Virus record (IMG/VR): IMGVR_UViG_3300028592_000004 | Span: 1 to 64,000 of that record | Reading direction: 5' to 3' (one strand) | Length of the DNA stretch: 64,000 nucleotides | Shown here: positions 1-64,000 of the stretch, piece after piece | Position numbering within the stretch: the stretch's first letter is position 1 | How the letters are laid out: the number at the start of each line of letters is the position of its first letter | Made by a program: the position numbers and the translations under genes | Notes under the pieces: model-generated | What the model saw: the letters and a program-made list of their open reading frames with translations, nothing else | Databases searched by the model: none | What the model was told of the DNA's origin: nothing

Positions 1-2
1 AC

Positions 3-281
3 AAGGTTCTCTACGCGGTGATCGTCGCCTGCAACCCACTTCTCCTGAGAGGTAAAACCACTCGTATATAGTGACGCAATTCCGCTGCCAATGAAGGCGT
101 CGCTGCCGAACGCCATGTGCGGCCGGAAGATCATATCGCCCAGCAACAAAACATGCGGCCGTTTGGAGCCCATCAGCAGAGGGGCGCCGTTGGTGGTCTG
201 AAAGACACCAGCCACGTGATTGGGATCACCGGTGTCTTGAACGATGAAGTTCATCGGGATGTGAAACGCCCGATCACCCAT
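3..281 (-). CDS. Hypothetical protein, 3' end outside window
   Basis: Own translation MGDRAFHIPMNFIVQD..., open to window edge; start overlaps stop of upstream gene. Confidence 0.5.
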   Translation of the reverse strand, partial: MGDRAFHIPMNFIVQDTGDPNHVAGVFQTTNGAPLLMGSKRPHVLLLGDMIFRPHMAFGSDAFIGSGIASLYTSGFTSQEKWVAGDDHRVENL

Positions 282-651
282 CAGGAGTTTGGCCGGGTTC
301 GTCCCCAGGAGGTTGTCCATCTGGTGGTGCCTTTCTCATGAGTTGCCAGACTCGATAGCGGTAGTAGATCCACTGCGCGGCCATCGTCGTCAGGAGCAGT
401 GCGCGTTCATTGTGCGACATGTCCTTGATGGCGACGCCACCGAGGCGGTTGTTGTGGAAGTACTTGTAGTGCTTGTTGACGAACAAGACTCCGCAGAGCA
501 TGTTCAATGACGACCCGAGCCACATGCCGGCGAGCTCAGCACGTGCACCAAACACGACACTGAGCAGAAACCCGCCCGCGACAGTCACTAGGAACGAGGT
601 ACAGATCGCGTAGAAGAACTCAGCGACGAGGATTCGATGGAGAGGTCGCAC
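274..651 (-). CDS. Hypothetical membrane protein
   Basis: Two to three hydrophobic segments; GGAG before GTG. Confidence 0.6.
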   Translation of the reverse strand: MRPLHRILVAEFFYAICTSFLVTVAGGFLLSVVFGARAELAGMWLGSSLNMLCGVLFVNKHYKYFHNNRLGGVAIKDMSHNERALLLTTMAAQWIYYRYRVWQLMRKAPPDGQPPGDEPGQTPDG

Positions 652-950
652 TCAATGGTCTCCGATTTTGTAACGACACGGCGAACACGCACTGTGCTCA
701 GGTGCTTGATCGTGTAACCCGCATTGAGCAGGTCAGCGATGCGAGTCTGGTACCAGACCGCGAGCTCCTCTGGCGTATCGCGAACGATGATCCGCTTCCA
801 ACCTTCGGATGTCTTCGTCTCCAGCGCATAATCCAACTGGATCTCAGGCTCATTCGGATCCGGCTCGACCGGACGCTCGATACGATCCAAGGCGGTGTTG
901 TAGTCGGGATCATCCGCACGACGATCCCAGTTGCCAAGTACATCCGGCAT
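588..950 (-). CDS. Hypothetical protein
   Basis: ATG 2 nt after upstream stop. Confidence 0.55.
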   Translation of the reverse strand: MPDVLGNWDRRADDPDYNTALDRIERPVEPDPNEPEIQLDYALETKTSEGWKRIIVRDTPEELAVWYQTRIADLLNAGYTIKHLSTVRVRRVVTKSETIECDLSIESSSLSSSTRSVPRS

Positions 951-952
951 AG

Positions 953-1177
953 CTATCTCCGCGGGTAGTGGGGACCGCCGATCACAGGACCCGGGACGCT
1001 GACCTTGACCGGAAAGCCCTCCCAGTCCGCGATCTTCTCGATCTCCGGATTCTTGCGGTCGAGATAGACGAAGAGGGTCGAGACGGCGGCGCCGATCCCA
1101 ACCCTCCCCTCTGATCCGACACGCTCCTGGAGGCGTTCAGCAGCCTCCTGCATCTGCTGTGGGTTGGGCTCGTTCAT
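953..1177 (-). CDS. Hypothetical protein
   Basis: ATGA overlap with upstream gene (MNEPNPQQ...). Confidence 0.55.
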   Translation of the reverse strand: MNEPNPQQMQEAAERLQERVGSEGRVGIGAAVSTLFVYLDRKNPEIEKIADWEGFPVKVSVPGPVIGGPHYPRR

Positions 1178-1665
1178 AGGCCGAGATCTCTCAGCACGAC
1201 AATGCTGGCGTCCACCGCGGCCAGGAATTGCTGGGGATTCGTCGCATCCCACTTGCACTCCGGCAGAGCTCGCGAACCGGGCTTGTACCTCCGCTGCAAA
1301 GACTTCGCCTTCCCGAACGCCTCAAGCGTCAGAAGGCTCGGCATCTGGACCATGTAGCCGAGCAAGCCAGCCAGCGTCCCGAGCCGAATGCAGTCGATGG
1401 CCTGCATGAGGTTTTGCACCTCTTCGGTCAAGAAGTGATAGCCCTCCTGACCCCACGTCACCGGCCGAATTGGCAGCAGCATGGATCCAGCCAGGCAGAC
1501 CATACAGACATCAGGATTGTCTGCATCAAGCCGGATGAAGACGTGCATGTTGATCTCCACATTCGGAGTCGACATCGCAGTGACGAGGTCATTCCGCGCC
1601 ATCTGCAACCAGTCCGCCATCGAGCGTGCCTTCTCGCCGAACTTCTTCTGATGAAAGTCGTGCAT
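1174..1665 (-). CDS. CxxCLAG-family protein, copy A
   Basis: SMADWLQMARNDL, CMVCLAGS, AIDCIRLG motifs shared with five paralogs. Confidence 0.75.
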   Translation of the reverse strand: MHDFHQKKFGEKARSMADWLQMARNDLVTAMSTPNVEINMHVFIRLDADNPDVCMVCLAGSMLLPIRPVTWGQEGYHFLTEEVQNLMQAIDCIRLGTLAGLLGYMVQMPSLLTLEAFGKAKSLQRRYKPGSRALPECKWDATNPQQFLAAVDASIVVLRDLGL

Positions 1666-2530
1666 CGCGCTCTTGCTTTCCCGGGACAGATCGGCGCCCG
1701 TTCCGGTCCCACACCTTGATCATGGCAATCATGCGCTTGGCAGCGCTGGAGCGATTCTCGGCGGTGATGGGACCGTGAGCCGAGATCGTATCGAGGAGAG
1801 CGTCAGCCAGTGCCTTTTCAAGCGTCGGCCGGTCGCTGCCCATGTTGATCGGCAAGTGGGCCTCGGTATCGAGAGCCTCCTTCCGTTGAGCATTGAGCCT
1901 TGCGGTTTCCTGCCTGTGCTTCTCCAGTGCGATCTCATCACCCTGGAGGCCAGCCAGTGTCTCTCGCAGAACGAGAATCTCGATCTGCCGCGAGGCTTCC
2001 AGCGCGGACCGAAGCCGAACCGCATACTCTTCGAGCGTATGCACGCGGTCGTTGAGGTTCCGGACGATCCGATCGCGCTGAATCCGAATGTCCTCGACAG
2101 GCTCGCCAGCCGGACCCGGAAGATCCTGAGGACCGGCTGCGCCCAGATGACCGGATCGGCCGTCGCAGAAGCCGTCCGGCGCGTGGTGCTGATGGACTGG
2201 CCGAAAGCCGGCCGGCCAACCCGGGCACCGCGGATCCATCGCATACTTGCCACAACCTTTGCAGCGAGGTGCGCGGTGAGGCGGATAAGGCAGCAGTGCC
2301 TTAATCCAGTCGTCAGCGAGCTGGTAGTCGCGAGTGTGCTGGTGCGTGACAGGATGCTCGTAGTCGTCCCACGAGTCGTCACCGCCGCGATACGACTGCG
2401 TGATCAGAGCCCGGCGCAACTGGTCCCAGGGAATTTTGTCGTCAGAGATGGGAACTCCTGCGATGAAGAGCGCACCTCTGACAATGATGAACGTCTCTCT
2501 ATCACGAGAGATGATGATTTCGTCGGACAT
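1589..2530 (-). CDS. Hypothetical protein with CxxC and coiled coil
   Basis: Long ORF from MSDEIII; CKGC motif; heptad-rich middle. Confidence 0.6.
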   Translation of the reverse strand: MSDEIIISRDRETFIIVRGALFIAGVPISDDKIPWDQLRRALITQSYRGGDDSWDDYEHPVTHQHTRDYQLADDWIKALLPYPPHRAPRCKGCGKYAMDPRCPGWPAGFRPVHQHHAPDGFCDGRSGHLGAAGPQDLPGPAGEPVEDIRIQRDRIVRNLNDRVHTLEEYAVRLRSALEASRQIEILVLRETLAGLQGDEIALEKHRQETARLNAQRKEALDTEAHLPINMGSDRPTLEKALADALLDTISAHGPITAENRSSAAKRMIAMIKVWDRNGRRSVPGKQERDARLSSEEVRREGTLDGGLVADGAE

Positions 2531-2531
2531 A

Positions 2532-2594
2532 CTACCCTGCAATGAGCCAGCCCAGGCCGAAGCCCAGTACGAGAAGAAAGAGAAGGCAACCCAC
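2532..2594 (-). CDS. Possible 20-aa hydrophobic peptide
   Basis: GTG start, MGCLLFLLVLGFGLGWLIAG, stop 1 nt before next ATG. Confidence 0.3.
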   Translation of the reverse strand: MGCLLFLLVLGFGLGWLIAG

Positions 2595-2624
2595 CGGACC
2601 GTGCCAAAGCGGCCGGTCCGGTGG
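2591..2624. other. Strong hairpin (terminator or translation-occluding stem)
   Basis: CCACCGGACCG / CGGTCCGGTGG perfect 11-bp inverted repeat; pyrimidine run downstream on minus strand. Confidence 0.55.
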
Positions 2625-2633
2625 ATGCTGCGA

Positions 2634-2653
2634 TTCAATCCGCGGGTTTTGAT
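2634..2653. promoter_or_regulatory. 20-bp TTCAAT-N8-ATTGAA site, copy 1
   Basis: TTCAATCCGCGGGTTTTGAT at gene junction. Confidence 0.7.
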
Positions 2654-3042
2654 CAGGCCTTGGCAGGATAGTAGCCCTCGGGCGGTGCGTGGGCCTCCCA
2701 GAAGGAGTCCTTCTCACCGTTCCAGTAGTTGGCCTGCTGGAGCATCTGCAAGGAGTGCTCCTGATCGTCCGACAGGAGCAGGAGCATGCCAATCCGGGCG
2801 ACCGAAGTGGTGATCTTCCGGCGACGCTCCGAATCGCTGGAAGCGAAGTTAGCGCCGTCCATGAAGTCAGACAGCGCCATCTCCAGGTCGTCGAGTGCTC
2901 GATCCTTCGCCCAGAGGATCCCGGCTTCCGGCATGGAAACGGTCTTCATTCGATTTCCTTCAATACAGCTGCCAAAGGCCCCGGTCGCTTCAGTCAGGGC
3001 CTGCTCCAGCTTCGTCTTTGCCTCGTCGATCCGGGTCGCCAT
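2653..3042 (-). CDS. Hypothetical helical protein
   Basis: ORF in the same-strand gene run. Confidence 0.6.
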   Translation of the reverse strand: MATRIDEAKTKLEQALTEATGAFGSCIEGNRMKTVSMPEAGILWAKDRALDDLEMALSDFMDGANFASSDSERRRKITTSVARIGMLLLLSDDQEHSLQMLQQANYWNGEKDSFWEAHAPPEGYYPAKA

Positions 3043-3904
3043 AGCGTCGCTTCTTGAGGAGTCGAACGGCCGCTGCCGGGTTCAGCAGCGTGAAGAAGAT
3101 CAGATGAGTCGGCTCTCCGGTGAGAAAGGTCCCATCCGGGTGCGGATCGTGGACATAGTCGAAGCCCATGAGGCCACGACAGCGTCCGACAACCGCGTGC
3201 CGACCAGTCGTGCATTCCCGCGGCGAGTTCCCGATGATGATCACTGGGGCCTGGCGCGGGACAGGGTAGAGGATCGGACGGTCGTCGAGAATCAACTCGA
3301 TGGCCTGGAGTCCGAAGCCAGCCAGCCACTCCTGAAACACGTCCCAGTCCCAGGAGTCGCCGTCGCAGGCGGTCGGAACGTGCTCGACAGGGACGTCCAG
3401 CACGGTCGCGACACAAGCCCGGAAACAGCTCGTCGGGGTCGGCTGCGTCACCCGGATGGCCACAGGCACCAGTGTACGGGCAGTCAGCTGCTCCGTTAGC
3501 ACACTAATGTCATTGCAGGCCGCGTCCCAGCAAGCCTTCATGGCTCGGGCGTCGGCGTGTGCCATCCGAAGCATTTTGCGGGCTGCTACGAGCGCAGGCG
3601 TCGCGTCAGGCGGCTCCGAGGACGTTTCCGCGGCCCGAATCTCTCGGGAACGCCTCAAAACGTCTCGGAGAGCCTCTCCGTGACCCATAAGCCCGCCAAA
3701 AGCCAGCTTCGCATCGGAACTCATCCATGCGAAAGCTGGCTCAGATTCAACTCTACCGATCTGTCCGAAGATCTGGGCGGCAATGCCGGCCAGCAGATCG
3801 AGGAGGAGGTTTTCGGTCGGGATCTCCGCCGCAGACCGCGCGAACGACTCGCGTGCTTCTGCGACAAGCTCGTCATAGGACTTAGAGGGTCCACTCGTCG
3901 ACAT
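2990..3904 (-). CDS. Protein with C-terminal papain-like (C39-type) cysteine peptidase domain
   Basis: Q-x5-C in VTQPTPTSCFRACVA, HAVV, VHDP: C39-like Cys/His/Asp order. Confidence 0.5.
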   Translation of the reverse strand: MSTSGPSKSYDELVAEARESFARSAAEIPTENLLLDLLAGIAAQIFGQIGRVESEPAFAWMSSDAKLAFGGLMGHGEALRDVLRRSREIRAAETSSEPPDATPALVAARKMLRMAHADARAMKACWDAACNDISVLTEQLTARTLVPVAIRVTQPTPTSCFRACVATVLDVPVEHVPTACDGDSWDWDVFQEWLAGFGLQAIELILDDRPILYPVPRQAPVIIIGNSPRECTTGRHAVVGRCRGLMGFDYVHDPHPDGTFLTGEPTHLIFFTLLNPAAAVRLLKKRRYGDPDRRGKDEAGAGPD

Positions 3905-4155
3905 CAGTTCGTGTCCAATCCGCGGATGCGATCAAACTCTTGCGGTGCGTCCTCAGGAACGGCGTCCGTGAAGGTCACCAGCCCGAGAATGTAGTGGTAG
4001 CCGTGGTAGTACATCGGCTCACAGCGGGTGATCTCGATTTTCTGCGTCTCGGGGCGAGTCAGCGAAACGATGCAGTTCTGAAACTCCACTTCGGCACCCG
4101 CTTTACTGTCCTCAAAGCCGGTGTCGATCTTCTCCAGGCGAAGTTGCGTTTTCAT
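3904..4155 (-). CDS. Hypothetical protein
   Basis: Tight packing with neighbours. Confidence 0.55.
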   Translation of the reverse strand: MKTQLRLEKIDTGFEDSKAGAEVEFQNCIVSLTRPETQKIEITRCEPMYYHGYHYILGLVTFTDAVPEDAPQEFDRIRGLDTN

Positions 4156-4156
4156 C

Positions 4157-4516
4157 TCAGACCGTCGCGAAGAAGTTGAGGGCCTTCCGAAGCAGCTCCA
4201 TCGTCGTCGGCCGGATGGCGACGCGTTCCGGCATACCGGTCTGTAGATGCCACTTCCGGAACTTCGTGTGCCAGGTGCTGATCAGCTTACGAGCGGCTTC
4301 GCTGAATTGCTTCTGCCACTCACAGCGGACACGACCGTACTTGGTCTTGTCCCACATTTCGACGATGACCGCGTACGGGAAGGTCCTCGCGAACTCATCC
4401 CCGCGGATCGTCATGACGAAAGCGACAGCCTTCGAGCTGTTCATGGACGAGTCGAGATCCTCGAACTCGGTGCGGTGTTCGGGCGGCTCGTACCGCCCTT
4501 GAAGGACTCCGCTCAT
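4157..4516 (-). CDS. Hypothetical protein
   Basis: ATGA overlap. Confidence 0.6.
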   Translation of the reverse strand: MSGVLQGRYEPPEHRTEFEDLDSSMNSSKAVAFVMTIRGDEFARTFPYAVIVEMWDKTKYGRVRCEWQKQFSEAARKLISTWHTKFRKWHLQTGMPERVAIRPTTMELLRKALNFFATV

Positions 4517-4758
4517 TCGAGCACCTCATGATCCGATAGAGACTCGCCGCAAGCGGAGCAACGAGTGTCTGAATGAAGGCCCTTAGCGATGTTGCCGTCT
4601 GTGTCGACCAACTCGGCGCCGGCGCCGAGCCGAGACGGCGTCACCCAGGGCATGCTGCCCGTCGCAACAAACTCGACATCCACCGAGTTCGGTAACAGAA
4701 GGTTGGCCCCACATTCAGGGCATTCAGTGACCTTGTAACGGTGACGGAAGTCGCTCAC
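4513..4758 (-). CDS. Zinc-ribbon protein
   Basis: CPECG ... CSACG. Confidence 0.65.
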   Translation of the reverse strand: MSDFRHRYKVTECPECGANLLLPNSVDVEFVATGSMPWVTPSRLGAGAELVDTDGNIAKGLHSDTRCSACGESLSDHEVLE

Positions 4759-5120
4759 TCCACTACCTCGTCACCCTGGAAGGCGTGCGGGAATTCGTGG
4801 AAGCCGAGCACCTTCCGCTCGCCGGCCACTCGCTTCTCCAGCCGCCACTGCGCCAGGTTGGCGACATTGGCACTGCGGTGGGCGATGAGCCCGTACCGGC
4901 GGTCCCGGTCCCACACCTCTTTGACGACCTTAGAGATCAGGTGCGGTGGCTTGTCGTACCGCTTCGGACGAAAGACTCCCAGGATCGGGCCATAGACGAC
5001 TGGCAACCAGCCATCCTTCTCGGCCCAATCCCAGAGATCCTTCAGAGCCATGTCCACTTCAAGCTGATCTTGCTCGTGGAAGGCTCGAAGAAGACGTTCA
5101 AGGCAAAGCAATGGATCCAG
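4755..5120 (-). CDS. Hypothetical protein (LW-x-[HW]A...LPV family), probable CTG start
   Basis: AAGGAGG 6 nt before CTG-GAT-CCA, 1 nt after upstream TGA; LWDWAEKDGWLPVVYGPILG matches two paralogs. Confidence 0.6.
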   Translation of the reverse strand: MDPLLCLERLLRAFHEQDQLEVDMALKDLWDWAEKDGWLPVVYGPILGVFRPKRYDKPPHLISKVVKEVWDRDRRYGLIAHRSANVANLAQWRLEKRVAGERKVLGFHEFPHAFQGDEVVE

Positions 5121-5121
5121 G

Positions 5122-5673
5122 TCACGCCTCCTTTCCGTTGATGCCACGCAGGATCTGGAACTGGTCCCCAATCAGGAACTGCATACCGTCCCGCTTCTCG
5201 TTGAAGATCCGATGTCCGGCACACTGTGGTTCGCGGCAGTACTTCAGCAGCTCCTGTTCGAATGCGGCGGGGATCACGATAAAGTTTGGCCGAGCGCCAA
5301 CGAACTGACCGCGGGAGTGCTGGATTGCCTCGCCGATCGAGTCTCGGGTGTAGATGTTCCGCCACACCTGCAGGTCGATGTGGTCGAGACTGGCCGTCTG
5401 AGCCGACAGCAGATCGAACTTCGCGCCGACCAGAACCTGGAGGCCGTAGATCGACCTTGTGTAGTCCCGATCGGTGGGCAGCGGAACGACGCCTTGCGGA
5501 TTGTCGTTCCAAAGGTACATCGTCTGCCACATGTCGGGCGGGGCGATGAGGTGGGTCACCCGACGCTTCATCGGGCGAAAGAGCCGGTCGAGCTCCTGGA
5601 TCGCCGGGGACAGCTCCTCCGGCGTCTCGGGATACTCACCGTTCAGGAACTTCGGAGCTTCGAAGTGGGTCAT
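5122..5673 (-). CDS. Hypothetical protein, weak capsid A-domain-like segments
   Basis: THLIAPPDMW...IYGLQVLV and RPNFIVIPAAFE. Confidence 0.55.
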   Translation of the reverse strand: MTHFEAPKFLNGEYPETPEELSPAIQELDRLFRPMKRRVTHLIAPPDMWQTMYLWNDNPQGVVPLPTDRDYTRSIYGLQVLVGAKFDLLSAQTASLDHIDLQVWRNIYTRDSIGEAIQHSRGQFVGARPNFIVIPAAFEQELLKYCREPQCAGHRIFNEKRDGMQFLIGDQFQILRGINGKEA

Positions 5674-6082
5674 GAGTTGCCTCGGGATGGGCGTCGACCT
5701 TCAGGTAGAAGAAATCGACGTCGTGGAATTCGAGATAGACCCGGGCCTGCTGGAAATCCTGCCCGAGAGCGAAGGCAAGATGCTGGACGGCGGCGCGGAA
5801 GTTATGCCAGGTGTCACCGAGCTTCCAGATCTCTGGATTACGAACACCAGTGATGACGAAGACAGGCTCGCCGTCCTCGGGACAGCCGCGGGCCATCTCG
5901 TAGAGGGCATTTCCAAGCATGACAACACAGCTGACTGCATTGCCCCACTTGTCGCGAATGTGGAGGTTGTGCCTGTCGATCGCGTGCTGAAGGAGCCGAC
6001 GATCATTCATCGGCACTTCGCCCTGAAGCTGTTTGTAACCCGGCTGGATGCCAAGAGTGATGCGGAAGGCTTCAGTCTTCAT
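5636..6082 (-). CDS. Hypothetical protein
   Basis: ORF with GCPEDGEP...RNP motif. Confidence 0.6.
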   Translation of the reverse strand: MKTEAFRITLGIQPGYKQLQGEVPMNDRRLLQHAIDRHNLHIRDKWGNAVSCVVMLGNALYEMARGCPEDGEPVFVITGVRNPEIWKLGDTWHNFRAAVQHLAFALGQDFQQARVYLEFHDVDFFYLKVDAHPEATHDPLRSSEVPER

Positions 6083-6530
6083 CTTCAGCTCCGAAGTGGA
6101 GAGCGTCCTTCAAGCGGACTTCCGGGTTGTCCGGAGCCGCAGAGCACTCGTCATTCGCCTGGAACGCCGTCAGGTTCGGCGTCCCACAGTAGACGCACTG
6201 CCCCAGGAAGTCCTGACCCTTCGGGCTCGTGCGTTCGAGAACATGCGTTGCCATGAGGTTCCTCAGGAATGTATCGCCGAGGGGAGCATTCACCGCTGCA
6301 AAACCCAAGCGGCGAGCGAGACACGCGCTGAGCTGGACTGTGTCGTAGAACGGCCTTGTCTTCGACAACTCGATGACGTAGACCGGCCCGCGAATAATCC
6401 CATTCGGTATAGGCCCCGCAAACGGAATAGTGAGCCCTGCGTACGGTGCGAAGTACTGAGTGGCCGGCCGAGCTCCCAAGGCAGCGGCAAAGCCACCCAG
6501 GAGTCGGCCGAAGAAGGTTCTGCGTTTCAC
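6072..6530 (-). CDS. Twin-arginine-signal protein with C-terminal CxxC
   Basis: MKRRTFFGRLLGGFAAALGA; CVYC. Confidence 0.65.
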   Translation of the reverse strand: MKRRTFFGRLLGGFAAALGARPATQYFAPYAGLTIPFAGPIPNGIIRGPVYVIELSKTRPFYDTVQLSACLARRLGFAAVNAPLGDTFLRNLMATHVLERTSPKGQDFLGQCVYCGTPNLTAFQANDECSAAPDNPEVRLKDALHFGAEDED

Positions 6531-7039
6531 GAGTCGTCCTCGTCTTCGTCGGGCGCAAATTCGATCTCGACGTCGAGATGGTGTTGGAGCTTAGCCAGAT
6601 CCGCATCCGAAACAAACCGAAGCGCGATCTGAAAGGCTTGCTGCAGATCACCGATCTCGTGATCCGGTTCAGACTCCTCGCCGTGCCGCTGAGCACGGTC
6701 GATCATCTGCTGATAGATTTCGTCGCGAGACACTGTTGGCTCCTGCCCCGGGCTGGGCATTTCATAAATCCGCGTCGGCGGAAGGATCTGAAGCTGGCCG
6801 AGAGCCCCAGGATTCCGAAGAAGCCCAGTGATCTTCTCGCAGTCGGCCGGCGACAGCCGATTCATCGTGAGCACCGATTGCCGCTCCATCGAGCTGTAGT
6901 CGGCGAGCCGGAACGGCATGGCTCCGGACATCGGCGGCATGTCATAGAGCGGAGACGGCGCCGAAGCCGCCACTTTACCGAGACCGAGCATCGAGGCGAC
7001 ACCGCCCACAACCCGGCCGAAGAAAGTTCTACGTTCCAT
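6527..7039 (-). CDS. Twin-arginine-signal protein
   Basis: MERRTFFGRVVGGVASMLGL. Confidence 0.65.
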   Translation of the reverse strand: MERRTFFGRVVGGVASMLGLGKVAASAPSPLYDMPPMSGAMPFRLADYSSMERQSVLTMNRLSPADCEKITGLLRNPGALGQLQILPPTRIYEMPSPGQEPTVSRDEIYQQMIDRAQRHGEESEPDHEIGDLQQAFQIALRFVSDADLAKLQHHLDVEIEFAPDEDEDDS

Positions 7040-7046
7040 GTAGCAC

Positions 7047-7517
7047 CTAGACTCCCTTTGCTTTGAGCAGAGCGAGGACGGCGTCCATTCCAGTCCGCCA
7101 GTCCTCCGGGCTGTCTGTATACCGGGTCACGTGGACGTTTGGAATCTCATTGCGCAACCAGAGCTCCTCGCACCGCGAGCGCGTCGCGGCAGGGATCAGC
7201 AGCGAATGGCGCACATCACACAGAGCGGATTCGATGTCACCACTTCGAAGGTAATCCAGCGCCTGAAGAATTCGTGCGAATTCAGGCGTCATGTGGTGCG
7301 GATAGGTGGTTCGCTCAAGCGGCACTTCGCCGGTCTGAGCCATGACCGCCCCGCCCAAGCAGACCAGACACACACCCTCCGCCGGGTGGTGCCAGCTGCT
7401 CATGTCGATTTCGTAGCGAGGATCCTGCTCGCATTTGCGTAGGTCCTCAAGGGCAAGCTCCAGCCACTCGGACAAAGCCCGGGGCTGGAGCTGATCAACA
7501 GCAGCAAATTCCGACAT
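7047..7517 (-). CDS. CxxCLAG-family protein, copy B
   Basis: LSEWLELALEDL, CLVCLGG, ALDYLRSG. Confidence 0.75.
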   Translation of the reverse strand: MSEFAAVDQLQPRALSEWLELALEDLRKCEQDPRYEIDMSSWHHPAEGVCLVCLGGAVMAQTGEVPLERTTYPHHMTPEFARILQALDYLRSGDIESALCDVRHSLLIPAATRSRCEELWLRNEIPNVHVTRYTDSPEDWRTGMDAVLALLKAKGV

Positions 7518-7525
7518 AGACTCCT

Positions 7526-7768
7526 TCAGCAGGGCTCGCCCCGCGCTGGTGGGACCATTTCAAAGAGCACCTGAACGAGCTGCTGCTCACTCAGGATCTC
7601 CGGATGCTGTCGCGCAGCCGCGATCAATCGCACCACAGCCACCGGGCCGTCCATACCACGAATGCTGTCGGCCAAATCGTAAAGCGACGTCGTGTCTGCG
7701 TTCGGAAAGGAGCGGTAGTTCGAAAACGACTCCTTGGCGTTGAGAATCAGCGTCGAGAGACCGTTCAT
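7526..7768 (-). CDS. Hypothetical protein
   Basis: ATG 2 nt after 20-bp site. Confidence 0.5.
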   Translation of the reverse strand: MNGLSTLILNAKESFSNYRSFPNADTTSLYDLADSIRGMDGPVAVVRLIAAARQHPEILSEQQLVQVLFEMVPPARGEPC

Positions 7769-7770
7769 TG

Positions 7771-7790
7771 TTCAATACCCGCGGATTGAG
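7771..7790. promoter_or_regulatory. 20-bp site, copy 2 (inverted spacer)
   Basis: TTCAATACCCGCGGATTGAG fills most of the intergenic gap. Confidence 0.75.
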
Positions 7791-7791
7791 T

Positions 7792-8127
7792 TCAGAGCAT
7801 CTTCGCGGCCAAGAGCAGCGTCAGCAGGTGGAACGCATTGTCCACCACGATGCTGCTCCAAGGCCCCATGTTGTCACGGAAGCCGGCCTGGCCGGCATGC
7901 CCCATGTACCAGTGGATAAACTGGCTGCGGTCGATCGCAAAGTGCGTCGCGAACAGCCAGAAAAGCGGCAGCAACGACCAGCAGCCACTGCAGGTCGCCA
8001 CCGCCAGGGTCCAGACAAGGCAATGCACCGCACAGGGCAGTGACGCCTTCTTCTTGTTGAGGGCCATCCAGTGGTTCTGGAGCAGATAGTCCCCAACCAT
8101 GTGGCCGACAATCATCTCGGCAAGCAT
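7792..8127 (-). CDS. DUF3307-like membrane protein
   Basis: GHMVGDYLLQNHWMALNK...VHC...VDNAFHL His/Asp pattern in hydrophobic helices. Confidence 0.65.
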   Translation of the reverse strand: MLAEMIVGHMVGDYLLQNHWMALNKKKASLPCAVHCLVWTLAVATCSGCWSLLPLFWLFATHFAIDRSQFIHWYMGHAGQAGFRDNMGPWSSIVVDNAFHLLTLLLAAKML

Positions 8128-8618
8128 TACAACTCCACCTCTTTCAGTTTGTCGGCGACGGCCTGGATGTAGGCAAAGAACTCAGCGTTCGAATCATTGC
8201 GGCTGTAAACCCACTCGACAGCGTCCGGCAGGCTAACAGGCCAACCAGAAAAACCGAGTGGACTCATCTTTTTGCGATCTGCCTCAGGAATGTAGCCGAC
8301 TGCGTCCTGAGCGTAGATGAGCGAGGTCTGGATGTGGCCACCACGGACAGCGTCGATTGCCTGGAGCAGATTTCGCTCAAACTGCGTGAGGCTGTGGAAC
8401 TCGTCCGCGAACCGGCTTGTCGGGTTGTGCCCGGCACCGGCCAGCACAGAGCCAGCCAGGCAGACGCGGCAGACACCCGGACGGGTGTAGTGCTGTTTGA
8501 GAAAGCAGGTCATATCGACCTCAAAGACTGGGTCCAGTTCGACCCGCTTGAGATCAGCAATAGCGAGTTCAAGCCACGCGGAGAACTTCCGCGGGCTCAT
8601 GTCGTGGGCTGGCGTCAT
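8127..8618 (-). CDS. CxxCLAG-family protein, copy C
   Basis: HDMSPRKFSAWLELAIADL, CRVCLAGS, AIDAVRGG. Confidence 0.75.
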   Translation of the reverse strand: MTPAHDMSPRKFSAWLELAIADLKRVELDPVFEVDMTCFLKQHYTRPGVCRVCLAGSVLAGAGHNPTSRFADEFHSLTQFERNLLQAIDAVRGGHIQTSLIYAQDAVGYIPEADRKKMSPLGFSGWPVSLPDAVEWVYSRNDSNAEFFAYIQAVADKLKEVEL

Positions 8619-9184
8619 ATCCCAAGCTCTTTCAGCTTAGCGACCACCCGATCCATGCCGTCGTAGAACGGCTGTTGGTCCGAAGCCGATTTCTTGTGCT
8701 CCCAGTAGCCGATTTCCAAAGAGCAGTCGTCGCCGGCAAAGCGAAGCTCAGCAATTCTCGGCCGCACAGCAGCGTCAATGAACCGGTTTTCGCTACCCAG
8801 CTCATCAAGTGCCGCGTCGATGTTGCCGTTCCGTAGCTGGTTGATCGCTTGCAGCAGCTCTTGGCTATCGGCACTGAGGTAGTTGAAGACATCTCGTTCA
8901 AAGGTCGTGGAGACGCCGGCGCCGGCCAGGACAGAGCCAGCCAGGCACATTTGGCATTGCGGAGTCAAATAATCCTCATGGCGGTGATGCGGATTGACTC
9001 TCGACTGCACGTAGAACACACCCATGTTCACTACGAACCCGGGCGTGACGGCGAACCGTCGAAGGTCCGCAACGGCAAGTTCGAGCCACGCGGAGAGGGA
9101 CCGCGGACTCATGTCGTGTACGATCTGCTCCTCTTTGAATTCGAGAAGAGATCCCAGCAGCGTCTTCGTGTCAGGCTCAGTCAC
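8615..9184 (-). CDS. CxxCLAG-family protein, copy D
   Basis: GTGA overlap start; HDMSPRSLSAWLELA, CQMCLAGS, AINQLRNG. Confidence 0.75.
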   Translation of the reverse strand: MTEPDTKTLLGSLLEFKEEQIVHDMSPRSLSAWLELAVADLRRFAVTPGFVVNMGVFYVQSRVNPHHRHEDYLTPQCQMCLAGSVLAGAGVSTTFERDVFNYLSADSQELLQAINQLRNGNIDAALDELGSENRFIDAAVRPRIAELRFAGDDCSLEIGYWEHKKSASDQQPFYDGMDRVVAKLKELGI

Positions 9185-9714
9185 AGCCCAAGACCTTTCA
9201 GTTCGAGAAGAACAGAGTGGATGTCTTCGAAGAACGGTTCGTTGTCGGGATCGTTCAGCTCCCAACTCGCCATCTCGTCTTCGAAGTTCGGTAGACGAGA
9301 CCCCTCGTCGAGCAGCTCACGGATCCGCTTCCAGTCGCTCTCGACGATGTAGCGGTTCTCGTCCTTGCTAAGCATGAGGTTGTAGAGAGCGCCCGCGATG
9401 CGACCACGTCGCAGCTTATCGATCGCGAACAGGAGGCCAGCGAGGTCCGCGTCGCCGCGGGTGATGTTTTCCATCGTGCCAGCCGGCGTCCAGTGATCCA
9501 ATCCGGCTCCGACGAGAATGGAACCGGCCAAGCACACGTAGCACGTGTCCGTGTGGAGCGTCGCCAGGAAGTAATCCATGTGCGGCGTGTATCTGGGGTC
9601 CTGCATGACCAGCTTCAGGTCCTGCACCGCCAGTTCGAGCCACTCGGAGAGTTTCCGAGGGCTCATGTCGTGCTGTTTAAGTGCGGTTTCCATCGCTACT
9701 TTCTGCGGCGTCAC
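9181..9714 (-). CDS. CxxCLAG-family protein, copy E
   Basis: HDMSPRKLSEWLELA, CYVCLAGS, AIDKLRRG. Confidence 0.75.
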   Translation of the reverse strand: MTPQKVAMETALKQHDMSPRKLSEWLELAVQDLKLVMQDPRYTPHMDYFLATLHTDTCYVCLAGSILVGAGLDHWTPAGTMENITRGDADLAGLLFAIDKLRRGRIAGALYNLMLSKDENRYIVESDWKRIRELLDEGSRLPNFEDEMASWELNDPDNEPFFEDIHSVLLELKGLGL

Positions 9715-10025
9715 AAGATGCCTTTCCGCGCTTTGAGCGCCTTGAGCTCATCCCAAATCAGACCGAGCCGGCCGCGGTACTGCGCTCCGTAGAACGTGAC
9801 CAGGGCATACCCGGGCATCGCTGTCGGCACGCCAAGGATGCCGGGCTCGGTCGTTTCGATGTTGAGGCCGGGCCAGGTCTGAACGACCTCCCGAAGATGA
9901 GGGATGTCCGCGATCTTGACGTTCTGATCGCACACCCACTGTGCGTTCCCGGTCCGCATCTTTGCTTCGTAGGCCAGAAACTTTTCATGCCAGTCATCGA
10001 AGCCCGGCACCTGCAGCTTGAGCAT
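9711..10025 (-). CDS. Hypothetical protein
   Basis: MLKLQVPGFDDW..., tight packing. Confidence 0.55.
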   Translation of the reverse strand: MLKLQVPGFDDWHEKFLAYEAKMRTGNAQWVCDQNVKIADIPHLREVVQTWPGLNIETTEPGILGVPTAMPGYALVTFYGAQYRGRLGLIWDELKALKARKGIL

Positions 10026-10026
10026 G

Positions 10027-10212
10027 TCAGATCCCCGTAATTTCGTCGTCGAACTCGTCAAACGCGTAGAGCAGCTTGATCGCCCAGTACATGGCAAGCA
10101 GCGTCAGTAGCACAACCTGCGAGAGCGGCTTCACGTGAAAGGCAGTCCACATCAGAGCCACGAAGGTGCCGCCCATCATGATGATGTGGACCCACAGCAG
10201 GAAGCGTTTCAT
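10027..10212 (-). CDS. Small two-helix membrane protein
   Basis: Two hydrophobic stretches. Confidence 0.6.
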   Translation of the reverse strand: MKRFLLWVHIIMMGGTFVALMWTAFHVKPLSQVVLLTLLAMYWAIKLLYAFDEFDDEITGI

Positions 10213-10400
10213 CGCAGCCCTTTCCAGCGGTCGCGAGATCGGAGCTTGCGTCGCTCCTTTCGCTGGGTTTTCTTCTTGGCCCTCAGCCTCTGCAGATCCT
10301 CGCCAGTCGGCTTGACGTGGTAGCCGTTGTGGTGGCTACCCCAGGCCGCAACGATCGCCTGCAGGGTGTCGTGAGGCTTAATCTTGATATCCCAGCTCAC
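10209..10400 (-). CDS. Small basic protein
   Basis: AAGGAGGAG before GTG; K/R-rich C-terminus. Confidence 0.5.
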   Translation of the reverse strand: MSWDIKIKPHDTLQAIVAAWGSHHNGYHVKPTGEDLQRLRAKKKTQRKERRKLRSRDRWKGLR

Positions 10401-10674
10401 GAAGCTCCTCCTTGGCCTGCTTGCCAACTCCGATACGGAGGTGGTGCATGAAGACCGGCTGGCCCGGTGCTTCCAGCGGCGAGCGCATCCATGCGCCAGG
10501 CAGAGCCATAGATTTCCCGATCGAGCGACCGATCCGAAGAACAATGGATCGTTCCTCGTAATACGCAGCCGGCAGGTCAGTGTAGGGCGGTGCTGTAAAG
10601 CGATGAGCCTCCAACAGCATATTCTCCAGCGTCGTGACGTGGTCAAACGACGCTGGATTGGTTGCAGGTCTCAA
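10378..10674 (-). CDS. Hypothetical protein
   Basis: AAGGA before TTG. Confidence 0.5.
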   Translation of the reverse strand: MRPATNPASFDHVTTLENMLLEAHRFTAPPYTDLPAAYYEERSIVLRIGRSIGKSMALPGAWMRSPLEAPGQPVFMHHLRIGVGKQAKEELRELGYQD

Positions 10675-10976
10675 GGCGTTCCTTTCTCTGGCTCTTCAAC
10701 CAGCGTCACTTCCCAGAAGTAGTAGAGCGCGTCAACCGCCTCACCATCCTTGCCGGCAGAGCGGACACGAACCATCTCCGGATAGACTTCACGCACATAG
10801 CCAGGCAAACCGGCCTTTGGCTGCACCCGCTTGCCCTTCCACTGGGTTTCGAGGTCCTGCATCCGGGCGTTGTAGGCTTCGTTGGCCTCCCGGGTCTGGA
10901 TCACAAGGTGAGCCAGCCCGTACAAAACGGCACCGCCGAAAACGGCGGTCAGGACGCCACTCCAGAACTTGTTCAT
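10671..10976 (-). CDS. Protein with N-terminal transmembrane helix
   Basis: MNKFWSGVLTAVFGGAVLYGLAHLVI; ATGA overlap. Confidence 0.6.
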   Translation of the reverse strand: MNKFWSGVLTAVFGGAVLYGLAHLVIQTREANEAYNARMQDLETQWKGKRVQPKAGLPGYVREVYPEMVRVRSAGKDGEAVDALYYFWEVTLVEEPEKGTP

Positions 10977-11629
10977 TCCCTTGCCTCTCCCGTGTAGGTC
11001 TTGCCACACGCCCGCGACCAGCCGTCCGGAATGTCCGGCTCAAAGACGGTGCCAAACTTAACCTTTCGGCAGCCACAAGCCCAGATCGTCCCCTTCGGAC
11101 TGATCAGCATGTCCTCGCAACAGCACCAGTCGTCGTTTGACTGGATGCCGTTCTTGAGAGCCGAGCCGTGAGGAGTGATGATCGTGTTCGACCGCACACC
11201 CTCGTGGTTCTTCCGGCGTTGCAGGTCGCGAAACGCGACAACGACAGCCTTGTCGATCGGGTCGTGCCACTCGTCTTGCGAGAGCACAGCCTCCAGCTTT
11301 CCTTCAGCGCACAGTCGAGCCAGCCGGAGAGCCGTCTTCGTCTGTGAGCCGTTGGTGATGATCAGCAGCGGGATACCGCTGTTGGAGAGCATCACTTCCT
11401 CACGGCGGTCCCACTCGTGGTACTCCAGCGCCCGCGTGACGAACGGCCAGAATTCCGGATGAAGCGTCGGTTCACCGCCACCGAGGCAGAAGTGATCACC
11501 GCGGTCGTGCGTGAGGCCCAGCGCCCGCAGAAAGACCTCACGTGACATGTCGACACCGATGCCCGGTCTGCAGCTGAAACAGCAGTGGGCACAGGCCATA
11601 TCGCAGCGTGTCGTGATCTGGATGTAGAT
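10973..11629 (-). CDS. Radical SAM protein, apparent ATC start
   Basis: IYIQITTRCDMACAHCC gives CxxxCxxC; GGEPTLHP; ITNG; C-terminal CCC...ACGC. Confidence 0.8.
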   Translation of the reverse strand: MYIQITTRCDMACAHCCFSCRPGIGVDMSREVFLRALGLTHDRGDHFCLGGGEPTLHPEFWPFVTRALEYHEWDRREEVMLSNSGIPLLIITNGSQTKTALRLARLCAEGKLEAVLSQDEWHDPIDKAVVVAFRDLQRRKNHEGVRSNTIITPHGSALKNGIQSNDDWCCCEDMLISPKGTIWACGCRKVKFGTVFEPDIPDGWSRACGKTYTGEARE

Positions 11630-11631
11630 GA

Positions 11632-11877
11632 CTACCCTCCGGCGTGAGCGAACTCAGGCGCGCTCTCGGCGAAGTCCTCCACAGTGCACAGCTCAACGAG
11701 CGACGTCGGGCTAACCGAGATCAGGTCGCCAGTCGGCGAAGCGCCGTAAACGAGCCGCGGGTTGAGCCCGTGATGCTGCACGGACTTTGCGCTCAGTCGG
11801 AGATGGACCTTGCCACCGCTCCGCTTCCGGAAGTACTGCCCTTCGGCAATGACCTCCGCGTCAACGATCAGTCTCAT
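11632..11877 (-). CDS. Hypothetical protein
   Basis: ATGA overlap. Confidence 0.55.
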   Translation of the reverse strand: MRLIVDAEVIAEGQYFRKRSGGKVHLRLSAKSVQHHGLNPRLVYGASPTGDLISVSPTSLVELCTVEDFAESAPEFAHAGG

Positions 11878-12107
11878 TTCGACTCCAGGATTTGAGGATC
11901 GAACGAGCTCATCTCCCAGTAGGCGAGAGGATCGAGATCGTCCCAGGCTTGATGTGGCAGATCGCTGAACTGAGGCGAGAATCTCGCTCGCCAGGACGCA
12001 GCAAATTGCCGGACATAGATACGTCTGACATTGACGACCCGGATCCGCGGCACAGGTTCGCTCGGATCCTTCCGACCGAGGCAGATGCAGTAATCGACCT
12101 CAGTCAT
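11874..12107 (-). CDS. Hypothetical protein
   Basis: MTEVDYCICL..., ATGACTGA overlap. Confidence 0.5.
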   Translation of the reverse strand: MTEVDYCICLGRKDPSEPVPRIRVVNVRRIYVRQFAASWRARFSPQFSDLPHQAWDDLDPLAYWEMSSFDPQILESK

Positions 12108-12405
12108 CCGCCGGCTCTCCCCCATCCGGATCCGGATTGGGCCTGTTGTGCCGGCTAGTCTGGTCGACCGTGAAGACTCCAGTCGCCGCGAGAACGCCCT
12201 GGATCCAACCCAGCCAACGGAAGGCTTTGTCGATCCGGTTGTCCCGCACAAACCCGATGATCCCGTCGCAGACGTAGATCAGGTGGTTGTGCTGCTGCTC
12301 GTCAGTCCACAGGCTCCAATCCAGTTCGACTGGACCGCGGACCGGCTCGCCCTTGAGCAGCTTTCGGTAGAGCTGCGCCACCTCAATGATCTTTTCGTTC
12401 GTCAC
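12100..12405 (-). CDS. Hypothetical phage protein (RWLGWIQG motif)
   Basis: HLIYVCDGI...KAFRWLGWIQGVL; paralog at 30783. Confidence 0.65.
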   Translation of the reverse strand: MTNEKIIEVAQLYRKLLKGEPVRGPVELDWSLWTDEQQHNHLIYVCDGIIGFVRDNRIDKAFRWLGWIQGVLAATGVFTVDQTSRHNRPNPDPDGGEPADD

Positions 12406-12415
12406 ACTGTGCCTT

Positions 12416-12526
12416 TCAAATGCTCCAGTACTGCGGAGGGTCGTCGTTCCGTCCCCAGAAGAGGATGATCAGAACAACGATCCCAACCGCGACATAGAAA
12501 CGCCAGTCGCTCGCAGCATCTTGCAT
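12416..12526 (-). CDS. 36-aa single-TM protein
   Basis: Own translation MQDAASDWRFYVAVGIVVLIILFWGRNDDPPQYWSI; AAGGA upstream. Confidence 0.55.
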   Translation of the reverse strand: MQDAASDWRFYVAVGIVVLIILFWGRNDDPPQYWSI

Positions 12527-12541
12527 GGGATCCTTCCCAAG

Positions 12542-12964
12542 TCAGCGGCGTCTGGATCTCACCCGGCGCCGGAGATCCTTCAGCTGTTCAGCCCGGTCAT
12601 GAGCCGTGACCAGGCCTTTCTTCTTCCGCCAATTCTCTACGATCTGGCGAGCTGCATTCCACCATGCGGCCACCTCTTCTTGGCCGTAGATGCCTTTCGT
12701 CTGGCGGTGTGCGACCGGCGAGGGTAGTTCCGCGGCCGTCAACCGGCCCTGGTCTGACCCGTCGATCATGTCTCCGCACTGGATCACCAGCGCGGTGAAA
12801 GCCACCCGGGTTTTGAAGTCCGGGAAAGTCTCCCTCAGGAGATCGGGGAGCGACCTCGCGTTGGGGCGAGGCTCGACGTACGGGCAGAGCTTGGCGCCGG
12901 AGATCTCGGGGATCGGCCAAGCCTCCGCCCAGTTGACAGTCGGATCGAGCCGTGGCTTAGCCAT
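12542..12964 (-). CDS. Hypothetical protein
   Basis: MAKPRLDPTVNW... Confidence 0.55.
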   Translation of the reverse strand: MAKPRLDPTVNWAEAWPIPEISGAKLCPYVEPRPNARSLPDLLRETFPDFKTRVAFTALVIQCGDMIDGSDQGRLTAAELPSPVAHRQTKGIYGQEEVAAWWNAARQIVENWRKKKGLVTAHDRAEQLKDLRRRVRSRRR

Positions 12965-12978
12965 CAGCAAACTCCTTG

Positions 12979-13347
12979 TCAGGCACTGATCGGCGCTTCG
13001 CAACGAGCGCACTTGGCGTCGCCTGGCACAACTGACGGCGACAGATCCTTGTAGTCGTGGGCGTGGCCAGGACTGAATGGGAGCGTTGCCCCGAAACGGC
13101 AATCCGCGCTGCAGAAGTACCAGACGACGCCGGATGGCTCCGGATCCCGATCACTGTTGGGGTTCTTGAACATCCAGTCCTGCCACGGAACTTCGCCCCG
13201 CGAGGCATGCTGACTCGGGGTGAGCACGCTGCCATTGTCGTCAATGGCGAACGCCTCTTCGAGATCCCACTGAATCGAGTTGTTCGGTGCGTCTCGATAG
13301 CTCCAGAGGCAGATGACTGCCTCGACCGGCCGCTTTTCTTTAGCCAT
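12979..13347 (-). CDS. Hypothetical protein, Cys-containing C-terminus
   Basis: FCSADC ... KCARC. Confidence 0.55.
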   Translation of the reverse strand: MAKEKRPVEAVICLWSYRDAPNNSIQWDLEEAFAIDDNGSVLTPSQHASRGEVPWQDWMFKNPNSDRDPEPSGVVWYFCSADCRFGATLPFSPGHAHDYKDLSPSVVPGDAKCARCEAPISA

Positions 13348-13567
13348 CAGCTTCCTCTGCCGCAGCATAGATGCTCTCCTCGGGCTGGCGTCGCTCCGCG
13401 AACAGAGCATAGCCGTACCAAGTACCGGACGCGAAACAGAACATGGCGAGCAGACAGATGCCTGAGAACAAACTGATTCCGCAGACGTCCTCCAGATAGA
13501 GCCACGCCCGAATGACGGCCTTCAAGAGTTCGTCATCTGTCGTGATCGTGAACTCTGTGAGCTGCAC
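13340..13567 (-). CDS. Small membrane protein
   Basis: Hydrophobic central segment. Confidence 0.5.
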   Translation of the reverse strand: MQLTEFTITTDDELLKAVIRAWLYLEDVCGISLFSGICLLAMFCFASGTWYGYALFAERRQPEESIYAAAEEADG

Positions 13568-13866
13568 GGACGGTCCTCGCGAACGATGTTGTGGGGATAG
13601 GAGTAGTCGTGGTGCGTCCCGGTGCAGCGACCGGCGTCCACACTGTCAGTGGAACGATCGTAGCGATGGCGCTTATCGCTACAGATCAGCGTTTCGTAGC
13701 CCCTCGTGGTCGTGCGTCCGAGCACAGTGATCCACTTGCCGGCCTGAGTCAGATACTGCTGGCCGACAACGTACTTGAAGGGGCTCGGTGCGGCTGGCAC
13801 AGCTCCGGGAAGAGCCAGCGCCGCCGTAAGCCCGGCAGTCTGTGCCAGAAAGGTTCGTCGCTTCAT
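13522..13866 (-). CDS. Twin-arginine-signal protein
   Basis: MKRRTFLAQTAGLTAALALPGAVPA. Confidence 0.65.
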   Translation of the reverse strand: MKRRTFLAQTAGLTAALALPGAVPAAPSPFKYVVGQQYLTQAGKWITVLGRTTTRGYETLICSDKRHRYDRSTDSVDAGRCTGTHHDYSYPHNIVREDRPCSSQSSRSRQMTNS

Positions 13867-13878
13867 GGTGCTCCTGTT

Positions 13879-14463
13879 CTACTGGTAGTCGCCAGTGGTT
13901 CTGGGAATGGTCGCCTCGATCTGTCGCTCGCTCGCAAGGGCACGGTCGTGCACTTCTTGAGTGACCTTTTTCTTCCCACGGCAAGTTGGACAAATCGGGT
14001 TGTGCGAATGGACCTCACCCGCTCCGCCACAGGATGGGCAGTCCGCCAACGCCTCGATTTTCTTTGGAACGTAGGCCGGCGGATTGCCGGACAGGCAGCA
14101 GGGCTCGCCGTCCTTATCGAGGTCGATGAAGCCCTTTGAATCGAGCTCCGAGTCCAGCTTGAGCAACGCGTCCCTGGCTGCTTGCTTCTGCTCTTTCGTG
14201 CCAGCAATTGGATCAACGCCGGCGATGAAGTACCGCGTCGGGATGTGCCGCAAGCGGTGCATCTCTTCACGAACGGCCTCTGTGATCGCTGCGACGGCTT
14301 CAGTCTCATTCGCCATCAAGGCGGCGATCAGACTGCCGTTCGGATCCGGCTTCAGTTTCAGAAGCTCCCGACACTCGGTGATGAGCGGGTCGAGCTCTTC
14401 GTCGCTGAGGTCCTCGTCGTACCACTCAACAAGGCGTCGAGCGATCTCTTGAGCTGTCAGCAT
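13879..14463 (-). CDS. Protein with DnaJ-type zinc-finger repeats
   Basis: CPSCGGAG and CPTCRGKK. Confidence 0.6.
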   Translation of the reverse strand: MLTAQEIARRLVEWYDEDLSDEELDPLITECRELLKLKPDPNGSLIAALMANETEAVAAITEAVREEMHRLRHIPTRYFIAGVDPIAGTKEQKQAARDALLKLDSELDSKGFIDLDKDGEPCCLSGNPPAYVPKKIEALADCPSCGGAGEVHSHNPICPTCRGKKKVTQEVHDRALASERQIEATIPRTTGDYQ

Positions 14464-14464
14464 G

Positions 14465-14635
14465 TCAGAGTGCTCCTTTCCGAGTCCAGCCGTAAATGGC
14501 AAGCGCGATCAGCACCATTGCGATCCAGCCTGTCAGCAGACGCGACAGTGGATCCAAGTCGCCCAGACCCACAACCAGGATGAAGCAACCAGCAATGGTG
14601 AGCTGACAGACAGCCAGGAATTGAAGGAAGGTCAT
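14465..14635 (-). CDS. Small membrane protein
   Basis: Two hydrophobic helices; AAGGAG upstream. Confidence 0.55.
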   Translation of the reverse strand: MTFLQFLAVCQLTIAGCFILVVGLGDLDPLSRLLTGWIAMVLIALAIYGWTRKGAL

Positions 14636-14636
14636 G

Positions 14637-14804
14637 TCAAGGCTCCTTATGCCGGTTCGCCCGCCGCTTGTGGATCTCGGCCAAAGCACGCTCGGCTTGC
14701 GCCCGCTCTTCCGGATCCGGCGATTCGTTGATGATCAGACGCAGGGTCAGGGCATCTGTGTCGTCAAGGGCGTCCTGCAGCCAGGGGTCAAGGTCGTCGC
14801 TCAT
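14637..14804 (-). CDS. 55-aa hypothetical protein
   Basis: Own translation MSDDLDPWLQDALDD...; ATGA overlap. Confidence 0.55.
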   Translation of the reverse strand: MSDDLDPWLQDALDDTDALTLRLIINESPDPEERAQAERALAEIHKRRANRHKEP

Positions 14805-15028
14805 GGCTGCGGGATCAGCTCCTTGAGTTTCGCAAGCATCTCCGGCTTCGACTTTGCCACGAAGAAGCCGTCACGTTCCTGCACGCCCCAGGTGTTCGGA
14901 GTCAACTGGCACATGTCGACCAGGAGAGTCCACGAGATGTCGTAGTACGGGATGGGCACCAGCACCACATGAGTCAGCTGCCCGTCCCGAACGAAGTAGC
15001 TTCCGTCACCAAGGCTGACGTCGCTCAC
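14801..15028 (-). CDS. Hypothetical protein
   Basis: GTGA overlap. Confidence 0.5.
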   Translation of the reverse strand: MSDVSLGDGSYFVRDGQLTHVVLVPIPYYDISWTLLVDMCQLTPNTWGVQERDGFFVAKSKPEMLAKLKELIPQP

Positions 15029-15387
15029 GGCTTCAGTCGCTCCTTGAAGGCCTCGACCTTCTTGTTGAACGCGGCCTCCTCACGACGAGCCGCGGCGTCA
15101 CTGCTCCCCGTTCCCAGGAAGTCGAGGTAGCCGGCAGCCTCCTCCATGATGGCGAGGAAGTCCGTCAGCAGTGAGTGCTTGAACCAGCTGATGTCACCTG
15201 TGGTGAGCCCGCGGTGGGCATTCCAGCTGGTGACGAGCCGCTCGTAGACCTCTTTGGTGTCGGGGTTCGTGCGCAGCTCACTGTTTGCCCATCCGTTTGC
15301 AACGAGCTGACCCTCGGTCGTCTCAATGCACAGAGGGTTGTTGGGGTCGATCCGTAGTTCGAGGTTGCGGAGGTCCTTGTCTCTCAT
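15025..15387 (-). CDS. Hypothetical protein (ERL-x-x-x-WNA family)
   Basis: YERLVTSWNAHRGL. Confidence 0.6.
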   Translation of the reverse strand: MRDKDLRNLELRIDPNNPLCIETTEGQLVANGWANSELRTNPDTKEVYERLVTSWNAHRGLTTGDISWFKHSLLTDFLAIMEEAAGYLDFLGTGSSDAAARREEAAFNKKVEAFKERLKP

Positions 15388-15860
15388 CCGATCACCACCT
15401 CTTTCGCGTAGAGGGACTGCGCCTGCTCATCGAGTTCTGCGTAGTCGAGTTTGGCATCGTCACAGGCATGCCGGGCTTCGGCAAGAACTGTAAGGATCGC
15501 CAGCTCGGTGGTCTCCACGCCGAGCTGGATGCGGAGTTGTGCGAAGAGCTTCCGCGCCCGCAGCGTGTGCGGATCGACAGGCTCCTCCAGCGCCTCGGCA
15601 GGGAACTTCAGCTTGTGGCGGGTACACAAGGCCTTGATCGGAGTGATCGCAGCCTTGAGCTTCGCCTCTGTCGCTGTCGTCGGCTCCTGAATCAGAGCCA
15701 CGAGCTTCTGGACAGCCTTCTGTGGCGCCTTCCAGTAGGCCCAGCCGTCTGAGTTGGCGTCGACAAGGTCTTGAAACTCGGACAGCAGGCGGGTTGCGCG
15801 ACCGAGGACGGGATGCGACTTGTGTCGATCCGCAGCCTCGCTCACTTCCCAGGTGTTCAT
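15384..15860 (-). CDS. Hypothetical phage protein
   Basis: NSDGWAYWKAP motif. Confidence 0.6.
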   Translation of the reverse strand: MNTWEVSEAADRHKSHPVLGRATRLLSEFQDLVDANSDGWAYWKAPQKAVQKLVALIQEPTTATEAKLKAAITPIKALCTRHKLKFPAEALEEPVDPHTLRARKLFAQLRIQLGVETTELAILTVLAEARHACDDAKLDYAELDEQAQSLYAKEVVIG

Positions 15861-15865
15861 GAAAA

Positions 15866-16033
15866 TCACGGCTTCTGTCCTTTCTTCTCGCGGACGATGG
15901 AGGCGTCGATCTCTCGAACGCCTGCCTTCGCTGTTTGCCAGACCTTGTGGTCGACAGTGACACCGACGACCCCTTCAAGAATCCAGGCCAGCGTCGTCCA
16001 CTGCCTCGGCGTCAGATCAAGCGTTCGCTTCAT
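15866..16033 (-). CDS. Small hypothetical protein
   Basis: MKRTLDLTPRQW... Confidence 0.5.
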   Translation of the reverse strand: MKRTLDLTPRQWTTLAWILEGVVGVTVDHKVWQTAKAGVREIDASIVREKKGQKP

Positions 16034-16505
16034 CGGGTTTCGGCTCCGCAAACTTGTCTTCCGGCTTGCGCTCAGACTTCGCCTCAATGAAGGAGCTCGG
16101 CTTGCGCGACTGCGTGGCGATGTACGCCTCGGAGTAGATGGTGAAGTCGCCGTAGTAGACCCCGTCGTAGTAGACGAGGTCTTCGACGACCCACAGCATG
16201 TCTTCGTCACCGTTCGCCTTCATCAGGCGAATGGTCGACATGTACGTCTGGTGGACGCAGGTGTAGGGACCGAACAGCGGACCGTTGACGCCCCAGTCAT
16301 CAAGCTCCTCATCCTTCGGACTGCGGCCGTGGAAGAGCTCGATATAGACCCCGCGGCCAGGCTGCTGGATCTCCGGGCTGACCTGGCTGATCGCTTGAAC
16401 CTGGAACCAGCTGCGAAACCATCGCATGAACCACTGCATCAACTCGGATCCCTCGGGAACGGAATAGCGCTTGGGCGGGCGCATTTTGGCGTACATCTCG
16501 GTCAT
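16017..16505 (-). CDS. Hypothetical protein
   Basis: GGAGGAG before ATG. Confidence 0.6.
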   Translation of the reverse strand: MTEMYAKMRPPKRYSVPEGSELMQWFMRWFRSWFQVQAISQVSPEIQQPGRGVYIELFHGRSPKDEELDDWGVNGPLFGPYTCVHQTYMSTIRLMKANGDEDMLWVVEDLVYYDGVYYGDFTIYSEAYIATQSRKPSSFIEAKSERKPEDKFAEPKPDEANA

Positions 16506-16975
16506 AGCTCCTCCACCCACAATGGATCCAGGCGGGCTTCCTGCTGCTCGCTCGGCGGGGAGATTGGCAGCCAGAACCACGTGTACCACATCTCGACCAG
16601 CCCGCTCGCCAGCGGATGCAGGACGAGCTTTGGATAGGAGGCCAGGACCGAGTGCTTCGGTTGCAGCTCGAAGACCTCCATGTACCGCCCGAAGGAGGTC
16701 TGCGCGAAGTTCCGGAAGGCCGGCAGAGTCGGTTCCATCACAGCGTGCGTCGACTGCCGCTTCAGTTGGCCGTGCGGAGCGAGAACAGCCAGGAAGCAGT
16801 CTTGCACGACCTGAACGTACTCGCTCATCATCACATCGCTGCGATGGCCGAGCAGGACTGCCAGCAGCGAGCTCTCAAGGGCTTTCTTCTTCCCCGGAGT
16901 CTCCAGGGACCGCACCACCCGAGAGAACTCCATCTCCAGCATCAGCTTCAGGTCGGGAAATTCCACGGTTGGCAT
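16502..16975 (-). CDS. Hypothetical protein
   Basis: ORF in gene run. Confidence 0.55.
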   Translation of the reverse strand: MPTVEFPDLKLMLEMEFSRVVRSLETPGKKKALESSLLAVLLGHRSDVMMSEYVQVVQDCFLAVLAPHGQLKRQSTHAVMEPTLPAFRNFAQTSFGRYMEVFELQPKHSVLASYPKLVLHPLASGLVEMWYTWFWLPISPPSEQQEARLDPLWVEEL

Positions 16976-17687
16976 CAGGGGCCTCAGGCGCGGGGTCTTC
17001 GGGGACGTGGATCCGATCGCCGGTATCGAGCCACACCCGCTGGGAATAGCTCAGATCCTCATACGGACGGTTCTTCAGCTTCTGCCGCTCGACCTCGATC
17101 ATCTCGGGCGTAACGGGCGAGCGCAGGAAGGGCGGCATCTCTCCGTGGTAGGCGAGATACGCGTCGAGCGACGACCAGTGGAGGCCGTGCTCGGTCATCT
17201 CCCCGGCGAGCATCGTGCGAACTGCTTCGGTGACGGCCTGGACCAGCGTCAAGCTACCGACCGCACGGTGGTAGTGGATGTAGTTGCTGGGATGCAGCCG
17301 ATAGAACACGTAGGCGATGGCGGTTTCCTGGGGCGAATCCCAGGGGACGACCCTCGTCACGTAGAGGCCGGCAGCGACCTTACGGAACTGGACCGGCGCC
17401 ACGTCGTACGGGCTCTTCGCCGTCAGCCTGCGCAGCGCGGGATGCAGCGGGTTCGTTGCTGTGAAGTGGTGGACAGCCAGAGCCTTGGTCGACTGCAGCA
17501 CAGCCGCAACAGTCGACGGGTCCAGTTCGGCCTGGTCCATGTCCAGAACCTGATTGGCTTCGTCTCTGTTTTCCTCCTTGCGCTGGAAGCCGTCCATCGT
17601 AATGGCGGAGTCGAAGATGACCTGGATCTCCGCCGGCGTTATGCCGTACGTGCGGAGTTCCTCAGCGGCAGCTTCACGAATCGTCAT
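16875..17687 (-). CDS. Hypothetical protein
   Basis: 270-aa ORF, ATGA overlap. Confidence 0.6.
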   Translation of the reverse strand: MTIREAAAEELRTYGITPAEIQVIFDSAITMDGFQRKEENRDEANQVLDMDQAELDPSTVAAVLQSTKALAVHHFTATNPLHPALRRLTAKSPYDVAPVQFRKVAAGLYVTRVVPWDSPQETAIAYVFYRLHPSNYIHYHRAVGSLTLVQAVTEAVRTMLAGEMTEHGLHWSSLDAYLAYHGEMPPFLRSPVTPEMIEVERQKLKNRPYEDLSYSQRVWLDTGDRIHVPEDPAPEAPDANRGISRPEADAGDGVLSGGAVPGDSGEEESP

Positions 17688-18106
17688 GGTTTCTCTTTCT
17701 TGAGGAGGGCCTCGGCAACGTCCAAGGCCTCTCGGGCAATCTCGCGGGGCTCTTTGTGGTTTCCCCTAACGGCGTGGTAGGCGATCACCGCCAGGAAGGC
17801 GATCACGCGGACGCCCAGAACGACGGGCAGAATCGGCGTTTCGGTCAGAGGCGATTTCATGGGTGTTCCTTGGAGAATGTGTGTGCGGAGCAGATAGCCG
17901 ACAGCCTTGTGGCCGGGATCCGCCCGCCGGGATGCTTCGCTCTCCCACAGGAATCGCCGAGAGCGGCCGAGGCCAGACTGCATCCAGTGGGAACCAAGAA
18001 CGCAGTTCGGGTAGGTCTTCCGTGCCGCGGCGACCGCCGACCTCTCGTTAGGAAACTGCTGCGTCTCGGGCTCGGTCTTGTACAGGCAGAGGGTGTACCT
18101 CATCAA
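17684..18106 (-). CDS. Hypothetical protein
   Basis: GAGGAG upstream; hydrophobic C-terminal half. Confidence 0.55.
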   Translation of the reverse strand: MMRYTLCLYKTEPETQQFPNERSAVAAARKTYPNCVLGSHWMQSGLGRSRRFLWESEASRRADPGHKAVGYLLRTHILQGTPMKSPLTETPILPVVLGVRVIAFLAVIAYHAVRGNHKEPREIAREALDVAEALLKKEKP

Positions 18107-18110
18107 CTCC

Positions 18111-18500
18111 TCACAGAATCTGGCGGAGGTTGGCTTCGAAGTCCTCGCCTGCGATCTGGATGATGTCCAGGTTGGTGATCTGGTAGTGGAAATTCCACTT
18201 CCCAGAGAACCCGTTCAGGCGAGCCCCGGGATCCTTCGGGTAGTGCGGCAGAAGCCGCTTGGCTTTCTCGACATCATCGAACCGACAGGCGATCCAGTTC
18301 CCGTAGACGTGAACCTTCAGCTCGCCGGCCTGGGTGTCGATGGTGTATTGCGTGGGATCCTCGGTGAGTGCCGGCTCGGCGCCGTGCTTCTGAAGGATCC
18401 CACAGATGGTGCGGATGAAGGTCTGCTCGCGCTTGACCTCAACCTGAGACTTGCCGTGGCGTTTGGTTCTCATAGGCAATCCTATCGGCTGGGTGGTCAT
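18111..18500 (-). CDS. Hypothetical protein
   Basis: GGAG before MTTQPIG. Confidence 0.55.
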   Translation of the reverse strand: MTTQPIGLPMRTKRHGKSQVEVKREQTFIRTICGILQKHGAEPALTEDPTQYTIDTQAGELKVHVYGNWIACRFDDVEKAKRLLPHYPKDPGARLNGFSGKWNFHYQITNLDIIQIAGEDFEANLRQIL

Positions 18501-18507
18501 GGTCTCC

Positions 18508-18789
18508 CTAAGCGAAGTTGACGCGATCAAGGGCCGCACGGCTGTAGATGCACGTGACAACCCAACACTGTCGGGCTGGACAGAAGCCGAGCGACCCCAG
18601 CAGATGCGTGCCGGTGACGCTCTTCTGACTCGGATCCACGATGGCGTTGACAGTCTCGCCGAGCAGACCTTTGAAGGTGACCTGCGTTCCGGCTGGCGGC
18701 GGATTAGCACCGTCCACAAACAGCTCGTCGTGTGGACCGCGGAGCTCTACGCCAACGACCTCGACAGGCATCTGAAAAGTCATGCTCAT
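18508..18789 (-). CDS. Hypothetical protein
   Basis: ATGA overlap. Confidence 0.55.
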   Translation of the reverse strand: MSMTFQMPVEVVGVELRGPHDELFVDGANPPPAGTQVTFKGLLGETVNAIVDPSQKSVTGTHLLGSLGFCPARQCWVVTCIYSRAALDRVNFA

Positions 18790-19205
18790 CTCGCGTGTCG
18801 AAGTTCTACGACGCCGAGAGCTTCCCTCGGCTCCTGGAAGACGCGATTTGCGTCGGTCGACTGCTGGATCTGGAAGTCGATCGGCAGGCCGGTCATCTTG
18901 TGACCCAGCTCACTGAAGGCCATGTTGAACGCCGCTAGCTTACCGTTCAGGCCTTGGTGACGCACGTCACCGAACAGGGCCTGGTATTCGTTGTCGGGCA
19001 GCATCAGCCGCACGTCAACATCTCGCCAGTCCCGAGTGTGGAGCGCGGAGCCAACCAGGTACGGCGGATGCCCGAAGGCGTGCCACACCTGGTGACCGAA
19101 CTCCTGCAGATAGCGATAGGCCGGCATCCCAACGCGGGACGGGCCGTGCCGCTCAGGCTTGGGCGGGTGGATCCGGCTGAGCGCTCTCAGGTTTCCGAAC
19201 AGCAT
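18786..19205 (-). CDS. Pol-beta-superfamily nucleotidyltransferase-like protein
   Basis: YLVGSA...WRDVDVRLM...IDFQIQ; start uncertain (19205 or 19127). Confidence 0.6.
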   Translation of the reverse strand: MLFGNLRALSRIHPPKPERHGPSRVGMPAYRYLQEFGHQVWHAFGHPPYLVGSALHTRDWRDVDVRLMLPDNEYQALFGDVRHQGLNGKLAAFNMAFSELGHKMTGLPIDFQIQQSTDANRVFQEPREALGVVELRHAR

Positions 19206-19545
19206 TATCATCCTCCCATCCATCACGTTGCCGCAGGTACTCGTCGGGAACGGCCGCGAACAAGACCTCAGGTGCGTTGAACTCGACCTCGTCTTCCCAC
19301 GTGCCATCGTAGTCAGAGCGGACGCTCTTGAGCGTGCCTACTGTCAGCACCTGGTAGTTGCCTTCGGCCGGCAGCTTGAACAGATCGCGTAGCTCAGCAT
19401 CATCGTAGGTGAGCTCGATGACCTCCTTGGCCCACGTCGCCAGAGGGATCACTGAGCCACTGGTTGGAACGAGCTCGTGTGCCCAGGTCTCAACCTCGAT
19501 CCCGTCCTCGCCGAGAAGCCACAGGCGTACGAAGAATGTCCTCAC
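19153..19545 (-). CDS. Hypothetical protein
   Basis: GTGA overlap. Confidence 0.55.
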   Translation of the reverse strand: MRTFFVRLWLLGEDGIEVETWAHELVPTSGSVIPLATWAKEVIELTYDDAELRDLFKLPAEGNYQVLTVGTLKSVRSDYDGTWEDEVEFNAPEVLFAAVPDEYLRQRDGWEDDNAVRKPESAQPDPPAQA

Positions 19546-20057
19546 CCGGACGCTCCTCCCGAGATGATGGGCTTCGTCTCGACGTACTCCTCGATCTGCA
19601 CGTGATCGTAGTAGGAGTCGTCATTCGAGTTGAAGATCCACCACTGGTTCTCCTTCTGGAGACGGGCGATCGGTTGGAACGTACCGCCGCCGGATCGCAT
19701 GCCCGGCAGATCATTGTTCGCGAAGCGGACCGTTGAGAATGGCCCCTCGACACGTCGGTCCTTGACGTCGACCTTGTCCCAGAAAGCGACCTGGAATCGC
19801 GTGGACCTCTCCTGCGGCGATGCGAACGCCGGCGAGGTCAGCTGGTTCACGAGGTGCTCGGCGTGCTGGGCGAGCCAACCGTTGCACAGTCGGTGAAGCG
19901 CGTTCGGAGTTTCCAGCAGCACGGCCTCCATCACTCCGGGTGTGACGTGGTCCCGCATCAGGTGGTAGATGAACGCGACCAGCGGCGGGTACTCCACCTC
20001 CAGCCCGCCAGAGGCAGCCACCAGCTTTTCACGGGAATCAGTTCTCGTCAGCGTCAT
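19542..20057 (-). CDS. Hypothetical protein
   Basis: GAGG before MTLTRTD. Confidence 0.55.
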   Translation of the reverse strand: MTLTRTDSREKLVAASGGLEVEYPPLVAFIYHLMRDHVTPGVMEAVLLETPNALHRLCNGWLAQHAEHLVNQLTSPAFASPQERSTRFQVAFWDKVDVKDRRVEGPFSTVRFANNDLPGMRSGGGTFQPIARLQKENQWWIFNSNDDSYYDHVQIEEYVETKPIISGGASG

Positions 20058-20337
20058 CGTCTTCCTCGGTTTCGTCGAGTTCTTCCAGGTCCGCTTCCAG
20101 CTCTTGCAACTCCTCCCCGATCTCTTCGGCGTAGTTCTCCTCGACTGAGAACAGCAGCGTATGGATCGAAAACTCACCGTTACGATGAGCGAGGTGGCAC
20201 AAGTCGACCATCAGATCCGTGATGGCACTCATGGGATCCGCGGTCAGCACTGAGGGGTGATCCCCGCAGGCTTTCACGAATGTTTCGAGCGCTTCCTGCG
20301 CCCAGTCAGCCCGTTGGTCGTTCGTGGGCGTTGTCAT
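20038..20337 (-). CDS. Small acidic protein
   Basis: C-terminus EEIGEELQELEADLEELDETEEDDDADEN. Confidence 0.6.
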   Translation of the reverse strand: MTTPTNDQRADWAQEALETFVKACGDHPSVLTADPMSAITDLMVDLCHLAHRNGEFSIHTLLFSVEENYAEEIGEELQELEADLEELDETEEDDDADEN

Positions 20338-20780
20338 GATGGCTTCTCGGGAGCAGGAATCGGTTCAAGCCGAGTCCGCTCGATGAACTTTTTCGCGGCG
20401 GACGCCAACGCGTTCCACTGCTCAGTGCTGACCTGGACTTTCGTCCAACCGTCTGCCCCGGGGTGACTCATACTTTCAGCCAGAACTCCAGCCACCCGCC
20501 GCACGATCTGGATCGCCTGGTGGGCATCGGAAAGATCGTCATACTGCGGTCGGAACTGCTGTACGGCGAGATCGTCTTCCCACCGGTCGTCGAACATCTG
20601 CATGATGTCGTACTGCACGGTCCCCATCCGTTCGAACAGTTCTCGCAGGTGGAATGCGAGTCTGGCACGCTCTGAAGCGTAGGTCGTAGGTGGGGACAGT
20701 TCTTTGACGACCTCTCTGATCAGGTCGGCGCCGGCGCAGGCCTCCGCTACCCGAGCCAGCAATTTAGTTGCCAGGGCCAC
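20334..20780 (-). CDS. Hypothetical protein
   Basis: AAGGAGG before GTG. Confidence 0.6.
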   Translation of the reverse strand: MALATKLLARVAEACAGADLIREVVKELSPPTTYASERARLAFHLRELFERMGTVQYDIMQMFDDRWEDDLAVQQFRPQYDDLSDAHQAIQIVRRVAGVLAESMSHPGADGWTKVQVSTEQWNALASAAKKFIERTRLEPIPAPEKPS

Positions 20781-20795
20781 GTGGCCCTCCTTTCA

Positions 20796-21119
20796 TTAGG
20801 GTCGGACTGCCGTCTCTCCTGTTTCGCCGGTCCGGATACGGATCGCCTCTTCCAGGTTGCTCACCCAGATGAGTCCGTCTCCAGTCTTACCGGTCCTGGC
20901 CTTTGCGATCGCTGCGACGGCCGCGTCGACCTCGCTGTCCAGGACCACGATGTCGAGCTTCAGCTTCGGCAGGAAGTCGGCGCAAAAGTCCTTCGGGTTT
21001 TGCTTCCGACCGATTCCACGAGCCTCGGTCACCGTCATCGCGTGGATGCCGGCTTCGAGAAGTGCTTGCTGGACATCCGACAGCTTGTAGTGGCGGATGA
21101 CCGCTTCGATCTTCTTCAC
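20796..21119 (-). CDS. glnB: PII-family nitrogen signalling protein with shortened T-loop
   Basis: MKKIEAVIR, MTVTEARGIGR, DFLPKLK, TGKTGDG, IRIRTGE align colinearly with GlnB/GlnK. Confidence 0.9.
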   Translation of the reverse strand: MKKIEAVIRHYKLSDVQQALLEAGIHAMTVTEARGIGRKQNPKDFCADFLPKLKLDIVVLDSEVDAAVAAIAKARTGKTGDGLIWVSNLEEAIRIRTGETGETAVRP

Positions 21120-21130
21120 GTCGATTCTCC

Positions 21131-21601
21131 TCAGACGACCTTGTGCTGGCGGTACACGACCGCCATGTCGACATGGCGGTCAGACTCTGGAAGCCGATAT
21201 CTGCAGGTCTTCGGTTCCGCGGTGAGGTCATAACCTTCTGAGGTTCCGTGGCGAAGCAACCACTTAATCCGGGCAACGGCCGCGTTCCGATTTGCACAGC
21301 CGGCCTGCATCAGGAACAGAAAGGACGCGAGCTGCCCGTTCAATCCAAGATGCGCGGCCGCTGCATCAAACACTCCACGTTGGCGGGCGTGGATGTCGTC
21401 ACCGTGCAGATCAAACAAAATGCACGCGTGCCCAGCAACACACGCAGTTGTCCCGCAGTTGTAGACTGCACCCTTCGTGCCTTTCTTCGCCTGGAACTTC
21501 CGCTCGGCTATCGAGCGCCCGAAGTAGATCTTGTAGTTGAACTTCTCGGGCGGAGATTCCAGCAGGTACTTCATCAACCTTCGCAAACGACCCTTTCGCA
21601 T
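21131..21601 (-). CDS. Hypothetical phage protein (CGTxAC-x-AG motif)
   Basis: FNYKIYF...NCGTTACVAGHA. Confidence 0.6.
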   Translation of the reverse strand: MRKGRLRRLMKYLLESPPEKFNYKIYFGRSIAERKFQAKKGTKGAVYNCGTTACVAGHACILFDLHGDDIHARQRGVFDAAAAHLGLNGQLASFLFLMQAGCANRNAAVARIKWLLRHGTSEGYDLTAEPKTCRYRLPESDRHVDMAVVYRQHKVV

Positions 21602-21603
21602 GA

Positions 21604-21954
21604 TTACTCCTCAGATCGGGTTAGAAGGGATTTGTGGAAGCGAACTTCCTCGTCGGGCAGTGCATCGGGAACGAGATACCCGTGCTCCCAGACCTTTTTG
21701 CCGTGGCTGTCTGCGAACATGACGCCGAAGCAACCTGGCCGGTTGAGTCGATGTCCGGTCAGCGGATTCCAGCCGATGATGATGTAGTCTCGGTATGCGG
21801 AATTGGCGTACGGGGTCCGCGTGTAGGTGAACAGCTCCCCGTTCCGCATCTGCATCAGGATCGGAATTCGCTGGTGTGCGACCATCCGTGTGACCGTGAA
21901 ACTCCTCGCGGAGATCCTCGGGAGCTTGGATAGGGGCGTTGAGTCGTCAGCCAC
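21604..21954 (-). CDS. Hypothetical protein
   Basis: Start uncertain (GTG 21954 or ATG 21885). Confidence 0.5.
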   Translation of the reverse strand: MADDSTPLSKLPRISARSFTVTRMVAHQRIPILMQMRNGELFTYTRTPYANSAYRDYIIIGWNPLTGHRLNRPGCFGVMFADSHGKKVWEHGYLVPDALPDEEVRFHKSLLTRSEE

Positions 21955-22141
21955 TCTTGTCCTCCACGACGAGGGTCTCGTTGCCTTTCGGCTCGCCCTC
22001 ATCGACCCAGCCGATGCCGACCCAACGGAGGCGTTTGCCTCCGGCGACAACTACCTGCGGCAGGTCCTTGCTGTTGGTGAACTCCAGCCGTTTGAGGCGG
22101 GAGTATTCGATGGTCTTCCGTGGCTTCTTTTTAGCCATCAC
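21947..22141 (-). CDS. Small hypothetical protein
   Basis: GGAG upstream. Confidence 0.55.
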   Translation of the reverse strand: MMAKKKPRKTIEYSRLKRLEFTNSKDLPQVVVAGGKRLRWVGIGWVDEGEPKGNETLVVEDKSG

Positions 22142-22520
22142 AATCTCCCGGGTTGAACTGGTTGAGCGGGATCATCGGATAGTGCGTGACCCCGAGAGCC
22201 TTCAGAGCGTAGAGGCGATGGTAGCCGTCTCGCAGCAGGCCACGCAGGCAGTCGATGATCAGCGGCGGGAACTGGCAGCCACGAGCCATCGCAACCACGT
22301 ACTCCGCAGCTTTCTTGTAGTCCTCACTGGACCAGCAGGCGCCGCTGCTGCGGTCGTCGTTGCACAGATCGTCCCACTCGTCCCAGTGGTCTGAGATGGG
22401 GCGGAGCCACACCTGAATGACCTGGTCAGGCCGAAATCCTCGTCTGACCAGGTCGGTGAGCAGCACCTGCATGTCAGCCGGCAGGCTGTCGAAGCGAATC
22501 CGGAATGGCGGACCGCCCAC
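22131..22520 (-). CDS. ParB/sulfiredoxin N-terminal-like domain protein
   Basis: FPPLII...LRDGYHRLYALKALG. Confidence 0.65.
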   Translation of the reverse strand: MGGPPFRIRFDSLPADMQVLLTDLVRRGFRPDQVIQVWLRPISDHWDEWDDLCNDDRSSGACWSSEDYKKAAEYVVAMARGCQFPPLIIDCLRGLLRDGYHRLYALKALGVTHYPMIPLNQFNPGDCDG

Positions 22521-22521
22521 G

Positions 22522-23172
22522 TCAGTTCTGCGGCGTGAACGAGTCGGGATCGGCATCGAACGCCTTCTTGTCCACGATGTCGCCGTGTGGTGTTCGAACG
22601 AGGTTCATGGCAGCCAACTCGGCATCTGAGAGGTGAGGCGCCTGGGCTGGAACGATGTCCTCCGGCCGAGCCGGCATCTGGGGATTGTCCGGCAGCCCCA
22701 CCGCCCGTAGCTGATCGTTGGACGGGTCCACGTAGTCGCGATAGTACCACGTGAAGGTGAGGCGGATTGCTCCAGCCTCCTGTCGCTCTGCCTCGATCGT
22801 AGGCATGGTCAAGAATCGCTGACCGTCCGAGATCAGGTTCTCGCGGATGAAGTCGCCGACCGCCGTCTCCATCGCCAGTTCGACCGAGTTGGAAAGAAGC
22901 ACTGCGGTGTAGAAGGCCACCCGCTTCTTGATGTTTCCTGGGGCGCTGCTGGTCGCCATGACGATCGGCATGACGCTGTGGACCCTCGGGTACGGCGCAC
23001 CGTTGACGTACTTGGTGACGAACCAGAAGTGCTCGACGGGCTGCTTGGTCCCGACTGGCTCCAGCATGAGCTTTCCAAGCTGCTCCATCAGGAGCTTCAT
23101 GGCGAACTGCAGCAGGATGATACCGCCCATTCTCGACTGGGCCTCGTCGATTCCGAATCTCGTAGTGGTCAT
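22522..23172 (-). CDS. Hypothetical protein
   Basis: ATG 4 nt after 20-bp site. Confidence 0.6.
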   Translation of the reverse strand: MTTTRFGIDEAQSRMGGIILLQFAMKLLMEQLGKLMLEPVGTKQPVEHFWFVTKYVNGAPYPRVHSVMPIVMATSSAPGNIKKRVAFYTAVLLSNSVELAMETAVGDFIRENLISDGQRFLTMPTIEAERQEAGAIRLTFTWYYRDYVDPSNDQLRAVGLPDNPQMPARPEDIVPAQAPHLSDAELAAMNLVRTPHGDIVDKKAFDADPDSFTPQN

Positions 23173-23176
23173 TGTG

Positions 23177-23196
23177 TTCAATGCGCGGGTATTGGA
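23177..23196. promoter_or_regulatory. 20-bp site, copy 3
   Basis: TTCAATGCGCGGGTATTGGA, intergenic. Confidence 0.75.
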
Positions 23197-23220
23197 ATTG
23201 GGGATCGGGAATTGGGAATT
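23187..23220. repeat. Five imperfect heptamer tandem repeats (GGGAATT)
   Basis: GGGTATT GGAATT GGGGATC GGGAATT GGGAATT. Confidence 0.7.
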
Positions 23221-23691
23221 TCAGCCAGTGTGGTCCGGATGCGGGTAGGCCGCGATCGACTCCAGCTGCTGCGGCGTCGGCACAGGGCGGAATCGCCAGC
23301 CCCACGAGAAGCCCAGATCCATCGTTTCTGGGCTGGCCCGGGTCACGCGGATCCGCGGCAGGCAGGCCAGACCCACAAGGCCGCTCTTCTCGCCAGGGTC
23401 GCCGGCCAGTGTGAAGCGCTTGTAGATCTCACGCAGGGCGAGGTAAGTCTGATCCGGCTGACCGACAGCGGCCGACTGCGAGAGGTAGCCGTGCTGCAGA
23501 TCACTGGGTTCCCCGGTAATCGCCAGCACCTGCGGAGTGACCAGGTAGATGCGTGGGCAAGGCTCAATCGAGCTCGCCAGCAGGAAGTACAGCGCCGTCA
23601 GATCCTTGGATTGATCCAGGTCGACGCCGGCTGCGTTGCGATGGAGGCGAACAGCCTCCTTGTGGAGCATTTCGTACTGCTCATCCGTCAC
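23221..23691 (-). CDS. Hypothetical protein
   Basis: GAGGAG before GTG-ACG-GAT. Confidence 0.6.
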   Translation of the reverse strand: MTDEQYEMLHKEAVRLHRNAAGVDLDQSKDLTALYFLLASSIEPCPRIYLVTPQVLAITGEPSDLQHGYLSQSAAVGQPDQTYLALREIYKRFTLAGDPGEKSGLVGLACLPRIRVTRASPETMDLGFSWGWRFRPVPTPQQLESIAAYPHPDHTG

Positions 23692-23728
23692 GGGATTCTC
23701 CTCGGGTATTGGAGTTGGTAAGTCGGAT

Positions 23729-23908
23729 CTACCAGTTTCCACCGGCAGTGCTGGCGTCGCCGAAGGAGCAGGGACCGCACATGCCCGTTGCAGGAAGCGT
23801 CGGCACACTTCCACAGACACTGCACGGTTTTGACCAGTCTGGCTTCGTCATCTCGGGCGAGAGGACTTCCGGCTCTGGCTCGTCATTAGCATTTTCAGTA
23901 TCAGACAC
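23729..23908 (-). CDS. 59-aa zinc-ribbon protein
   Basis: Own translation ...PDWSKPCSVCGSVPTLPATGMCGPCSFGDASTAGGNW. Confidence 0.65.
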   Translation of the reverse strand: MSDTENANDEPEPEVLSPEMTKPDWSKPCSVCGSVPTLPATGMCGPCSFGDASTAGGNW

Positions 23909-23911
23909 TAC

Positions 23912-24700
23912 TCAGACCTCAGCTTCGAGAAACAGGGCGACGGCTGCCTCCTGCGCAGGCGTGATGCGCGGCACAAACCGACAGCACCAGCACATCGAAA
24001 ACTCGACTTCCAACTCATTGAACCGATTGGCCCACAGATGCGGCGTAGTCGTGAGGCTGACGAGGTCGCCATCGCCTGGATTCGTAAAAGTGAGGTAGCG
24101 AGCGTAGAGCTGGTCTACCGTCGATACGAATCGAGCAGCACTTCCGGCATCGAGCCCAATCGTAAACAGGAGCTGACCGAACTTGATGTCGGCGGGCGGG
24201 CCAAACATGGCGATAACTTCGGCACCAGCCAGTACGGTGTTCGGCTGCTCCGCCGCGCCGTGAAAGTAGAAGTACGCAGTTTGAACCCGCCGCTTTTCGC
24301 CGATCGGGAACGCCTTGACCTTGCCAAGGAGTTCCTCGGCGTCTGCGAGCGGCGTGAAAGTCGTATGACGGGATGCGTTTGACACGCCAAACTTGTCCTT
24401 TCTGTTGAGATCTCGGAGGAAGGCCTGAACGTGGTAGGCCCCGCTCTGAGCGCTAGCCGCAAAGGCATCGACCGGTAGACCGTAGATGTGCTGCCGCAGC
24501 CGCACAGCAACGAGACCCCGGCACTTTTCGATGAAGCTCTTCTGCAATGGGCCTTCGCTGTGCTGTCCGGCGCGGGCCAAAACGTCCTCCGCCAGGCCGG
24601 CGTCGAACATGGGGAGATCGCCTGCCATCTTACGGAGTTCGTAGTGCGGGCAGTTGCTGAAGATGTTTGGCAGCTTCGGTATGTCAGTTGGTCTTTTCAC
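23912..24700 (-). CDS. Hypothetical protein
   Basis: 262-aa ORF. Confidence 0.6.
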   Translation of the reverse strand: MKRPTDIPKLPNIFSNCPHYELRKMAGDLPMFDAGLAEDVLARAGQHSEGPLQKSFIEKCRGLVAVRLRQHIYGLPVDAFAASAQSGAYHVQAFLRDLNRKDKFGVSNASRHTTFTPLADAEELLGKVKAFPIGEKRRVQTAYFYFHGAAEQPNTVLAGAEVIAMFGPPADIKFGQLLFTIGLDAGSAARFVSTVDQLYARYLTFTNPGDGDLVSLTTTPHLWANRFNELEVEFSMCWCCRFVPRITPAQEAAVALFLEAEV

Positions 24701-24709
24701 AGCGTCTTT

Positions 24710-24877
24710 TCAACTCCAGATACCGATGGCAAAGAGAGCGAAGAAGAACAGCAGCACCCACTCGTACCAGCTCCAGCCCCACCGCTCCCGGTCGCAGTGC
24801 AGGCAGACGTAGCGAAGCGGAACGGGAAAGCGAGCCGGGCAGTGCGGGTTGTTTCGGTTGCAGCGTTTGCAGTGCAT
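24710..24877 (-). CDS. Small Zn-finger plus TM protein
   Basis: CKRC ... CLHC then hydrophobic tail. Confidence 0.55.
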   Translation of the reverse strand: MHCKRCNRNNPHCPARFPVPLRYVCLHCDRERWGWSWYEWVLLFFFALFAIGIWS

Positions 24878-24890
24878 CAGGTTTCCTGGG

Positions 24891-25334
24891 TCAGTAGTCG
24901 CCGGCAACACGGTACGGGAAGACGTGCGACTTGACCGTCTTCAAGACATTCGGCTGCATCTCGATCCACTCGATGTGCCAGCGCCGCTCGGGCGCCGCAT
25001 CTGGATCGTCGGTGTGCTCCTCGAATTCCACGATCCGGATCGACTGAGTGGAGTTAGTGACCGATTTGATCACCTGCCGTCTGAGGTACGGATACGGCTC
25101 CTCGCCGGTGTCGCGCTGTGTTGTTCCGAAGATCGCACCGCGCAGAACCGGCAGAGCCCGTCCTAATTCCGCGTGATCCCACAGAGCTTTCAACGCTTTG
25201 TCGATATCCGCCGTCCCTCGACGCGACTGGCGAACTCCGACAGCCGCGACCAGCCAAGCCACAATCTCCAGACCCTTGGCCGCTTCTTCCATCCGTTGTC
25301 TATGCGCCGGGTTCGTTTCTTCGGTTGCGCTCAT
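24891..25334 (-). CDS. Hypothetical protein (LW-x-HA...LPV family)
   Basis: LWDHAELGRALPVLRGAIFG, VTNST, HVFPYR. Confidence 0.65.
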   Translation of the reverse strand: MSATEETNPAHRQRMEEAAKGLEIVAWLVAAVGVRQSRRGTADIDKALKALWDHAELGRALPVLRGAIFGTTQRDTGEEPYPYLRRQVIKSVTNSTQSIRIVEFEEHTDDPDAAPERRWHIEWIEMQPNVLKTVKSHVFPYRVAGDY

Positions 25335-25843
25335 GATCCGGTGACTTCCTTTCTGAGACGCTTGTAAGGGAATGCGTAGGCGGACACGACACGCAGATCC
25401 TCGTCGCGATCGACCACGCTCTCAATCCGCCATTCTTTGTGCTTGAAGACCTGGCCCAGAATCACCGTCTCGACCTGCCGCATGCGAAGGGTCTTGGTCG
25501 AGTTCACCACGGAGGTATTGTCCGCGTACCAGAGGATCGGAGACTCCGTTTGGCCGGCCAGCAGGAGTTCTGGAATCTCGTAAACCCCGAAGATCGGCCC
25601 TATGAGCACAGGGAGTGCCAGCCCCTCAGAGGCGTGTTCCCAGAGCCGGTTCAGCCATTTGTCCACATCCGCATCCGCCCACGAGCTATTCAGCTGCTTG
25701 ACAAACAGGCCACCCAGCAAAGCTCTGACGTATCCCAGCGCAAGGCGGGCGTCCTCTGTTTCTTTGCTCGTCTGCTCGCTGGGCGCCGGTTTCCGCGGCT
25801 CCCGATCAAACGCGGAACCGGCACTTCCTGGTCCGTCACCCAT
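25331..25843 (-). CDS. Hypothetical protein (LW-x-HA...LPV family)
   Basis: LWEHASEGLALPVLIGPIFG, VVNST, YAFPYK. Confidence 0.65.
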   Translation of the reverse strand: MGDGPGSAGSAFDREPRKPAPSEQTSKETEDARLALGYVRALLGGLFVKQLNSSWADADVDKWLNRLWEHASEGLALPVLIGPIFGVYEIPELLLAGQTESPILWYADNTSVVNSTKTLRMRQVETVILGQVFKHKEWRIESVVDRDEDLRVVSAYAFPYKRLRKEVTGS

Positions 25844-25882
25844 GTTCGTTGTCCTCGTGTATTGGAATCAGCCCTGGCCCGG

Positions 25883-25922
25883 AAAAGGTGAATGAGTGTC
25901 GGGGTTGCCTGACTCATTCACC
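25883..25922 (-). terminator. Probable intrinsic terminator
   Basis: GGTGAATGAGT / ACTCATTCACC 11-bp stem followed by TTTT on minus strand. Confidence 0.55.
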
Positions 25923-25987
25923 CTCCCCGCGCCATTTTGCATCACTCTCCCACGCTCCGCCCAGAGGGGCGCAATCGCACGGGATGG

Positions 25988-26188
25988 TCAAATTCGGCGT
26001 TTCACACTACGCCAGCGAACAAGGGCCGCATCGTGCTCCCGTGACCAGAAGTAGGCAATAATCCACGCCAGCATCAGAAACCGTGTTTTGCACGTCTTCT
26101 GTGGATACGGGCAGATATCGCCGTACCACGTGTGTTTGCTCACCTCGTAGTACACATTCACTCCTTCCTGCGTTGTCTTCAGACGCAT
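25988..26188 (-). CDS. Small hypothetical protein
   Basis: Overlaps upstream stop. Confidence 0.5.
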   Translation of the reverse strand: MRLKTTQEGVNVYYEVSKHTWYGDICPYPQKTCKTRFLMLAWIIAYFWSREHDAALVRWRSVKRRI

Positions 26189-26286
26189 CCCTGGTTTCGC
26201 ATTTCTCTCTCAGGAGTTCTTTCGCCCGTAATCCGCCTGATCTCTCGTTGTTGGCGGGCTTCACGTTCCAATTCTCCCCACGTCAC
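26179..26286 (-). CDS. 35-aa hypothetical protein
   Basis: GGAGGTG then GTG; MTWGELEREARQQREIRR... Confidence 0.45.
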   Translation of the reverse strand: MTWGELEREARQQREIRRITGERTPEREMRNQGCV

Positions 26287-26302
26287 TTCGCATCACCTCC
26301 TC

Positions 26303-26956
26303 TCACGGCCCCAGCAATCTCTCCAGGGCTTGTAGATCCGCAATCGCGTTCTGGCATTCCGTATCGTTCGAGTCTTCCTCCATGACCGCGTACTGCTCTG
26401 TTTCCAGCGCAGCAATCTCATCCTTGATCGTGTTCACTGCAGCATTCTTCTGCGCAATGAGGGCGTCAATGCGTGTCAGCTTCTCTTTTCGCACTTGGGC
26501 TCGGCTCGCAATCGTCTCCAATCGGGCGAGTTTCTCCGACAGGGACAGCTTTGGTGGCTCAGGCTCTGGGGTAGCTGCCTCCAGCGTCTCTGGTTCCTCG
26601 TTCGGTGGCAGAAGTTTGTCGTCGTACCGCTCGAAGTGCATGTGGATGTCTCGGGCGTCCCATTCCTTGAAGTCCCCGATGATCAGGGCTTCATAGATTC
26701 CGCCGTTGTCCATTCCATCCGGCCTGAGCAGGACAATGATGGCGTTTCGTTGGTACGGGCGCAGCCTCACTTCCCCTGGTGGGAGGCCCGACTTCACTCG
26801 CCGCGAGATCCGCACCGAATAAGAGCCTGGCGGAGCATCCCGCTCCTGGAGAAAGTCCAGAACCTGCTCCCGGTAGGGATTCCAGTTCTTCAGAATGAGG
26901 TTCCCGGTCTCGAACTTAGAGATCCGGTGCTGGCTTTGGGCCTTGGTGACGTTCAT
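26303..26956 (-). CDS. Hypothetical protein with C-terminal coiled coil
   Basis: GGAGG before MNVTKAQ. Confidence 0.6.
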   Translation of the reverse strand: MNVTKAQSQHRISKFETGNLILKNWNPYREQVLDFLQERDAPPGSYSVRISRRVKSGLPPGEVRLRPYQRNAIIVLLRPDGMDNGGIYEALIIGDFKEWDARDIHMHFERYDDKLLPPNEEPETLEAATPEPEPPKLSLSEKLARLETIASRAQVRKEKLTRIDALIAQKNAAVNTIKDEIAALETEQYAVMEEDSNDTECQNAIADLQALERLLGP

Positions 26957-27032
26957 AGAGCCTCCCGTGGGTAGAAGTGAGCATCCAAGGCCGGAGCTCT
27001 CTGGCAGGCTCCGGCGCGGGGCGCCCACTCCC

Positions 27033-27500
27033 TTACAGAAGGGCAGAAATGCTGCAGCTCTTCAGCCCAGTCGTGAGATCGGTCAGCTGCAGCCCCTTTG
27101 TGAGCGCTTTCGCCACGTCCTCGTATTCGTCGCGAGCGAAATCCTCGCCGAGACCAGGTCGGCCCGGCCTGCTCAGATGCGTCTCGAACACATTGTCGAA
27201 CAAGCGGATCCTGAACTCGTGTCCGTTGACCGGGTTGTAGATCCTCCTGTCCGTCAGGCGTTCAATCGTTGCTTCGACGCTGTCGGTCTCCAGGTCGCGG
27301 CGTGAAACCACACCCGCCTTGAGATCCTCCAACGAGATGTCTCTGCAGGCATTCCAGCACGCCACGAGGCGCTCAGCGTCCTGCGGATCCGACGCTGTGA
27401 AGATGACAGTCCCAGAGAAGTTCGCCGGGACCGCGTTCGTGTAGTCCTGGTCCTTCTGGAGTTTGGGATACACCATCAGGACCGTAATGGGGTCAGTCAT
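27033..27500 (-). CDS. Hypothetical protein (ERL-x-ACWNAC family)
   Basis: AERLVACWNACRDIS. Confidence 0.6.
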   Translation of the reverse strand: MTDPITVLMVYPKLQKDQDYTNAVPANFSGTVIFTASDPQDAERLVACWNACRDISLEDLKAGVVSRRDLETDSVEATIERLTDRRIYNPVNGHEFRIRLFDNVFETHLSRPGRPGLGEDFARDEYEDVAKALTKGLQLTDLTTGLKSCSISALL

Positions 27501-27699
27501 CGGAACTCCCAGGGTTGATTTCGTGAGCCTGGTCCTCCGGATCGAGCTTCCTACTCATCACGCCCATGACGGTCGTGTACTCCTCATCCTTGGTGTCGCC
27601 GGCCAGGGCCTTCTGGATTGCCGCCTCAAGTGAGTCGGCTTCCACGGTGTAGTCGCACCCGTGCATCTCAGTTGTGATGACGGGAACACGATAGAGCGG
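27493..27699 (-). CDS. Small hypothetical protein
   Basis: AAGGAG before TTG; TVEADSLEAAIQKA. Confidence 0.55.
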   Translation of the reverse strand, partial: PLYRVPVITTEMHGCDYTVEADSLEAAIQKALAGDTKDEEYTTVMGVMSRKLDPEDQAHEINPGSSDD

Positions 27700-27713
27700 C
27701 AAAGCGGCTCCTT

Positions 27714-27956
27714 TCAGGCTGGTGGAAGAAGTTCCTCGGGCTGGTAGCCATACTTGTTGAGAACGGCAGCCATATCGGCTGCCGTAAGAGACTGAGTCAC
27801 CATCCCATCGGACAGCGAGATCGACACATAGCGTTTCGACGGCGTTTCCAGACACTCCGTGCCTGCCACGTAGCCGATCAGCCAGCGTTCTTTCGTATCT
27901 GGCTTTCCATAGCGGCGCCCAGGCTTGATGTCGTCGGCTTGCCATTCAACTTTCAT
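27714..27956 (-). CDS. Hypothetical protein
   Basis: Tight packing. Confidence 0.55.
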   Translation of the reverse strand: MKVEWQADDIKPGRRYGKPDTKERWLIGYVAGTECLETPSKRYVSISLSDGMVTQSLTAADMAAVLNKYGYQPEELLPPA

Positions 27957-28170
27957 TGGGCATCATCCATTCTGGGAAGGTGATGTTGATCCGGACGGGC
28001 ATCCAGTCCCCGTTCGGGTCGCTCGTCACCTCTACGTTGATCTCTGGCGGGCCGTACACCTCCTCAGCGACAGCCTTGAACGCCTGCAGGAACTTCGCGT
28101 GGGTCTCTGGTGTCAGAGGCTTGCCAATGAAGCCCTGGAGGCGTTCGCGTAGCTGGTCCTTGTAGCTCAC
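27946..28170 (-). CDS. Hypothetical protein
   Basis: GTGA overlap. Confidence 0.55.
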   Translation of the reverse strand: MSYKDQLRERLQGFIGKPLTPETHAKFLQAFKAVAEEVYGPPEINVEVTSDPNGDWMPVRINITFPEWMMPNES

Positions 28171-28625
28171 GGGAGCTCGTCCGCGTAGACAGACTCGTAG
28201 TGCAAGCCGAGAGCATGTAGCTCACCGCCCAGAACCGAGCACCACATGTGGAAGAGATACTCCAGGGACAACGCGTTGTATCTCCGCAACAGTTCTCTAC
28301 AGGTTTCGGGATCGGGTTCCTGAAACCAGAGGCAGTGAGGCGCAATACGATCGCCAGAATGCAGAGCCAACGTGAGAGTCGGCCAGTTGCGCTGTGGGAA
28401 CGTAATGCGGATCCCTCGCAGGGCGTACTTCTGGCCAGTGAGGAACTCGTGAGCGGCGGTGATATCGACCAGACGCGGCATGTACTTCTGGCAGATGTAG
28501 TGCAGCTCCCTGAATACCTCGGCATGGCTGCGTCCGTAGACAGGTGCAGCCGCCGGCACCCTGCTGACGACAAAGGTCGACAGGGCCGTGGCAGCCATAG
28601 TTCGTAGAGCGTCGCGTCTGTTCAT
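28167..28625 (-). CDS. Twin-arginine-signal protein
   Basis: MNRRDALRTMAATALSTFVV. Confidence 0.6.
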   Translation of the reverse strand: MNRRDALRTMAATALSTFVVSRVPAAAPVYGRSHAEVFRELHYICQKYMPRLVDITAAHEFLTGQKYALRGIRITFPQRNWPTLTLALHSGDRIAPHCLWFQEPDPETCRELLRRYNALSLEYLFHMWCSVLGGELHALGLHYESVYADELP

Positions 28626-28858
28626 GGCGTTTCGTTCTCGTGGGCGCTGACATCGAAATCTTCCAGATTCCGTATCGGCACAGTTTCGTGAAACCAATCC
28701 AGAGCATCATCCTCTGTTTCGTCGCGGCCGGCGGGGACCTCGTAGTCCCGATAGGACAGCTTTCCGTCGAGGCCGGCTGGCAGGTCCACACGATCGTCAG
28801 CGTCGAGCTTTTGCGTCGGCACCAGCTGCGTGCATCGCACAATGTAACCGAGGCTCAT
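28622..28858 (-). CDS. Small acidic hypothetical protein
   Basis: ATGA overlap. Confidence 0.55.
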   Translation of the reverse strand: MSLGYIVRCTQLVPTQKLDADDRVDLPAGLDGKLSYRDYEVPAGRDETEDDALDWFHETVPIRNLEDFDVSAHENETP

Positions 28859-29064
28859 GGCGACTTCCTCCGATACAGGTCAGTCAGCTGCAGGCGGCGA
28901 TTCTTCCACCAGCCCTGCATATCGTAGTTCCTCTGTCGCTGGTGGAACTCCTCGTGCTGCATTACCGCTAGGGCTGCAGTCGCAAGGGCGTCTCGGGAGA
29001 GACGAAAGTCCTCGGGGAAGAGGTGTGTCAGAACCATGCTTTGAAAGGGGTGGGTCAGAACCAT
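28855..29064 (-). CDS. Hypothetical protein with duplicated N-terminus
   Basis: MVLTHPFQS-MVLTHLFP. Confidence 0.5.
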   Translation of the reverse strand: MVLTHPFQSMVLTHLFPEDFRLSRDALATAALAVMQHEEFHQRQRNYDMQGWWKNRRLQLTDLYRRKSP

Positions 29065-29077
29065 GCTTTGAAAGGGG
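29027..29077. repeat. Tandem duplication, 27-bp period
   Basis: GTCAGAACCATGCTTTGAAAGGGG exact at 29027-29050 and 29054-29077. Confidence 0.9.
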
Positions 29078-29426
29078 CCAGGATGCGACGTAGAGACTTG
29101 GTAGCGCTGTACTCCTCGCCAGTCTCATCGTTCCTGTCCTCGCCAGTATCCTGCAAATCCAGCAGCTGAGCACGGGCCGCGTTGACCACCTTCTTGAGTG
29201 CACCAGTCTTGAGCTGGACTGTCGAAATCCCGCGGCAGGCGTTCCAGCAAGCAATCAAGCGTTCGGTTGTGATCTGCTCAGTGGCGTCGCTGAATTCCGT
29301 ACCTGAGCATTTGGCGATGATCGAGTTTGTTGCGTCTCGCCAGATCGTCGCCTTTGGGCCACTCGACAGCTTTTCGAGTGAAAGATCAATCGGTCCAGAT
29401 GACGTTTTCTTCTTCGCCACACTCAC
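29055..29426 (-). CDS. Hypothetical protein (ERL-x-ACWNAC family)
   Basis: TERLIACWNACRGIS. Confidence 0.6.
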   Translation of the reverse strand: MSVAKKKTSSGPIDLSLEKLSSGPKATIWRDATNSIIAKCSGTEFSDATEQITTERLIACWNACRGISTVQLKTGALKKVVNAARAQLLDLQDTGEDRNDETGEEYSATKSLRRILAPFKAWF

Positions 29427-29959
29427 CTCCGCTCTTTGAATTCCTTGTGGGCCTTAGCGGTCGCCTCGATCAGCGAGGCCCGCTTTCCTACAGCGTCAGC
29501 CCGCTCCAAGTAGGCCTCACACTGGATCTTGGTCTCGGAGTGATCATCCCCAGGCTTCGTCAGGCCGAGTTTCTCTGCCATCCTGTGGCGGGTCACCCAA
29601 GGCAACTCGAAGAGCTGGAACACAAACGTCCGCAACTCTTCTACGGTGAACTCCTTCTCCGGCGGCTTGCCGAAGGTTTCGGTCAGAAGGGCCTCAGCCG
29701 CCTCCACCTCTTCCTTCGTCACCTTCCCTGGATGAACAGGACAGCCATAGACGTAGATGAACTCGCCAGGCCGCTCGCGATAGCCGCGGCCGTAGCAGTT
29801 GTCGATCGCAGGGCACTGGCAGCCAGCCGCGATCGCTTCTTTGGTCCCAGGGTTGGGCGCCAGCTGCTCCTGGTATTTATCGCCGCAGAGGCAGTCGTCT
29901 CCAGGAGCGTAGGGAGCGTCCTGAGTCGAGCCACAGCTGGGGCATTTGAGAAACGTCAT
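29423..29959 (-). CDS. Cys-rich multi-zinc-module protein
   Basis: CPSCG..CLCG; PNPGT-x-EA...GCQCP..DN...CPVH. Confidence 0.6.
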   Translation of the reverse strand: MTFLKCPSCGSTQDAPYAPGDDCLCGDKYQEQLAPNPGTKEAIAAGCQCPAIDNCYGRGYRERPGEFIYVYGCPVHPGKVTKEEVEAAEALLTETFGKPPEKEFTVEELRTFVFQLFELPWVTRHRMAEKLGLTKPGDDHSETKIQCEAYLERADAVGKRASLIEATAKAHKEFKERR

Positions 29960-30357
29960 CAGGGATCCTGTCTGAGCAGCCCGTTCTCACGAGCCTTTTC
30001 CTCGTAGATTGCGTGCAGCTGATCGAGCATTTGTTTTGAGTCTGCACGGACCGGGCCTCGACGTATGCGCTCGGCCCGAAGAGCAAACAGATTCTGGTCG
30101 TAGACGACCTCTCGTCGGCGAGCTTCGACATAGTCTGGGCTGTTAGCGTGGCTGCCCACTGTGCCGAGCATGATCGTACGAATCCGGCTTGTTTTCACCA
30201 GGTCGTCGAAGATGTAGATGAGACGCTGCAGTTGTGCGTCCGACAGCTCAGCAAGCCGATAGGGCCTGATGTCTTTCTCGACAGCACCGGCAACAGGGAT
30301 GCTCGGCAGCACGAGGGCTGCCAGCGTGGTCTTGAGAAACTCTCTGCGGTCCATCAT
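29959..30357 (-). CDS. Twin-arginine-signal protein
   Basis: MMDRREFLKTTLAALVLPSIPVAGA. Confidence 0.65.
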   Translation of the reverse strand: MMDRREFLKTTLAALVLPSIPVAGAVEKDIRPYRLAELSDAQLQRLIYIFDDLVKTSRIRTIMLGTVGSHANSPDYVEARRREVVYDQNLFALRAERIRRGPVRADSKQMLDQLHAIYEEKARENGLLRQDP

Positions 30358-30773
30358 CCCTCCGCCCAGGAGAACCACTCTGCGCCAGCAGCAATCAATG
30401 CAAGGCGAACGGCTACCGACGCTGACACCATGTTGATGTATCCGATCCCGATGAACCATTCCTCGGGAGCTACTTGGCAACGCCCTACGCGGGCGTCTTC
30501 TGAGCCACTGTAGAGAAGACCGAGTTCCGGTTCGAGATCGGCTCGAATGTTGAGCTTGGCCAGGATCTCTTGCTTGAGGGTCAGCTTCTCCGCAGCAAAC
30601 CACTCAGGCTCGTAGTCGTCCTCTTCGTCGTCGAGTTCCTCATCATCGAACTCTTCGTCGTCCGCGCCTTCCGCTTCCTGCAGACGCTTAGCTTCCAGGA
30701 GATGTATGCGAGTGTAGAACTCCTGCGGCACCTGGACGCCGAAGAGAGCATGGACAAAGACGTCCGCGGACAT
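30354..30773 (-). CDS. Protein with acidic tract
   Basis: EAEGADDEEFDDEELDDEEDDYEPE; AAGGA before ATG. Confidence 0.6.
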   Translation of the reverse strand: MSADVFVHALFGVQVPQEFYTRIHLLEAKRLQEAEGADDEEFDDEELDDEEDDYEPEWFAAEKLTLKQEILAKLNIRADLEPELGLLYSGSEDARVGRCQVAPEEWFIGIGYINMVSASVAVRLALIAAGAEWFSWAEG

Positions 30774-30781
30774 GCTGTCCT

Positions 30782-30801
30782 TTCAATGCGCGGGTATTGA
30801 A
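30782..30801. promoter_or_regulatory. 20-bp site, copy 4
   Basis: TTCAATGCGCGGGTATTGAA spanning upstream stop, 8 nt before next ATG. Confidence 0.8.
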
Positions 30802-31109
30802 TCCGGCTCAGGGCCGGAGGGAGGCGGCGAGATGTGAGCCTGAGCTTCCTCGACCGTGATATGGCCAAGGACGATCAGGTAGTTCTGCAGACTCGCCAGG
30901 GTGGCACACATTCCAGCGTACCGGTCCTGCCTGCCGTACAGACTGATCCGCTCCGCCAGATAGGCTATGTGGTCGTACTTCTCATCCTGAGTCCACTTAG
31001 GCCAGTGCTTCTCGACAGGGCCGCGGATGGGCTCTGCGTGCGGAAAGAACCCGGCCCTGTAGGTTCTGACCAAGGCTTCCACGAAGTCCACGTTGAGGAC
31101 GACCATCAC
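30783..31109 (-). CDS. Hypothetical protein, paralog of 12100..12405
   Basis: WTQDEKYDHIAYLAERI...LASLQNYLIVLGHITVEE. Confidence 0.6.
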   Translation of the reverse strand: MMVVLNVDFVEALVRTYRAGFFPHAEPIRGPVEKHWPKWTQDEKYDHIAYLAERISLYGRQDRYAGMCATLASLQNYLIVLGHITVEEAQAHISPPPSGPEPDSIPAH

Positions 31110-31711
31110 AGTTCCTTGAGGGGAATTTCACCCAGTCGCGGCCATTGCTCATCGAGCCACGCGTTCAGCTCGACAAGATTGGCCATCGTCTGAATGTCAG
31201 CTTTGATACTCGGGCTGCTGATGTCACAGCGATACTTGCCGTCGTCGTCAACGTAGGCGAGCAAAGCCGCATCAGCGCCGACGACAAGAATGCCATGCCC
31301 GAAGGCCATAGCTTCTTCAAGGCTCTCGCGATCAAACAAACGAACCACTCCCTTGCTGGCAGCAGACACATTCGGGAGGCCAGACATGGGGATCATGTCC
31401 CATGCTTTGGGGGAGAACTCACCCGGCACTGCTGCCGCGTTTACAACCTCACGAGGATCAGCTCCTCCGAGGTGCTTACTGTCAAAAGCAAGGCTGACCG
31501 CGATCTGCTGCTGCGGATTGAGATGAGCCACGACAACAAGCGGGTATCCAGCATCGTCGATGAGCTCCTGCAAAGCGCCTTGTACGATCTCAGGAAGTAG
31601 CTCAACATCAATGCCTCGCTTATAGAATTCACGCTTGGCGATGTTGATGACCTGGCTGCAAGCCTGTTGAATCTCGGCGAGCACTTCGGCGTTGATCCGG
31701 GGATGCGTCAT
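31106..31711 (-). CDS. Hypothetical protein
   Basis: First ORF after a 440-bp ORF-poor gap. Confidence 0.6.
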   Translation of the reverse strand: MTHPRINAEVLAEIQQACSQVINIAKREFYKRGIDVELLPEIVQGALQELIDDAGYPLVVVAHLNPQQQIAVSLAFDSKHLGGADPREVVNAAAVPGEFSPKAWDMIPMSGLPNVSAASKGVVRLFDRESLEEAMAFGHGILVVGADAALLAYVDDDGKYRCDISSPSIKADIQTMANLVELNAWLDEQWPRLGEIPLKEL

Positions 31712-32150
31712 ACCAGCATCTCTTTCTCTTTGCGGCACATTGTATAGCCGGTTCGGGTACGGCTTTGTCCAACTCCTGGGCGGCGAATGTTTCCACTATG
31801 GCCGGCACCCGCCTTCGGTTGACGACGTAGGTGATACTGGGGCTGTGGGCACGTTGCCCGGAATCCCAAATGCTTTCGCAGCGTTCCGCGAGTGTACCGA
31901 GGCGGCTAGCGCTCTCGGCCTGGTTCGCGCTTGGCCCTAGCCGTGGGCCTGTTCGCAGAGGTTGATGATCAGGGCCTCTGCTGACTGTTGTTTCTGAGAA
32001 TATGGCTTGGCAGCCTCAACTCGGTATGTCGAGCAATGCACTACCGGCAAATCTGGTCGGTTGGACCCGGCTGGTTACCACTCGTTACTGGCTCCCTGTT
32101 CGTTACGGCTGTCGGCTTTCCCGGCAAACTTCCATGAGGAAGCGGCTCAC

Positions 32151-32378
32151 CTACTGAATGACGAAGACCTCAACCAGGGCTTCGCCCTCTTCGAAATCTT
32201 CAGGCTTGAGATCCTCCGGATCTGGTGCCTGACCAAGGCTGCCATCTGGCAGCTCCAAAGCTGTCGCTGATGACATGTCGTAGACCGGTCTATACGCGTG
32301 GTCGTCCGCGGGCACGACCAGCCTTACGCTGTCTGGGAGACTCGCCGTGGCTCTTCGCCAGTCGCCGAGCGTCTTCAT
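32151..32378 (-). CDS. Small hypothetical protein
   Basis: GGAGG before MKTLGDW. Confidence 0.55.
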   Translation of the reverse strand: MKTLGDWRRATASLPDSVRLVVPADDHAYRPVYDMSSATALELPDGSLGQAPDPEDLKPEDFEEGEALVEVFVIQ

Positions 32379-32688
32379 CTGCTGCCTCCTGTTCCTGGTA
32401 CGCTTTGAGAATCTCCGTGGCGTCTCCGGTGATCTCGATGAGCACGAGTTGCTTCCGCTCGTCCATGCCAACAATGCGGTACTCCAGCTCCATCAGATAG
32501 GAAGCGCCGTAGCTGCAGTACTCATCGGCCAGGGCCTCACCCGAGATCTCTTGACTCATGAGATGCTCGAACGAGACCTGGACGACGAAGCTGATTTGCG
32601 TCTTCTCTGTTGAGCCCTTGGGCGCAAACAGAAGCCGACGAAAGGTCTTCTCGGTGAGAGAATTTCTCAGCGGTCTGACGGTGGGCAA
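32290..32688 (-). CDS. Hypothetical protein
   Basis: AGGAGG before TTG. Confidence 0.55.
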   Translation of the reverse strand: MPTVRPLRNSLTEKTFRRLLFAPKGSTEKTQISFVVQVSFEHLMSQEISGEALADEYCSYGASYLMELEYRIVGMDERKQLVLIEITGDATEILKAYQEQEAADEDARRLAKSHGESPRQRKAGRARGRPRV

Positions 32689-32696
32689 GATCCCTC

Positions 32697-33272
32697 CTAG
32701 ACAACAAGGCCATCAGTTTCAGGCAGCATCCATCCCCGAGGTTCAGCCAGGATCTGATCCATGTCCCAGACCTCTTCAATGCCTGCCTGATGCCGCTTCA
32801 GCAAGCGGTCGTAGAGCAGAAGATACACTGCCGCGGCCAGGTTCGTACAGTGCCGCGTGGGGATCACGACAAAGCGGTGACAGTGCCTAGTTTCGACCTT
32901 GTCGAGGCTTCCATCCTCCGGGCCGAACACGTAGACCGGATTCTCCGGATGCTCGAACGAGGTCAGCAGCTCGCTGCCCTGTCTGAGCTCCACAGCGACC
33001 GGTGTGGCCCCTGGAAACTGCTCGAAGGGATAATCGTGTTGCCGAAGCTCCACGCTCTTGTAGCCCTTCATACGCTCTTCTCGCGGCAGCCGCTGGCCCT
33101 TGGCGGGGTCCAGGCTGACACGGTCCCCAGTGAACCAAACCTGGTTCACACCAAAGCAGGCTGCAGCACGCACCGCAGCCCCGACGTTGTGGGCGTACTT
33201 GGGCCGGCACAAGACGATTGCCGGCGCCGTTCCTTGGGGCTTCATCCCCTTGCCATATTGAGCTGTCTGCAT
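32697..33272 (-). CDS. SPOUT (TrmH/SpoU-family) RNA methyltransferase
   Basis: PKYAHNVGAAVRAAACFG; VFGPEDG; IPTRHCTNLAAAV. Confidence 0.85.
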   Translation of the reverse strand: MQTAQYGKGMKPQGTAPAIVLCRPKYAHNVGAAVRAAACFGVNQVWFTGDRVSLDPAKGQRLPREERMKGYKSVELRQHDYPFEQFPGATPVAVELRQGSELLTSFEHPENPVYVFGPEDGSLDKVETRHCHRFVVIPTRHCTNLAAAVYLLLYDRLLKRHQAGIEEVWDMDQILAEPRGWMLPETDGLVV

Positions 33273-33323
33273 GTGTACGAGGGCCGCGGGAGATCCCGCG
33301 GCCAGGTTCCTTTCTTGTAGCTA

Positions 33324-33827
33324 TCAGGACTTCGATTCGAGCGGCGCCGGGTACTCGATCAGATGGCCCGTGACGAGCCAGATCCACTTCCCCGCCGTCG
33401 CCATTGGCTCACAGGAATCCACCGACATCAGCATCCGCGCGATCAGCGGCGCCATGTCCTTAGCAGACTCCCAGTGGTAGACAGGAATGTTCTCACGAGT
33501 TGAAGCTCGGTACTGGACACGGAGTCTAACCGTGGCCTCCCCGCCCTTGAACTCGACGAACTTGAATCGGCTGAAGCCGAACTCTTCGAGCAGGAGGATC
33601 TTCTCACCCGACTTATAGAGTGGCTTCGCCGAGTGGTAAACGTTTTGAGTATGGTTCCCTCCCCACCAAGTCCAGTTTGGCTCACCACGATGAGGCGGAT
33701 CCACACTCCGGTGCTTAGGGTCTGGCGTCGGCTGCGGGTCCATCGGGATGGACTGGGACAGGATCGCTCCTACCCCAGTCGTCCACAGCCGCTTTGCGGT
33801 GTCGAGATCGACGGCGAGTGTCTTCAC
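33324..33827 (-). CDS. Possible ASCH/PUA-like phage protein
   Basis: LYKSGEKILLLEE...YRAS...WESAKDM...ARML resembles the G-D-x-LWVRE...W-x-PSIHMPR family. Confidence 0.4.
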   Translation of the reverse strand: MKTLAVDLDTAKRLWTTGVGAILSQSIPMDPQPTPDPKHRSVDPPHRGEPNWTWWGGNHTQNVYHSAKPLYKSGEKILLLEEFGFSRFKFVEFKGGEATVRLRVQYRASTRENIPVYHWESAKDMAPLIARMLMSVDSCEPMATAGKWIWLVTGHLIEYPAPLESKS

Positions 33828-34105
33828 TCGGCGGGCTCCGCTTTGTCGACTTCGTCGCGGTTCTTGAGCATGGCGTCAAAGAAGACGTTCTGCATCATGA
33901 ACCGAGTTCGACTATGCACCTCGGCAAACCGACTGGCGATATCGGACCGGATCCAGGCAGCCTTTGTCGCCTCGTCCAGGGCCGGTTGCAGCCCGTCGAA
34001 GATGGACATCACGTGCATCGTAGCGGTGAAGTCGACCGGCTCAAGTTGCTCCACTGTTGGAGGGTTGGCCAGCATGTACTCCAGGCTCTGTAGCCCCTTC
34101 TCCAC
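33824..34105 (-). CDS. Hypothetical protein
   Basis: ORF in gene run. Confidence 0.5.
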   Translation of the reverse strand: MEKGLQSLEYMLANPPTVEQLEPVDFTATMHVMSIFDGLQPALDEATKAAWIRSDIASRFAEVHSRTRFMMQNVFFDAMLKNRDEVDKAEPAE

Positions 34106-34580
34106 CAGGGTCAGCAGCTCCGGAACCGTCTCCTGGCTCAGGGTCTTGCCGTTGAACAGAATCGGTCTCAGTCTCCTTCTGGGCCGGAATCCCGGCGGTG
34201 TTGATCATCACGTACGGCATCCCTCCAGGAAGAAGGGGCCAGGTCTCACGCTCAGACATGAACGCGGCGTAGCCGAGGGCCATGCCCAAGCACAGCAGCC
34301 CTTCGGCCTGGATGTGGAACCCCGTCCACATGACTCCATCCTTGCGAGTGACGAGGTTGAGGAAGCTCCATCCTTCCTTGAATTGATCCGGGAGCTGGTC
34401 GAGCATCGCGATCACGTTTTTGCGTTGCTCCTCCAGCCTCTCGGGATGAAACGCGAGCCTGTGAACTGGCCCGATGACAACCTTGGCCCACTCCGGAGCC
34501 GTGACACCGTCGATCAAGTCCTTCCTATCAAGCAGGCACGCCAATGCGACTGCGTCAACGTTCTCCCCTGTGAGCTCCAT
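34041..34580 (-). CDS. Conserved-looking phage hypothetical protein
   Basis: FHPERL...GWSFL...WTG-x-H...LPGGMPY. Confidence 0.6.
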   Translation of the reverse strand: MELTGENVDAVALACLLDRKDLIDGVTAPEWAKVVIGPVHRLAFHPERLEEQRKNVIAMLDQLPDQFKEGWSFLNLVTRKDGVMWTGFHIQAEGLLCLGMALGYAAFMSERETWPLLPGGMPYVMINTAGIPAQKETETDSVQRQDPEPGDGSGAADPGGEGATEPGVHAGQPSNSGAT

Positions 34581-34581
34581 G

Positions 34582-34926
34582 TCACCTGTCCTTTGCTTGG
34601 TTGTAGGCCGCGGCAAACTCCGCCAAGGAGTACGGCGTGGCCCGCTTTCCTTCCTCGATTGCGTCGGCGATCTGCTTTCTAACCGTCTTGCGGTCAGTCG
34701 CTTCCAGATCCTTGACGACCTGGTCCAGATCGTTACCGACAATGCCTCCACTCTCATGCTCGACAATCAGTGTTCGGTCAACGCCCGGCAGATTGACGAC
34801 ATGAAGCTGGACTCCGTGCTTGTACTTCTTCGGGCGTCCGAGACTGACCTCGATCGAAATCGGGGTATGCGGACTGCCGAACAGGAACGGCCGATATGCG
34901 GCGGTGTAGATCTTACGTTTGGCCAC
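34582..34926 (-). CDS. Hypothetical protein
   Basis: AAGGA before GTG. Confidence 0.55.
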   Translation of the reverse strand: MAKRKIYTAAYRPFLFGSPHTPISIEVSLGRPKKYKHGVQLHVVNLPGVDRTLIVEHESGGIVGNDLDQVVKDLEATDRKTVRKQIADAIEEGKRATPYSLAEFAAAYNQAKDR

Positions 34927-35299
34927 GGCGCTTTCCTTTCTTGCGAGCTTTCACGCGCTCCTGGATGTGGGCTTCGATGAACTCTTCACGGCTCGCGTAG
35001 ACGGGCGCGTTCATGTCCATCGCTTCGTAGTCCCACCCAGTTCGAGCGAAGATACGGGCCATCTGGCCCAGGTTCTCCTCCTTGAGCTGGAGGATCAGAT
35101 GACCAGCACAATGCTGCGCGGTCGGCGGCGGGGCAAAGACTTTCGGCACGTCGCCTTCATCGTTGTCCACGGTCTTGTGACACGGGAACACCCCATCCAT
35201 GTGAGCCACGATCTCCCGCGCTCGGCCCAGTGTCAGGAAGACGGGAATGTCGCTCCTGAACGGGCACTGCGAGCACGGACTCTTCAGATCGGTGCGCAT
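34913..35299 (-). CDS. Cys/His metal-binding phage protein
   Basis: PCSQCPFR...FPCHKT...HCAG. Confidence 0.65.
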   Translation of the reverse strand: MRTDLKSPCSQCPFRSDIPVFLTLGRAREIVAHMDGVFPCHKTVDNDEGDVPKVFAPPPTAQHCAGHLILQLKEENLGQMARIFARTGWDYEAMDMNAPVYASREEFIEAHIQERVKARKKGKRRGQT

Positions 35300-35820
35300 C
35301 AGAGACCCACGATCTTCAAGATCTCGATCGTCCGGTTGATCTGCGTGTAGAAAGTCGTATCACCCTTCGCCCACTGCCACTGACGTGCAGGATAAACAGG
35401 CAGCGGTCGGGGTTGACCGAGGATCTCCGCCAAAGACAAACCTTCGCCAAATCTCCTGACGACTGTCCTCACCCGATTACGAGTTTCGCGATCGAGTAGC
35501 TCCGGAATGTTGTCTGCGCAGGCGATCGCGTGTCGCAAATCACCGCCGCGAAGCGAGTCGACCATATCGAGAAGCCATCTCTCAGAAGGCAGCGTCGAAG
35601 ACCAGGCGTTGAAGTCGATAGGTAGTGACGCGGGATCACATCGCCTGTAGAGCATTGCTCCCGCCAAGCAGACATGGCACTTTCCATCGCTGCCGCTTGA
35701 GAGGAAGGTTCGCATGTTGACAACGACATCGGGCAGATCCTCGATCCGCTGCAAGTCGTCCCGAGCTGCTTCAAGCCAGCCCGACATTGATCTCTGCTCG
35801 TTCGCAAACTTCGGTTTCAT
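35299..35820 (-). CDS. CxxCLAG-family protein, copy F
   Basis: SMSGWLEAARDDL, CHVCLAGA, MVDSLRGG. Confidence 0.75.
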   Translation of the reverse strand: MKPKFANEQRSMSGWLEAARDDLQRIEDLPDVVVNMRTFLSSGSDGKCHVCLAGAMLYRRCDPASLPIDFNAWSSTLPSERWLLDMVDSLRGGDLRHAIACADNIPELLDRETRNRVRTVVRRFGEGLSLAEILGQPRPLPVYPARQWQWAKGDTTFYTQINRTIEILKIVGL

Positions 35821-35830
35821 GTTCTCTCCA

Positions 35831-35850
35831 TTCAATCCGCGGGTATTGAA
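35831..35850. promoter_or_regulatory. 20-bp site, copy 5
   Basis: TTCAATCCGCGGGTATTGAA, intergenic, directly upstream of GGAG RBS. Confidence 0.85.
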
Positions 35851-35861
35851 ACGCCCGCAGA

Positions 35862-36110
35862 TCAGTCACCCAGTTTCTGCTGCCAATCGTCGTCAACGTC
35901 TGGCGGTTCGGCCTCTACATTTCGACGGGCCGCGTCAAGCATGTCGATAGCAACAGAGTCCGGTGCGTTCGTCGACAGATAGCTGAAGCCGGATTCCGTA
36001 TGCAGCACGATCGTCATCAACAGAACGCTCGGATGTTTTCGGGTAAGCGCGTCGGTCAGCTCACGCGCGACGTTCTGAAGTTCTTCCCTTATAGCCTCTT
36101 CGTCTGCCAT
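35862..36110 (-). CDS. Small hypothetical protein
   Basis: MADEEAIREEL... Confidence 0.55.
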   Translation of the reverse strand: MADEEAIREELQNVARELTDALTRKHPSVLLMTIVLHTESGFSYLSTNAPDSVAIDMLDAARRNVEAEPPDVDDDWQQKLGD

Positions 36111-36120
36111 GAGTTTCCCC

Positions 36121-36152
36121 AAAAGCACCGGCCCAGTTTCCCGGGCCGGTGC
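36121..36152 (-). terminator. Intrinsic terminator
   Basis: GCACCGGCCC / GGGCCGGTGC stem followed by TTTT on minus strand. Confidence 0.7.
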
Positions 36153-36189
36153 GAACTCATCTAGTTAAGGTCTTACGACCTACTCAGAA

Positions 36190-36378
36190 CTAACGGTCGC
36201 TGTCGGCATCGCCGGCCGCGGGCGGATCGGACTGCTCGGCGCCGGCCTCGGTGGGCTCGCCCGGCGTCGGTTCATCGGCGCTGGCCTCTTCAACGGGCAG
36301 TTTGCTCTCGTCAGCAACGGCCACGCCGCCCTCATCCCGACGACCCCGATACCCGTGACGCGGTTCATTTCCACACAT
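36190..36378 (-). CDS. 62-aa acidic, probably disordered peptide
   Basis: GAGGAG before ATG; E/D/P/A-rich tail. Confidence 0.5.
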   Translation of the reverse strand: MCGNEPRHGYRGRRDEGGVAVADESKLPVEEASADEPTPGEPTEAGAEQSDPPAAGDADSDR

Positions 36379-36433
36379 GGCGAACTCCTCAGAAACGTTT
36401 TGGCTCCTCTCGAAATGAGAGGTCGGCCCAGCA

Positions 36434-36456
36434 GAGCACCGGAACATCCGGTGCTC
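36434..36456. other. Perfect 10-bp hairpin
   Basis: GAGCACCGGA-ACA-TCCGGTGCTC, no U-tract. Confidence 0.6.
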
Positions 36457-36844
36457 ACTCGTCATTGAGACAGTGGCACATGCGTCCAGCAGGAGTTTCA
36501 TCTCCGCAATGAACGCAGAAGTCATGCCTGAGCTGTCCCATCACCTCTTCCCGCTGGAGAGCAGGGAGTGATCGCAAATGAGCGAAGAACTGCGCGGGGA
36601 CGCCCGCGGACAGCTCTTCAAAGGTCGGCATCTTCGGTCCAATGGCTGACGGGGCCATGTGGAAGAGCCATTTCTCGCCGGTCCAGAAATTGAAGAAGTC
36701 GACGGTGATCCAGGCCAGGTGGTCCTGCTGCCAGATCTTGCAGGTATACCACCCCGGTTCTGTTGGGTCCTGGATGTCACCGCTTCCAAGCTCCGGATCC
36801 TTAGTCGGAATCTTCGGGTCGCTCTGCGCTTTTGACCGCGGCAT
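36455..36844 (-). CDS. Hypothetical protein with C-terminal zinc ribbon
   Basis: FCVHCG...CHC. Confidence 0.55.
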   Translation of the reverse strand: MPRSKAQSDPKIPTKDPELGSGDIQDPTEPGWYTCKIWQQDHLAWITVDFFNFWTGEKWLFHMAPSAIGPKMPTFEELSAGVPAQFFAHLRSLPALQREEVMGQLRHDFCVHCGDETPAGRMCHCLNDE

Positions 36845-37001
36845 CAACTTCCTTCCTGGCCTGTTCGGCACGGTTGTAGGTGTTCGAGAGCTGCTTGACG
36901 CCTTCGGCGATGGCAGGATGGCCGAGCACACGCAGATTGGCCTCAACATCTGCGAAGCCCTCCACCGTCTCCGAGGCTGTTTGTTTACGCGGTTTGGTCA
37001 T
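36801..37001 (-). CDS. Small helical protein
   Basis: MTKPRKQTASE... Confidence 0.5.
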   Translation of the reverse strand: MTKPRKQTASETVEGFADVEANLRVLGHPAIAEGVKQLSNTYNRAEQARKEVDAAVKSAERPEDSD

Positions 37002-37140
37002 GGCTCTTTCGAGGCAAGAGAACGGAGGGCCTAGCGGCCAACTCACCACACGGCAGGTGACGCCTCTGGACGGCCAAGTGTGGGGTAGGGCTGGCCGCAC
37101 CGTCCCTGGATGGGGAATGTGCCGCGGTGCCCTGCTCGGC

Positions 37141-37365
37141 CTATACGGTGACCGGAACCGTTCGCGCGATCCTTCGACCCTCGCGATCGATCCGGTAGTT
37201 CTTGACATGGCAAGCCGCACAGAGGTGCAGCTTGGCCTTTCGATAAATGTCCCACTTCGAGCGCCTAGCCTCCTGTACAGCTGTACTGAAGTTGCGCGCT
37301 TCGAAGCTACGAACGGCTCCGCAAATGGTGCAGACGAGCTTCAAAACGGTCGTTTGGCGGTCCAA
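37141..37365 (-). CDS. Zinc-ribbon protein
   Basis: CTICG ... CAAC; AGGAGG before TTG. Confidence 0.6.
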   Translation of the reverse strand: MDRQTTVLKLVCTICGAVRSFEARNFSTAVQEARRSKWDIYRKAKLHLCAACHVKNYRIDREGRRIARTVPVTV

Positions 37366-37482
37366 AGTGGCCTCCTAGGGCGTTGAGAAAGTTGCCCACG
37401 TGGTCTCCAAAATCCGGTTTCATTTGTCAACAAGACCGGTTTTGGGCGATTTTCCTGGAACTATTTCGATTTTCTGTCCGAG

Positions 37483-38301
37483 TTACGGTCGACTGAGACG
37501 CGCAATCACAGGCACCTTCCAGAGCCACGGAGAGGGATGCTGGAAGGTGTCGGTCGTCGCGACCGTGTCGTACATACTCAGCGCGTCGAGGCCTTTGGAG
37601 AAGATTCCGTGGGCCACAAACAGGGCTGTTGATCTGGCGCCGGCGAGCCGCGGATGAAGCATCTTGAAGGTTGCTCCACCATCGCAGATGTCGTCCACAA
37701 CGAGGACGTGCAGACCAGTGGCATCAACAGGCTTGTCGTCAACGCCGCGGATCTCCTTGTAGACGAGAGATCCGGTCGACGGATCTCGCGACTTCTCGCC
37801 GTACCAGACGTGAAAAGAGGGAACACGAACCGCCGCTTCCTGCTGACTGCGAAGGAAGGCTCCCTTATCCGGCAACAGGATGACCGTATCTTCGCTTGGC
37901 CAGCCCAGGCGCTGCAGGAGAGTGTCGACCTCGGGCCACATCGAAACGTTCTCAAGATTGTCGATCTCAGCGAACGCTGCCGCACTGTGGGCCTCGTAGG
38001 TACGCACGCGGGAGTAACCGAGCTCGTTGATCAGCCGGCCGAACACGCGTAGCGAGAACGGCGACAGCTTCTCAGGGTCAGTCACACGATCCTGCCGGCC
38101 GTACGGTAGATAAGGGAGAACGAGAGTCCTCGGCTGCATACCGTTCCGCTTGAGGACGTCTGTCGCAAGGAGCAGATTCATCAGCGCGGAACTGGATCGA
38201 ATGTCGGCCAGGAGAAACCCGTCGTTCTCCATGCCGGCTTGCAGCACAACATGCTGCTCCCCGGCGGAGAAGGTCAGCGTCTTAAAACTGGACAGAAGCA
38301 T
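37483..38301 (-). CDS. prs: PRPP synthetase-like protein (possible Adps of NARP1)
   Basis: FSAGEQHV, LPYLPYGRQDR, EAHS, LPDKGA, VVDDICDGGATF, AHGIFSKG. Confidence 0.85.
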   Translation of the reverse strand: MLLSSFKTLTFSAGEQHVVLQAGMENDGFLLADIRSSSALMNLLLATDVLKRNGMQPRTLVLPYLPYGRQDRVTDPEKLSPFSLRVFGRLINELGYSRVRTYEAHSAAAFAEIDNLENVSMWPEVDTLLQRLGWPSEDTVILLPDKGAFLRSQQEAAVRVPSFHVWYGEKSRDPSTGSLVYKEIRGVDDKPVDATGLHVLVVDDICDGGATFKMLHPRLAGARSTALFVAHGIFSKGLDALSMYDTVATTDTFQHPSPWLWKVPVIARLSRP

Positions 38302-39685
38302 GGAAGTTCCTTCGCACTTCGTCGAACGTGTAGCGCCGCAGGATCTGCCCGTTTCGGAAAACAGGCATGAGTTCGCTGGGCGCGTCGGGCGGTGCCGAGT
38401 CGTAGGTGACCCCGGCGCGGAGAGCGACCCGGCCAACATGGCTCTTCTTGCCAGAGTCGGTGATCGGGTCCTTGAAGATGTTGACGTTGCGACCGTTCCG
38501 CGTGATCTGCGTGGCCTTGATCGCCATCCCCAGAGTGTCCCGCGTGCCGGCCCGGAGCAGACCACCAGCTCCGATGACGATATTCGATCCGTCGTACCCA
38601 GAGCCGACAGAGCGAATCAGCGTCTCCTCGTACCGCTGATGGTACATCCCGTCCCCGTAGATCAGCCCGATCTTCGGATTCAAGATACGGTACGGACTGT
38701 CGGCCAGCCGCTCGCTGCCGAACAACTCGTCCAACAGGACCAGCACACCCTTGGCCTCCGGCGTACCTGGCTCAGCCTTGGCATCACCGCAGATGATGTC
38801 CGGCGGGTAACCGCTATCGGGACGGATGATGACCCGACCGTTACGGGCAAGGATCTTGTCCTTCAGCCGCGGCAGAATGTTCGTACAGACGTGCCAGATC
38901 GAGTAGGTGTCCGAGACGATGGAAACGTAGCCGTCCGGATACAACTCCAGCATCCGCTCGAACGCCTCGAACTCGAACTCGCGACCGTAGGAGCACATGA
39001 CAGAGTGCTCGGAGGCGGGCACAGACATCATGCACGGCGATTCCGTTGGGAGGCTGTAGTACTCCTCAATGAACGGCTCGGCCACGATCGTGTCGCTGCC
39101 GCGGAACACGATGAGATGCGCTGCGCCGGAGATTGCCGCTGACTCCTCAGACGTGTCGCTCCGGTAGCCGAAGTCGTGCACGTTGAATTCCAGAGGCTGT
39201 CGCGAGTAGCGACGAGCGATTCGGTAATACTCCAGACTGTTTGTCGCGACGGTGCAGGGATACCACACCTTCAGCAGCAACGATTCCAGAAAGCCCGGCG
39301 CCCACGGGAAGTCGTCGTGCGTCGACTCCAGCGTGAGCAGGGCATTCTTCACCGGCAGGACGGTGCCCTCAGGCACGGCGCTGATCTCGACAGGCCACTG
39401 ACCGAGGTCAGCGATGCCGTGGAGCTTCTCCTTGATGTCGTCGCTCGGCTCGGACCCGAGGATCCGCCGACGCCGCTTGAGGAAGTCCTCGACGTTGGCC
39501 GTCGTGATGGGCTGAGTCAAGTACTCCATCAGGTAGTACTGCAAGCCGAAGAACAGGAGCTCCTCGAAGTACTTGTCGCTTCGGGCGTTCAGATACGAAA
39601 TCACCCGGGTGGTCCCGGGTGCGTACTGTTCCATGTGGCCCATCTTGTAGACGTCAGTCCGCAGAAGCGGGTGAACTAGCTTCAT
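38282..39685 (-). CDS. nadV: Nicotinamide phosphoribosyltransferase-like protein (possible Namat of NARP1)
   Basis: TDVYKMGH-x-x-QY, HDFGYR, ASEHSVM, SIVSDTY, IIRPDSG, IYGDG, KDPITD-x-GK-x-S. Confidence 0.92.
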   Translation of the reverse strand: MKLVHPLLRTDVYKMGHMEQYAPGTTRVISYLNARSDKYFEELLFFGLQYYLMEYLTQPITTANVEDFLKRRRRILGSEPSDDIKEKLHGIADLGQWPVEISAVPEGTVLPVKNALLTLESTHDDFPWAPGFLESLLLKVWYPCTVATNSLEYYRIARRYSRQPLEFNVHDFGYRSDTSEESAAISGAAHLIVFRGSDTIVAEPFIEEYYSLPTESPCMMSVPASEHSVMCSYGREFEFEAFERMLELYPDGYVSIVSDTYSIWHVCTNILPRLKDKILARNGRVIIRPDSGYPPDIICGDAKAEPGTPEAKGVLVLLDELFGSERLADSPYRILNPKIGLIYGDGMYHQRYEETLIRSVGSGYDGSNIVIGAGGLLRAGTRDTLGMAIKATQITRNGRNVNIFKDPITDSGKKSHVGRVALRAGVTYDSAPPDAPSELMPVFRNGQILRRYTFDEVRRNFHASVQF

Positions 39686-39694
39686 GACTCGCTT

Positions 39695-40087
39695 TCATTC
39701 GATGTCGATGCCTCGCACGTTTGTTGGCGAGGCTGGTGGAGGAGGTGATTCAGGCGACAACATAGCCTGACGCTGCAGAAAGTCGAGCAAGGCGACAGCC
39801 TGAGAACGTGTCACAGGTTTCATCGCCGTCAGCTGCTCAGTGCCGCGAACCCAGACCTCGAACTTCACGGGGTCTGTTTCGATGATGAGGTTGAGTCGGC
39901 CGAAGCGGAGTGAAAAGCCAGAAGCCGACTGCGAATGCTTCGGTCCTGGATCCTGGTCAGCGAAGACAGCCAACGCATTCGCCTGCGGACCAGTCATCAG
40001 CAGAACAAGATCGACATCGGAGTTGGGCTTTGGCGATCCGTAGACGCGACTCCCTGTCAGGATAGCGTTCGGCCGCAGGTCAGGCAC
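39695..40087 (-). CDS. Minimal nucleotidyltransferase (MNT)-like protein
   Basis: ILTGSRVYG...SDVDLVLL. Confidence 0.7.
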   Translation of the reverse strand: MPDLRPNAILTGSRVYGSPKPNSDVDLVLLMTGPQANALAVFADQDPGPKHSQSASGFSLRFGRLNLIIETDPVKFEVWVRGTEQLTAMKPVTRSQAVALLDFLQRQAMLSPESPPPPASPTNVRGIDIE

Positions 40088-40496
40088 CGGTCTTGAACCG
40101 CCCCGGCCAGAAGATCTCAAGCTCGCGAGCCGCCGCTTCGGGGCTATCGCTCGTGTGGGACACCGAGAACGGCAACCTCCGCATGAAGTCCCCGCGGATG
40201 GTGCCCGGCTCCGGGTCCACAGTAGAACCCTGCATTGCTCGGGCTTTCTCGATCGCGTTCTCTCCGGAGATGACCACTGCGATCATCTCCAAGTCCGCGG
40301 TGACGTCGATCAACCGCTCGAAGAAGTCCTTTGACTTATGCTCTTCGTACAGCTTCTCGATCTTGCCGTAGTTCGGCGTAATCATCTCCACATGGAGAAT
40401 ATCGAACCGACGCTCAAGCCGGGCCAAGATCGTCCCTGCCAGCTCTCGCTTCAGGGCGTGGTTCTTGATGAGAAAGAGGGTGACTTGCTGCGACAT
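40080..40496 (-). CDS. ndk: Nucleoside diphosphate kinase (divergent)
   Basis: TLFLIK, HKSKDFF, PGTIRGDF, HTSDSPEAAAREL. Confidence 0.85.
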   Translation of the reverse strand: MSQQVTLFLIKNHALKRELAGTILARLERRFDILHVEMITPNYGKIEKLYEEHKSKDFFERLIDVTADLEMIAVVISGENAIEKARAMQGSTVDPEPGTIRGDFMRRLPFSVSHTSDSPEAAARELEIFWPGRFKTGA

Positions 40497-40771
40497 TTGG
40501 AAACCGTGCTCCTCGGTGAGAGGTCTGCGGACAGACCCAGGGCGGAAAGAACGACGCCAAGAAGTCGACGCTGAGCCAGGCGTCGATATCGACCGTAAAT
40601 CGCAACCCAGTTGATAGGCCCGTGGGTGCGGCCGGCGGCGTCTGACAGAAACGACGGAAGATCACGCCAGGTGACTGGCATGGTGACGTAGTAGTGGAGA
40701 GCGAGGGCCACGCACTTCGAGCTCACGACGGGCTTGCGCCCGCAAGTGATCTCGCCTTTCGCCTCAGCCAA
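40451..40771 (-). CDS. Hypothetical basic protein
   Basis: TTG start overlapping upstream stop; uncertain. Confidence 0.4.
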   Translation of the reverse strand: MAEAKGEITCGRKPVVSSKCVALALHYYVTMPVTWRDLPSFLSDAAGRTHGPINWVAIYGRYRRLAQRRLLGVVLSALGLSADLSPRSTVSKCRSKSPSFSSRTTP

Positions 40772-41108
40772 AGCAGTCGCCGCGAGGGCGAGCTGCCTTC
40801 GGTTCGGCGGGACCCATGCTGAGGAATTGCTCGAACCAGTGCCAGCACGACAGATCAATTTCCGACTTGTGCTGCTCGATCGACCTGCGGACATACTGGA
40901 AGTTCCCGACGTACTTTTGGTGGCCAATGCCGAACCCGTACACGCCGAGATTGAGCGATTGTGAGCCCAGGTCGTCGTCCGTCAGGCGAAGCACAGCCTG
41001 CGTGAGAACGACCTGGCGACCGTCCGACATCGTGCGGACGAAAGAAGGCTCCTCGAACATGTCGACGATTTCGACCTGTCGGGGAGGATCGTAAAGATTC
41101 AGCATCAA
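40764..41108 (-). CDS. Hypothetical protein
   Basis: Overlap with upstream stop. Confidence 0.55.
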   Translation of the reverse strand: MMLNLYDPPRQVEIVDMFEEPSFVRTMSDGRQVVLTQAVLRLTDDDLGSQSLNLGVYGFGIGHQKYVGNFQYVRRSIEQHKSEIDLSCWHWFEQFLSMGPAEPKAARPRGDCFG

Positions 41109-41332
41109 CGCATCCAGTGGGACTTGGTCATATCCCAGCCCCCTGTCGGCACCGGTGCGATCGTCGCCTGAGGCGCCTGTGCGTTGACCCCGGGAGGAGC
41201 CATCGGCGACATCGGCTTCTGCGGCATGGCAAGGGGCTTGGGCAGAGCGCTGGGTGGCTGCGGAAGCGGAGGCTTGCCGAGACCCATGCCCATCTTCTCC
41301 AGTGCCTTCATGGCAATTTTGACGCGGTCCAT
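41105..41332 (-). CDS. Small Pro-rich protein
   Basis: KPPLPQPPSALPKPLAMPQKPMSPMAPP. Confidence 0.45.
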   Translation of the reverse strand: MDRVKIAMKALEKMGMGLGKPPLPQPPSALPKPLAMPQKPMSPMAPPGVNAQAPQATIAPVPTGGWDMTKSHWMR

Positions 41333-41362
41333 CGCTTAGGTCTCAATCGAGGTCAAGGTGCC

Positions 41363-41686
41363 TCAGTGTGTGATCTGGATCGCCCGGAAGTCCGCGCTGG
41401 TTGAGCGTGCGGGCGGGTTCCCCGCCAGTTCGCCCGTCACCGGAATCACGTCGCGATCCTGCATCTGCAGCTCTTCCTCCGGCTTCTGGATCAGGACCTG
41501 ACGGCCGTCCTGGAGCAGGAGGGAGTTGTACCCCGCATGATACCCGTTCCCGGTCACGGGATTTCGCGCGAGCCGCTCGTTCGAGAAGTTCACGAACTCT
41601 CGCAGCGCGGAGGAGACCGCTTCGGGTAGTGATCGGCCGGCCGAAAACTCGTCCAGCGCATGCTCGTAGATCGTCTTCACATCCAT
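41363..41686 (-). CDS. Hypothetical protein
   Basis: MDVKTIYEHALDEF... Confidence 0.55.
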   Translation of the reverse strand: MDVKTIYEHALDEFSAGRSLPEAVSSALREFVNFSNERLARNPVTGNGYHAGYNSLLLQDGRQVLIQKPEEELQMQDRDVIPVTGELAGNPPARSTSADFRAIQITH

Positions 41687-41692
41687 CGGTGT

Positions 41693-42100
41693 TCATTCCG
41701 TGTCTATGTATCGGGCTTCAGATGGAGTCTGTTGAACGGCCTCATGATACGTGACCGTCAACTCTTCCGACAACGGAATTGCCTGGTCGTACCTCTCGGC
41801 CAGGCGGAACGTCCAGTCCAACTGGGCAAAGCGATTGACCCGTTCCGTGATCAGCAGCCGGCAGCGAACCGGACTCGACAGCAGAACGGAGAGTTCACCG
41901 TCTTTGGCCGAACAGGTGTTGACGGTGCCTTCCAGATCGTGAATCGAACACCGGACATCAAAGAGGCGATCCAAAGCGAACTGGATCATCAACAACAGCT
42001 GTGAGCTGGCGATGTCGTGGGTGTTGATGTCCCACAGCGACTGCCGGATGGCTTCAATCGTCCAGGCGCACTTACGACTCAGTCCCGGGAAGAGGCTCAT
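41693..42100 (-). CDS. Hypothetical protein
   Basis: ATGA overlap. Confidence 0.55.
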   Translation of the reverse strand: MSLFPGLSRKCAWTIEAIRQSLWDINTHDIASSQLLLMIQFALDRLFDVRCSIHDLEGTVNTCSAKDGELSVLLSSPVRCRLLITERVNRFAQLDWTFRLAERYDQAIPLSEELTVTYHEAVQQTPSEARYIDTE

Positions 42101-42723
42101 TTGCGGCGAGGGGTCCGGGCCAGATCAAGCGGGCGTCCTGCCTCCTCGAACAGCCGGTCAATCTCTTTCACTTCACTGCGAAAGAATGGACTTTGACACA
42201 GGGGATCCTCAAACGCAGCCAGAAGATCCCGACAGTCTTCCACCCACACTCGCACAGCTTCGCCGTGGTCTTTGTAGGTGAACGGTGTGAATCCGATCGT
42301 GAGATCGGCCGCGGCGCGGAGCTCAGCCAGCTTGGCGAGTTTCTCAGGCTCCTCGGCAGTGACGATGGCGGAGCGGAGAGCTTGATGGCGCCTGGCGGTG
42401 CCGATGCGAGGATCAGGCGAAAGCATGCAGACGGCCCGAGCGATCGAAAGCTCGCTCATGTCGCAGACCTCTTCGAAGGTCATGCCGTAGTGCTGAACAC
42501 AGTAGATCATGCGGGAGGCACAGCGAATGACCGCGACGTAGATCTGGATGTCATCCAGGGTCGGGTCGGCCCACTCGCGGGCATAGCGATCGGCGATGTC
42601 TCCGATCGCTTCTGGGTCCGCAATGGTCGGATCCTTTCGGCGAGCAAGCAAGTAGACATGCTGCCGATTGACCTGATCCATGAGCGCGTCCAAGTCAATG
42701 GACGGAGAGAACTGCAGTGACAT
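42097..42723 (-). CDS. Degenerate Mesh1/SpoT-like HD-domain protein
   Basis: RRKDP, MTFEEV, ARAV-x-x-LS-x-D, KLAKLAE align with Mesh1, but LHD-x-x-ED is MIY-x-x-QH. Confidence 0.6.
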   Translation of the reverse strand: MSLQFSPSIDLDALMDQVNRQHVYLLARRKDPTIADPEAIGDIADRYAREWADPTLDDIQIYVAVIRCASRMIYCVQHYGMTFEEVCDMSELSIARAVCMLSPDPRIGTARRHQALRSAIVTAEEPEKLAKLAELRAAADLTIGFTPFTYKDHGEAVRVWVEDCRDLLAAFEDPLCQSPFFRSEVKEIDRLFEEAGRPLDLARTPRRK

Positions 42724-42741
42724 CCCTGCCTCGCGTGAGGA

Positions 42742-43104
42742 CTACTTACCCGAGTTGCCGGAGAACCGGCCACCCTTCTGATCCTTGTCCTTCTTGTCCT
42801 CTCGCGACTGCTGGCCCTTACCGCCCTTCTGGGCCTGGGCAGTCGCCTTCGGGGGCTCCGCGGCCTTCTCAGCCGGAGCGCTGGCAACCACCTGAGGAGC
42901 CGGCGTGCTGGTCACCGGCGGGTCGACAACCGCTGGCACCGGAGCAGGGGACGCAGCGACCGGTGCAACGACCGTTTCGGCAGTTGCTGCAGGTTTGGAA
43001 GTGACAGGCTCGGGAGCGGGCTGGGTTGTTGCCGACCGCGGCCGAGCCCGATCCACCAGTTTGCCCTGTTGCCGAAGACGTTCGCGGTAGTCGATCTGAC
43101 TCAT
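42742..43104 (-). CDS. Pro/Ala/Thr/Val-rich low-complexity protein
   Basis: TTQPAPEPVTSKPAATAETVVAPVAASPAPVPAVVDPPVTSTPAP. Confidence 0.6.
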   Translation of the reverse strand: MSQIDYRERLRQQGKLVDRARPRSATTQPAPEPVTSKPAATAETVVAPVAASPAPVPAVVDPPVTSTPAPQVVASAPAEKAAEPPKATAQAQKGGKGQQSREDKKDKDQKGGRFSGNSGK

Positions 43105-43116
43105 TCTCGGAATCCA

Positions 43117-45333
43117 TTACGAGTTAAGTCCGTAGTGCCAGCGGATTTCTTTCTGCCAATCTGAGCCGTACTTCGCACGGAAGACGTCTCTGGCAGCCGC
43201 GGCATCACAAATCTGGTGATGAGCGATCTGGTCGCCCCTTTGACCGTCCAAGTATACCCGACGCGAGCGATAATGGAACACGAAGCACCGGTCTGTCAAT
43301 AGAACCCGGAATCCGTCATCCCGAGCCCGCTTCTGAAGTTCGTGGCCTGCGCCAAATCCACTCAGTGGAAAGTCCTCGTCCAGGAGGCCCACGCGATCAA
43401 ACACAGACCGGGAAACCATCATGGCCTCAGTCGAAACGACGGGGCATTCTTCAGTCGTCACGCCAGCTTCGTAGTGGTGGATATCACCGAAATGTCCACG
43501 GTTCTGCAACTCCTGAGCGTTCGACACAGCGGCGATGATTCCATCCGCAGGCTGCGGGTGGTCATGAGCGACGACAGCCATCTCGTGAAAGAAGCCTGCG
43601 CTCAGAGCCACGTCATTGTGCAGCAGCAGAAAACGGTCGTATGCCGGATTCGGCATAACCGATTCCAGAGCCATGTTGACTGCCTTCGACCAGCCGATGT
43701 TCTTGCCCGGCACCAGTACAGTCTCGTCAGCAACAGCGTGGTAGTCCCCACTGTTGTCGACCACCACGACCGGTAACCCGGCGTCCCGCGCCTTATGCAC
43801 GAGCCCGGTCGTCATGTCGTGATACTTGAAGGTGACGATGATCACGACAATTCGGCCTGCTGTCTTCTCCGCTGGGTCGAGCCACTGGTCGTCCAGCCGT
43901 TTGAGCATTCGCCTCAGCGACTGACGACGGACATTGAGGCGGTGCCCCATGTCCCGCTCAACCTGATGATTGTCGAGAGCGACGTGGTTGCAGTGGCCGA
44001 CCACAACCGTCTTTGCATGCTTGGAGAGTACGCGAAGCTCGCGGCCCCGGACGTGCCCCAGCCGGTACATGAGCTCGTACTTGTCGTTGTTGCCAAAGCT
44101 GATGTCCTCCCGGAATTGCTCCTTCGTCAACCCGCGGAAAGCAAGCATGCACTCCGTGGCCGGCGACAGCACGTGACCTGACTGCGATGTGCGCTGACAA
44201 GGGATCGAGTAGTAGCGGCGGCTCTGATGCTGCTCACAACCCTGCCGGAACGCCTCCCACTGCCGATCGGTGAAGAACGTGTCACCATCGAAGACGACTG
44301 TCACCTGAGCCACGAGCGAGCCGTACCAGATCCCGAGGTTGCGAGCCCGGTTGATCTGGATGGCCCGCACGACCTTCTGTGCGGTCGACTTGGCCTTGCG
44401 GTAGGCGTGAGGAGAGAACGGCAGTTCCATCCAATGCCGCTGGTACTTCTCCAGCAGCTCGATGTACTTTGCGCGAAGCTCCTCGTTGTGGAGCGAGTTC
44501 ACGATGTAGATCTCGTGACAGTCCTCTTGAGCCGGCATCTGGAGAATGTGCTCCAGCGTGGCTAGCCGTGAGCCCGCGTTGTCCCGCGGCGGCAGCTCGT
44601 TGCCGACGATCCGCACGACGCAGAACGAGAACTTACGGAGCACCTCTTTGCCAGGCAGCTCCACCTTGTGATTTCGGGATCCACGGCGCCGAATCGTGAC
44701 GAACTGATTCGGCGGTCCGTGGTGGATGAACCCGGGTCCCAGAACGTGGCCCTTCACCTTGTGCTTCCACAAGACATAGGGCAGGCTGATCTGGTCCCGG
44801 TAGGAACCACGGGCGATCTCTTTCCACCAGGAGGCCAAGATCGGAGCCGCGGCGCGATCGGCGATCAGAACGCCTGTCTCGAAGTGGTCTCCCTTGTCAG
44901 GGAACCCTTCCTTGCGATACCGGCGGAGTTGGCGGTTCTGAATACCGCTCTTGTCCCACCCGTCACGGTTGATGCAGTCGACCTCCTGGGCCACAGAGTG
45001 AACCAGGGGCCGGCGGAAGGCCGCAATCGGCCCGTGGAGCTTCATGTCCCGAAAGACCGCCAGATCCATCTTGGCGATCAGGTTCGAGTCCATCCAGACG
45101 ACGCGTTTCGCCCTCGGGAAGAGCCTCAGGATGTGGGTCTTGTGCCACCGGGCGGTCCGGCGGGACGGCAGCGCCACGTCGATCGTAGGGACCGCAATCC
45201 AGCCTTTCCGTCCCATTCGCTCACGAACCGTAGGATCGGAGCAGAAAGCAATGCACGGGTATTGAACAGACGGCACCCGTGGAATGACATCGGTCGCCCC
45301 GATCATCGCCGTGACAAAGACCAAGTCGTCCAT
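43117..45333 (-). CDS. Three-domain glycosyltransferase (DUF616/TOD1-MUCI70-like, GT-A-like, GT2-like)
   Basis: RWHK...VVWMDSN...RDQISLPYVLW; VVFDGD; VVVVDNSG...NIGWSKAVN...LLLHND...FDRVGLLDEDF. Confidence 0.75.
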   Translation of the reverse strand: MDDLVFVTAMIGATDVIPRVPSVQYPCIAFCSDPTVRERMGRKGWIAVPTIDVALPSRRTARWHKTHILRLFPRAKRVVWMDSNLIAKMDLAVFRDMKLHGPIAAFRRPLVHSVAQEVDCINRDGWDKSGIQNRQLRRYRKEGFPDKGDHFETGVLIADRAAAPILASWWKEIARGSYRDQISLPYVLWKHKVKGHVLGPGFIHHGPPNQFVTIRRRGSRNHKVELPGKEVLRKFSFCVVRIVGNELPPRDNAGSRLATLEHILQMPAQEDCHEIYIVNSLHNEELRAKYIELLEKYQRHWMELPFSPHAYRKAKSTAQKVVRAIQINRARNLGIWYGSLVAQVTVVFDGDTFFTDRQWEAFRQGCEQHQSRRYYSIPCQRTSQSGHVLSPATECMLAFRGLTKEQFREDISFGNNDKYELMYRLGHVRGRELRVLSKHAKTVVVGHCNHVALDNHQVERDMGHRLNVRRQSLRRMLKRLDDQWLDPAEKTAGRIVVIIVTFKYHDMTTGLVHKARDAGLPVVVVDNSGDYHAVADETVLVPGKNIGWSKAVNMALESVMPNPAYDRFLLLHNDVALSAGFFHEMAVVAHDHPQPADGIIAAVSNAQELQNRGHFGDIHHYEAGVTTEECPVVSTEAMMVSRSVFDRVGLLDEDFPLSGFGAGHELQKRARDDGFRVLLTDRCFVFHYRSRRVYLDGQRGDQIAHHQICDAAAARDVFRAKYGSDWQKEIRWHYGLNS
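45247..45266. promoter_or_regulatory. Variant of 20-bp site inside 5' end of GT gene
   Basis: AGCAATGCACGGGTATTGAA. Confidence 0.4.
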
Positions 45334-45336
45334 GAC

Positions 45337-46140
45337 TTACCAAGTTGTACGCGTCCTGGGAACGTTGCCACCGATCGCGGTCGGGGTCTCCGTGAACTCC
45401 GCAACATACGCTGGCCGGAGCAGGGATTCCAGACCGAGAAGAATCGCAGCCTGGATGATGTTGGGTGCCCAGGTCGCTCTACGCCAGGAAACATGCCCAG
45501 GCGTGAACATGTAGTAGAGGGTGGCACGCTGCTGCGTCGTCTTCAGCGGCCTGGCGCCGTGAATCATCGTCTCAGTGAAAGCGATGATGTCGCCCTGTTC
45601 CAGCCGCGGAGCAACGAGAGCACCGTCAGCCACGGGATAGCCATCCTCAAAGACATGCTTTCGGACAGCACCACCCTGCATAGCGAAGGCACTCTTGTGA
45701 GAGCCCGGAAGGAGCACCAGGCCACCCTCGTCACCACCTTGTGCGTGAAGTGGGATCCCGACAGAGACCTGCGTACAGAAGGGCGATCCGTTCTGGTTGA
45801 AGAACAGATGGGTTCCTTGGGCGGCGCCTGGACCGCCATGAAGATTGCTGACTTCGACCCCGTTGCTGTCTGGCTGCAGTCGAATGAAAGCGTGGTCCAA
45901 GCGAAATCCGCTGCCCAGGACCTTTTCAAGCAACTTCATCAAGTTGATGCTCTTCAGCAAGCGAAGCCCGCCGTACGGAGTGACGTCAAGGAAGGGCACC
46001 TTGACCGACTTGGCTTCCTTGATTCGGGCCTCAAGACCCACCCGAACCTCCTCAACCCAGTCCGCCGGCAGCAACTTGCTAAAGTGGACAAAGCCGAGGG
46101 AGTCGAACAGATACTCTTCACGACTCGGAACATAGCTCAT
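45337..46140 (-). CDS. PhyH-like 2OG-Fe(II) oxygenase, copy 1
   Basis: RLDH, LHGG, GGLVLLPGSHKS, GDIIAFTETMIHG. Confidence 0.8.
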   Translation of the reverse strand: MSYVPSREEYLFDSLGFVHFSKLLPADWVEEVRVGLEARIKEAKSVKVPFLDVTPYGGLRLLKSINLMKLLEKVLGSGFRLDHAFIRLQPDSNGVEVSNLHGGPGAAQGTHLFFNQNGSPFCTQVSVGIPLHAQGGDEGGLVLLPGSHKSAFAMQGGAVRKHVFEDGYPVADGALVAPRLEQGDIIAFTETMIHGARPLKTTQQRATLYYMFTPGHVSWRRATWAPNIIQAAILLGLESLLRPAYVAEFTETPTAIGGNVPRTRTTW

Positions 46141-46913
46141 GTGGGAGGCCTTCTTTCATTGCCGATCGGCATCGGCTTTCCGGGGGAATCATCGAACCGA
46201 CCAGACCACGGCAGAGCAATGAGGCGTCTCTCCTCATCGTTCCTCGGATAAGATCCGTATCGATTCTGTTGTTGGATCGGATCGCGCCAGGCAATGAAGC
46301 CGGGAGCGAACTTGTAGTACAAGACACGGCGCTCTGAGGCGCCAATTTTCAACCCGCGATCGCCATGCACCAGGCTCTCGCTGAAGACAACAACGTCGCC
46401 CTCAAACAGATCCGGCGTATAGGTCGCTTCGGCCATAGTGTCGAACACCTCGGCCATCAGCTTGTGGCCGTCTGCGTCGTACCGCGACTTGTGAGAGCCC
46501 GGGATGAAGCAAAACCCGCCATCGTCTTTGAGCTGACCCCGGAGTGTGACACCGATCGTCAACTGGCTGTAGAGCACGCGCTCGCCGACGCCGGTGATGA
46601 AACAGGTGCTCTGGGAGGAGAGCGGGCCGCCGTGGAGATTCGGCTTTGAGGAGTTGCTGGAGAGCCCGACTGCGTGATCCAGCCGATAGCGATCGCCGCA
46701 CAGCGTGCGACAGATGTCACGAATCGCTGGCAGCGCCATGATGTCCCAGAACACAGCCCCAAGATCCAGGATCGGGAACCGGTGCGGGAGAGTTTCACCG
46801 AAGCGGGACACGATAGCGGCATTGGCCTTCTGCGTCAGGTCGGCCGAGATCGCATTTCGAACAACGGTGCAGCCAACCGAGTCGAGGATGTAGTTTTGAG
46901 CTTTTGTCAGCAC
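46137..46913 (-). CDS. PhyH-like 2OG-Fe(II) oxygenase, copy 2
   Basis: RLDH, LHGG, GGFCFIPGSHKS, GDVVVFSESLVHG. Confidence 0.8.
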   Translation of the reverse strand: MLTKAQNYILDSVGCTVVRNAISADLTQKANAAIVSRFGETLPHRFPILDLGAVFWDIMALPAIRDICRTLCGDRYRLDHAVGLSSNSSKPNLHGGPLSSQSTCFITGVGERVLYSQLTIGVTLRGQLKDDGGFCFIPGSHKSRYDADGHKLMAEVFDTMAEATYTPDLFEGDVVVFSESLVHGDRGLKIGASERRVLYYKFAPGFIAWRDPIQQQNRYGSYPRNDEERRLIALPWSGRFDDSPGKPMPIGNERRPPT

Positions 46914-47974
46914 AGGGGTTCCCTTTCGGAAAGCAGATCGAGCCAGCGCTTCTTGAAAAGCTGTTCGGATTTGACGGCCGTCGCGCCACACCCATTCTGC
47001 AGGTGATTCAAGACGCGCACGTTGTTGGAAAGGAGCATGACCGAATCGGCAACAAGTTGCGGGTCCACCTTCACAGTCGGAATGTGGCCGCAGTTATCTT
47101 TGAGGCGACCCTCAAACAGGATCCCGTCTTCACCATCGGTTAGCAGCTGATTGATCGGCGGGTTGTTCGGCGCTACAACGGGCGTACCGCTTCGTACCGA
47201 GAGGTACGGCATGAGACCAAAGATCTCTTGAGCCACCGGGAACACCGTCACGTCGTGAGCAGCCAGGGCCAGCAGCTGATCCGTATACGAAGCAAACCGG
47301 ACCAGATCCAGTCGGCCGCGGACCTGACGCGACATCCGCTTGAGCAGGACATCCGCCCCGGAGGACAAACGACCGTGCAAGATCGTCAGGCCCACTCGTG
47401 GATTCTCCAGAAGCGAATTGCAGACGTCGAAGAACGACTGGTCGACGAACTCAGTCTGAGAGTACGTCAGAGGGATCAGCACCCGAAACAGGGACAGATC
47501 CTTCTTGGGCAGCTTTCGCTGTTGTGGCCGCGGTGGAGCCCAAGGGACATGGAAGGGGCTGCCGTAGTCATAGCGGCGTCGCAGGACCATCTTCGCTGCA
47601 GCGTTCGGCGCGACAACGAAGTCGAACTTCTTCAGCAGATCCTTCCAGTTCCCAGCGTCCTCATGCCACTGATAAACGAAGATCGTCCGAATCTTCTGCC
47701 GCTTAACCCACTCAACTTGAGCGATGGCGTGGGTGGGATCGTCATCTGGCAAGTTGGCCCAGATAACGACTTCCTGCTTGCGAGCCCACTCAGCAAAGCG
47801 AAGGCGTTTGTGATTGAAAACACTCTTGTCCCACTCCGGTCGCACGACAGGGATTTGTCGCAGCGACGTATGGAACGTGACAGTCATGCCGCGCTGATAG
47901 AGGAAGTCGGCAAGCGCGAGCACGGCCAGAGTTGAGTCCTGACGCTGGTAACGCAAGCAGATTCCAACATTCAC
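46907..47974 (-). CDS. GT-B (GT4-like) glycosyltransferase
   Basis: DFVVAPN; HDVTVFP...EIFGL...LSVRSGTPVV...LLTDGEDGILF. Confidence 0.75.
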   Translation of the reverse strand: MNVGICLRYQRQDSTLAVLALADFLYQRGMTVTFHTSLRQIPVVRPEWDKSVFNHKRLRFAEWARKQEVVIWANLPDDDPTHAIAQVEWVKRQKIRTIFVYQWHEDAGNWKDLLKKFDFVVAPNAAAKMVLRRRYDYGSPFHVPWAPPRPQQRKLPKKDLSLFRVLIPLTYSQTEFVDQSFFDVCNSLLENPRVGLTILHGRLSSGADVLLKRMSRQVRGRLDLVRFASYTDQLLALAAHDVTVFPVAQEIFGLMPYLSVRSGTPVVAPNNPPINQLLTDGEDGILFEGRLKDNCGHIPTVKVDPQLVADSVMLLSNNVRVLNHLQNGCGATAVKSEQLFKKRWLDLLSEREPLC

Positions 47975-48750
47975 TTTCCGCCTCCGAGAACGGTCAGACA
48001 CTTTGAGCGGTGCATGATTCGAACCGGACCATCGCCAAAGTGGAAGAACCGACTCTCGGCCTCAATCTTAGGGAGCATCTCGCGAATTGAGGAGCGGCTA
48101 GGCGCCTTTGTTCGCACGTTGGCCCATAGTCGGTCGTGATCCCAGGTGTTTTGACCGTGACAAACACGCATGTACAGCCAGGGTTTTCCCTTAACCCAGG
48201 AGAGGCTGTCAAGGTCGATCCCGTCGCGAATGACGGAATCCTCGCCAATCCGTTGCTCGGGATAGAGGAGCGGAAGGGGGACCCGGTGGATGATCGTGCC
48301 CGGAATGAACTTCTTCCGGTAGTCGCGAACGATCACCGAATCCCAGGAAACAACATGCAGCTCGCGATCCGCAGGAAACCAGTAAAGCTGAGACGTCAGG
48401 AACGAGGCGGTGATCGACGGCCCATGCGTCGCCAGCTGCGTGAACAACCGGTTCGGATGCGACTGGTCATCATCGTCCCACTGGACTGCGAGCGGCGTCT
48501 GGACGGCGTTGACGGCGATCTGCCTCAGGAAGCCCAACGTTTGCTTCTCCGAGTGGATGATTCTCACCTTCAACCCGTAGCCGTCGCAGAGCTTCAGCAG
48601 CAGATCCTGGTCACGAGGCGTGAAGTCGTCTTCGACAACGATGAGCTGACTAACGCGATGAGTCTGGCGACTCAAGCTGGCCAAGCTCCATTGAACCATC
48701 GGCAGGCGGGAAGCCTGCGTGACCATGAGCGCGGTGATTGCTTGCGACAT
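47971..48750 (-). CDS. GT2-family glycosyltransferase
   Basis: SLSRQT, LIVVEDD, TLG-x-LRQIAV, QWDDDDQSHPNRL. Confidence 0.8.
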   Translation of the reverse strand: MSQAITALMVTQASRLPMVQWSLASLSRQTHRVSQLIVVEDDFTPRDQDLLLKLCDGYGLKVRIIHSEKQTLGFLRQIAVNAVQTPLAVQWDDDDQSHPNRLFTQLATHGPSITASFLTSQLYWFPADRELHVVSWDSVIVRDYRKKFIPGTIIHRVPLPLLYPEQRIGEDSVIRDGIDLDSLSWVKGKPWLYMRVCHGQNTWDHDRLWANVRTKAPSRSSIREMLPKIEAESRFFHFGDGPVRIMHRSKCLTVLGGGK

Positions 48751-49441
48751 CTCGACCCTCATCGAATAGGAGACCTCGACGGCCCCATTGAATGCTAGGG
48801 ATCTTGTGTCGTCCGAGGGTGCTCCACTCATTTCCAGTGTGATCCACAAGGCTGGGAACGTGGACCAGGATAGGAAGTCGAAGCTCGACACGGAACACGT
48901 TCCCGACGAGAACGTCCACCTTGCGGTGGCTGTCGTGCTTCTGGAAGCGAGGGTGAGCCAGCAGGGCGTTGGCGGATTCTCGCGGCATGCAGATGGCCAG
49001 GGCGCCCACGAACGCGTTGTCGTGGAACGTCGCTTCCTGCCAATGATCAGGCTCACGAACCTTTTCCCGCTGGTAATGCGGGACCATCTTCGGGCTCGTG
49101 TAAGGCGACAGGAAGCCCACGGTCGGATGCGGAGAGAACGCATCCTTGAGGATGTCCGCCGCTCCGGGACGCCAGACATGGTCGTCCTGAAGCATCAGGA
49201 TCCAGCTGGCATTCGTATGCGTCAGAAGATGGTGCACACCGCGCTTCCAGTTCGGAAAGCACCCGAGCGGATGATCCGAAGGAAGCCATTCGCAGCTGTC
49301 CACGAGCTGAGGCCGCTCCATCGGTTCAGCGAAGACGTGGATCGTCTCGCTGAAGCCGGCCTCACGGATACTGCGAAGCGTCTTGAGAAGGAGAGACCGC
49401 GGACGAAACGCGGTCTGGATTCCAATCGCGAGCGACTGCAT
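48650..49441 (-). CDS. GT-A-fold glycosyltransferase-like protein
   Basis: LGCFPNW, WILMLQDD, PSLVDHTG-x-x-WST. Confidence 0.65.
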   Translation of the reverse strand: MQSLAIGIQTAFRPRSLLLKTLRSIREAGFSETIHVFAEPMERPQLVDSCEWLPSDHPLGCFPNWKRGVHHLLTHTNASWILMLQDDHVWRPGAADILKDAFSPHPTVGFLSPYTSPKMVPHYQREKVREPDHWQEATFHDNAFVGALAICMPRESANALLAHPRFQKHDSHRKVDVLVGNVFRVELRLPILVHVPSLVDHTGNEWSTLGRHKIPSIQWGRRGLLFDEGRDVASNHRAHGHAGFPPADGSMELGQLESPDSSR

Positions 49442-49445
49442 GGTC

Positions 49446-51434
49446 CTACTTCACCAGGTTGAATACCCGGCACGCAAAGGCTCCTGGCATGATCTTCGGC
49501 TTGGGCTTCGGCAGCGCCGCTGCCTTCTGACCGCCTCCGAACTGCTGAGACAGGATCTGAGCGCCACCGGCTGTCTGGGCATCGTTTCGATACTGCTCCA
49601 CTTTCGATTTGACAATGCTGTGGAGGGCTTCATTTTCCTTCTTGAGCTGCATCATCTCGGAGCGCCGCTGCGTCTCCTCCATGCCCAGCAGCTCCTGAGC
49701 AATCTGATCGGCCTGGGCCATGAGGTCCTGCGGCGTATCGGCACTGGTCTGACCGCCCGCTCCTCCACCCATACCGCCACCCATGCCACCCATCATGCCA
49801 GCTGCAGCCTGAGCGTTCGGGTCTCCCTGACCGCCGGCCGCGGCATTCGGATCCCCGGGCGGAGGCTGTTGCCCAGCCATCGCGCCGAGCTGCTGCTGAT
49901 CGGCCTGACCCTGCATGTCTTCCTGGAACTGCTTCTGCAGCTGCATGACGTACCGCTGCTCTTCCAGAAGCCGCTTCTGCTCTTCGCGGAAGTCGACACC
50001 CATCGCGGCCAGCCCGGTCTCCTGGCTGATCTGCTGCCCCATCATGAGCTGCAGTTTCGCCATCTGCTGATTGAGATCGTCCGCCATCGTGATCGGCTTG
50101 AGGCGGGCCGACACCGGCTCCCACGAGAAGTACTGGGCGACGGACTTGATGAGCCACCGCAGGAATCCGTTGAGATTGTGCGTGAGCGGCGTCCAGAGGC
50201 TCTCGAACAGCCGCAGGGCTGCCGGAGCTGCCTGGGCCGTGAGGGTGCCCTTGTAGAGCTCTTGAGGCACACCCACGTCGTTCAGCAGCGTGTTCTGGCC
50301 GAACTCCATGAGCTGGTACGGAGCCATCTGCGCAGCTTCGCCACCAAGAGCCTGGTACTGCACGGCCTGGGGCAAGACGTTCCACGCCGCGGGATCCCGG
50401 CGCCGGCGCCGCAGCATCGCATTGACGTGCGACACGAACTGACCCATGTTCGTTCCGACGAGCGGATCCGACGCAGCCTCGTTGGCACCGCCGCGGGGCA
50501 TGGGCGTGATGACGCGGAAGGGGATGACGTAATCGAGCGCGATCGCTTCGTTGAAGCGATGCAGGACCTGGACGTACCACGCCTGGCGGAAGTTCGTGAT
50601 GGCCCGCGGGATCCCCCAGCTGCGGTTGCGAAGCCCGGACAGGGCCGCATCCTTCATGTGGAAGACAATCTCGGGATCGAACAGCAGGTCGTGGTTCTTC
50701 TTGACGGCCTGAATGATCTCCCAGTCGGCTCGCTCCAACACGAACAGGTCGTCGCCGCGGGTGATCTGCTGGCGATAGTCGTGGGGGATCTTCCAGCGGT
50801 ACTGGCAGTCTCCCGACTTCGGATCTTCCTTGATCTCGATCTCGTGCGGGCTCCACCGCTTGATCTTGACCTCGCCCTCTTCCCCGGACCTGCGGTCGAT
50901 GTGGTTCCACTCGCCGTCGTAGCCGCACTTGGGGCACTTGGCATGGAAGTTGAAGTCCTTCCAGCGGAAGTTGTACTTGTCGTTGTTGTAGATCTCGCGC
51001 AGAGGTGCTTCGTGGCCGCAGCCTCGACCCTCCGGCCCGTGACCTTTGCAGGAGAGCGAGCGACGGAACGGAACCAGCAAGGACAGGAACGCGTTCCCGT
51101 AGCACAGATAGTCGCTCGCAACCTCCCGGCAGAGGTTGTAGATGTTCAGGCGATCTTCGAGGAACTCCTTGAACTTCTCTTTTTCCTCATCACTGGCCTC
51201 GGTGTCCGTGAACTCCACGGTCGTGATGAAGTACGCAATGACACGTTCCATCGCTTGGCGATAGGTGCCATTGGCCATCCAGATGTACTCGGCCCAGCGC
51301 AGCGCATCCTGCATCGAGTCCGGCATAGCCGTGCTGGCCATGTCGCAGAACGGATCCGGAAACAGCTCGCCGCTACGGAGCGAACTGTAGTAGGAGCCGC
51401 TGCCAGCTCGATTGGAGAGGAGTCCCTGCGCCAT
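49446..51434 (-). CDS. Probable portal protein with zinc-finger insertion
   Basis: 662 aa; DYLCYGNAF...IKRWSP...VFHMK...GIP pattern and Q/G/M-rich disordered tail typical of portals; no search performed. Confidence 0.55.
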   Translation of the reverse strand: MAQGLLSNRAGSGSYYSSLRSGELFPDPFCDMASTAMPDSMQDALRWAEYIWMANGTYRQAMERVIAYFITTVEFTDTEASDEEKEKFKEFLEDRLNIYNLCREVASDYLCYGNAFLSLLVPFRRSLSCKGHGPEGRGCGHEAPLREIYNNDKYNFRWKDFNFHAKCPKCGYDGEWNHIDRRSGEEGEVKIKRWSPHEIEIKEDPKSGDCQYRWKIPHDYRQQITRGDDLFVLERADWEIIQAVKKNHDLLFDPEIVFHMKDAALSGLRNRSWGIPRAITNFRQAWYVQVLHRFNEAIALDYVIPFRVITPMPRGGANEAASDPLVGTNMGQFVSHVNAMLRRRRRDPAAWNVLPQAVQYQALGGEAAQMAPYQLMEFGQNTLLNDVGVPQELYKGTLTAQAAPAALRLFESLWTPLTHNLNGFLRWLIKSVAQYFSWEPVSARLKPITMADDLNQQMAKLQLMMGQQISQETGLAAMGVDFREEQKRLLEEQRYVMQLQKQFQEDMQGQADQQQLGAMAGQQPPPGDPNAAAGGQGDPNAQAAAGMMGGMGGGMGGGAGGQTSADTPQDLMAQADQIAQELLGMEETQRRSEMMQLKKENEALHSIVKSKVEQYRNDAQTAGGAQILSQQFGGGQKAAALPKPKPKIMPGAFACRVFNLVK

Positions 51435-51457
51435 CGTCGATCCTTCGACTTCGCGGA

Positions 51458-51477
51458 TTCAATGCCCGCGGATTGAA
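51458..51477. promoter_or_regulatory. 20-bp site, copy 6 (inverted spacer)
   Basis: TTCAATGCCCGCGGATTGAA, 23 nt upstream of portal ATG. Confidence 0.8.
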
Positions 51478-51642
51478 CTACGAACGCCGAATCCGGTCCT
51501 TGGCTCGTTCGAGCAGGTCCCGGCGATACTCAGCCTGGTTGTCCTCTGCGGACTTGGACCGTGGCTGCGGCGTCGGGCGTGTCTCAGTCGGACGGTCGTC
51601 AAGGTCGGGCGTGTGTGCTCCGATATCAGCGCGTTTGATCAT
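51478..51642 (-). CDS. 54-aa hypothetical protein
   Basis: Own translation MIKRADIGAHTPDLDD... Confidence 0.5.
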   Translation of the reverse strand: MIKRADIGAHTPDLDDRPTETRPTPQPRSKSAEDNQAEYRRDLLERAKDRIRRS

Positions 51643-52627
51643 CCTGATCTCTCCTGACGTCGAACACCATCAACACGCAGTAGTGCGTATCGCCGTCTTG
51701 GAAGTCCATGCCGACCGACCGGCAGAGGTACGAGCAACGGTGGCTTGCGACGTAAACTCCAATGTTATCGTCGGATGCAGGAGGGAAGTAGCGGTAGCCC
51801 TTGTAGGATCGCTGGAAGGCCAGGATCAGGAAGCCCGTGGTCTCCGTCTTGAGCGACAGGACAACCCGGTGGTAGTAGCTCTCGTGATGCCCGGAACCGT
51901 CGATCTCAAACTCAACCTGCTCTTCGGGTTCTGCAGCGTGAGAGCGAGGTGCTGCAGGCGCGGGCGAAGGTGCAGCGCCGAAGTTCTCACCCGAGAACTG
52001 CTGGATGATCTGCCGGGACGGAGCTGCTGCCGATGCCTGGGCTCGATTCGCATTCGACCGGAACGCACCCACGACTCCGGCCTGTGGTGCGGGGGCCGGA
52101 GCGGCCGGCGGGGCCTGTGCCGTCTTGACGTCGTCCGGCAGGATGAGGGACTTACGCGTCGGACCTGCCGTCTCGTCGGCGAGACCGGCGACGAACATGC
52201 TGAGAAGCCGGCGGCGACCGACCTCGTCATCGGTGATCTCGATGCCCTGGCTCTGAAGTCTGGCCTTGAGGTTCGCCAGGGCCTGCTGCATTGCCTCGCC
52301 GGTGAGGTTGCACTGATTCATGACGTGCGAGGAGAAGCCGTCCTCGTCCGGATCGACCACAACCGGGATCTTCCGATAGTCGGTCTGGCCGTTCAGAGCC
52401 CTCGGAACGCCGTTCTCAGTCGCCCGGGAGAGCATCACAGCTCCGCCACCTGCGGAGAAGCGCGGGGCGTTGACGGCAACACCGTCCGAACTCGGCGAAC
52501 TCATCCCCAGGGCTGCGCCGCTGTGGTAGTTGCTCGGATCAGGCGTGTGGGCCACCCAGCCCAGCGAACCGGTCTGCGTCGGCGGGGCCTCGTTGAAGAA
52601 CGGGTTGAGAAGAATGTGTCCGGCCAT
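51626..52627 (-). CDS. Hypothetical protein with Ala/Pro linker
   Basis: 333-aa ORF, AAGGA upstream. Confidence 0.65.
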   Translation of the reverse strand: MAGHILLNPFFNEAPPTQTGSLGWVAHTPDPSNYHSGAALGMSSPSSDGVAVNAPRFSAGGGAVMLSRATENGVPRALNGQTDYRKIPVVVDPDEDGFSSHVMNQCNLTGEAMQQALANLKARLQSQGIEITDDEVGRRRLLSMFVAGLADETAGPTRKSLILPDDVKTAQAPPAAPAPAPQAGVVGAFRSNANRAQASAAAPSRQIIQQFSGENFGAAPSPAPAAPRSHAAEPEEQVEFEIDGSGHHESYYHRVVLSLKTETTGFLILAFQRSYKGYRYFPPASDDNIGVYVASHRCSYLCRSVGMDFQDGDTHYCVLMVFDVRRDQDDQTR

Positions 52628-52675
52628 GTGAATCCTTTCCTTGGGACGCCGGCATCATAGCCAGAGGCAATAGCT

Positions 52676-52725
52676 AAAGAAAAGCACGGATTGCCCGGTC
52701 CCGGTCGGGACCGGGCATCTGTGCT
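52676..52725 (-). terminator. Intrinsic terminator
   Basis: TGCCCGGTCCC-GGTC-GGGACCGGGCA stem, extendable, followed by TTTTCTTT on minus strand. Confidence 0.8.
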
Positions 52726-53093
52726 CATCGGTCAGTGGGAAAATCAAAATCTAACGATCGTGGCAAGTGGTTTCGAACGACTTCGCGCGGTGCGAGATAG
52801 TACATCTTGGGGACGTAGTCTTCTCTCGCTACCAGTGTTTCAAGCCCCTGGACCGTATGGGCAATGACGAGTCGAAGTGTTGGCTTCGACTCACCTGCCT
52901 GTGCGGGTGCGTCACCGTAGAAGTGACACATCGCCAAGACGACTACTGCGGCGTTCGCATCCAGAGGAGCGAGCGGCATTGTCGTCGGTCGGGACCTTGC
53001 GTTGTCGTCGATCCATTGCCACGGATCATCAGATTCGATTTCCCAAAGACCATCAGGAAGAGGCTTCGGCAGATCCCTCGGACGGGTGATCAC
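52725..53093 (-). CDS. Hypothetical protein
   Basis: GGAGG before GTG. Confidence 0.55.
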   Translation of the reverse strand: MITRPRDLPKPLPDGLWEIESDDPWQWIDDNARSRPTTMPLAPLDANAAVVVLAMCHFYGDAPAQAGESKPTLRLVIAHTVQGLETLVAREDYVPKMYYLAPREVVRNHLPRSLDFDFPTDR

Positions 53094-54510
53094 TGCTATC
53101 TGCCTCCACTGTTACTGAGGAGTGACCCATCAAAACGGGCATCATCTCCGGAGACTTCGGTTGGGTGTGGGCCGGCTCTTCAGGCATTTCTGCCTGCAGG
53201 ACCTGCGTCTCTTCCGGGGCCTCATTCTCAGGACCCTGGTTCTTGTTGCGGCGCTTCTTGTTCCGCTTCTTGCCAATCGGCTTGGACGCCGGCGGAGGCG
53301 CCGGCACGGGCTTCGGAATGGTGATCGGCATCCGGGCGCTTCTGTCCCTCCACAAGGCTTTCGGCACCGGGTCGAACTTACCACTCAGGGAGTAGAGATC
53401 CAAGTCCAGGCCCCTTCCCTTGAAGGTCAGGGCTTCGAGACTCGGATATCCGATCTCCAGCACGTCGATACGTCCTTGCTTCATGTTGACAATCGGCTCA
53501 AACGGATCGGTAATCGCGGCGACCACGTCGGCTTCCGCGAGACCGATAGCCGAACTCCCCAGGCGACTGCGAACCTCGTCAATCAGACCTCGCAGCTCGG
53601 GTTCAGCGAGTTGCTCGATCTGAGTCCGATACGCCTCGACATTGCCAGGGGAAAGAGACTTCGGCCAGATGCCGATGTCCTGCACCGCGCCGATCGTCGG
53701 GTTGTTGACCACCAGACCCCGGAGTTTCTCCGTGTCGACGATCACCCGATCCGGCTTCACATCCCGTCTGCCGATCAGATACGCCTGCGGGAGAAACGAC
53801 TCCGAGAAGCCTTCCGGCGACCAGGTGTTTCCGACCCAACAGGCTGCGAGGATATCGGCAATCACCGCATCACCGTAGCGAGCCTTCGCCGCCGCCCAAT
53901 CGGGCGCAACAGGCCAGTGCTCAATCTCCGGCGCTCCGCCAACCGTGACCAGACCACGAACGTACTTCAACCCGTCCTGTTCCAGTGCCGGCGTCACCTG
54001 GTAGCTCGGGAGAGCCCCATCGGCGAAACCGAACCAGACGTCAGGCATCCGCGGAGACAACACGGGATTCTGCGCCCCGTGGTGAACCGCCTCGATCGAA
54101 TCGAAGCAATTCACAACCAGCGTGGACATCGCCAGGCTGCGCTCGGGGTTGAATCGCCGGTTGTCCCACTTCATTTGAGCGGGCAGGAGCAGTTCGAACT
54201 CAGCGTGAGGATCCGGCTTGGCGACGACGATGTTGTCGGCGTTCAGCACCAGATTGAACACGGTGAGGGGTGCAGACTTCCAGGGACGACCCCCGCGAGG
54301 CTGCACGAACTGACGACGAAACACAACAGCCTGCAGAGATTGCAGGGGAATGAAGTCCGGTAGGATTCCTCCACCGGCTCCGTCAGGACGGTCCGACCTC
54401 CAAGTGAGGACGGCGAAACGGGAAAGATCTTCATGATCTCGGTTGGCCGTTTCACCCAACGCAAAAAGCCTGTCGTGAACAGGCGGGCCTTGCATCGCGT
54501 TCATTTGCAC
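53053..54510 (-). CDS. Large hypothetical protein
   Basis: 485-aa ORF, GAGGAG upstream. Confidence 0.7.
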   Translation of the reverse strand: MQMNAMQGPPVHDRLFALGETANRDHEDLSRFAVLTWRSDRPDGAGGGILPDFIPLQSLQAVVFRRQFVQPRGGRPWKSAPLTVFNLVLNADNIVVAKPDPHAEFELLLPAQMKWDNRRFNPERSLAMSTLVVNCFDSIEAVHHGAQNPVLSPRMPDVWFGFADGALPSYQVTPALEQDGLKYVRGLVTVGGAPEIEHWPVAPDWAAAKARYGDAVIADILAACWVGNTWSPEGFSESFLPQAYLIGRRDVKPDRVIVDTEKLRGLVVNNPTIGAVQDIGIWPKSLSPGNVEAYRTQIEQLAEPELRGLIDEVRSRLGSSAIGLAEADVVAAITDPFEPIVNMKQGRIDVLEIGYPSLEALTFKGRGLDLDLYSLSGKFDPVPKALWRDRSARMPITIPKPVPAPPPASKPIGKKRNKKRRNKNQGPENEAPEETQVLQAEMPEEPAHTQPKSPEMMPVLMGHSSVTVEADSSDHPSEGSAEASS

Positions 54511-54590
54511 ACTCCTCGCACTGCCCTCCGCCTCGACAACGTGTCATGGCTAGAAAGCATCAAGGATAATGACGCGTATCCGCACGCAAT

Positions 54591-55070
54591 TTAGGACTTC
54601 GCAGTGCCCATGAAACCCGTCTCGTCGAGCGATTCATCGTCGCCAACGTCGAACAGGGCGTGGCGTCCGCCAGGAGTCACAAGGAACCGCGGCGGCTTGG
54701 AGATGCCCAGCCTCTGACCGGAGAACGCGAACACCTGGCAGTCCTTACCGTGGAAGGGCCGCAGGAGTTTGGCGAGCTCTTCGGCTGTCGCCGCGGAGAT
54801 GCACTGCGCGGAACCGGAATCCGGAACGAGAACGGCGTAGTGCGCGACCGGCGGAAGCGCCGCCTGAGCGATCGCAATGTCGATGGAATCCCGCAGGAGC
54901 TTCAGTGCGTCGACGGCCGGCAGTACTGGCGTCGGATCCGGCACGGGAGGCCCGGACTCAACCTGTTCTGGCTCGGGCGTAACTGCGGCCTCAATCAAGG
55001 CCGTGACCGGAGCCTCCGGTGCCTGCGGTGCTTCGGGTTCACTCTTCGACTTACGCGGCGTCTTGCTCAC
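54591..55070 (-). CDS. Hypothetical protein
   Basis: GTGA overlap. Confidence 0.6.
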   Translation of the reverse strand: MSKTPRKSKSEPEAPQAPEAPVTALIEAAVTPEPEQVESGPPVPDPTPVLPAVDALKLLRDSIDIAIAQAALPPVAHYAVLVPDSGSAQCISAATAEELAKLLRPFHGKDCQVFAFSGQRLGISKPPRFLVTPGGRHALFDVGDDESLDETGFMGTAKS

Positions 55071-55711
55071 TTGAGATTCACTCCTGACATCGTGCCGGAT
55101 AGGACCTTCTCTGCCAGCTCCACAGTCTCGGGACGGACGGGCAGCGGCATCAGCTTAACCGCTACACCCTGTCCCACGTTTACGTCAGAGAAAGAGCGAT
55201 GGCAGTCCGTTGCGTCCACACCATACGCGACAACGTCGATCGTCGGCAACGGGGAAGGAACGACACCAGGCTTCAGCATGATGACCGGATCGAACACCTT
55301 CACCTGCTGAGCGAAGGTCCGCATGAACCGCTTACGGACTCGGTCGACACCGGCGACCTGGGCCAACGCGTGGCTGATCGTTGAGAAGTGCTTGTGCGGT
55401 GTGGCCAGGAGTCGACGGTTCCAGACCGCGAACTCCGAGCTGTGTTTGTTCGGGACGTAGATGTTCGAGAAGAGCATCACTGGGTAGTCGAGGACGGCCA
55501 CGACAACTTCCAGAGAGCTCTCATTGATGATGTCCTGAAGGGGATCGGTGTCGAACCCACCCCAGGTGAAAAGAGCCCCATGCGTGAAGAACGCGTAGTC
55601 GACAGCGAGATCAGACAAGGACACCGCCGTGGAATGGCGTAGGGGCGCGAGATCCTCGGGATCGTTGTCGCGATCGATCTGACTGACGCCTTCACGCATG
55701 GGGGTGGACAT
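55067..55711 (-). CDS. Hypothetical protein
   Basis: ATG 2 nt after upstream stop. Confidence 0.6.
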   Translation of the reverse strand: MSTPMREGVSQIDRDNDPEDLAPLRHSTAVSLSDLAVDYAFFTHGALFTWGGFDTDPLQDIINESSLEVVVAVLDYPVMLFSNIYVPNKHSSEFAVWNRRLLATPHKHFSTISHALAQVAGVDRVRKRFMRTFAQQVKVFDPVIMLKPGVVPSPLPTIDVVAYGVDATDCHRSFSDVNVGQGVAVKLMPLPVRPETVELAEKVLSGTMSGVNLK

Positions 55712-55713
55712 AA

Positions 55714-56316
55714 CTAGCTCCCGAGCAGACCACTCAGCTTCGCAAGGGCCATCGCCTGTTTGGCTGCCCGTTCGGCGAGGTCTTCGACCTCAGAGTAGGT
55801 GATCTTGAGATCACCGAGAAGGTTCTCGCGAGGGACGAAATCCTCTTCGCCCGAACGAATGATCGCCTTGTACGGATCGACCAGGCCGCAGTCGATTTCA
55901 CCCCAGTGGCGAACGGGGTGAACCCAGAACCGTTCGGGAGGGAGCGTGGCGCGTTCCGTCAGCAAGCTGTGGAGCGCTGCGATCCGGAACAGGGCGTTGA
56001 CCTCGAAGCCGAGGATCCGCTGCGTCTCTTGGACGACCATCTTGTGGCCGAAGTCCGCCAGCTTGACCCCAGCATCGTCACCGGCAGCCCGGGCGACCAG
56101 CTCGCCAGTCGGGCCAACGGCACACCAGCTGTCGATCTTGCTCTTGCCGGGCATCGTAAAGGTCTCGACGTACTTCTTCTGCAGCCATTCGCCCTGCTTG
56201 GGAGCGCTGTACGTCGACGGCGGGGCAGGCATAAACGTGTCTTCGAGCGCCTTGAGCGGAATCGAGACAAACCCAAAGGCAATCGCCGATGGGAGGGGAC
56301 GGGTTGACTTGCTCAC
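55714..56316 (-). CDS. Hypothetical protein
   Basis: GTGA overlap start MSKSTRP. Confidence 0.6.
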   Translation of the reverse strand: MSKSTRPLPSAIAFGFVSIPLKALEDTFMPAPPSTYSAPKQGEWLQKKYVETFTMPGKSKIDSWCAVGPTGELVARAAGDDAGVKLADFGHKMVVQETQRILGFEVNALFRIAALHSLLTERATLPPERFWVHPVRHWGEIDCGLVDPYKAIIRSGEEDFVPRENLLGDLKITYSEVEDLAERAAKQAMALAKLSGLLGS

Positions 56317-57305
56317 AGAATGAGTCCTGAGGAAACGCCGACCAGACCGGCGGGCACCTGCACCGTAATGTCCCCCATCATCCCCAGGTGGACATCGGCA
56401 ATGCCGTCTCTGATCGAACCAATGGAAAGAACACGGAGATCGGCATGCTGCCGAACTTCCGCTTCCCCGGGGATCTCCCAGGGAACACCAGCCAGTCGTC
56501 CGCCGGGGATCCCAGCGAAGACGGCACAACCATACTTCTTCGAGGCTCGCGAGAGGCGCTTCATCGCCTCCGGAATGCTCTTGTTGAAGAGCGTCAGATC
56601 TTCCAGCACGATCAGGTCAATCTTGCCCTTGAGGTAGATCGAAGCCGTGTCGAGCAGTTCATTGAGTTTGTTCGCTCCAGCGTTCTTCCACAGCTTCTCG
56701 GCATAGGAGGCCAGGAAAGGACTGTCGGTCAGCTCGGAAGCGGAGGTGAAGGCCACGACACGTTGCCGGTCATAGCCCTTCGTATCCGGAGGCATCAGCA
56801 GAGCCCCCTCCATTGCCTTTCGGCAGATGAAGGTCAGCACATCCGGATGGCCAGCCAGGACAGTCGGTCGCTTCCGATCCACAATCATGAAGCCGACGTT
56901 GATGTCCTTGCTGAGACGATACGTTTCGAGGTCGCCGTGCTTGGCGCGGATCGCGTCCTCCTCAGCAGCCCTCTTCTCCTCCATCCGCTTGGTCAGGTAG
57001 GGGAGAACGCTACCACGGAGCGTCGTGAGCATGTCGTCCATCTCGAATGGCTGGGCGCCAGCATTGAGGGCAGACTGCATCAGAATAAAGGCGTACTTCT
57101 CGACCGCAGCCGGCGAGAACTTATCGACAGGAATCGTTCCTGGCTGCTGAAGGAGCTCAACCACTAGGTCCCGAGCAACGGCGTAAACCTGCTCGGCCAT
57201 GACGGCGATCTGGAAAGCAACATTGAGCTTCGGGTTGCCCTTGATCAGGGCCACCAGCTCACGTCCGCCTTCCAGCAGTTCGTCCTTGGAGTACTTCTCT
57301 GCCAT
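56313..57305 (-). CDS. Protein with degenerate RecA/DnaB-like ATPase domain
   Basis: TVLAGHPDVLTF (no GKT), DLIVLEDL, RLSRASKKYGCAVFAG. Confidence 0.4.
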   Translation of the reverse strand: MAEKYSKDELLEGGRELVALIKGNPKLNVAFQIAVMAEQVYAVARDLVVELLQQPGTIPVDKFSPAAVEKYAFILMQSALNAGAQPFEMDDMLTTLRGSVLPYLTKRMEEKRAAEEDAIRAKHGDLETYRLSKDINVGFMIVDRKRPTVLAGHPDVLTFICRKAMEGALLMPPDTKGYDRQRVVAFTSASELTDSPFLASYAEKLWKNAGANKLNELLDTASIYLKGKIDLIVLEDLTLFNKSIPEAMKRLSRASKKYGCAVFAGIPGGRLAGVPWEIPGEAEVRQHADLRVLSIGSIRDGIADVHLGMMGDITVQVPAGLVGVSSGLIL

Positions 57306-57325
57306 TTCAATTCCCGCGTTTTGAT
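57306..57325. promoter_or_regulatory. 20-bp site, copy 7 (inverted spacer)
   Basis: TTCAATTCCCGCGTTTTGAT spanning MTase stop and abutting next ATG. Confidence 0.65.
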
Positions 57326-58164
57326 TTCTTCTTGGGAGGTTTTGGAGCTGGATCGATGTGCGGCGGGTCGAGCAGGCTGGCTGGCTTCACCATCGCCACC
57401 CGCGCATTCGCCGCCTTCCCATACTCCTTGGACAGCTCGAAGCCCAGGCCAAGACGACCCAGCTTCTTCGCGACGGCGATTGTTGTACCCGATCCGGAGA
57501 ACGGATCCATCACCAGATCGCCAACATTCGAGCACAGGCGGATGATCCGCCCCAGGATCTGCTCCGGCATCTGCGTCTTCACGAGCTTCTGACGGCCCTT
57601 GAAGGTGCCGCAGATCCGCGGGCAGTGCCAAACATCACCGGTCTCTTCGTAGACGAACGGGATGTCCTGGGGACGCATGATCCAGGTGTTGTCGGGAAGC
57701 CGACCATCCGGGTTCTGGCGCTGATCGTTGTAGACCAGCTGCCGAGCGCTCGGCAGACGGACCTGATCAGCGTTGAACGTGAAATTGCTCTTCTGCTTGG
57801 TGTAGTACAGCAGGTGGGTGTGGGACCGCGTGAAGTTGTTCGCACAGTTCACGCCGAACGTGTAGTGCCAGATAACGTGAGAACGTTTCCGGAACCCCTC
57901 GTTCTTGCAGACGATGTCCAGCTCCGAGACGTACTCGTCGCCGATGGCCAGCCAGAAGCTCCCGCTGGCTTTCAGAACACGCTCAACGCCAGCGATCCAC
58001 TGCTTCGACCACGTCAGGTAGTCCTGCACGGTCCGCTTGTCGTCGTAGACGTCGTAGTCAAAGCCAATGTTGAATGGCGGATCTGCGAAGACCAAGTCGA
58101 CGGATCGCTCCTCAACTTTGGCCATTCCCTTGATGCAGTCCCCCGGGCGGATCTCATGATCCAT
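57307..58164 (-). CDS. Orphan beta-class DNA amino-methyltransferase (m6A/m4C)
   Basis: DLVFADPPFN (motif IV) N-terminal to MDPFSGSGTT (motif I). Confidence 0.9.
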   Translation of the reverse strand: MDHEIRPGDCIKGMAKVEERSVDLVFADPPFNIGFDYDVYDDKRTVQDYLTWSKQWIAGVERVLKASGSFWLAIGDEYVSELDIVCKNEGFRKRSHVIWHYTFGVNCANNFTRSHTHLLYYTKQKSNFTFNADQVRLPSARQLVYNDQRQNPDGRLPDNTWIMRPQDIPFVYEETGDVWHCPRICGTFKGRQKLVKTQMPEQILGRIIRLCSNVGDLVMDPFSGSGTTIAVAKKLGRLGLGFELSKEYGKAANARVAMVKPASLLDPPHIDPAPKPPKKKSKRGN

Positions 58165-58892
58165 TACTCGTCATCCTCACTTTCCAGTGGCACCAATTTG
58201 CGTGTCTTCTTGCCTTTGTGTTCGATCCGTATCGGTTCAACAACGTCGACGTGCTCCACAGGCTTGAGTCCGGGGCGAATCTCTTCGACACCGACTGTCA
58301 GCGCCCAGAAGGCATCACAGGCATTGTCGAGCCCCGGCTCAGTGACGTCGAAGTTCAGCCCAAGCCGCTCGCCAGCGGCCTTGATGACGGCCTCCTTGTT
58401 TGCATTCCCCTTGCCTGTCGCACGGAGCTTGATCGTCTTGATCGGCACCGAGGCCTGGGCCACGCCGTGCTCTTCGCACCAGGCAGTAGCCGTCCCCATC
58501 ATGGCGCCGAAGAACTCTGTCGACGTGGCCGATCGCGCGAGCACCGCGGCGACACCCAACCGCATCATCTCTGAGGGCGGCGTGAAGCGGACATGCTCGA
58601 AGAACACGAGCTCCGGGCTGACCATCGACAGAAAGTAGCGCAACCGGAGGAACCGGATGGCGCCACTGTCGAACTGGCCAGCCGAGCAGTCCCATAGTCC
58701 GAGGTGCGTCTCGTGCTTGCTCGGATCGTAGAGCTCTCCCGGAGGGATCCAGGCGTAGGCATATCCAGTTGTCGTACCTAGGTCGGCCCCGAGGCACAGG
58801 ATCTTCTTGCCGGACGGTTTCGTTTTAGCGACGACGAGTTTGAACTCGGCGGGGTCCTTGTGCTTTTGGACGGCACGTTCCTTCTTCGCCAA
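58164..58892 (-). CDS. RuvC-like Holliday junction resolvase
   Basis: LGADLGTTTGYA, FFEHV, TIKLRATGKGNANK, DNACDA. Confidence 0.8.
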   Translation of the reverse strand: MAKKERAVQKHKDPAEFKLVVAKTKPSGKKILCLGADLGTTTGYAYAWIPPGELYDPSKHETHLGLWDCSAGQFDSGAIRFLRLRYFLSMVSPELVFFEHVRFTPPSEMMRLGVAAVLARSATSTEFFGAMMGTATAWCEEHGVAQASVPIKTIKLRATGKGNANKEAVIKAAGERLGLNFDVTEPGLDNACDAFWALTVGVEEIRPGLKPVEHVDVVEPIRIEHKGKKTRKLVPLESEDDE

Positions 58893-59616
58893 GACAACGT
58901 CTCCTCATGGCCTCGACCAATCGAGTGTTGAGCTCGCAGTCGAAAGGCGCTCGGTGAACATGGCGCTGCTCGCTTGCAGCCAAGGGCAGCTTGTACTCCT
59001 CAACGCAGTTACTGAGGCTCCACTTTGCTTTGCATTGCCAGGCGTTCAGCCTCTCGTACCACTTGTCGAGCGGGAATCCATCCTCAGGAATGGATCGCTC
59101 CAGGCGGATGGCCTTCTCGAACATGCCGGTATCGAAGACGTCCTGCGCCTTGAACCGGAAGCCCTTCATCAGCCGGCGGAAGAAGTGCCGCTCCATGACC
59201 CTCGCGTCGGAACACCAGAAGTTATGGCCAACGATCCGCAAGCCTTCCTGCTGAGCCTGCAGACAGATCTCGTGGAGTTTGCGGAGCGCATCCACAACAT
59301 CCACGCCGTCTTTCTGCATTTCGCGATAGGAGATGAACTCCGTTTGGAAGCCCTTCTTCTGCAGAGCTGTTTCCGTCTCTTCCAGAGTCTGACGCAGCCA
59401 CTCCTGATCGATACCCAGCTCGGGATTCGTCCAGTCGAGAACAATGCCGTTCTTGTCCAGAATCTTCCCGTTACGAACGTAGCACCAGCCGGCCTCGATC
59501 AAGAGGGTGCGATTGTCCTTTGCGTCCTTGCCAGCAGTCTCCACGTCAATGACGAGGTACTCATCCGGGATGCCTCCCAGATACTGCAAGGCCCGCTTCA
59601 GCCACGAGGCATCCAT
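58825..59616 (-). CDS. DEDDh 3'-5' exonuclease
   Basis: IDVET, VGHNFWCSD, HRAPFDC. Confidence 0.85.
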   Translation of the reverse strand: MDASWLKRALQYLGGIPDEYLVIDVETAGKDAKDNRTLLIEAGWCYVRNGKILDKNGIVLDWTNPELGIDQEWLRQTLEETETALQKKGFQTEFISYREMQKDGVDVVDALRKLHEICLQAQQEGLRIVGHNFWCSDARVMERHFFRRLMKGFRFKAQDVFDTGMFEKAIRLERSIPEDGFPLDKWYERLNAWQCKAKWSLSNCVEEYKLPLAASEQRHVHRAPFDCELNTRLVEAMRRRCLGEEGTCRPKAQGPRRVQTRRR

Positions 59617-60095
59617 GCGGTCAGCCGATTGAGGACTCTCTTCCAGAACGGAAGGGGTTGCTGAGCGAAGACCGTCTCCGCGGCGCTCACCAGACCAGCC
59701 AGGTCTACGATCGCCGGCACCTTGCCGTCGAACGTGACATCGCGAATCGACATGAACCAGGCACCGGTCACCATCTGGCCAATCTTGGCCGACAGGATCA
59801 GCTGCAGCCGCGGATCGAGCAGGAAGAAGCCAGCCGTCTCCAGTGCCTCACGAGGCGATTTGACAGCGGAGTTCGGGAACTCCTGCATGGCCCGCGAGAA
59901 CACCGCGCAGGCGGCTCCCAGCTGCTGGTGGGTGATTCCCTCCTTCGCCATGAAGTCGTCGATCCAGGGCTCACGAGAGGAGCTCAGGCCCATTACCGCT
60001 GCCCTCACCAGCGGCGGAACCGCGTAGGCAAGATCTCGCTGAGGCGAGTAGGGGATGGCATTCTCTGCGCCCTTAGGCGCGAACTGAAGCGTCAC
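59598..60095 (-). CDS. Hypothetical protein
   Basis: ORF in gene run. Confidence 0.6.
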   Translation of the reverse strand: MTLQFAPKGAENAIPYSPQRDLAYAVPPLVRAAVMGLSSSREPWIDDFMAKEGITHQQLGAACAVFSRAMQEFPNSAVKSPREALETAGFFLLDPRLQLILSAKIGQMVTGAWFMSIRDVTFDGKVPAIVDLAGLVSAAETVFAQQPLPFWKRVLNRLTAWMPRG

Positions 60096-60879
60096 GGTAG
60101 AGTACCTCGATCTTCGGGGTGGCGCCGGTGCGCGGACCAGGCGTGAGCTTCACGACTGTCTCACGCCCGTCAGCCGCGGTGAGAACATACAGCCCGACCG
60201 GCACGGATGCAAGAACCTTGCAGATAGGCGACTCGCTCTCGATGGCCTCCGTCAGGGTCAGGAAGCTGACGAAAACTGGATCCACTGCGCTACCAGGATG
60301 CGGAACTTCCACAACAGCACCCGTCCAACCGAGCTTGATCCGCTCCTGAACTTCCGGCGGGTGATGCGCGATCAGGGCATTCAGCACGCGACCCTGATCA
60401 GCCGGGACATGGTCCTTGGGCTTGATCCGCTTTCCATCTTCAGGACGGATGGTGGACCGACCGACCTTCATGAGGTTGTTCTGATCGACTTCTTCGAGGA
60501 CCGGGATGTCGGGGACGCCCATGCAGCACAGGCCTCCCTCGTTGACCACGGAGATATCGCTATGGGCGTCGACGGCTTCTTTGACGTTCGGGACGGCCGT
60601 CTGGATGCACATCAACGCCGCCGACTCCGGGTCCGTGATGTCCAGCGTCAGACCCTGCAGCGCCTTGTGGTCCCGGATGTCGATCACGATCTTCATGCCG
60701 TAGCCATCCTTGGCCAGCTCACGCCATTCTTCGAAGATCAGATTTAGCCGCAGCCGCATCTCTTCGGTTGTGGGAGCCGCGGGGATGACACGGACGTTCT
60801 GACCCCAGCCGACCATCAAATCCCACACACGTCGGAAGTGTGCGGTGGCCCGGCTGAAGAGGATTCCAAGTTCGAGCAT
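60073..60879 (-). CDS. MazG/PRA-PH-like NTP pyrophosphatase fused to GreA/GreB C-terminal-like domain
   Basis: LRLNLIFEEWREL, EAVDAHSD, EVDQNNLMK...EDGKRIKP; then IESESPICKVLASVPVG. Confidence 0.65.
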   Translation of the reverse strand: MLELGILFSRATAHFRRVWDLMVGWGQNVRVIPAAPTTEEMRLRLNLIFEEWRELAKDGYGMKIVIDIRDHKALQGLTLDITDPESAALMCIQTAVPNVKEAVDAHSDISVVNEGGLCCMGVPDIPVLEEVDQNNLMKVGRSTIRPEDGKRIKPKDHVPADQGRVLNALIAHHPPEVQERIKLGWTGAVVEVPHPGSAVDPVFVSFLTLTEAIESESPICKVLASVPVGLYVLTAADGRETVVKLTPGPRTGATPKIEVLYRDASVRA

Positions 60880-60888
60880 ACGAACCTT

Positions 60889-61842
60889 TCACTGAGAGGA
60901 GCACTGAATGCAGACACCCGATTCGGCGTCCGCGGGATCAAAGACCGACATCTTTTCGCAGCGGAAGCACTTCCGCTTGATGAAGGTCTTGGGGTGTGTC
61001 GCAACCGGACATTTGTCGTATCCGATCGCACAATGGTGGCACGGGTGATGAAACCCCTTCGGACATTTGAACCCCTGCCGCTTACGTTTCGCCAGCAGCT
61101 TGTGGTTAAACCCCTTGAAGGAAGCCGTTACCCGCAAGTGGAAGAAGGTCAGCCGATCTGCGCAGTGCTCCGTGGAGAAGAACACATAGAGCCGCATCAG
61201 CGTGAGTTGACGCACGTCCGCAAACCGTACTGCCTTCTTGCCTTTGTTGTAGGGCGAGGAGAAGCCTAGTGCCTGCGCGTAGAACTTGCACTGCTTGCGA
61301 GTCCAGAACTTGTCGAACATCTGGCCGGCCGGAGCACCAGCCAGGACGCAGAACGTGACCCAAGCCCCGGGCTCTCCCTTCCGATTGGTCGCCTTCCGCA
61401 CATTCGTGATCTGGACCGGGCACCACTCGTCAGAGCGTTGCTTCCGCCAGGCTCGCACAGGACGGCCCTTCTTGAGCAGCCGCAGGTTCCCAGCCAGGGT
61501 CCAGCTGTAGTCCCTGAGAAACGCATCCGTCAGGGTGACCCCAACGAGCGAACGCAGAGTCTCGAACCAGACACTGGCCGGTACGTCCTTGATCAGCTTG
61601 TCGAGCCGCTGGCCGAGAGCCGGAATGTCCTCGATCCCGAACTCAAACTCCTCGAAGCCGTGGAAGGCCTCGTGGTAGATCAAACGACGCAGTTCGAAGA
61701 CCCGCTTCAGCGACGTCGAGTAGAACTCAACGCTTGGAGCTCTTCTTCGTTGCTTTTGGTCGGCCCGCTGCCTTTCCGCCTCTTGCTGTTCGCGCCGGAC
61801 GAGTCGCTCGTCCTTCCTCCCACCGGAACTCGACATTGCCAT
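60889..61842 (-). CDS. Hypothetical protein with C-terminal Cys/His zinc cluster
   Basis: CPKGFHHPCHHC...CPVATH...CFRC...CIQC. Confidence 0.65.
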   Translation of the reverse strand: MAMSSSGGRKDERLVRREQQEAERQRADQKQRRRAPSVEFYSTSLKRVFELRRLIYHEAFHGFEEFEFGIEDIPALGQRLDKLIKDVPASVWFETLRSLVGVTLTDAFLRDYSWTLAGNLRLLKKGRPVRAWRKQRSDEWCPVQITNVRKATNRKGEPGAWVTFCVLAGAPAGQMFDKFWTRKQCKFYAQALGFSSPYNKGKKAVRFADVRQLTLMRLYVFFSTEHCADRLTFFHLRVTASFKGFNHKLLAKRKRQGFKCPKGFHHPCHHCAIGYDKCPVATHPKTFIKRKCFRCEKMSVFDPADAESGVCIQCSSQ

Positions 61843-61909
61843 CTCGCTTGCAGACGTACTCGCCGGGCGGAATCTCCCTGTTGCACCGGTTGCAGATTTT
61901 AACCTTCAT
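61727..61909 (-). CDS. Small zinc-ribbon basic protein
   Basis: ICNRCN...YVC. Confidence 0.45.
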   Translation of the reverse strand: MKVKICNRCNREIPPGEYVCKRDGNVEFRWEEGRATRPARTARGGKAAGRPKATKKSSKR

Positions 61910-62348
61910 CGAGCAATCCTGCCTGGAGGGCTGCCTGCGCCTCCGCTGCGGTCATCCAGATCGTCTCCACGCCTGGCTTGACCATGACAACGTCCTCGTC
62001 CTTGCGGCCGAAGATCGCGAACTCCAGACGCGGATCAACAGCGATCAGTTCGCCATCGACTGGAATCGCTGCACCAGACTTCGGCGCGCCGTACAGAGAC
62101 TTGACCATGCGAGCCAGGAAGATCGGCGTCATGCCGAAGTTGATCGCCGTTGCGATTGCATTCGCCGCGGCCTGAACCAGCTGCAGGTCAGCTTCATCGT
62201 CATTTGGCCCGTAGGTGGCAACGACAGCTTCCCTGCCGACTTCACCCTTCTCGTTCGTGTGGACCAGAAGTAGCGTCCGGTAGCCTTCGGCCTCCGGTCG
62301 AATCAGGCTCGACCACCCCACCAGGTGCAGATTGGGCTGCTGCCGCAT
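61899..62348 (-). CDS. Hypothetical protein, weak resemblance to RNR C-terminal (TSCPD-type) domain
   Basis: TNEKGEVGREA...AIATAINFGMTP...MVKSL. Confidence 0.45.
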   Translation of the reverse strand: MRQQPNLHLVGWSSLIRPEAEGYRTLLLVHTNEKGEVGREAVVATYGPNDDEADLQLVQAAANAIATAINFGMTPIFLARMVKSLYGAPKSGAAIPVDGELIAVDPRLEFAIFGRKDEDVVMVKPGVETIWMTAAEAQAALQAGLLDEG

Positions 62349-62646
62349 CGATCGCTTCCTTAAAGGCCTGACGCATGTCTGCTGCGGTAGACTCAACGAG
62401 TTCGATTGCCGCGTCGACATCCGCCAAGCATTTCTCTTGAATTCTCACGACGAGATCCTGAGTGGCCGCGTCACTCAGATTTGTAATGCGAATCGAAGTG
62501 CCGCCAACGTCGATATCGGCGTACCGACCACTCGCCAGCTTCTTGAGCAAGTCCGGCAAGCGCATGCCGGTTGTGATCGCGACCTCCAGGCGCCGTGCGG
62601 CAGAACACACGCTCTCCTGATGGACTTTGATGGATCGAATGTTCAT
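62242..62646 (-). CDS. Hypothetical protein
   Basis: ATGA overlap. Confidence 0.55.
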   Translation of the reverse strand: MNIRSIKVHQESVCSAARRLEVAITTGMRLPDLLKKLASGRYADIDVGGTSIRITNLSDAATQDLVVRIQEKCLADVDAAIELVESTAADMRQAFKEAIDAAAAQSAPGGVVEPDSTGGRRLPDATSGPHEREG

Positions 62647-63023
62647 TTCTTAAACGCGAACCCCAGGTAGAACCGGAAACGACCATCGCTGGTCTCTTCG
62701 ATGTCTCCAGAAAGGAAGATGTGGATGTGGTTCGGCTGAACACCAGCCGCCGCAACTTCGAAGGCGAGCTGCAGCGCCAAGGAAGCCGCGTACGCGATCG
62801 CGTGCGTCGGCTTGTTCACCGACAGGTACTCGAACATCTGTGCAACCGCCATCGCTTCCGTGCGACAGTGGGTGATCGACGTCTGGGCATCAGCTTTGAT
62901 CGGCGAAGCGGCGATATACCACGTGTCACCGGGTTTCTTTCGAATGAACCCAGCAGGTGTCTCGCGACGACCAATGGTCGCCACAATGTCCTCAAGCGGA
63001 ATCTCAGAGTGTGTGACTCTCAT
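62643..63023 (-). CDS. Hypothetical protein
   Basis: GAG before MRVTHSE. Confidence 0.55.
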   Translation of the reverse strand: MRVTHSEIPLEDIVATIGRRETPAGFIRKKPGDTWYIAASPIKADAQTSITHCRTEAMAVAQMFEYLSVNKPTHAIAYAASLALQLAFEVAAAGVQPNHIHIFLSGDIEETSDGRFRFYLGFAFKK

Positions 63024-63798
63024 GGTCTCGGAACGGGATGATGGAAGTGACAGGCTGCGGATCGACATGATCCGGGTAAAGACCCAGCGGCCTCTGACTG
63101 GTGCCGCGGCGACTGGCCGAGCTCTCCTTCTCAGGAGCCTCCAATGATGCGTTAAAACCAACGAGGTCGCGATTGATGCCGATCACCGCCGCACAGAGCT
63201 CTCCAACGGCGATGGAAAAAGCAATGTCGCCACCGCAGTGATCCAACTCCTTCCAGGGAAAGCCGAGCCGACGAACGATGTCCATTCGAGCGGCCCAGAA
63301 GGCACCTGGCATGAATCGAATCTTCGGACGTGCCAGGTCTCGACCGTTGTACCACGGCTGGGCGCGAATCCACGCAATCTGCTCTGGACGCAGCTGACGA
63401 TACAGGTACTCCCGACCAAGCAAGCCCACGTGCTCCATCTTGAACAGCGAGTTCAGATGTCGGATCAGAGGTCCAGCCTGGCGAACGAACGAGTCGTCAT
63501 CTGCCCAGATTACGAAGGGTGTGTCGATCGGATGATCGCCGTCAAACATGTACCGCATCAGTGGGTACTTGTGAGCATTTCGTCCGGAGTCGTAGATCTC
63601 TTCCGGCGTGAGTTGCTCAGCTCGGATCAACCCAGACAGGTAAGATCGTGTCGCGCCGCACGCTTCGTTGAGCCCGATACGCAGCTGAGCCCCGAGGAGT
63701 CGCAGCTTCAACAAAGAAGAAACGCACCGTACTGCATAGAGGGTGTTGTCCCCGTACAGTACGGTGCATGCAGTGTAGGCCTGGGCGTTGGGCTCCAT
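63004..63798 (-). CDS. GT-A-fold glycosyltransferase-like protein
   Basis: LRIGLNE, KYPLMR, FVIWADDDSFV, GAFWAAR. Confidence 0.65.
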   Translation of the reverse strand: MEPNAQAYTACTVLYGDNTLYAVRCVSSLLKLRLLGAQLRIGLNEACGATRSYLSGLIRAEQLTPEEIYDSGRNAHKYPLMRYMFDGDHPIDTPFVIWADDDSFVRQAGPLIRHLNSLFKMEHVGLLGREYLYRQLRPEQIAWIRAQPWYNGRDLARPKIRFMPGAFWAARMDIVRRLGFPWKELDHCGGDIAFSIAVGELCAAVIGINRDLVGFNASLEAPEKESSASRRGTSQRPLGLYPDHVDPQPVTSIIPFRDHESHTL

Positions 63799-63989
63799 TA
63801 CCGACGCCGCGCCACTTCCCGACGACCGGCCTTGGTCGCCTTTGCCGGCGCTTCGGCCTTCTCGCCTTCTTCGGCTTCCGCGGCGGGAGCCTCCGCCGGC
63901 TGCTCTTCGGCCTTCTCGTCGACGATCTTGCGACCGGCGTTGATCGCGTCAACGACACGCTCGCGGTCCGCGTCGATCTGCTCGGCCAT
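63798..63989 (-). CDS. Small Ala/Glu-rich protein
   Basis: Stop overlaps next ATG; upstream context truncated. Confidence 0.45.
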   Translation of the reverse strand: MAEQIDADRERVVDAINAGRKIVDEKAEEQPAEAPAAEAEEGEKAEAPAKATKAGRREVARRR

Positions 63990-64000
63990 CTTGTCGAGGT

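What the first reader, a model, noticed from the sequence alone, without database searches (positions are those of the whole stretch)
1174..35820. Six-copy unknown protein family with a CxxCLAG core, four copies clustered at 7.0-9.7 kb
Seen: copies at 1174, 7047, 8127, 8615, 9181 and 35299. All share S-x-x-WL[EQ]-x-A-x-x-DL, a conserved Met, C-x-x-C-L-[AG]-G and [AM][IVL][DN]-x-[LIV]R-x-G, and five end in L[KR]-x-x-G[LIV]. Three adjacent copies keep DNA-level similarity, e.g. CACGACATGAG[CT]CC[GT]CGG and the 27-nt CLAGSVLAG block at about 8440 and 8922, while the segments between motifs differ strongly. Copy F lies directly behind a 20-bp site and another site sits inside the cluster. Inference: a conserved scaffold with variable loops expanded by duplication, as seen for anti-defence or host-specificity gene accordions. 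The lone CxxC could be a redox centre or half of an intersubunit Zn site.
Basis: partly seen in the sequence, partly recalled or inferred. Interest (0 to 1): 0.7.

Follow-up and report, generated by a model that had tools for sequence, protein, structure and literature searches.

The report
Six-copy unnamed phage CxxC protein family
A 229-kb soil jumbo phage carries six old, diverged copies of a small cysteine-pair protein from a very large, virus-only family that no database names; what the protein does is still unknown.

Summary
Six minus-strand genes (A 1174-1665, B 7047-7517, C 8127-8618, D 8615-9184, E 9181-9714, F 35299-35820) are true paralogues. All 15 pairs match by BLASTP, and there are exactly six in the 229-kb genome.

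They belong to a huge unnamed family: 5019 clusters at 50% identity, almost all from viruses or metagenomes. There is no match in Pfam, PHROGs, NCBIfam or PADLOC. The confident AlphaFold model (pLDDT 88) matches nothing in PDB or Swiss-Prot. The nearest named family is DUF6197, itself uncharacterised, and the link is borderline.

C-x-x-C-[LFIVM]-[AGSC]-G is present in 248 of 255 members.

One copy per phage is usual: 19 of 22 records have one and 3 have two. RNA-polymerase relatives of this phage have none. One 6.6-kb contig has nine.

The six copies are old (28-40% BLASTP identity). A single origin is not rejected (p-AU 0.89). At least five are conserved in the nearest strain. They evolve under purifying selection (omega 0.18-0.50; loops 0.41, core 0.25).

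So "conserved scaffold, variable loops, expanded by duplication" is supported. A recent arms-race "accordion" is not. Anti-defence and redox/Zn roles remain untested.

The parts
1174..1665 (-). Copy A, 163 aa, CMVCLAG at residues 54-60. The most divergent copy.
   Evidence: ORF; alignment; HMM hit 4.3e-27. The start of its orthologue lies at the end of the relative's contig.
7047..7517 (-). Copy B, 156 aa, CLVCLGG. Closest to the family consensus.
   Evidence: E 1e-45. Orthologue in L002 is 75% identical, omega 0.50.
8127..8618 (-). Copy C, 163 aa, CRVCLAG (C50, C53). This is the protein that was modelled.
   Evidence: AlphaFold2 pLDDT 87.7. Orthologue 86.5% identical, omega 0.18.
8615..9184 (-). 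Copy D, 189 aa from GTG 9184. Its start overlaps E's stop as GTGA, and its own stop overlaps C's ATG as ATGA. Has a loop insertion before CQMCLAG.
   Evidence: Orthologue only 56% identical, dS 1.1, omega 0.30. The stretch 8705-9012 is more than 20% diverged in another soil run.
9181..9714 (-). Copy E, 177 aa from GTG 9714 or 170 aa from ATG 9693. CYVCLAG.
   Evidence: Orthologue 77% identical, omega 0.34.
35299..35820 (-). Copy F, 173 aa from ATG 35820. CHVCLAG. It lies alone, 26 kb from the cluster.
8431..8471 (-). Codons for C-x-V-C-L-A-G-S-V-L-A-G-A-G of copy C. The same block lies at 8916-8956 in D (85% nt identity), 9503-9543 in E and 7330-7370 in B.
   Evidence: Repeat family D2.
8589..8606 (-). 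The 18-nt word CACGACATGAGYCCKCGG (H-D-M-S-P-R), shared by C, D (9101-9118) and E (9655-9672).
   Evidence: 3 matches against 0 expected.
7792..8127 (-). DUF3307 membrane-protein gene directly downstream of C. Not a member of the family, but part of the same gene string.
   Evidence: Pfam PF11750, E 4e-9. 99% aa identity to the relative, omega 0.015.
7526..7768 (-). An 80-aa ORF between the DUF3307 gene and copy B. No family found.
   Evidence: 90% identical orthologue.
7772..7789 (.). Near-palindromic intergenic site TCAATACCCGCGGATTGA. It splits the cluster into E-D-C-DUF3307 and g80-B.
35831..35849 (-). The same site, 11 nt upstream of copy F's ATG.

Best explanation
What is shown:
- The six ORFs are real, expressed-looking genes of a soil jumbo myophage. 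They are paralogues within a very large, virus-restricted, unnamed family of soluble proteins of about 130-190 aa.
- The predicted fold runs: a long N-terminal helix (S-x-W-L-E-L-A-x-x-D-L), a small three-stranded sheet carrying an invariant Met, an almost invariant C-x-V-C-L-A-G-A at the junction of strand 3 and helix 2, a helix ending in L-D-x-L-R-x-G, and a C-terminal helix ending in L-K-x-x-G-L.
- Between these elements lie loops that differ strongly from copy to copy.
- The six copies are consistent with old duplications inside this phage lineage. They have since been kept by purifying selection.

What is inferred:
- The Cys pair, possibly together with the invariant Asp or Met, forms a metal or thiol-based site that every member needs.
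- The variable loops around it give each paralogue a different partner.
- The proteins act alone, as non-structural early or accessory factors, in host takeover or counter-defence.
- One copy is enough for most phages. This jumbo phage has sub-functionalised six.
For: Genes and family:
- Paralogy and count.
- Family size: 5019 clusters at E<=1e-3 and 1559 at E<=1e-10.
- ESM Atlas neighbours are 71-100% viral.
- Only one hit in 185,579 prokaryote species genomes for the core motif.

Conserved site and fold:
- The Cys pair is present in 248 of 255 members. Invariant residues are D, M, C, C, G, R, G.
- In the tandem fusion P0108, one domain has lost the second Cys while the other keeps it.
- Confident model, pLDDT 87.7, pTM 0.86. 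C50 ends strand 3 and C53 sits just before helix 2, residues 54-61.

Selection and history:
- Loops evolve faster than the core, omega 0.41 against 0.25.
- Single origin not rejected, p-AU 0.886.
- Accessory status: 0 copies in 8 RNA-polymerase relatives, two of them at least 96% complete (control). 1-2 copies in 22 other phage records. 9 copies in one 6.6-kb contig.

Context:
- Neighbours elsewhere are early and replication genes, with no constant partner.
- The E-D-C gene overlaps indicate co-expression.
Against: - No experiment and no characterised homologue exists, so the function is an inference from pattern only.
- Apart from the Cys pair, all the invariant residues could be purely structural: a helix cap, glycines, an Asp-Arg salt bridge.
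- The residues after the CxxC are hydrophobic (LAGAVMA), which suggests a buried helix rather than an exposed active site.
- Gene-wide omega is below 1 and shows no sign of an arms race.
- A family this broad and this conserved could equally be a general enzyme of phage DNA or nucleotide metabolism.
- The homodimer prediction gave no usable answer.
Confidence: 0.35

Rival explanations
1. A conserved enzyme or redox cofactor protein of phage nucleotide or DNA metabolism. The CxxC at the start of a helix would act as a thiol-disulfide or catalytic centre. The paralogues would serve different substrates or client enzymes rather than host targets.
For: - Near-universal Cys pair at a strand-to-helix junction.
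- Invariant Asp and Arg.
- Neighbours in other phages include SNF2 helicase, PD-(D/E)XK nucleases, MazG, dCMP deaminase and AAA_24.
- DUF6197 genes in actinophages lie beside DNA polymerase I or DnaB.
- A radical-SAM gene lies near the cluster.
- Purifying selection throughout.
Against: - The fold is not thioredoxin-like, and no oxidoreductase or enzyme fold matched.
- The residue context C-x-V-C-L-A-G is unlike known redox CxxC motifs.
- Related jumbo phages, two of them essentially complete, have none.
- There is no conserved partner gene.
Confidence: 0.25
2. A purely structural small adaptor or regulator, for example one that binds the phage replisome or RNA polymerase. Here the Cys pair only stabilises the fold, perhaps through a bridging metal in a dimer, and the paralogues are partly redundant.
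For: - Tandem two-domain fusions occur in this family (P0008, P0009, P0036, P0108) and in DUF6197 phage genes (PMC10586128). They hint at dimeric function.
- E, D and C are joined by overlapping stop/start codons.
- The genes sit in early or replication modules.
Against: - The homodimer prediction did not reach the mark, which counts neither for nor against.
- Redundant copies would not be expected to stay intact under purifying selection at 28-40% identity.
Confidence: 0.2
3. A recent gene-accordion amplification driven by an ongoing arms race.
For: - Four copies are clustered within 2.7 kb, and short DNA-level similarities persist between C, D and E.
- The family genes are among the more diverged genes between two otherwise partly identical strains.
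Against: - The copies share only 28-40% identity.
- At least five of the six are already present in the nearest strain.
- Omega is 0.18-0.50.
- The divergence between strains comes with dS of 0.3-1.1. That points to exchange of old alleles by recombination, not to fast change in place.
Confidence: 0.03

Closest known systems
Pfam DUF6197 (PF19698), for example Gordonia phage Nebulosus gp47 and gp72. Function unknown.
   Same: - Small phage proteins with an N-terminal helix, an aromatic hairpin and a Cys-Cys-x-x-G-A helix.
- They occur in early and replication modules, sometimes in two copies or as tandem-domain fusions (PMC10586128).
- One tandem member of the present family (P0008) scores 23.4 bits against PF19698, where the cut-off is 24.6.
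- 83 of the 100 nearest named ESM Atlas clusters have DUF6197 in 15-20% of their members.
- P0116 appears by eye to fuse a DUF6197-like domain to a domain of this family, although Pfam did not match it.
   Different: - None of the six copies or the 70 aligned members matches PF19698 at E<0.1.
- Profile-profile comparison aligns only 22 columns, probability 6.5%.
- The Cys spacing is C-x-x-C here and C-x-C there.
- The C-terminal halves differ: L-D-x-L-R-x-G and L-K-x-x-G-L here, F-N-D...V-L-x-L-F-D-x-A-I there.
- Structural TM-score is only 0.41-0.45.
Uncharacterised viral proteins R9ZYW5 (Cellulophaga phage phi17:2) and A0A0F9THC6 (AlphaFold DB cluster representative)
   Same: Same predicted fold: TM 0.60/0.57 with E 1.2e-3, and TM 0.62/0.72 with E 6.4e-4.
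   Different: Only 19-20% sequence identity, and they are themselves unannotated, so they add no function. R9ZYW5 does offer a cultivable phage for experiments.
Thioredoxin and glutaredoxin-type CxxC oxidoreductases, including phage NrdC and NrdH
   Same: A CxxC placed at the end of a strand and the start of a helix. Phages often carry such proteins.
   Different: No thioredoxin fold and no sequence or structure match. The motif context C-x-V-C-L-A-G-A is hydrophobic.
Poxvirus-type gene accordions, and paralogue families of jumbo phages
   Same: Tandemly clustered paralogues of a small accessory gene in a large viral genome.
   Different: Accordions are recent, near-identical and polymorphic in copy number. 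These copies are old, diverged and fixed in the nearest strain.

Membership tests
Pfam DUF6197 (PF19698) | Scores above the Pfam gathering cut-off (24.6 bits) against the family HMM | tested here: not met
   No hit at E<=1 for the six copies, none at E<=0.1 for 70 family members, and none in the genome's six frames at E<=10. Only the tandem relative P0008 comes near, at 23.4 bits and E 7.7e-5.
Pfam DUF6197 (PF19698) | Profile-to-profile homology over most of the domain | tested here: inconclusive
   hhalign of A2 (70 sequences) against A4 (9 DUF6197 phage proteins) gave probability 6.5% and E 0.0057, with 22 columns around W...C-C-x-x-G-A-V. The DUF6197 alignment was shallow.
Pfam DUF6197 (PF19698) | N-terminal helix, G-W-x-[KQ]-G hairpin and C-x-C-A-L-G-A motif | tested here: inconclusive
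   An analogous helix, an M-x-x-[WF] hairpin and C-x-V-C-L-A-G-A are present, but the Cys spacing and the hairpin motif differ.
Pfam DUF6197 (PF19698) | C-terminal F-N-D...T...V-L-x-L-F-D-x-A-I motif | tested here: not met
   Absent. This family has L-D-x-L-R-x-G and a terminal L-[KR]-x-x-G-[LIV] instead (against 79).
Thioredoxin-fold CxxC oxidoreductases | Thioredoxin fold carrying the CxxC | tested here: not met
   No Pfam match and no structural match in PDB or Swiss-Prot models.
Thioredoxin-fold CxxC oxidoreductases | Redox-active dithiol | not testable with these tools
   Needs biochemistry.
Four-cysteine zinc knuckle or ribbon | Two CxxC pairs in one chain | tested here: not met
   Only one conserved pair. 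The other cysteines vary in number and position: copy E has just the two, and family members have 2-8.
Intersubunit Zn site (half-site per chain) | A homodimer bringing two CxxC pairs together | tested here: inconclusive
   The homodimer prediction scored 0.00 and the verdict was "no answer". Tandem-domain fusions exist, but that evidence is only indirect.
Recent gene accordion | Near-identical tandem copies and copy-number differences between close strains | tested here: not met
   28-40% identity between copies. The same four cluster copies, plus the start of A, are present in the nearest strain.
Known anti-phage defence components (PADLOC) | Match to a defence-system protein model | tested here: not met
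   No hit at E<=0.1.
Known anti-defence proteins | Homology to a characterised inhibitor or sponge | not testable with these tools
   No anti-defence library was available. PHROGs, PDB and BFVD gave only unnamed matches.

The most novel reading that the evidence does not exclude
The family is a new, virus-specific class of small metal- or thiol-centred proteins. One conserved Cys2 site is combined with exchangeable loops, so that each paralogue neutralises or rewires a different host protein, for instance different defence systems. Phages would then expand the family (six copies here, nine elsewhere) when they face many targets.
Probability: 0.15. Interest if true: 0.75.

Novelty: new variant of a known kind. 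Interest (0 to 1): 0.45.

Why it matters
- The family is one of the larger pieces of viral "dark matter". It has thousands of 50%-identity clusters, yet no Pfam, PHROG or NCBIfam model, no solved structure and no paper.
- It has a confident predicted fold and a nearly universal Cys pair, which makes it a well-defined target for structure and biochemistry.
- This phage and the nine-copy contig provide natural sets of diverged paralogues for asking what the variable loops recognise.
- If the Cys site proves to be catalytic or metal-binding, it would give a function to this family and probably to DUF6197, which is common in actinophages.
- If it proves ordinary, the result still gives annotators a family definition: the motifs, and a length of about 130-190 aa.

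Tried and rejected
- Pfam, PHROGs, NCBIfam and PADLOC scans of the six copies or of 70 members: nothing significant.
- PDB by sequence profile: best E 0.06 (YqeY), not significant. The DUF6197 profile also found nothing in PDB.
- Fold searches, none significant:
  - PDB by Foldseek, best E 0.76.
  - PDB by VIA-align wide, best Z 4.1.
  - Swiss-Prot models, best E 1.1.
  - Weak zincin, ImmA/IrrE and NlpC/P60-like rows at TM 0.15-0.38. I considered these and rejected them: no conserved His, and low scores.
- tblastn of copy C and of a consensus-like member against 50,697 deposited phage genomes: no match. blastn of the cluster: no match.
- A single DUF6197 protein against the family profile: probability 3%.
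- Search for more DUF6197 relatives of gp72: one hit only.
- Homodimer prediction for copy C: verdict "no answer", so it counts neither for nor against binding.
- Search for a conserved neighbour by all-against-all BLAST and by Pfam across 20 viral loci: no constant partner.
- Test for positive selection: pairwise omega is below 1 in every copy and in both the core and loop partitions. Only one close relative exists, so site models could not be run.
- Relatives of a virus record cannot be drawn automatically. The first genome contigs attempt failed because no stretch of the alignment was conserved enough.
- Literature: one paper mentions DUF6197. None mentions DUF3837, DUF8296 or PF19698.


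Full report
**1. The observation**

Six ORFs lie on the minus strand:

| Copy | Coordinates |
|---|---|
| A | 1174-1665 |
| B | 7047-7517 |
| C | 8127-8618 |
| D | 8615-9265 |
| E | 9181-9714 |
| F | 35299-35835 |

- They align end to end. Invariant positions are W, L, A, D and L in the first helix, one Met, C-x-x-C-L-x-G, and R-x-G.
- All 15 pairs are significant by BLASTP, with E from 4e-30 to 2.5e-8 and 28-40% identity.
- A six-frame HMM search of the whole genome finds these six and nothing else. The next hit has E 0.6 (confirmed).
- The 18-nt word CACGACATGAGYCCKCGG occurs three times against 0 expected.
- The CLAGSVLAG coding block is 85% identical between C and D.

Start-codon analysis refines the gene models:
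- D most likely begins at GTG 9184, overlapping E's stop as GTGA.
- C's ATG overlaps D's stop as ATGA.
- F begins at ATG 35820, behind a GGAGAG ribosome-binding site.

So E, D and C are joined by overlapping stop/start codons.

**2. The genome**

- The window is the first 64 kb of a single 229,210-bp contig.
- It is an IMG/VR virus record that CheckV rates 100% complete, and it comes from soil metagenomes.
- GC content is 61%.
- The genome encodes a multisubunit RNA polymerase beta-like protein, a DNA polymerase, a helicase and a tail sheath. It is therefore a jumbo myophage.
- Nearly all genes in the window are on the minus strand.
- Around the copies lie small genes without any family, a DUF3307 membrane protein, a small radical-SAM protein and a weak DUF6283 match.
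- About 2 kb from copy F lie a nicotinamide phosphoribosyltransferase and a PRPP-synthetase-like gene.

**3. Size and distribution of the family**

- A profile of the six copies finds 5019 cluster representatives (50% identity level) at E<=1e-3 and 1559 at E<=1e-10, among 1.84 billion proteins.
They come from metagenome and assembly sources.
- None of the six copies, and none of 70 aligned members, matches Pfam, PHROGs or NCBIfam. The six copies have no PADLOC match.
- tblastn of two members against 50,697 deposited phage genomes finds nothing.
- A scan of one genome for each of 185,579 prokaryote species, using the commonest core peptide VCLAGAVMA, finds a single 62-kb MAG contig.
- ESM Atlas neighbours are 71-100% viral.

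The family is therefore real, very large and essentially confined to uncultivated phages.

**4. Fold**

- With a 70-sequence alignment, AlphaFold2 gives pLDDT 87.7 and pTM 0.86 for copy C.
- The elements are helix 12-28, strands 32-34, 40-42 and 50-52, then helices 54-61, 79-92, 96-104, 112-123 and 144-160.
- C50 ends the third strand and C53 sits just before the second helix, which begins at residue 54.
- Confidence drops in segments 61-80 and 121-150. These contain the segments that vary most between copies.
- No solved or reviewed structure resembles it:
  - PDB by Foldseek, best E 0.76.
  - PDB by exhaustive VIA-align, best Z 4.1.
  - Swiss-Prot models, best E 1.1.
- The only convincing structural matches are other unnamed proteins:
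  - an AlphaFold DB cluster representative, TM 0.62/0.72;
  - a Cellulophaga phage phi17:2 protein, TM 0.60;
  - viral ESM Atlas clusters.

**5. Relation to DUF6197**

Evidence for a link:
- The ESM Atlas feature search puts the copies next to clusters in which 15-20% of members carry Pfam DUF6197. This holds for 83 of the 100 nearest named clusters.
- A two-domain relative, P0008, scores 23.4 bits against PF19698, just under the 24.6-bit cut-off.
- DUF6197 proteins taken from Gordonia, Mycobacterium and Rhizobium phages show the same opening theme: helix, aromatic hairpin, C-x-C-A-L-G-A.
- P0116 has an N-terminal part that, by eye, looks DUF6197-like (...YCCLGVAC...ALND...), followed by a domain of this family. 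Pfam did not match it.

Evidence against full membership:
- Profile-profile comparison aligns only 22 columns, probability 6.5%.
- The Cys spacing differs, and the C-terminal halves share no motif.

I treat the family as a sister or peripheral branch of a DUF6197-like superfamily, not as a member.

DUF6197 has no known function. The one paper that mentions it notes only its position near DNA polymerase I, a second copy, and tandem-domain variants in cluster A15 Gordonia phages (PMC10586128).

**6. Copy number and history**

- Among 22 other viral records that carry the family, 19 have one copy and 3 have two. Eleven of these records are at least 90% complete.
- Eight jumbo-phage records related to this one by RNA polymerase (53-55% identity) have none, two of which are 96% and 100% complete. 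The same search finds six copies in the window's own genome, which serves as the positive control.
- One 6.6-kb metagenome contig holds nine copies, eight of them head to tail, and they fall into two clades of L001 copies (three and six) on the tree.
- In the tree, each of B, C, D and E pairs with an orthologue from the nearest relative, contig L002 (support 98-100).
- The best tree with all six copies and those orthologues held as one clade is not rejected. It is 63 log-likelihood units better than the quick free search (p-AU 0.886).
- The relative's contig ends in the first 24 codons of an A orthologue.

The expansion is therefore lineage-specific but old.

**7. Selection**

The window and L002 are a mosaic. 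Blocks of 100% nucleotide identity (for example 12.4-18.6 kb) lie beside blocks with dS of 0.3-0.5.

| Copy | Amino-acid identity to L002 orthologue | Omega |
|---|---|---|
| B | 75% | 0.50 |
| C | 86.5% | 0.18 |
| D | 56% | 0.30 |
| E | 77% | 0.34 |

- D has dS 1.1. It is also diverged beyond 20% over 8705-9012 in a second soil run.
- Neighbouring genes range from omega 0.015 (DUF3307) to 0.34.
- Pooled over the four pairs, structured elements have omega 0.25 and loops 0.41.

This is purifying selection with relaxed loops, plus exchange of old alleles by recombination. It is not detectable positive selection, although one pairwise comparison has little power.

**8. Context elsewhere**

Genes within about 2-4 kb of single-copy members in 20 viral loci are typical early and replication genes: HTH regulators, SNF2 helicases, PD-(D/E)XK and DUF3799 nucleases, AAA_24, DUF669, MazG, dCMP deaminase and a PolB-type exonuclease. 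No gene recurs regularly. The protein therefore appears to work without a dedicated partner gene.

**9. How it most likely works**

Shown:
- A soluble protein, mostly acidic (pI 4.7-7.7 among the six copies; family median 5.3).
- A fixed core and variable loops.
- C-x-x-C-[LFIVM]-[AGSC]-G in 248 of 255 members.
- Invariant D, M, C, C, G, R, G.
- One tandem fusion in which only one of the two domains keeps the full Cys pair.

Inferred:
- A cysteine pair kept this strictly in a cytoplasmic protein usually binds a metal or does thiol chemistry.
- The loops flanking it would set partner specificity.
- Patchy presence among related phages marks it as accessory.

I therefore favour a Cys2-centred accessory protein used in host takeover or counter-defence, sub-functionalised into six paralogues here (confidence about 0.35).

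Rivals, in order of weight:
- A conserved redox or enzymatic role in DNA or nucleotide metabolism (0.25).
- A structural adaptor or regulator, possibly dimeric (0.2).
- A recent accordion, which the data largely exclude (0.03).

**10. Novelty and limits**

- The family is undescribed, but it is of a familiar kind: a small phage accessory protein family with lineage-specific paralogue expansion, probably allied to an existing domain of unknown function.
- I could not obtain model coordinates, a verdict on dimerisation, a deep DUF6197 profile, expression data or any host.
- Nothing here tests function directly.

Noticed in passing
window 7772-7789, 35831-35849, 2634-2652, 30782-30800, 51459-51477 and about 15 more across the genome: A near-palindromic motif, TCAA[AT][AT]CCCGCGGATTGA(A), occurs about 20 times in the 229-kb genome. 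It is almost always intergenic and often lies 0-15 nt before a start codon (for example ...GGATTGAAATG). It could be an operator for a dimeric regulator, a promoter element of the phage's own RNA polymerase, or an RNA hairpin.
   Followed up: partly
window 37483-38565 and 38282-39685 (minus strand): A nicotinamide phosphoribosyltransferase (NAMPT_N + NAPRTase, E 1e-28) lies beside a PRPP-synthetase-like gene (Pribosyltran_N, E 3e-9). This looks like a phage NAD-salvage pair of the kind linked to countering NAD-depleting defences. It sits about 2 kb from copy F.
   Followed up: no
window 1600-18660 against L002: The nearest relative, a 25.7-kb soil contig, is a sharp mosaic. 12.4-18.6 kb is 98.7% identical at the DNA level, and several genes there and at 5.6-6.1 kb are 100% identical. 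Adjacent blocks are only 82-90% identical, and about 9.7-10.9 kb is replaced outright. This is evidence of frequent recombination between co-occurring strains.
   Followed up: partly
window 7792-8127 (minus strand): The DUF3307 membrane-protein gene embedded in the cluster is 99% identical in protein to the relative, despite dS 0.26 (omega 0.015). It is by far the most constrained gene of the region.
   Followed up: no
window 10973-11599 (minus strand): A short (208 aa) radical-SAM protein with an N-terminal CxxCCxxC-like cluster, conserved in the relative (88.5% identity). Its role is unknown.
   Followed up: no
window 43117-49179 (minus strand): A run of glycosyltransferase genes: a TOD1/MUCI70-like domain in a 738-aa protein, then a GT1 and a GT2. 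This suggests phage-encoded glycan or DNA/protein glycosylation.
   Followed up: no
genome ends (G000:C1:23-148 and the last 126 bases): The last 126 bases of the contig repeat bases 23-148 of its start. This points to a circular or terminally redundant assembly, although IMG/VR lists the record as linear.
   Followed up: partly
L001 (6.6-kb metagenome contig), 733-6131: Nine family members in 6.6 kb, eight of them head to tail. This is an independent and larger expansion than the one in the window.
   Followed up: partly
L029 (JAHFDG010000019.1, 62-kb contig binned as Candidatus Methanoperedens): The only hit for the core motif among 185,579 species genomes lies on a MAG contig assigned to an archaeon. 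It may be a viral or other extrachromosomal contig that was binned with it.
   Followed up: no

What the first reader, a model, noticed from the sequence alone, without database searches (positions are those of the whole stretch)
2634..57325. Dispersed 20-bp site with inverted arms and a conserved asymmetric 8-bp spacer at seven gene junctions
Seen: TTCAAT-N8-ATTGAA at 2634, 7771, 23177, 30782, 35831, 51458 and 57306, plus a variant at 45247. Read in the direction of transcription, the downstream arm is ATTGAA in all seven junction copies. The spacer is ACCCGCG[GC] in copies 1, 3, 4 and 5 and close to its reverse complement in copies 2, 6 and 7. In six copies an ATG follows within 0-23 nt, including the portal ATG. 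Known: inverted arms around a conserved asymmetric 8-bp core is the architecture of loxP/FRT-type recombination sites, whereas most repressor operators tolerate spacer changes. Inference: (a) the operator of a phage-encoded dimeric regulator that coordinates accessory, replication and portal genes, or (b) a cassette-boundary recombination site. Spacer conservation in both orientations argues for a dsDNA site rather than an RNA hairpin. No cognate regulator or recombinase was recognised in the window.
Basis: partly seen in the sequence, partly recalled or inferred. Interest (0 to 1): 0.85.

Follow-up and report, generated by a model that had tools for sequence, protein, structure and literature searches.

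The report
Start-adjacent 20-bp palindrome in jumbo phage
An uncultivated 229-kb phage carries at least 16 copies of a 20-bp palindromic DNA word placed just before gene starts, most likely the docking site of an unidentified dimeric DNA-binding protein; similar unexplained repeats are already known from other phages.

Summary
The window holds exactly eight copies of TTCAAT-N8-ATTGAA: three perfect and five with 1-2 arm mismatches. All eight have the same G+C-rich core. They score 27-36 bits on a weight matrix built from these and five further copies, against 9.4 bits for the next best position, so the gap partly reflects that construction. The window is the first 64 kb of a 229-kb uncultivated jumbo phage. 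Eight more copies lie in a further 81 kb that I fetched.

Twelve or thirteen of the 16 copies end 0-23 nt upstream of a start codon (P about 2e-13), even where the upstream gene runs through the motif. The arms vary independently: there are no compensatory changes, and the RNA hairpins are weak (0 to -5 kcal/mol). The asymmetric core points either way relative to transcription. Nothing outside the 20-22 bp is conserved. This pattern fits a dsDNA site for a dimeric protein, not an RNA hairpin, a sigma-70 promoter or a loxP/FRT-type site.

Pfam found no regulator, recombinase or RNA polymerase in the 145 kb read. Relatives with 50-59% portal identity lack the motif, as do bacterial genomes.

The closest known analogues are the dispersed start-associated palindromes of Cluster O mycobacteriophages and Cluster EG Microbacterium phages, whose function is also unsolved. 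I file it as a new member of that kind, of moderate interest.

The parts
2634..2653 (.). Copy 1. On the gene (minus) strand it reads ATCAAA ACCCGCGG ATTGAA. Its first base is the A of the TGA stop of ORF 2653-3042. It is followed by an 11-bp-stem hairpin (about 2591-2624) with a T-rich tail. The next called start is at 2530, 103 nt away.
   Evidence: (30.8 bits)
7771..7790 (.). Copy 2, core reversed: CTCAAT CCGCGGGT ATTGAA. It fills the 23-nt gap between the DUF3307 gene (7792-8127) and an 80-aa ORF (7526-7768). The ATG is 2 nt after the motif.
   Evidence: (33.0 bits)
23177..23196 (.). Copy 3: TCCAAT ACCCGCGC ATTGAA. An ATG lies 4 nt downstream (23172); the gene caller prefers a start at 23130.
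   Evidence: (31.1 bits)
30782..30801 (.). Copy 4: TTCAAT ACCCGCGC ATTGAA. The TGA inside ATTGAA is the stop of ORF 30783-31109, so the whole motif is coding for the upstream gene. AGGA and then the ATG (30773) follow 8 nt after the motif.
   Evidence: (34.9 bits)
35831..35850 (.). Copy 5, the consensus copy: TTCAAT ACCCGCGG ATTGAA. It sits in a 41-nt gap. GGAG and then the ATG (35820) follow 10 nt after the motif.
   Evidence: (36.4 bits)
45247..45266 (.). Copy 6, a variant: TTCAAT ACCCGTGC ATTGCT. It is the weakest copy in the window. It lies inside the 738-aa glycosyltransferase-like ORF as called (43117-45333); an alternative in-frame ATG lies about 30 nt downstream.
   Evidence: (26.9 bits)
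51458..51477 (.). Copy 7, core reversed: TTCAAT CCGCGGGC ATTGAA. It starts right after the TAG stop of a 54-aa ORF (51478-51642). The portal ATG (51434) is 23 nt downstream, preceded by AAGGA.
   Evidence: (33.3 bits)
57306..57325 (.). Copy 8, core reversed: ATCAAA ACGCGGGA ATTGAA. It lies in the last codons of the N6/N4 DNA methyltransferase gene (57307-58164), whose TGA stop is inside ATTGAA. The ATG of the next ORF (56313-57305) abuts the motif.
   Evidence: (28.7 bits)

Best explanation
The motif is a phage-specific, start-codon-adjacent binding site on double-stranded DNA. Its 20-bp near-palindrome, TTCAAT-N-C-S-C-G-S-G-N-ATTGAA, consists of two 10-bp half-sites. Each half-site is probably read by one subunit of a dimeric sequence-specific protein that the phage itself most likely encodes.

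About one copy per 9 kb sits at the 5' edge of a cistron. Occupancy would therefore control expression of roughly 25 scattered genes together, spanning nucleotide metabolism, DNA modification, portal and unknown functions. The likely routes are blocking or pausing RNA polymerase as it enters the gene (a roadblock or 'stoperator'-like action), or occluding a start site that lies within the motif.

Shown here:
- the motif is real and dispersed;
- it is tied to start codons;
- its arms evolve as independent half-sites;
- its core orientation is unrelated to transcription direction;
- it is confined to this phage lineage.

Inferred, not shown:
- that a protein binds it;
- that the protein is a dimer and phage-encoded;
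- that the outcome is transcriptional control.
For: - Non-random and clean: 8 copies in the window against 1.08 expected. A weight matrix built from the copies gives 27-36 bits for them and 9.4 for the next best position.
- Genome-wide: 16 copies in the 145 kb read of the 229-kb contig.
- Start-associated: 12-13 of 16 end 0-23 nt upstream of a start codon. The chance for one site is 0.047, giving P about 2e-13.
- Placement is set by the downstream start. In window 30782 and 57306, L130:5725 and L034:9285 the upstream ORF runs through the motif. In window 2634, L129:7804 and L132:655 the upstream stop codon is made by an arm mismatch.
- Half-site behaviour: 0 compensatory changes, 16 of 96 arm cells unpaired, and paired fraction 83.3% against 85.3% in shuffles.
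- Weak RNA folds: 0 to -5.1 kcal/mol, with three copies not folding at all. Rfam has no match.
- Core orientation is 7 forward and 9 reversed relative to gene direction. This is expected for a site read on duplex DNA and not for an RNA loop.
- No conserved flank beyond 20-22 bp, so no attached -35/-10 element.
- No bacterial genome among 185,579 species representatives has more than one exact copy. This argues against a host regulon, though weakly.
- Published analogues were interpreted the same way (PMC4351075, PMC3203893).
Against: - No DNA-binding protein was identified. Precomputed and fresh Pfam and PHROG scans of the genes in 145 kb show no HTH, RHH, ParB, sigma factor or repressor.
- No promoter is visible next to the sites, so it is unclear what an operator would operate on. 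The sigma-70 scan of 20 kb found none on the gene strand.
- A pure roadblock does not explain why copies prefer the 3' end of the upstream gene over the 5' end of the downstream gene.
- The strict rule that core positions 9 and 12 carry the same base (14 of 16) is odd for a symmetric homodimer.
- Three copies are intragenic.
- No relative carries the motif, so conservation under divergence could not be tested. All other assemblies of this phage are 98.6-100% identical.
Confidence: 0.45

Rival explanations
1. The 20-bp word is itself a phage-specific promoter or initiator, recognised by a phage-encoded or phage-modified RNA polymerase factor. Transcription would start inside or just after the motif, giving mRNAs with very short leaders.
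For: - It is the only strongly enriched intergenic word; ATTGAA is the top 6-mer.
- No sigma-70-like promoter lies on the gene strand in 20 kb.
- Its position 0-23 nt before start codons would give leaders of about 7-40 nt.
- Relatives carry their own conserved promoter-like words, such as CGGCATTATAAT in L028.
Against: - A palindrome would fire in both directions, yet almost all genes run one way.
- Copy 2634 is followed at once by a terminator-like hairpin.
- In copies with 0-2 nt spacing, the only possible Shine-Dalgarno (GGGA) lies inside the motif. The start would then have to be in its distal half.
- TTCAAT lacks the A at position 2 of a -10 hexamer, and its T6 is the base most often lost.
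- No phage RNA polymerase or sigma factor was seen in 145 kb.
Confidence: 0.15
2. The element acts in the mRNA, as a translational operator or processing signal next to the ribosome-binding site. It would be bound by an RNA-binding protein such as the phage's own CsrA homologue, or cut by RNase E at G-G/A-U-U.
For: - It lies in the ribosome-binding region of 12-13 cistrons.
- The phage encodes a clear CsrA (Pfam E = 1.9e-15; L035:8288-8479).
- GGA occurs inside the motif in 9 of 16 copies, and AGGA directly follows it in 4 more.
- All four copies with 0-2 nt spacing have the G-rich half of the core next to the ATG, where it can serve as a Shine-Dalgarno. This shows the motif is transcribed in those cases.
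Against: - The RNA differs between the two core orientations (loop ACCCGCGG against CCGCGGGU).
- There is no covariation, and 16 of 96 arm cells are mispaired.
- Folds are weak or absent.
- The distal arm and the palindromy have no role in a sequence-only RNA site.
- GGA is missing from 7 of 16 motifs.
Confidence: 0.12
3. It is a DNA site for a non-transcriptional transaction. Candidates are site-specific nicking, replication or packaging landmarks, or a ParB/KorB/Noc-like centromere or spreading protein.
For: - The copies are dispersed at about one per 9 kb.
- The palindrome has A+T arms around a CCCG(C/G)G core, in the style of the Noc and ParB/KorB sites as I recall them from the literature; this is a lead, not a test.
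- The downstream genes share no functional class.
Against: - The tight link to start codons is not expected for such sites.
- No ParB, nickase or partition protein was seen by Pfam in 145 kb.
- Nick sites known from other phages are strand-specific (from memory), whereas the core here faces either way.
Confidence: 0.1
4. It is a cassette-boundary site for a site-specific recombinase (loxP/FRT/attC-like), or a short repeat that merely promotes illegitimate recombination.
For: - It has inverted arms around an asymmetric core kept in 14 of 16 copies.
- In Cluster O phages, recombination between such repeats has produced deletions (PMC4351075).
Against: - The arms are 6 bp, not 11-13 bp, with no conserved flank.
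- No integrase, resolvase or transposase was found in 145 kb.
- Both orientations occur in a genome whose genes almost all run one way.
- Assemblies from different samples are colinear across the window copies.
- Copies 51458 and 57306 lie at junctions that are syntenic in relatives without the motif.
Confidence: 0.05

Closest known systems
Cluster O mycobacteriophage 17-bp palindrome, TGTTCGG-NNN-CCGAACA (Cresawn et al. 2015, PMC4351075)
   Same: - It is a short dyad repeat with more than 30 dispersed copies per genome.
- Many copies lie in short intergenic gaps or at gene 5' ends, and some are intragenic.
- The central asymmetry (TTT/AAA) faces either way relative to transcription.
- It is absent from the M. 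smegmatis and M. tuberculosis genomes checked and from other mycobacteriophages.
- The authors infer a dimeric DNA-binding protein and cannot name its effect.
   Different: - Here the layout is 6-8-6 rather than 7-3-7.
- The core here is G+C-rich, conserved and asymmetric by choice; an even-length core could have been symmetric.
- The arms here are less invariant.
- The host phylum is unknown, and the genome is a 229-kb uncultivated phage.
- The tie to start codons is tighter here (12-13 of 16).
Cluster EG Microbacterium phage 18-bp inverted repeat, GATCAACC-NN-GGTTGATC (Jacobs-Sera et al. 2020, PMC7302621)
   Same: [quoted passage not shown] The function is unknown.
   Different: The sequence differs and the spacer is shorter. 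That repeat is conserved across three diverged phages, whereas no diverged relative with the present motif was found.
Start-associated sequences (SAS) and extended SAS of Cluster K mycobacteriophages (Pope et al. 2011, PMC3203893)
   Same: - The repeats lie within a few nt of start codons.
- The upstream stop codon sometimes lies inside the repeat.
- The extended SAS are inverted repeats whose departures do not preserve RNA pairing. They were read as protein sites on DNA.
   Different: - SAS is asymmetric, has one orientation and contains the Shine-Dalgarno.
- The extended-SAS arms are 17 bp with a variable spacer.
- Here a single fixed 20-bp palindrome does not itself contain a canonical Shine-Dalgarno.
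Stoperators of Cluster A mycobacteriophages (PMC9283540, PMC6550527)
   Same: They are many dispersed repressor sites at gene junctions that stop elongating RNA polymerase. This is a working model for how a junction site without a promoter can regulate.
   Different: Stoperators are 13-14 bp, asymmetric, bound by a monomer and oriented one way relative to transcription. The present motif is symmetric and faces both ways. No repressor or integrase is known here.
loxP/FRT-type tyrosine-recombinase sites (established knowledge)
   Same: They have inverted arms around an 8-bp asymmetric core.
   Different: Their arms are 13 bp and a recombinase gene is present. Here the arms are 6 bp and no recombinase was found. 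The many copies in both orientations would be destructive.

Membership tests
Dispersed start-associated inverted repeats of phage genomes (Cluster O / Cluster EG type) | Short (17-20 bp) dyad-symmetric word present many times in one phage genome | tested here: met
   16 copies in the 145 kb read, 8 of them in the window. Copies score 25-36 bits and background at most 15.6.
Dispersed start-associated inverted repeats of phage genomes (Cluster O / Cluster EG type) | Copies lie mostly in short intergenic gaps a few to about 25 nt upstream of start codons | tested here: met
   12-13 of 16 lie within 0-23 nt of a start, P about 2e-13.
Dispersed start-associated inverted repeats of phage genomes (Cluster O / Cluster EG type) | Departures in the two arms do not preserve base pairing, and central asymmetry has no fixed orientation to transcription | tested here: met
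   0 compensatory changes. Core orientation is 7 forward and 9 reversed.
Dispersed start-associated inverted repeats of phage genomes (Cluster O / Cluster EG type) | The word is absent or at chance level in bacterial genomes and unrelated phages | tested here: met
   32 single hits in 596 Gb of genomes, with none doubled. IMG/VR and metagenome hits outside this phage are single and unrelated.
Dispersed start-associated inverted repeats of phage genomes (Cluster O / Cluster EG type) | The word is conserved at the same places in diverged members of the phage cluster | tested here: inconclusive
   The only other assemblies are 98.6-100% identical. The next relatives, at portal identity 50-59%, lack it with a best score of 11.7 bits.
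loxP/FRT-type recombination site | Recombinase-binding arms of about 11-13 bp flanking a 6-8-bp core | tested here: not met
   The arms are 6 bp. Information content falls to background outside the 20-22 bp.
loxP/FRT-type recombination site | A cognate tyrosine or serine recombinase is encoded by the element | tested here: not met
   No Phage_integrase, Resolvase or Recombinase Pfam hit among the called genes of 145 kb. The remaining 84 kb were not read.
loxP/FRT-type recombination site | Recombination products (deletions, inversions, circles) exist between copies | not testable with these tools
   Reads are not available. The assemblies from different samples are colinear.
Cluster A stoperator | An asymmetric 13-14-bp site, in one orientation relative to transcription, bound by a monomeric immunity repressor | tested here: not met
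   The site is a 20-bp palindrome in both orientations, and no repressor was found.
RNA hairpin element (terminator, processing or operator hairpin) | A stable stem supported by covariation, with a U-tract for terminators | tested here: not met
   Fold energies are 0 to -5.1 kcal/mol. There is no covariation, no U-tract and no Rfam family.
Sigma-70-type promoter | -35 and -10 hexamers 16-18 bp apart upstream of the transcript start | tested here: not met
   No conserved flank. The scan found no promoter-like site on the gene strand in 20000-39999.
CsrA binding site | A GGA in the loop of a short hairpin overlapping the Shine-Dalgarno | tested here: inconclusive
   GGA is present in 9 of 16 motifs, at the loop/stem edge. 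The phage does encode CsrA.

The most novel reading that the evidence does not exclude
The palindrome is the sole cis-element of a start-site marking system in a large, uncharacterised clade-mate of about 200-230-kb soil phages. A non-HTH protein unrecognisable by sequence would bind asymmetrically; core positions 9 and 12 are always the same base, which suggests a heterodimer or an induced-asymmetry homodimer. It would bind right at the ribosome-binding region and gate both entry of RNA polymerase and translation initiation of about 25 cistrons. The core orientation would be free, except where its G-rich half must double as the Shine-Dalgarno. This would give the first mechanism for the whole class of unexplained start-associated palindromes in phages.
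Probability: 0.12. Interest if true: 0.7.

Novelty: new member of a known kind. Interest (0 to 1): 0.4.

Why it matters
Dispersed palindromes next to start codons have been catalogued in several actinobacteriophage clusters for over a decade, and none has a demonstrated function. This example extends the phenomenon to a 229-kb uncultivated phage from a very large, unstudied clade (more than 1,100 portal relatives). Its features narrow the mechanism:

- It has a fixed 6-8-6 layout.
- Its core is conserved but orientation-free.
- Its placement is dictated by the downstream start codon, even at the cost of overlapping the upstream gene.

If the binding protein were found, it would define a regulon of about 25 genes in a phage whose proteins are mostly unrecognisable. 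It might also explain the analogous repeats elsewhere. If not, the motif remains a well-documented but ordinary regulatory repeat.

Tried and rejected
- **Conservation in relatives.** A megablast of 9 kb against 50,697 phage records found nothing. Portal tblastn found only about 29% relatives. IMG/VR and the 5.8-billion-protein search gave relatives at 44-59% portal identity. Six of their loci (L026-L029, L133, L134) have no copy and no analogous palindrome that I could detect. With only 2-3 copies expected per 22-kb locus, the power to detect one is low.
- **Exact-pattern scans.** Scans of IMG/VR, JGI metagenomes and GTDB genomes returned only this phage plus single hits at about chance level. 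L008, L010 and L111 looked promising but are unrelated or inside ORFs.
- **Footprinting among strains.** Other assemblies are 98.65-100% identical. The 51 SNPs of L127 miss the 43-nt gap that holds copy 51458, but that is expected by chance.
- **Search for the binder.** I ran Pfam, PHROG and PDB sequence searches on genes flanking the copies, on small zinc-ribbon ORFs and on a PAS protein. No DNA-binding family was found.
- **Restriction-site idea.** CCGCGG (the SacII site) is not avoided elsewhere: 79 observed against 62 expected. I rejected this idea.
- **Longer repeat or mobile element.** There is no conservation beyond 20-22 bp. Rejected.
- **CRISPR lead.** One spacer in an unrelated array (L087, L093, L128) matches the motif at 20 of 21 positions but not its flanks. 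None of the other 53 spacers matches the phage. This gives no host assignment.
- **Not done.** I did not read the remaining 84 kb of the genome or run structure predictions, because there was no defensible candidate protein.

Full report
**What the window is.** The window is the first 64 kb of IMGVR_UViG_3300028592_000004, a 229,210-bp uncultivated phage contig. The same phage was assembled at 98.6-100% identity from other samples (JGI 3300028809, ENA ERZ27256794 at 229,203 bp, and a Logan run). G+C is about 60%. All 118 called genes in the window are on the minus strand, and 94% of the DNA is coding. Few proteins are recognisable. Those that are include a portal (weak PHROG hit, about 29% identity to Vibrio phage D69 and Salmonella phage Arash), an N6/N4 DNA methyltransferase, glycosyltransferases, NAMPT, PRPP synthetase, NDK, P-II and SpoU.

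**Check of the observation.** Shuffles give 0 and 1.08 respectively. All eight share a CCCGCG/CGCGGG-type core. On a weight matrix built from the copies themselves, they score 26.9-36.4 bits and the next best position in the window scores 9.4, so the family is sharply bounded. Two corrections are needed. Copy 2634 is followed by a terminator-like hairpin rather than a start. Copy 45247 lies inside the 738-aa ORF as called.

**Beyond the window.** Pattern scans and contig look-ups gave a further 81 kb of the same genome (L034, L035, L129-L132). These hold eight more copies, making 16 in 145 kb, or about one per 9 kb. With all 16:
- **Start codons.** Twelve or thirteen copies end 0-23 nt upstream of a start codon. 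The chance for one site is 0.047, so P is about 2e-13.
- **Placement.** The position is set by the downstream start, not by free space. In four copies the upstream ORF runs through the motif; three of these use the TGA inside ATTGAA as their stop, and the fourth ORF ends beyond the motif. In three other copies, the base that departs from the TTCAAT arm creates the upstream stop codon.
- **Extent.** Nothing is conserved outside 20-22 bp.
- **Arm bias.** The proximal-arm bias seen in the window is only a trend genome-wide: 5 against 12 mismatches, p = 0.13.
- **Core orientation.** The core is forward in 7 copies and reversed in 9. Positions 9 and 12 carry the same base (CC or GG) in 14 of 16, so the core is deliberately non-palindromic yet unoriented.
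- **Short spacing.** All four copies with 0-2 nt spacing have the G-rich half next to the ATG, where GGGA or GGGT can act as a Shine-Dalgarno. This is a hint (p about 0.09, my estimate) that the motif is transcribed and that its orientation is otherwise free.
- **Downstream genes.** They share no class: portal, glycosyltransferases, an HldE-like kinase/adenylyltransferase, ThyX, a 5'-nucleotidase and unknowns.

**DNA or RNA.** On the alignment of the 16 copies, the six arm pairs show 0 compensatory changes and 16 of 96 unpaired cells. The paired fraction (83.3%) is not above column shuffles (85.3%). The hairpins fold at 0 to -5.1 kcal/mol, and three do not fold at all. No Rfam family matches the window. 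The two core orientations would give different RNA loops. The arms therefore behave as independently constrained half-sites on duplex DNA.

**Promoter or not.** The copies have no conserved -35/-10 element. A sigma-70 scan of 20 kb found no site on the gene strand. ATTGAA is the most enriched intergenic 6-mer, and no second strong motif emerged. A palindromic promoter in a genome whose genes almost all run one way is hard to reconcile. So are the hairpin right after copy 2634 and the Shine-Dalgarno lying inside the motif at short spacings. An activator site centred at -41 or -55 is excluded at least for the portal: its N-terminus aligns with homologues from residue 5, and its ATG is only 23 nt from the motif.

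**Recombination site or not.** The arms are 6 bp. No integrase, resolvase or transposase appears among the Pfam hits for 145 kb. Copies face both ways. The assemblies are colinear. Copies 51458 and 57306 lie at junctions (capsid-region gene to portal, and methyltransferase to the next gene) that are syntenic in relatives lacking the motif.

**Who binds it.** This remains unknown. Pfam, PHROG and PDB sequence searches of the flanking genes, several small zinc-ribbon ORFs and a PAS protein gave no DNA-binding family. The phage does encode a clear CsrA. That keeps an RNA-level rival alive, but GGA is present in only 9 of 16 motifs. No bacterial genome among the 185,579 species representatives has more than one exact copy. 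This weakly favours a phage-encoded binder over a host regulon.

**Relatives.** The portal has more than 1,100 relatives (E <= 1e-30), many on contigs of 200-230 kb, but none above about 59% identity. Six relative loci lack the motif, with a best score of 11.7 bits. They use ordinary signals instead: a sigma-70-like CGGCATTATAAT word and intrinsic terminators. The motif is therefore specific to this lineage, and the test of conservation under divergence could not be run.

**Comparison with what is known.** The closest described features are:
- the 17-bp palindrome of Cluster O mycobacteriophages, with more than 30 copies, a centre facing either way, and an inferred dimeric binder of unknown effect (PMC4351075);
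- the 18-bp inverted repeat of Cluster EG Microbacterium phages, 14-22 bp upstream of starts (PMC7302621);
- the SAS and extended SAS of Cluster K (PMC3203893).

All tested defining features of that descriptive class are met here. Only conservation across diverged relatives could not be tested. Stoperators (PMC9283540) offer a mechanism for junction sites without promoters, but they are asymmetric, oriented and bound by monomers, so membership fails. loxP/FRT membership fails on arm length and on the missing recombinase.

**Verdict.** The feature is real and highly non-random. It is most likely a duplex-DNA docking site for a dimeric, probably phage-encoded, protein that co-regulates the genes it precedes (confidence 0.45). 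The rivals are a self-contained phage promoter (0.15), an mRNA-level operator or processing site (0.12), another DNA transaction (0.10) and a recombination site (0.05). It is a new member of a known but mechanistically unsolved kind, of moderate interest.

Noticed in passing
L035:8288-8479 (same phage, outside the window): The phage encodes a 63-aa CsrA homologue (Pfam PF02599, E = 1.9e-15). It lies one gene downstream of the best-scoring motif copy (L035:7210), with a 321-aa ORF between them. A carbon-storage-regulator-type RNA-binding protein in a phage is unusual and could act on phage or host mRNAs.
   Followed up: partly
L034:964-2589, L130:13387-14037 and L129:8720-9523 (same phage): Other unusual cargo includes a Ro60/TROVE-vWA protein, a 216-aa PAS-domain protein, a caspase-like peptidase C14, a CAP-domain protein, a sulfotransferase and a 1362-aa UDG-exonuclease-PolA fusion.
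   Followed up: no
window 23698-23714 and 25851-25867 (minus strand): Two half-motif look-alikes, (C/T)TCCAATAC(C/A)CGAGGA, sit just upstream of start codons. They have the distal arm and half of the core, but the rest is replaced by a Shine-Dalgarno. They may be decayed copies or a duplicated leader shared with copy 23177.
   Followed up: partly
window 52628-52724; L130 around 15370-15400; relatives L028, L133 and L134: A terminator hairpin followed by TTTTCTTTAGCTAT, and about 13 nt later a TATGAT-like hexamer, lies upstream of the 333-aa gene next to the portal. The same arrangement (TTAGCY, about 13 nt, TAYNNT) recurs at the syntenic place in relatives with 50-59% portal identity. It is probably a clade-wide late promoter.
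   Followed up: partly
window 23729-23851 (minus strand); L132:453-659: Gaps that look intergenic contain uncalled small CxxC...CxxC zinc-ribbon ORFs of 40 and 68 aa. The second ends with its TAA stop inside the distal arm of a motif copy.
   Followed up: partly
window, whole: AAGCTT (the HindIII site) is absent: 0 observed against about 10 expected from a Markov model. Other 6-bp palindromes, including CCGCGG, are not depleted. This may be avoidance of a restriction site.
   Followed up: no
window 47971-49441 (minus strand): Gene callers disagree here. Either there is a 695-nt gap, or there are two overlapping ORFs (48650-49441 and 47971-49179) with weak GT2 hits. This suggests a frameshifted or split glycosyltransferase just downstream of the portal.
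   Followed up: no
L087, L093:about 1760-1830 and L128 (metagenome contigs Ga0255342, Ga0255346 and Ga0255347): A CRISPR array of 50 or more spacers (35-nt repeat beginning GTTTGCCGCCC) holds one spacer that matches the motif at 20 of 21 positions but not the flanks of any copy read. No other spacer matches the phage. It may be chance, or it may target an unseen relative.
   Followed up: partly
L133:14406-15575 (relative, 59% portal identity): A tubulin-family (PhuZ/TubZ-like) gene lies close to the portal in a 205-kb relative. I did not see one in the 145 kb read of the present phage.
   Followed up: no
L132:18163-18182 (inside the PolA gene) and L035:660-679: Two good motif copies (25 and 32 bits) lie inside called ORFs. 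The one in PolA is followed 18 nt later by an ATG preceded by GAGAGGG. It could mark an internal start or a mis-called gene boundary.
   Followed up: no
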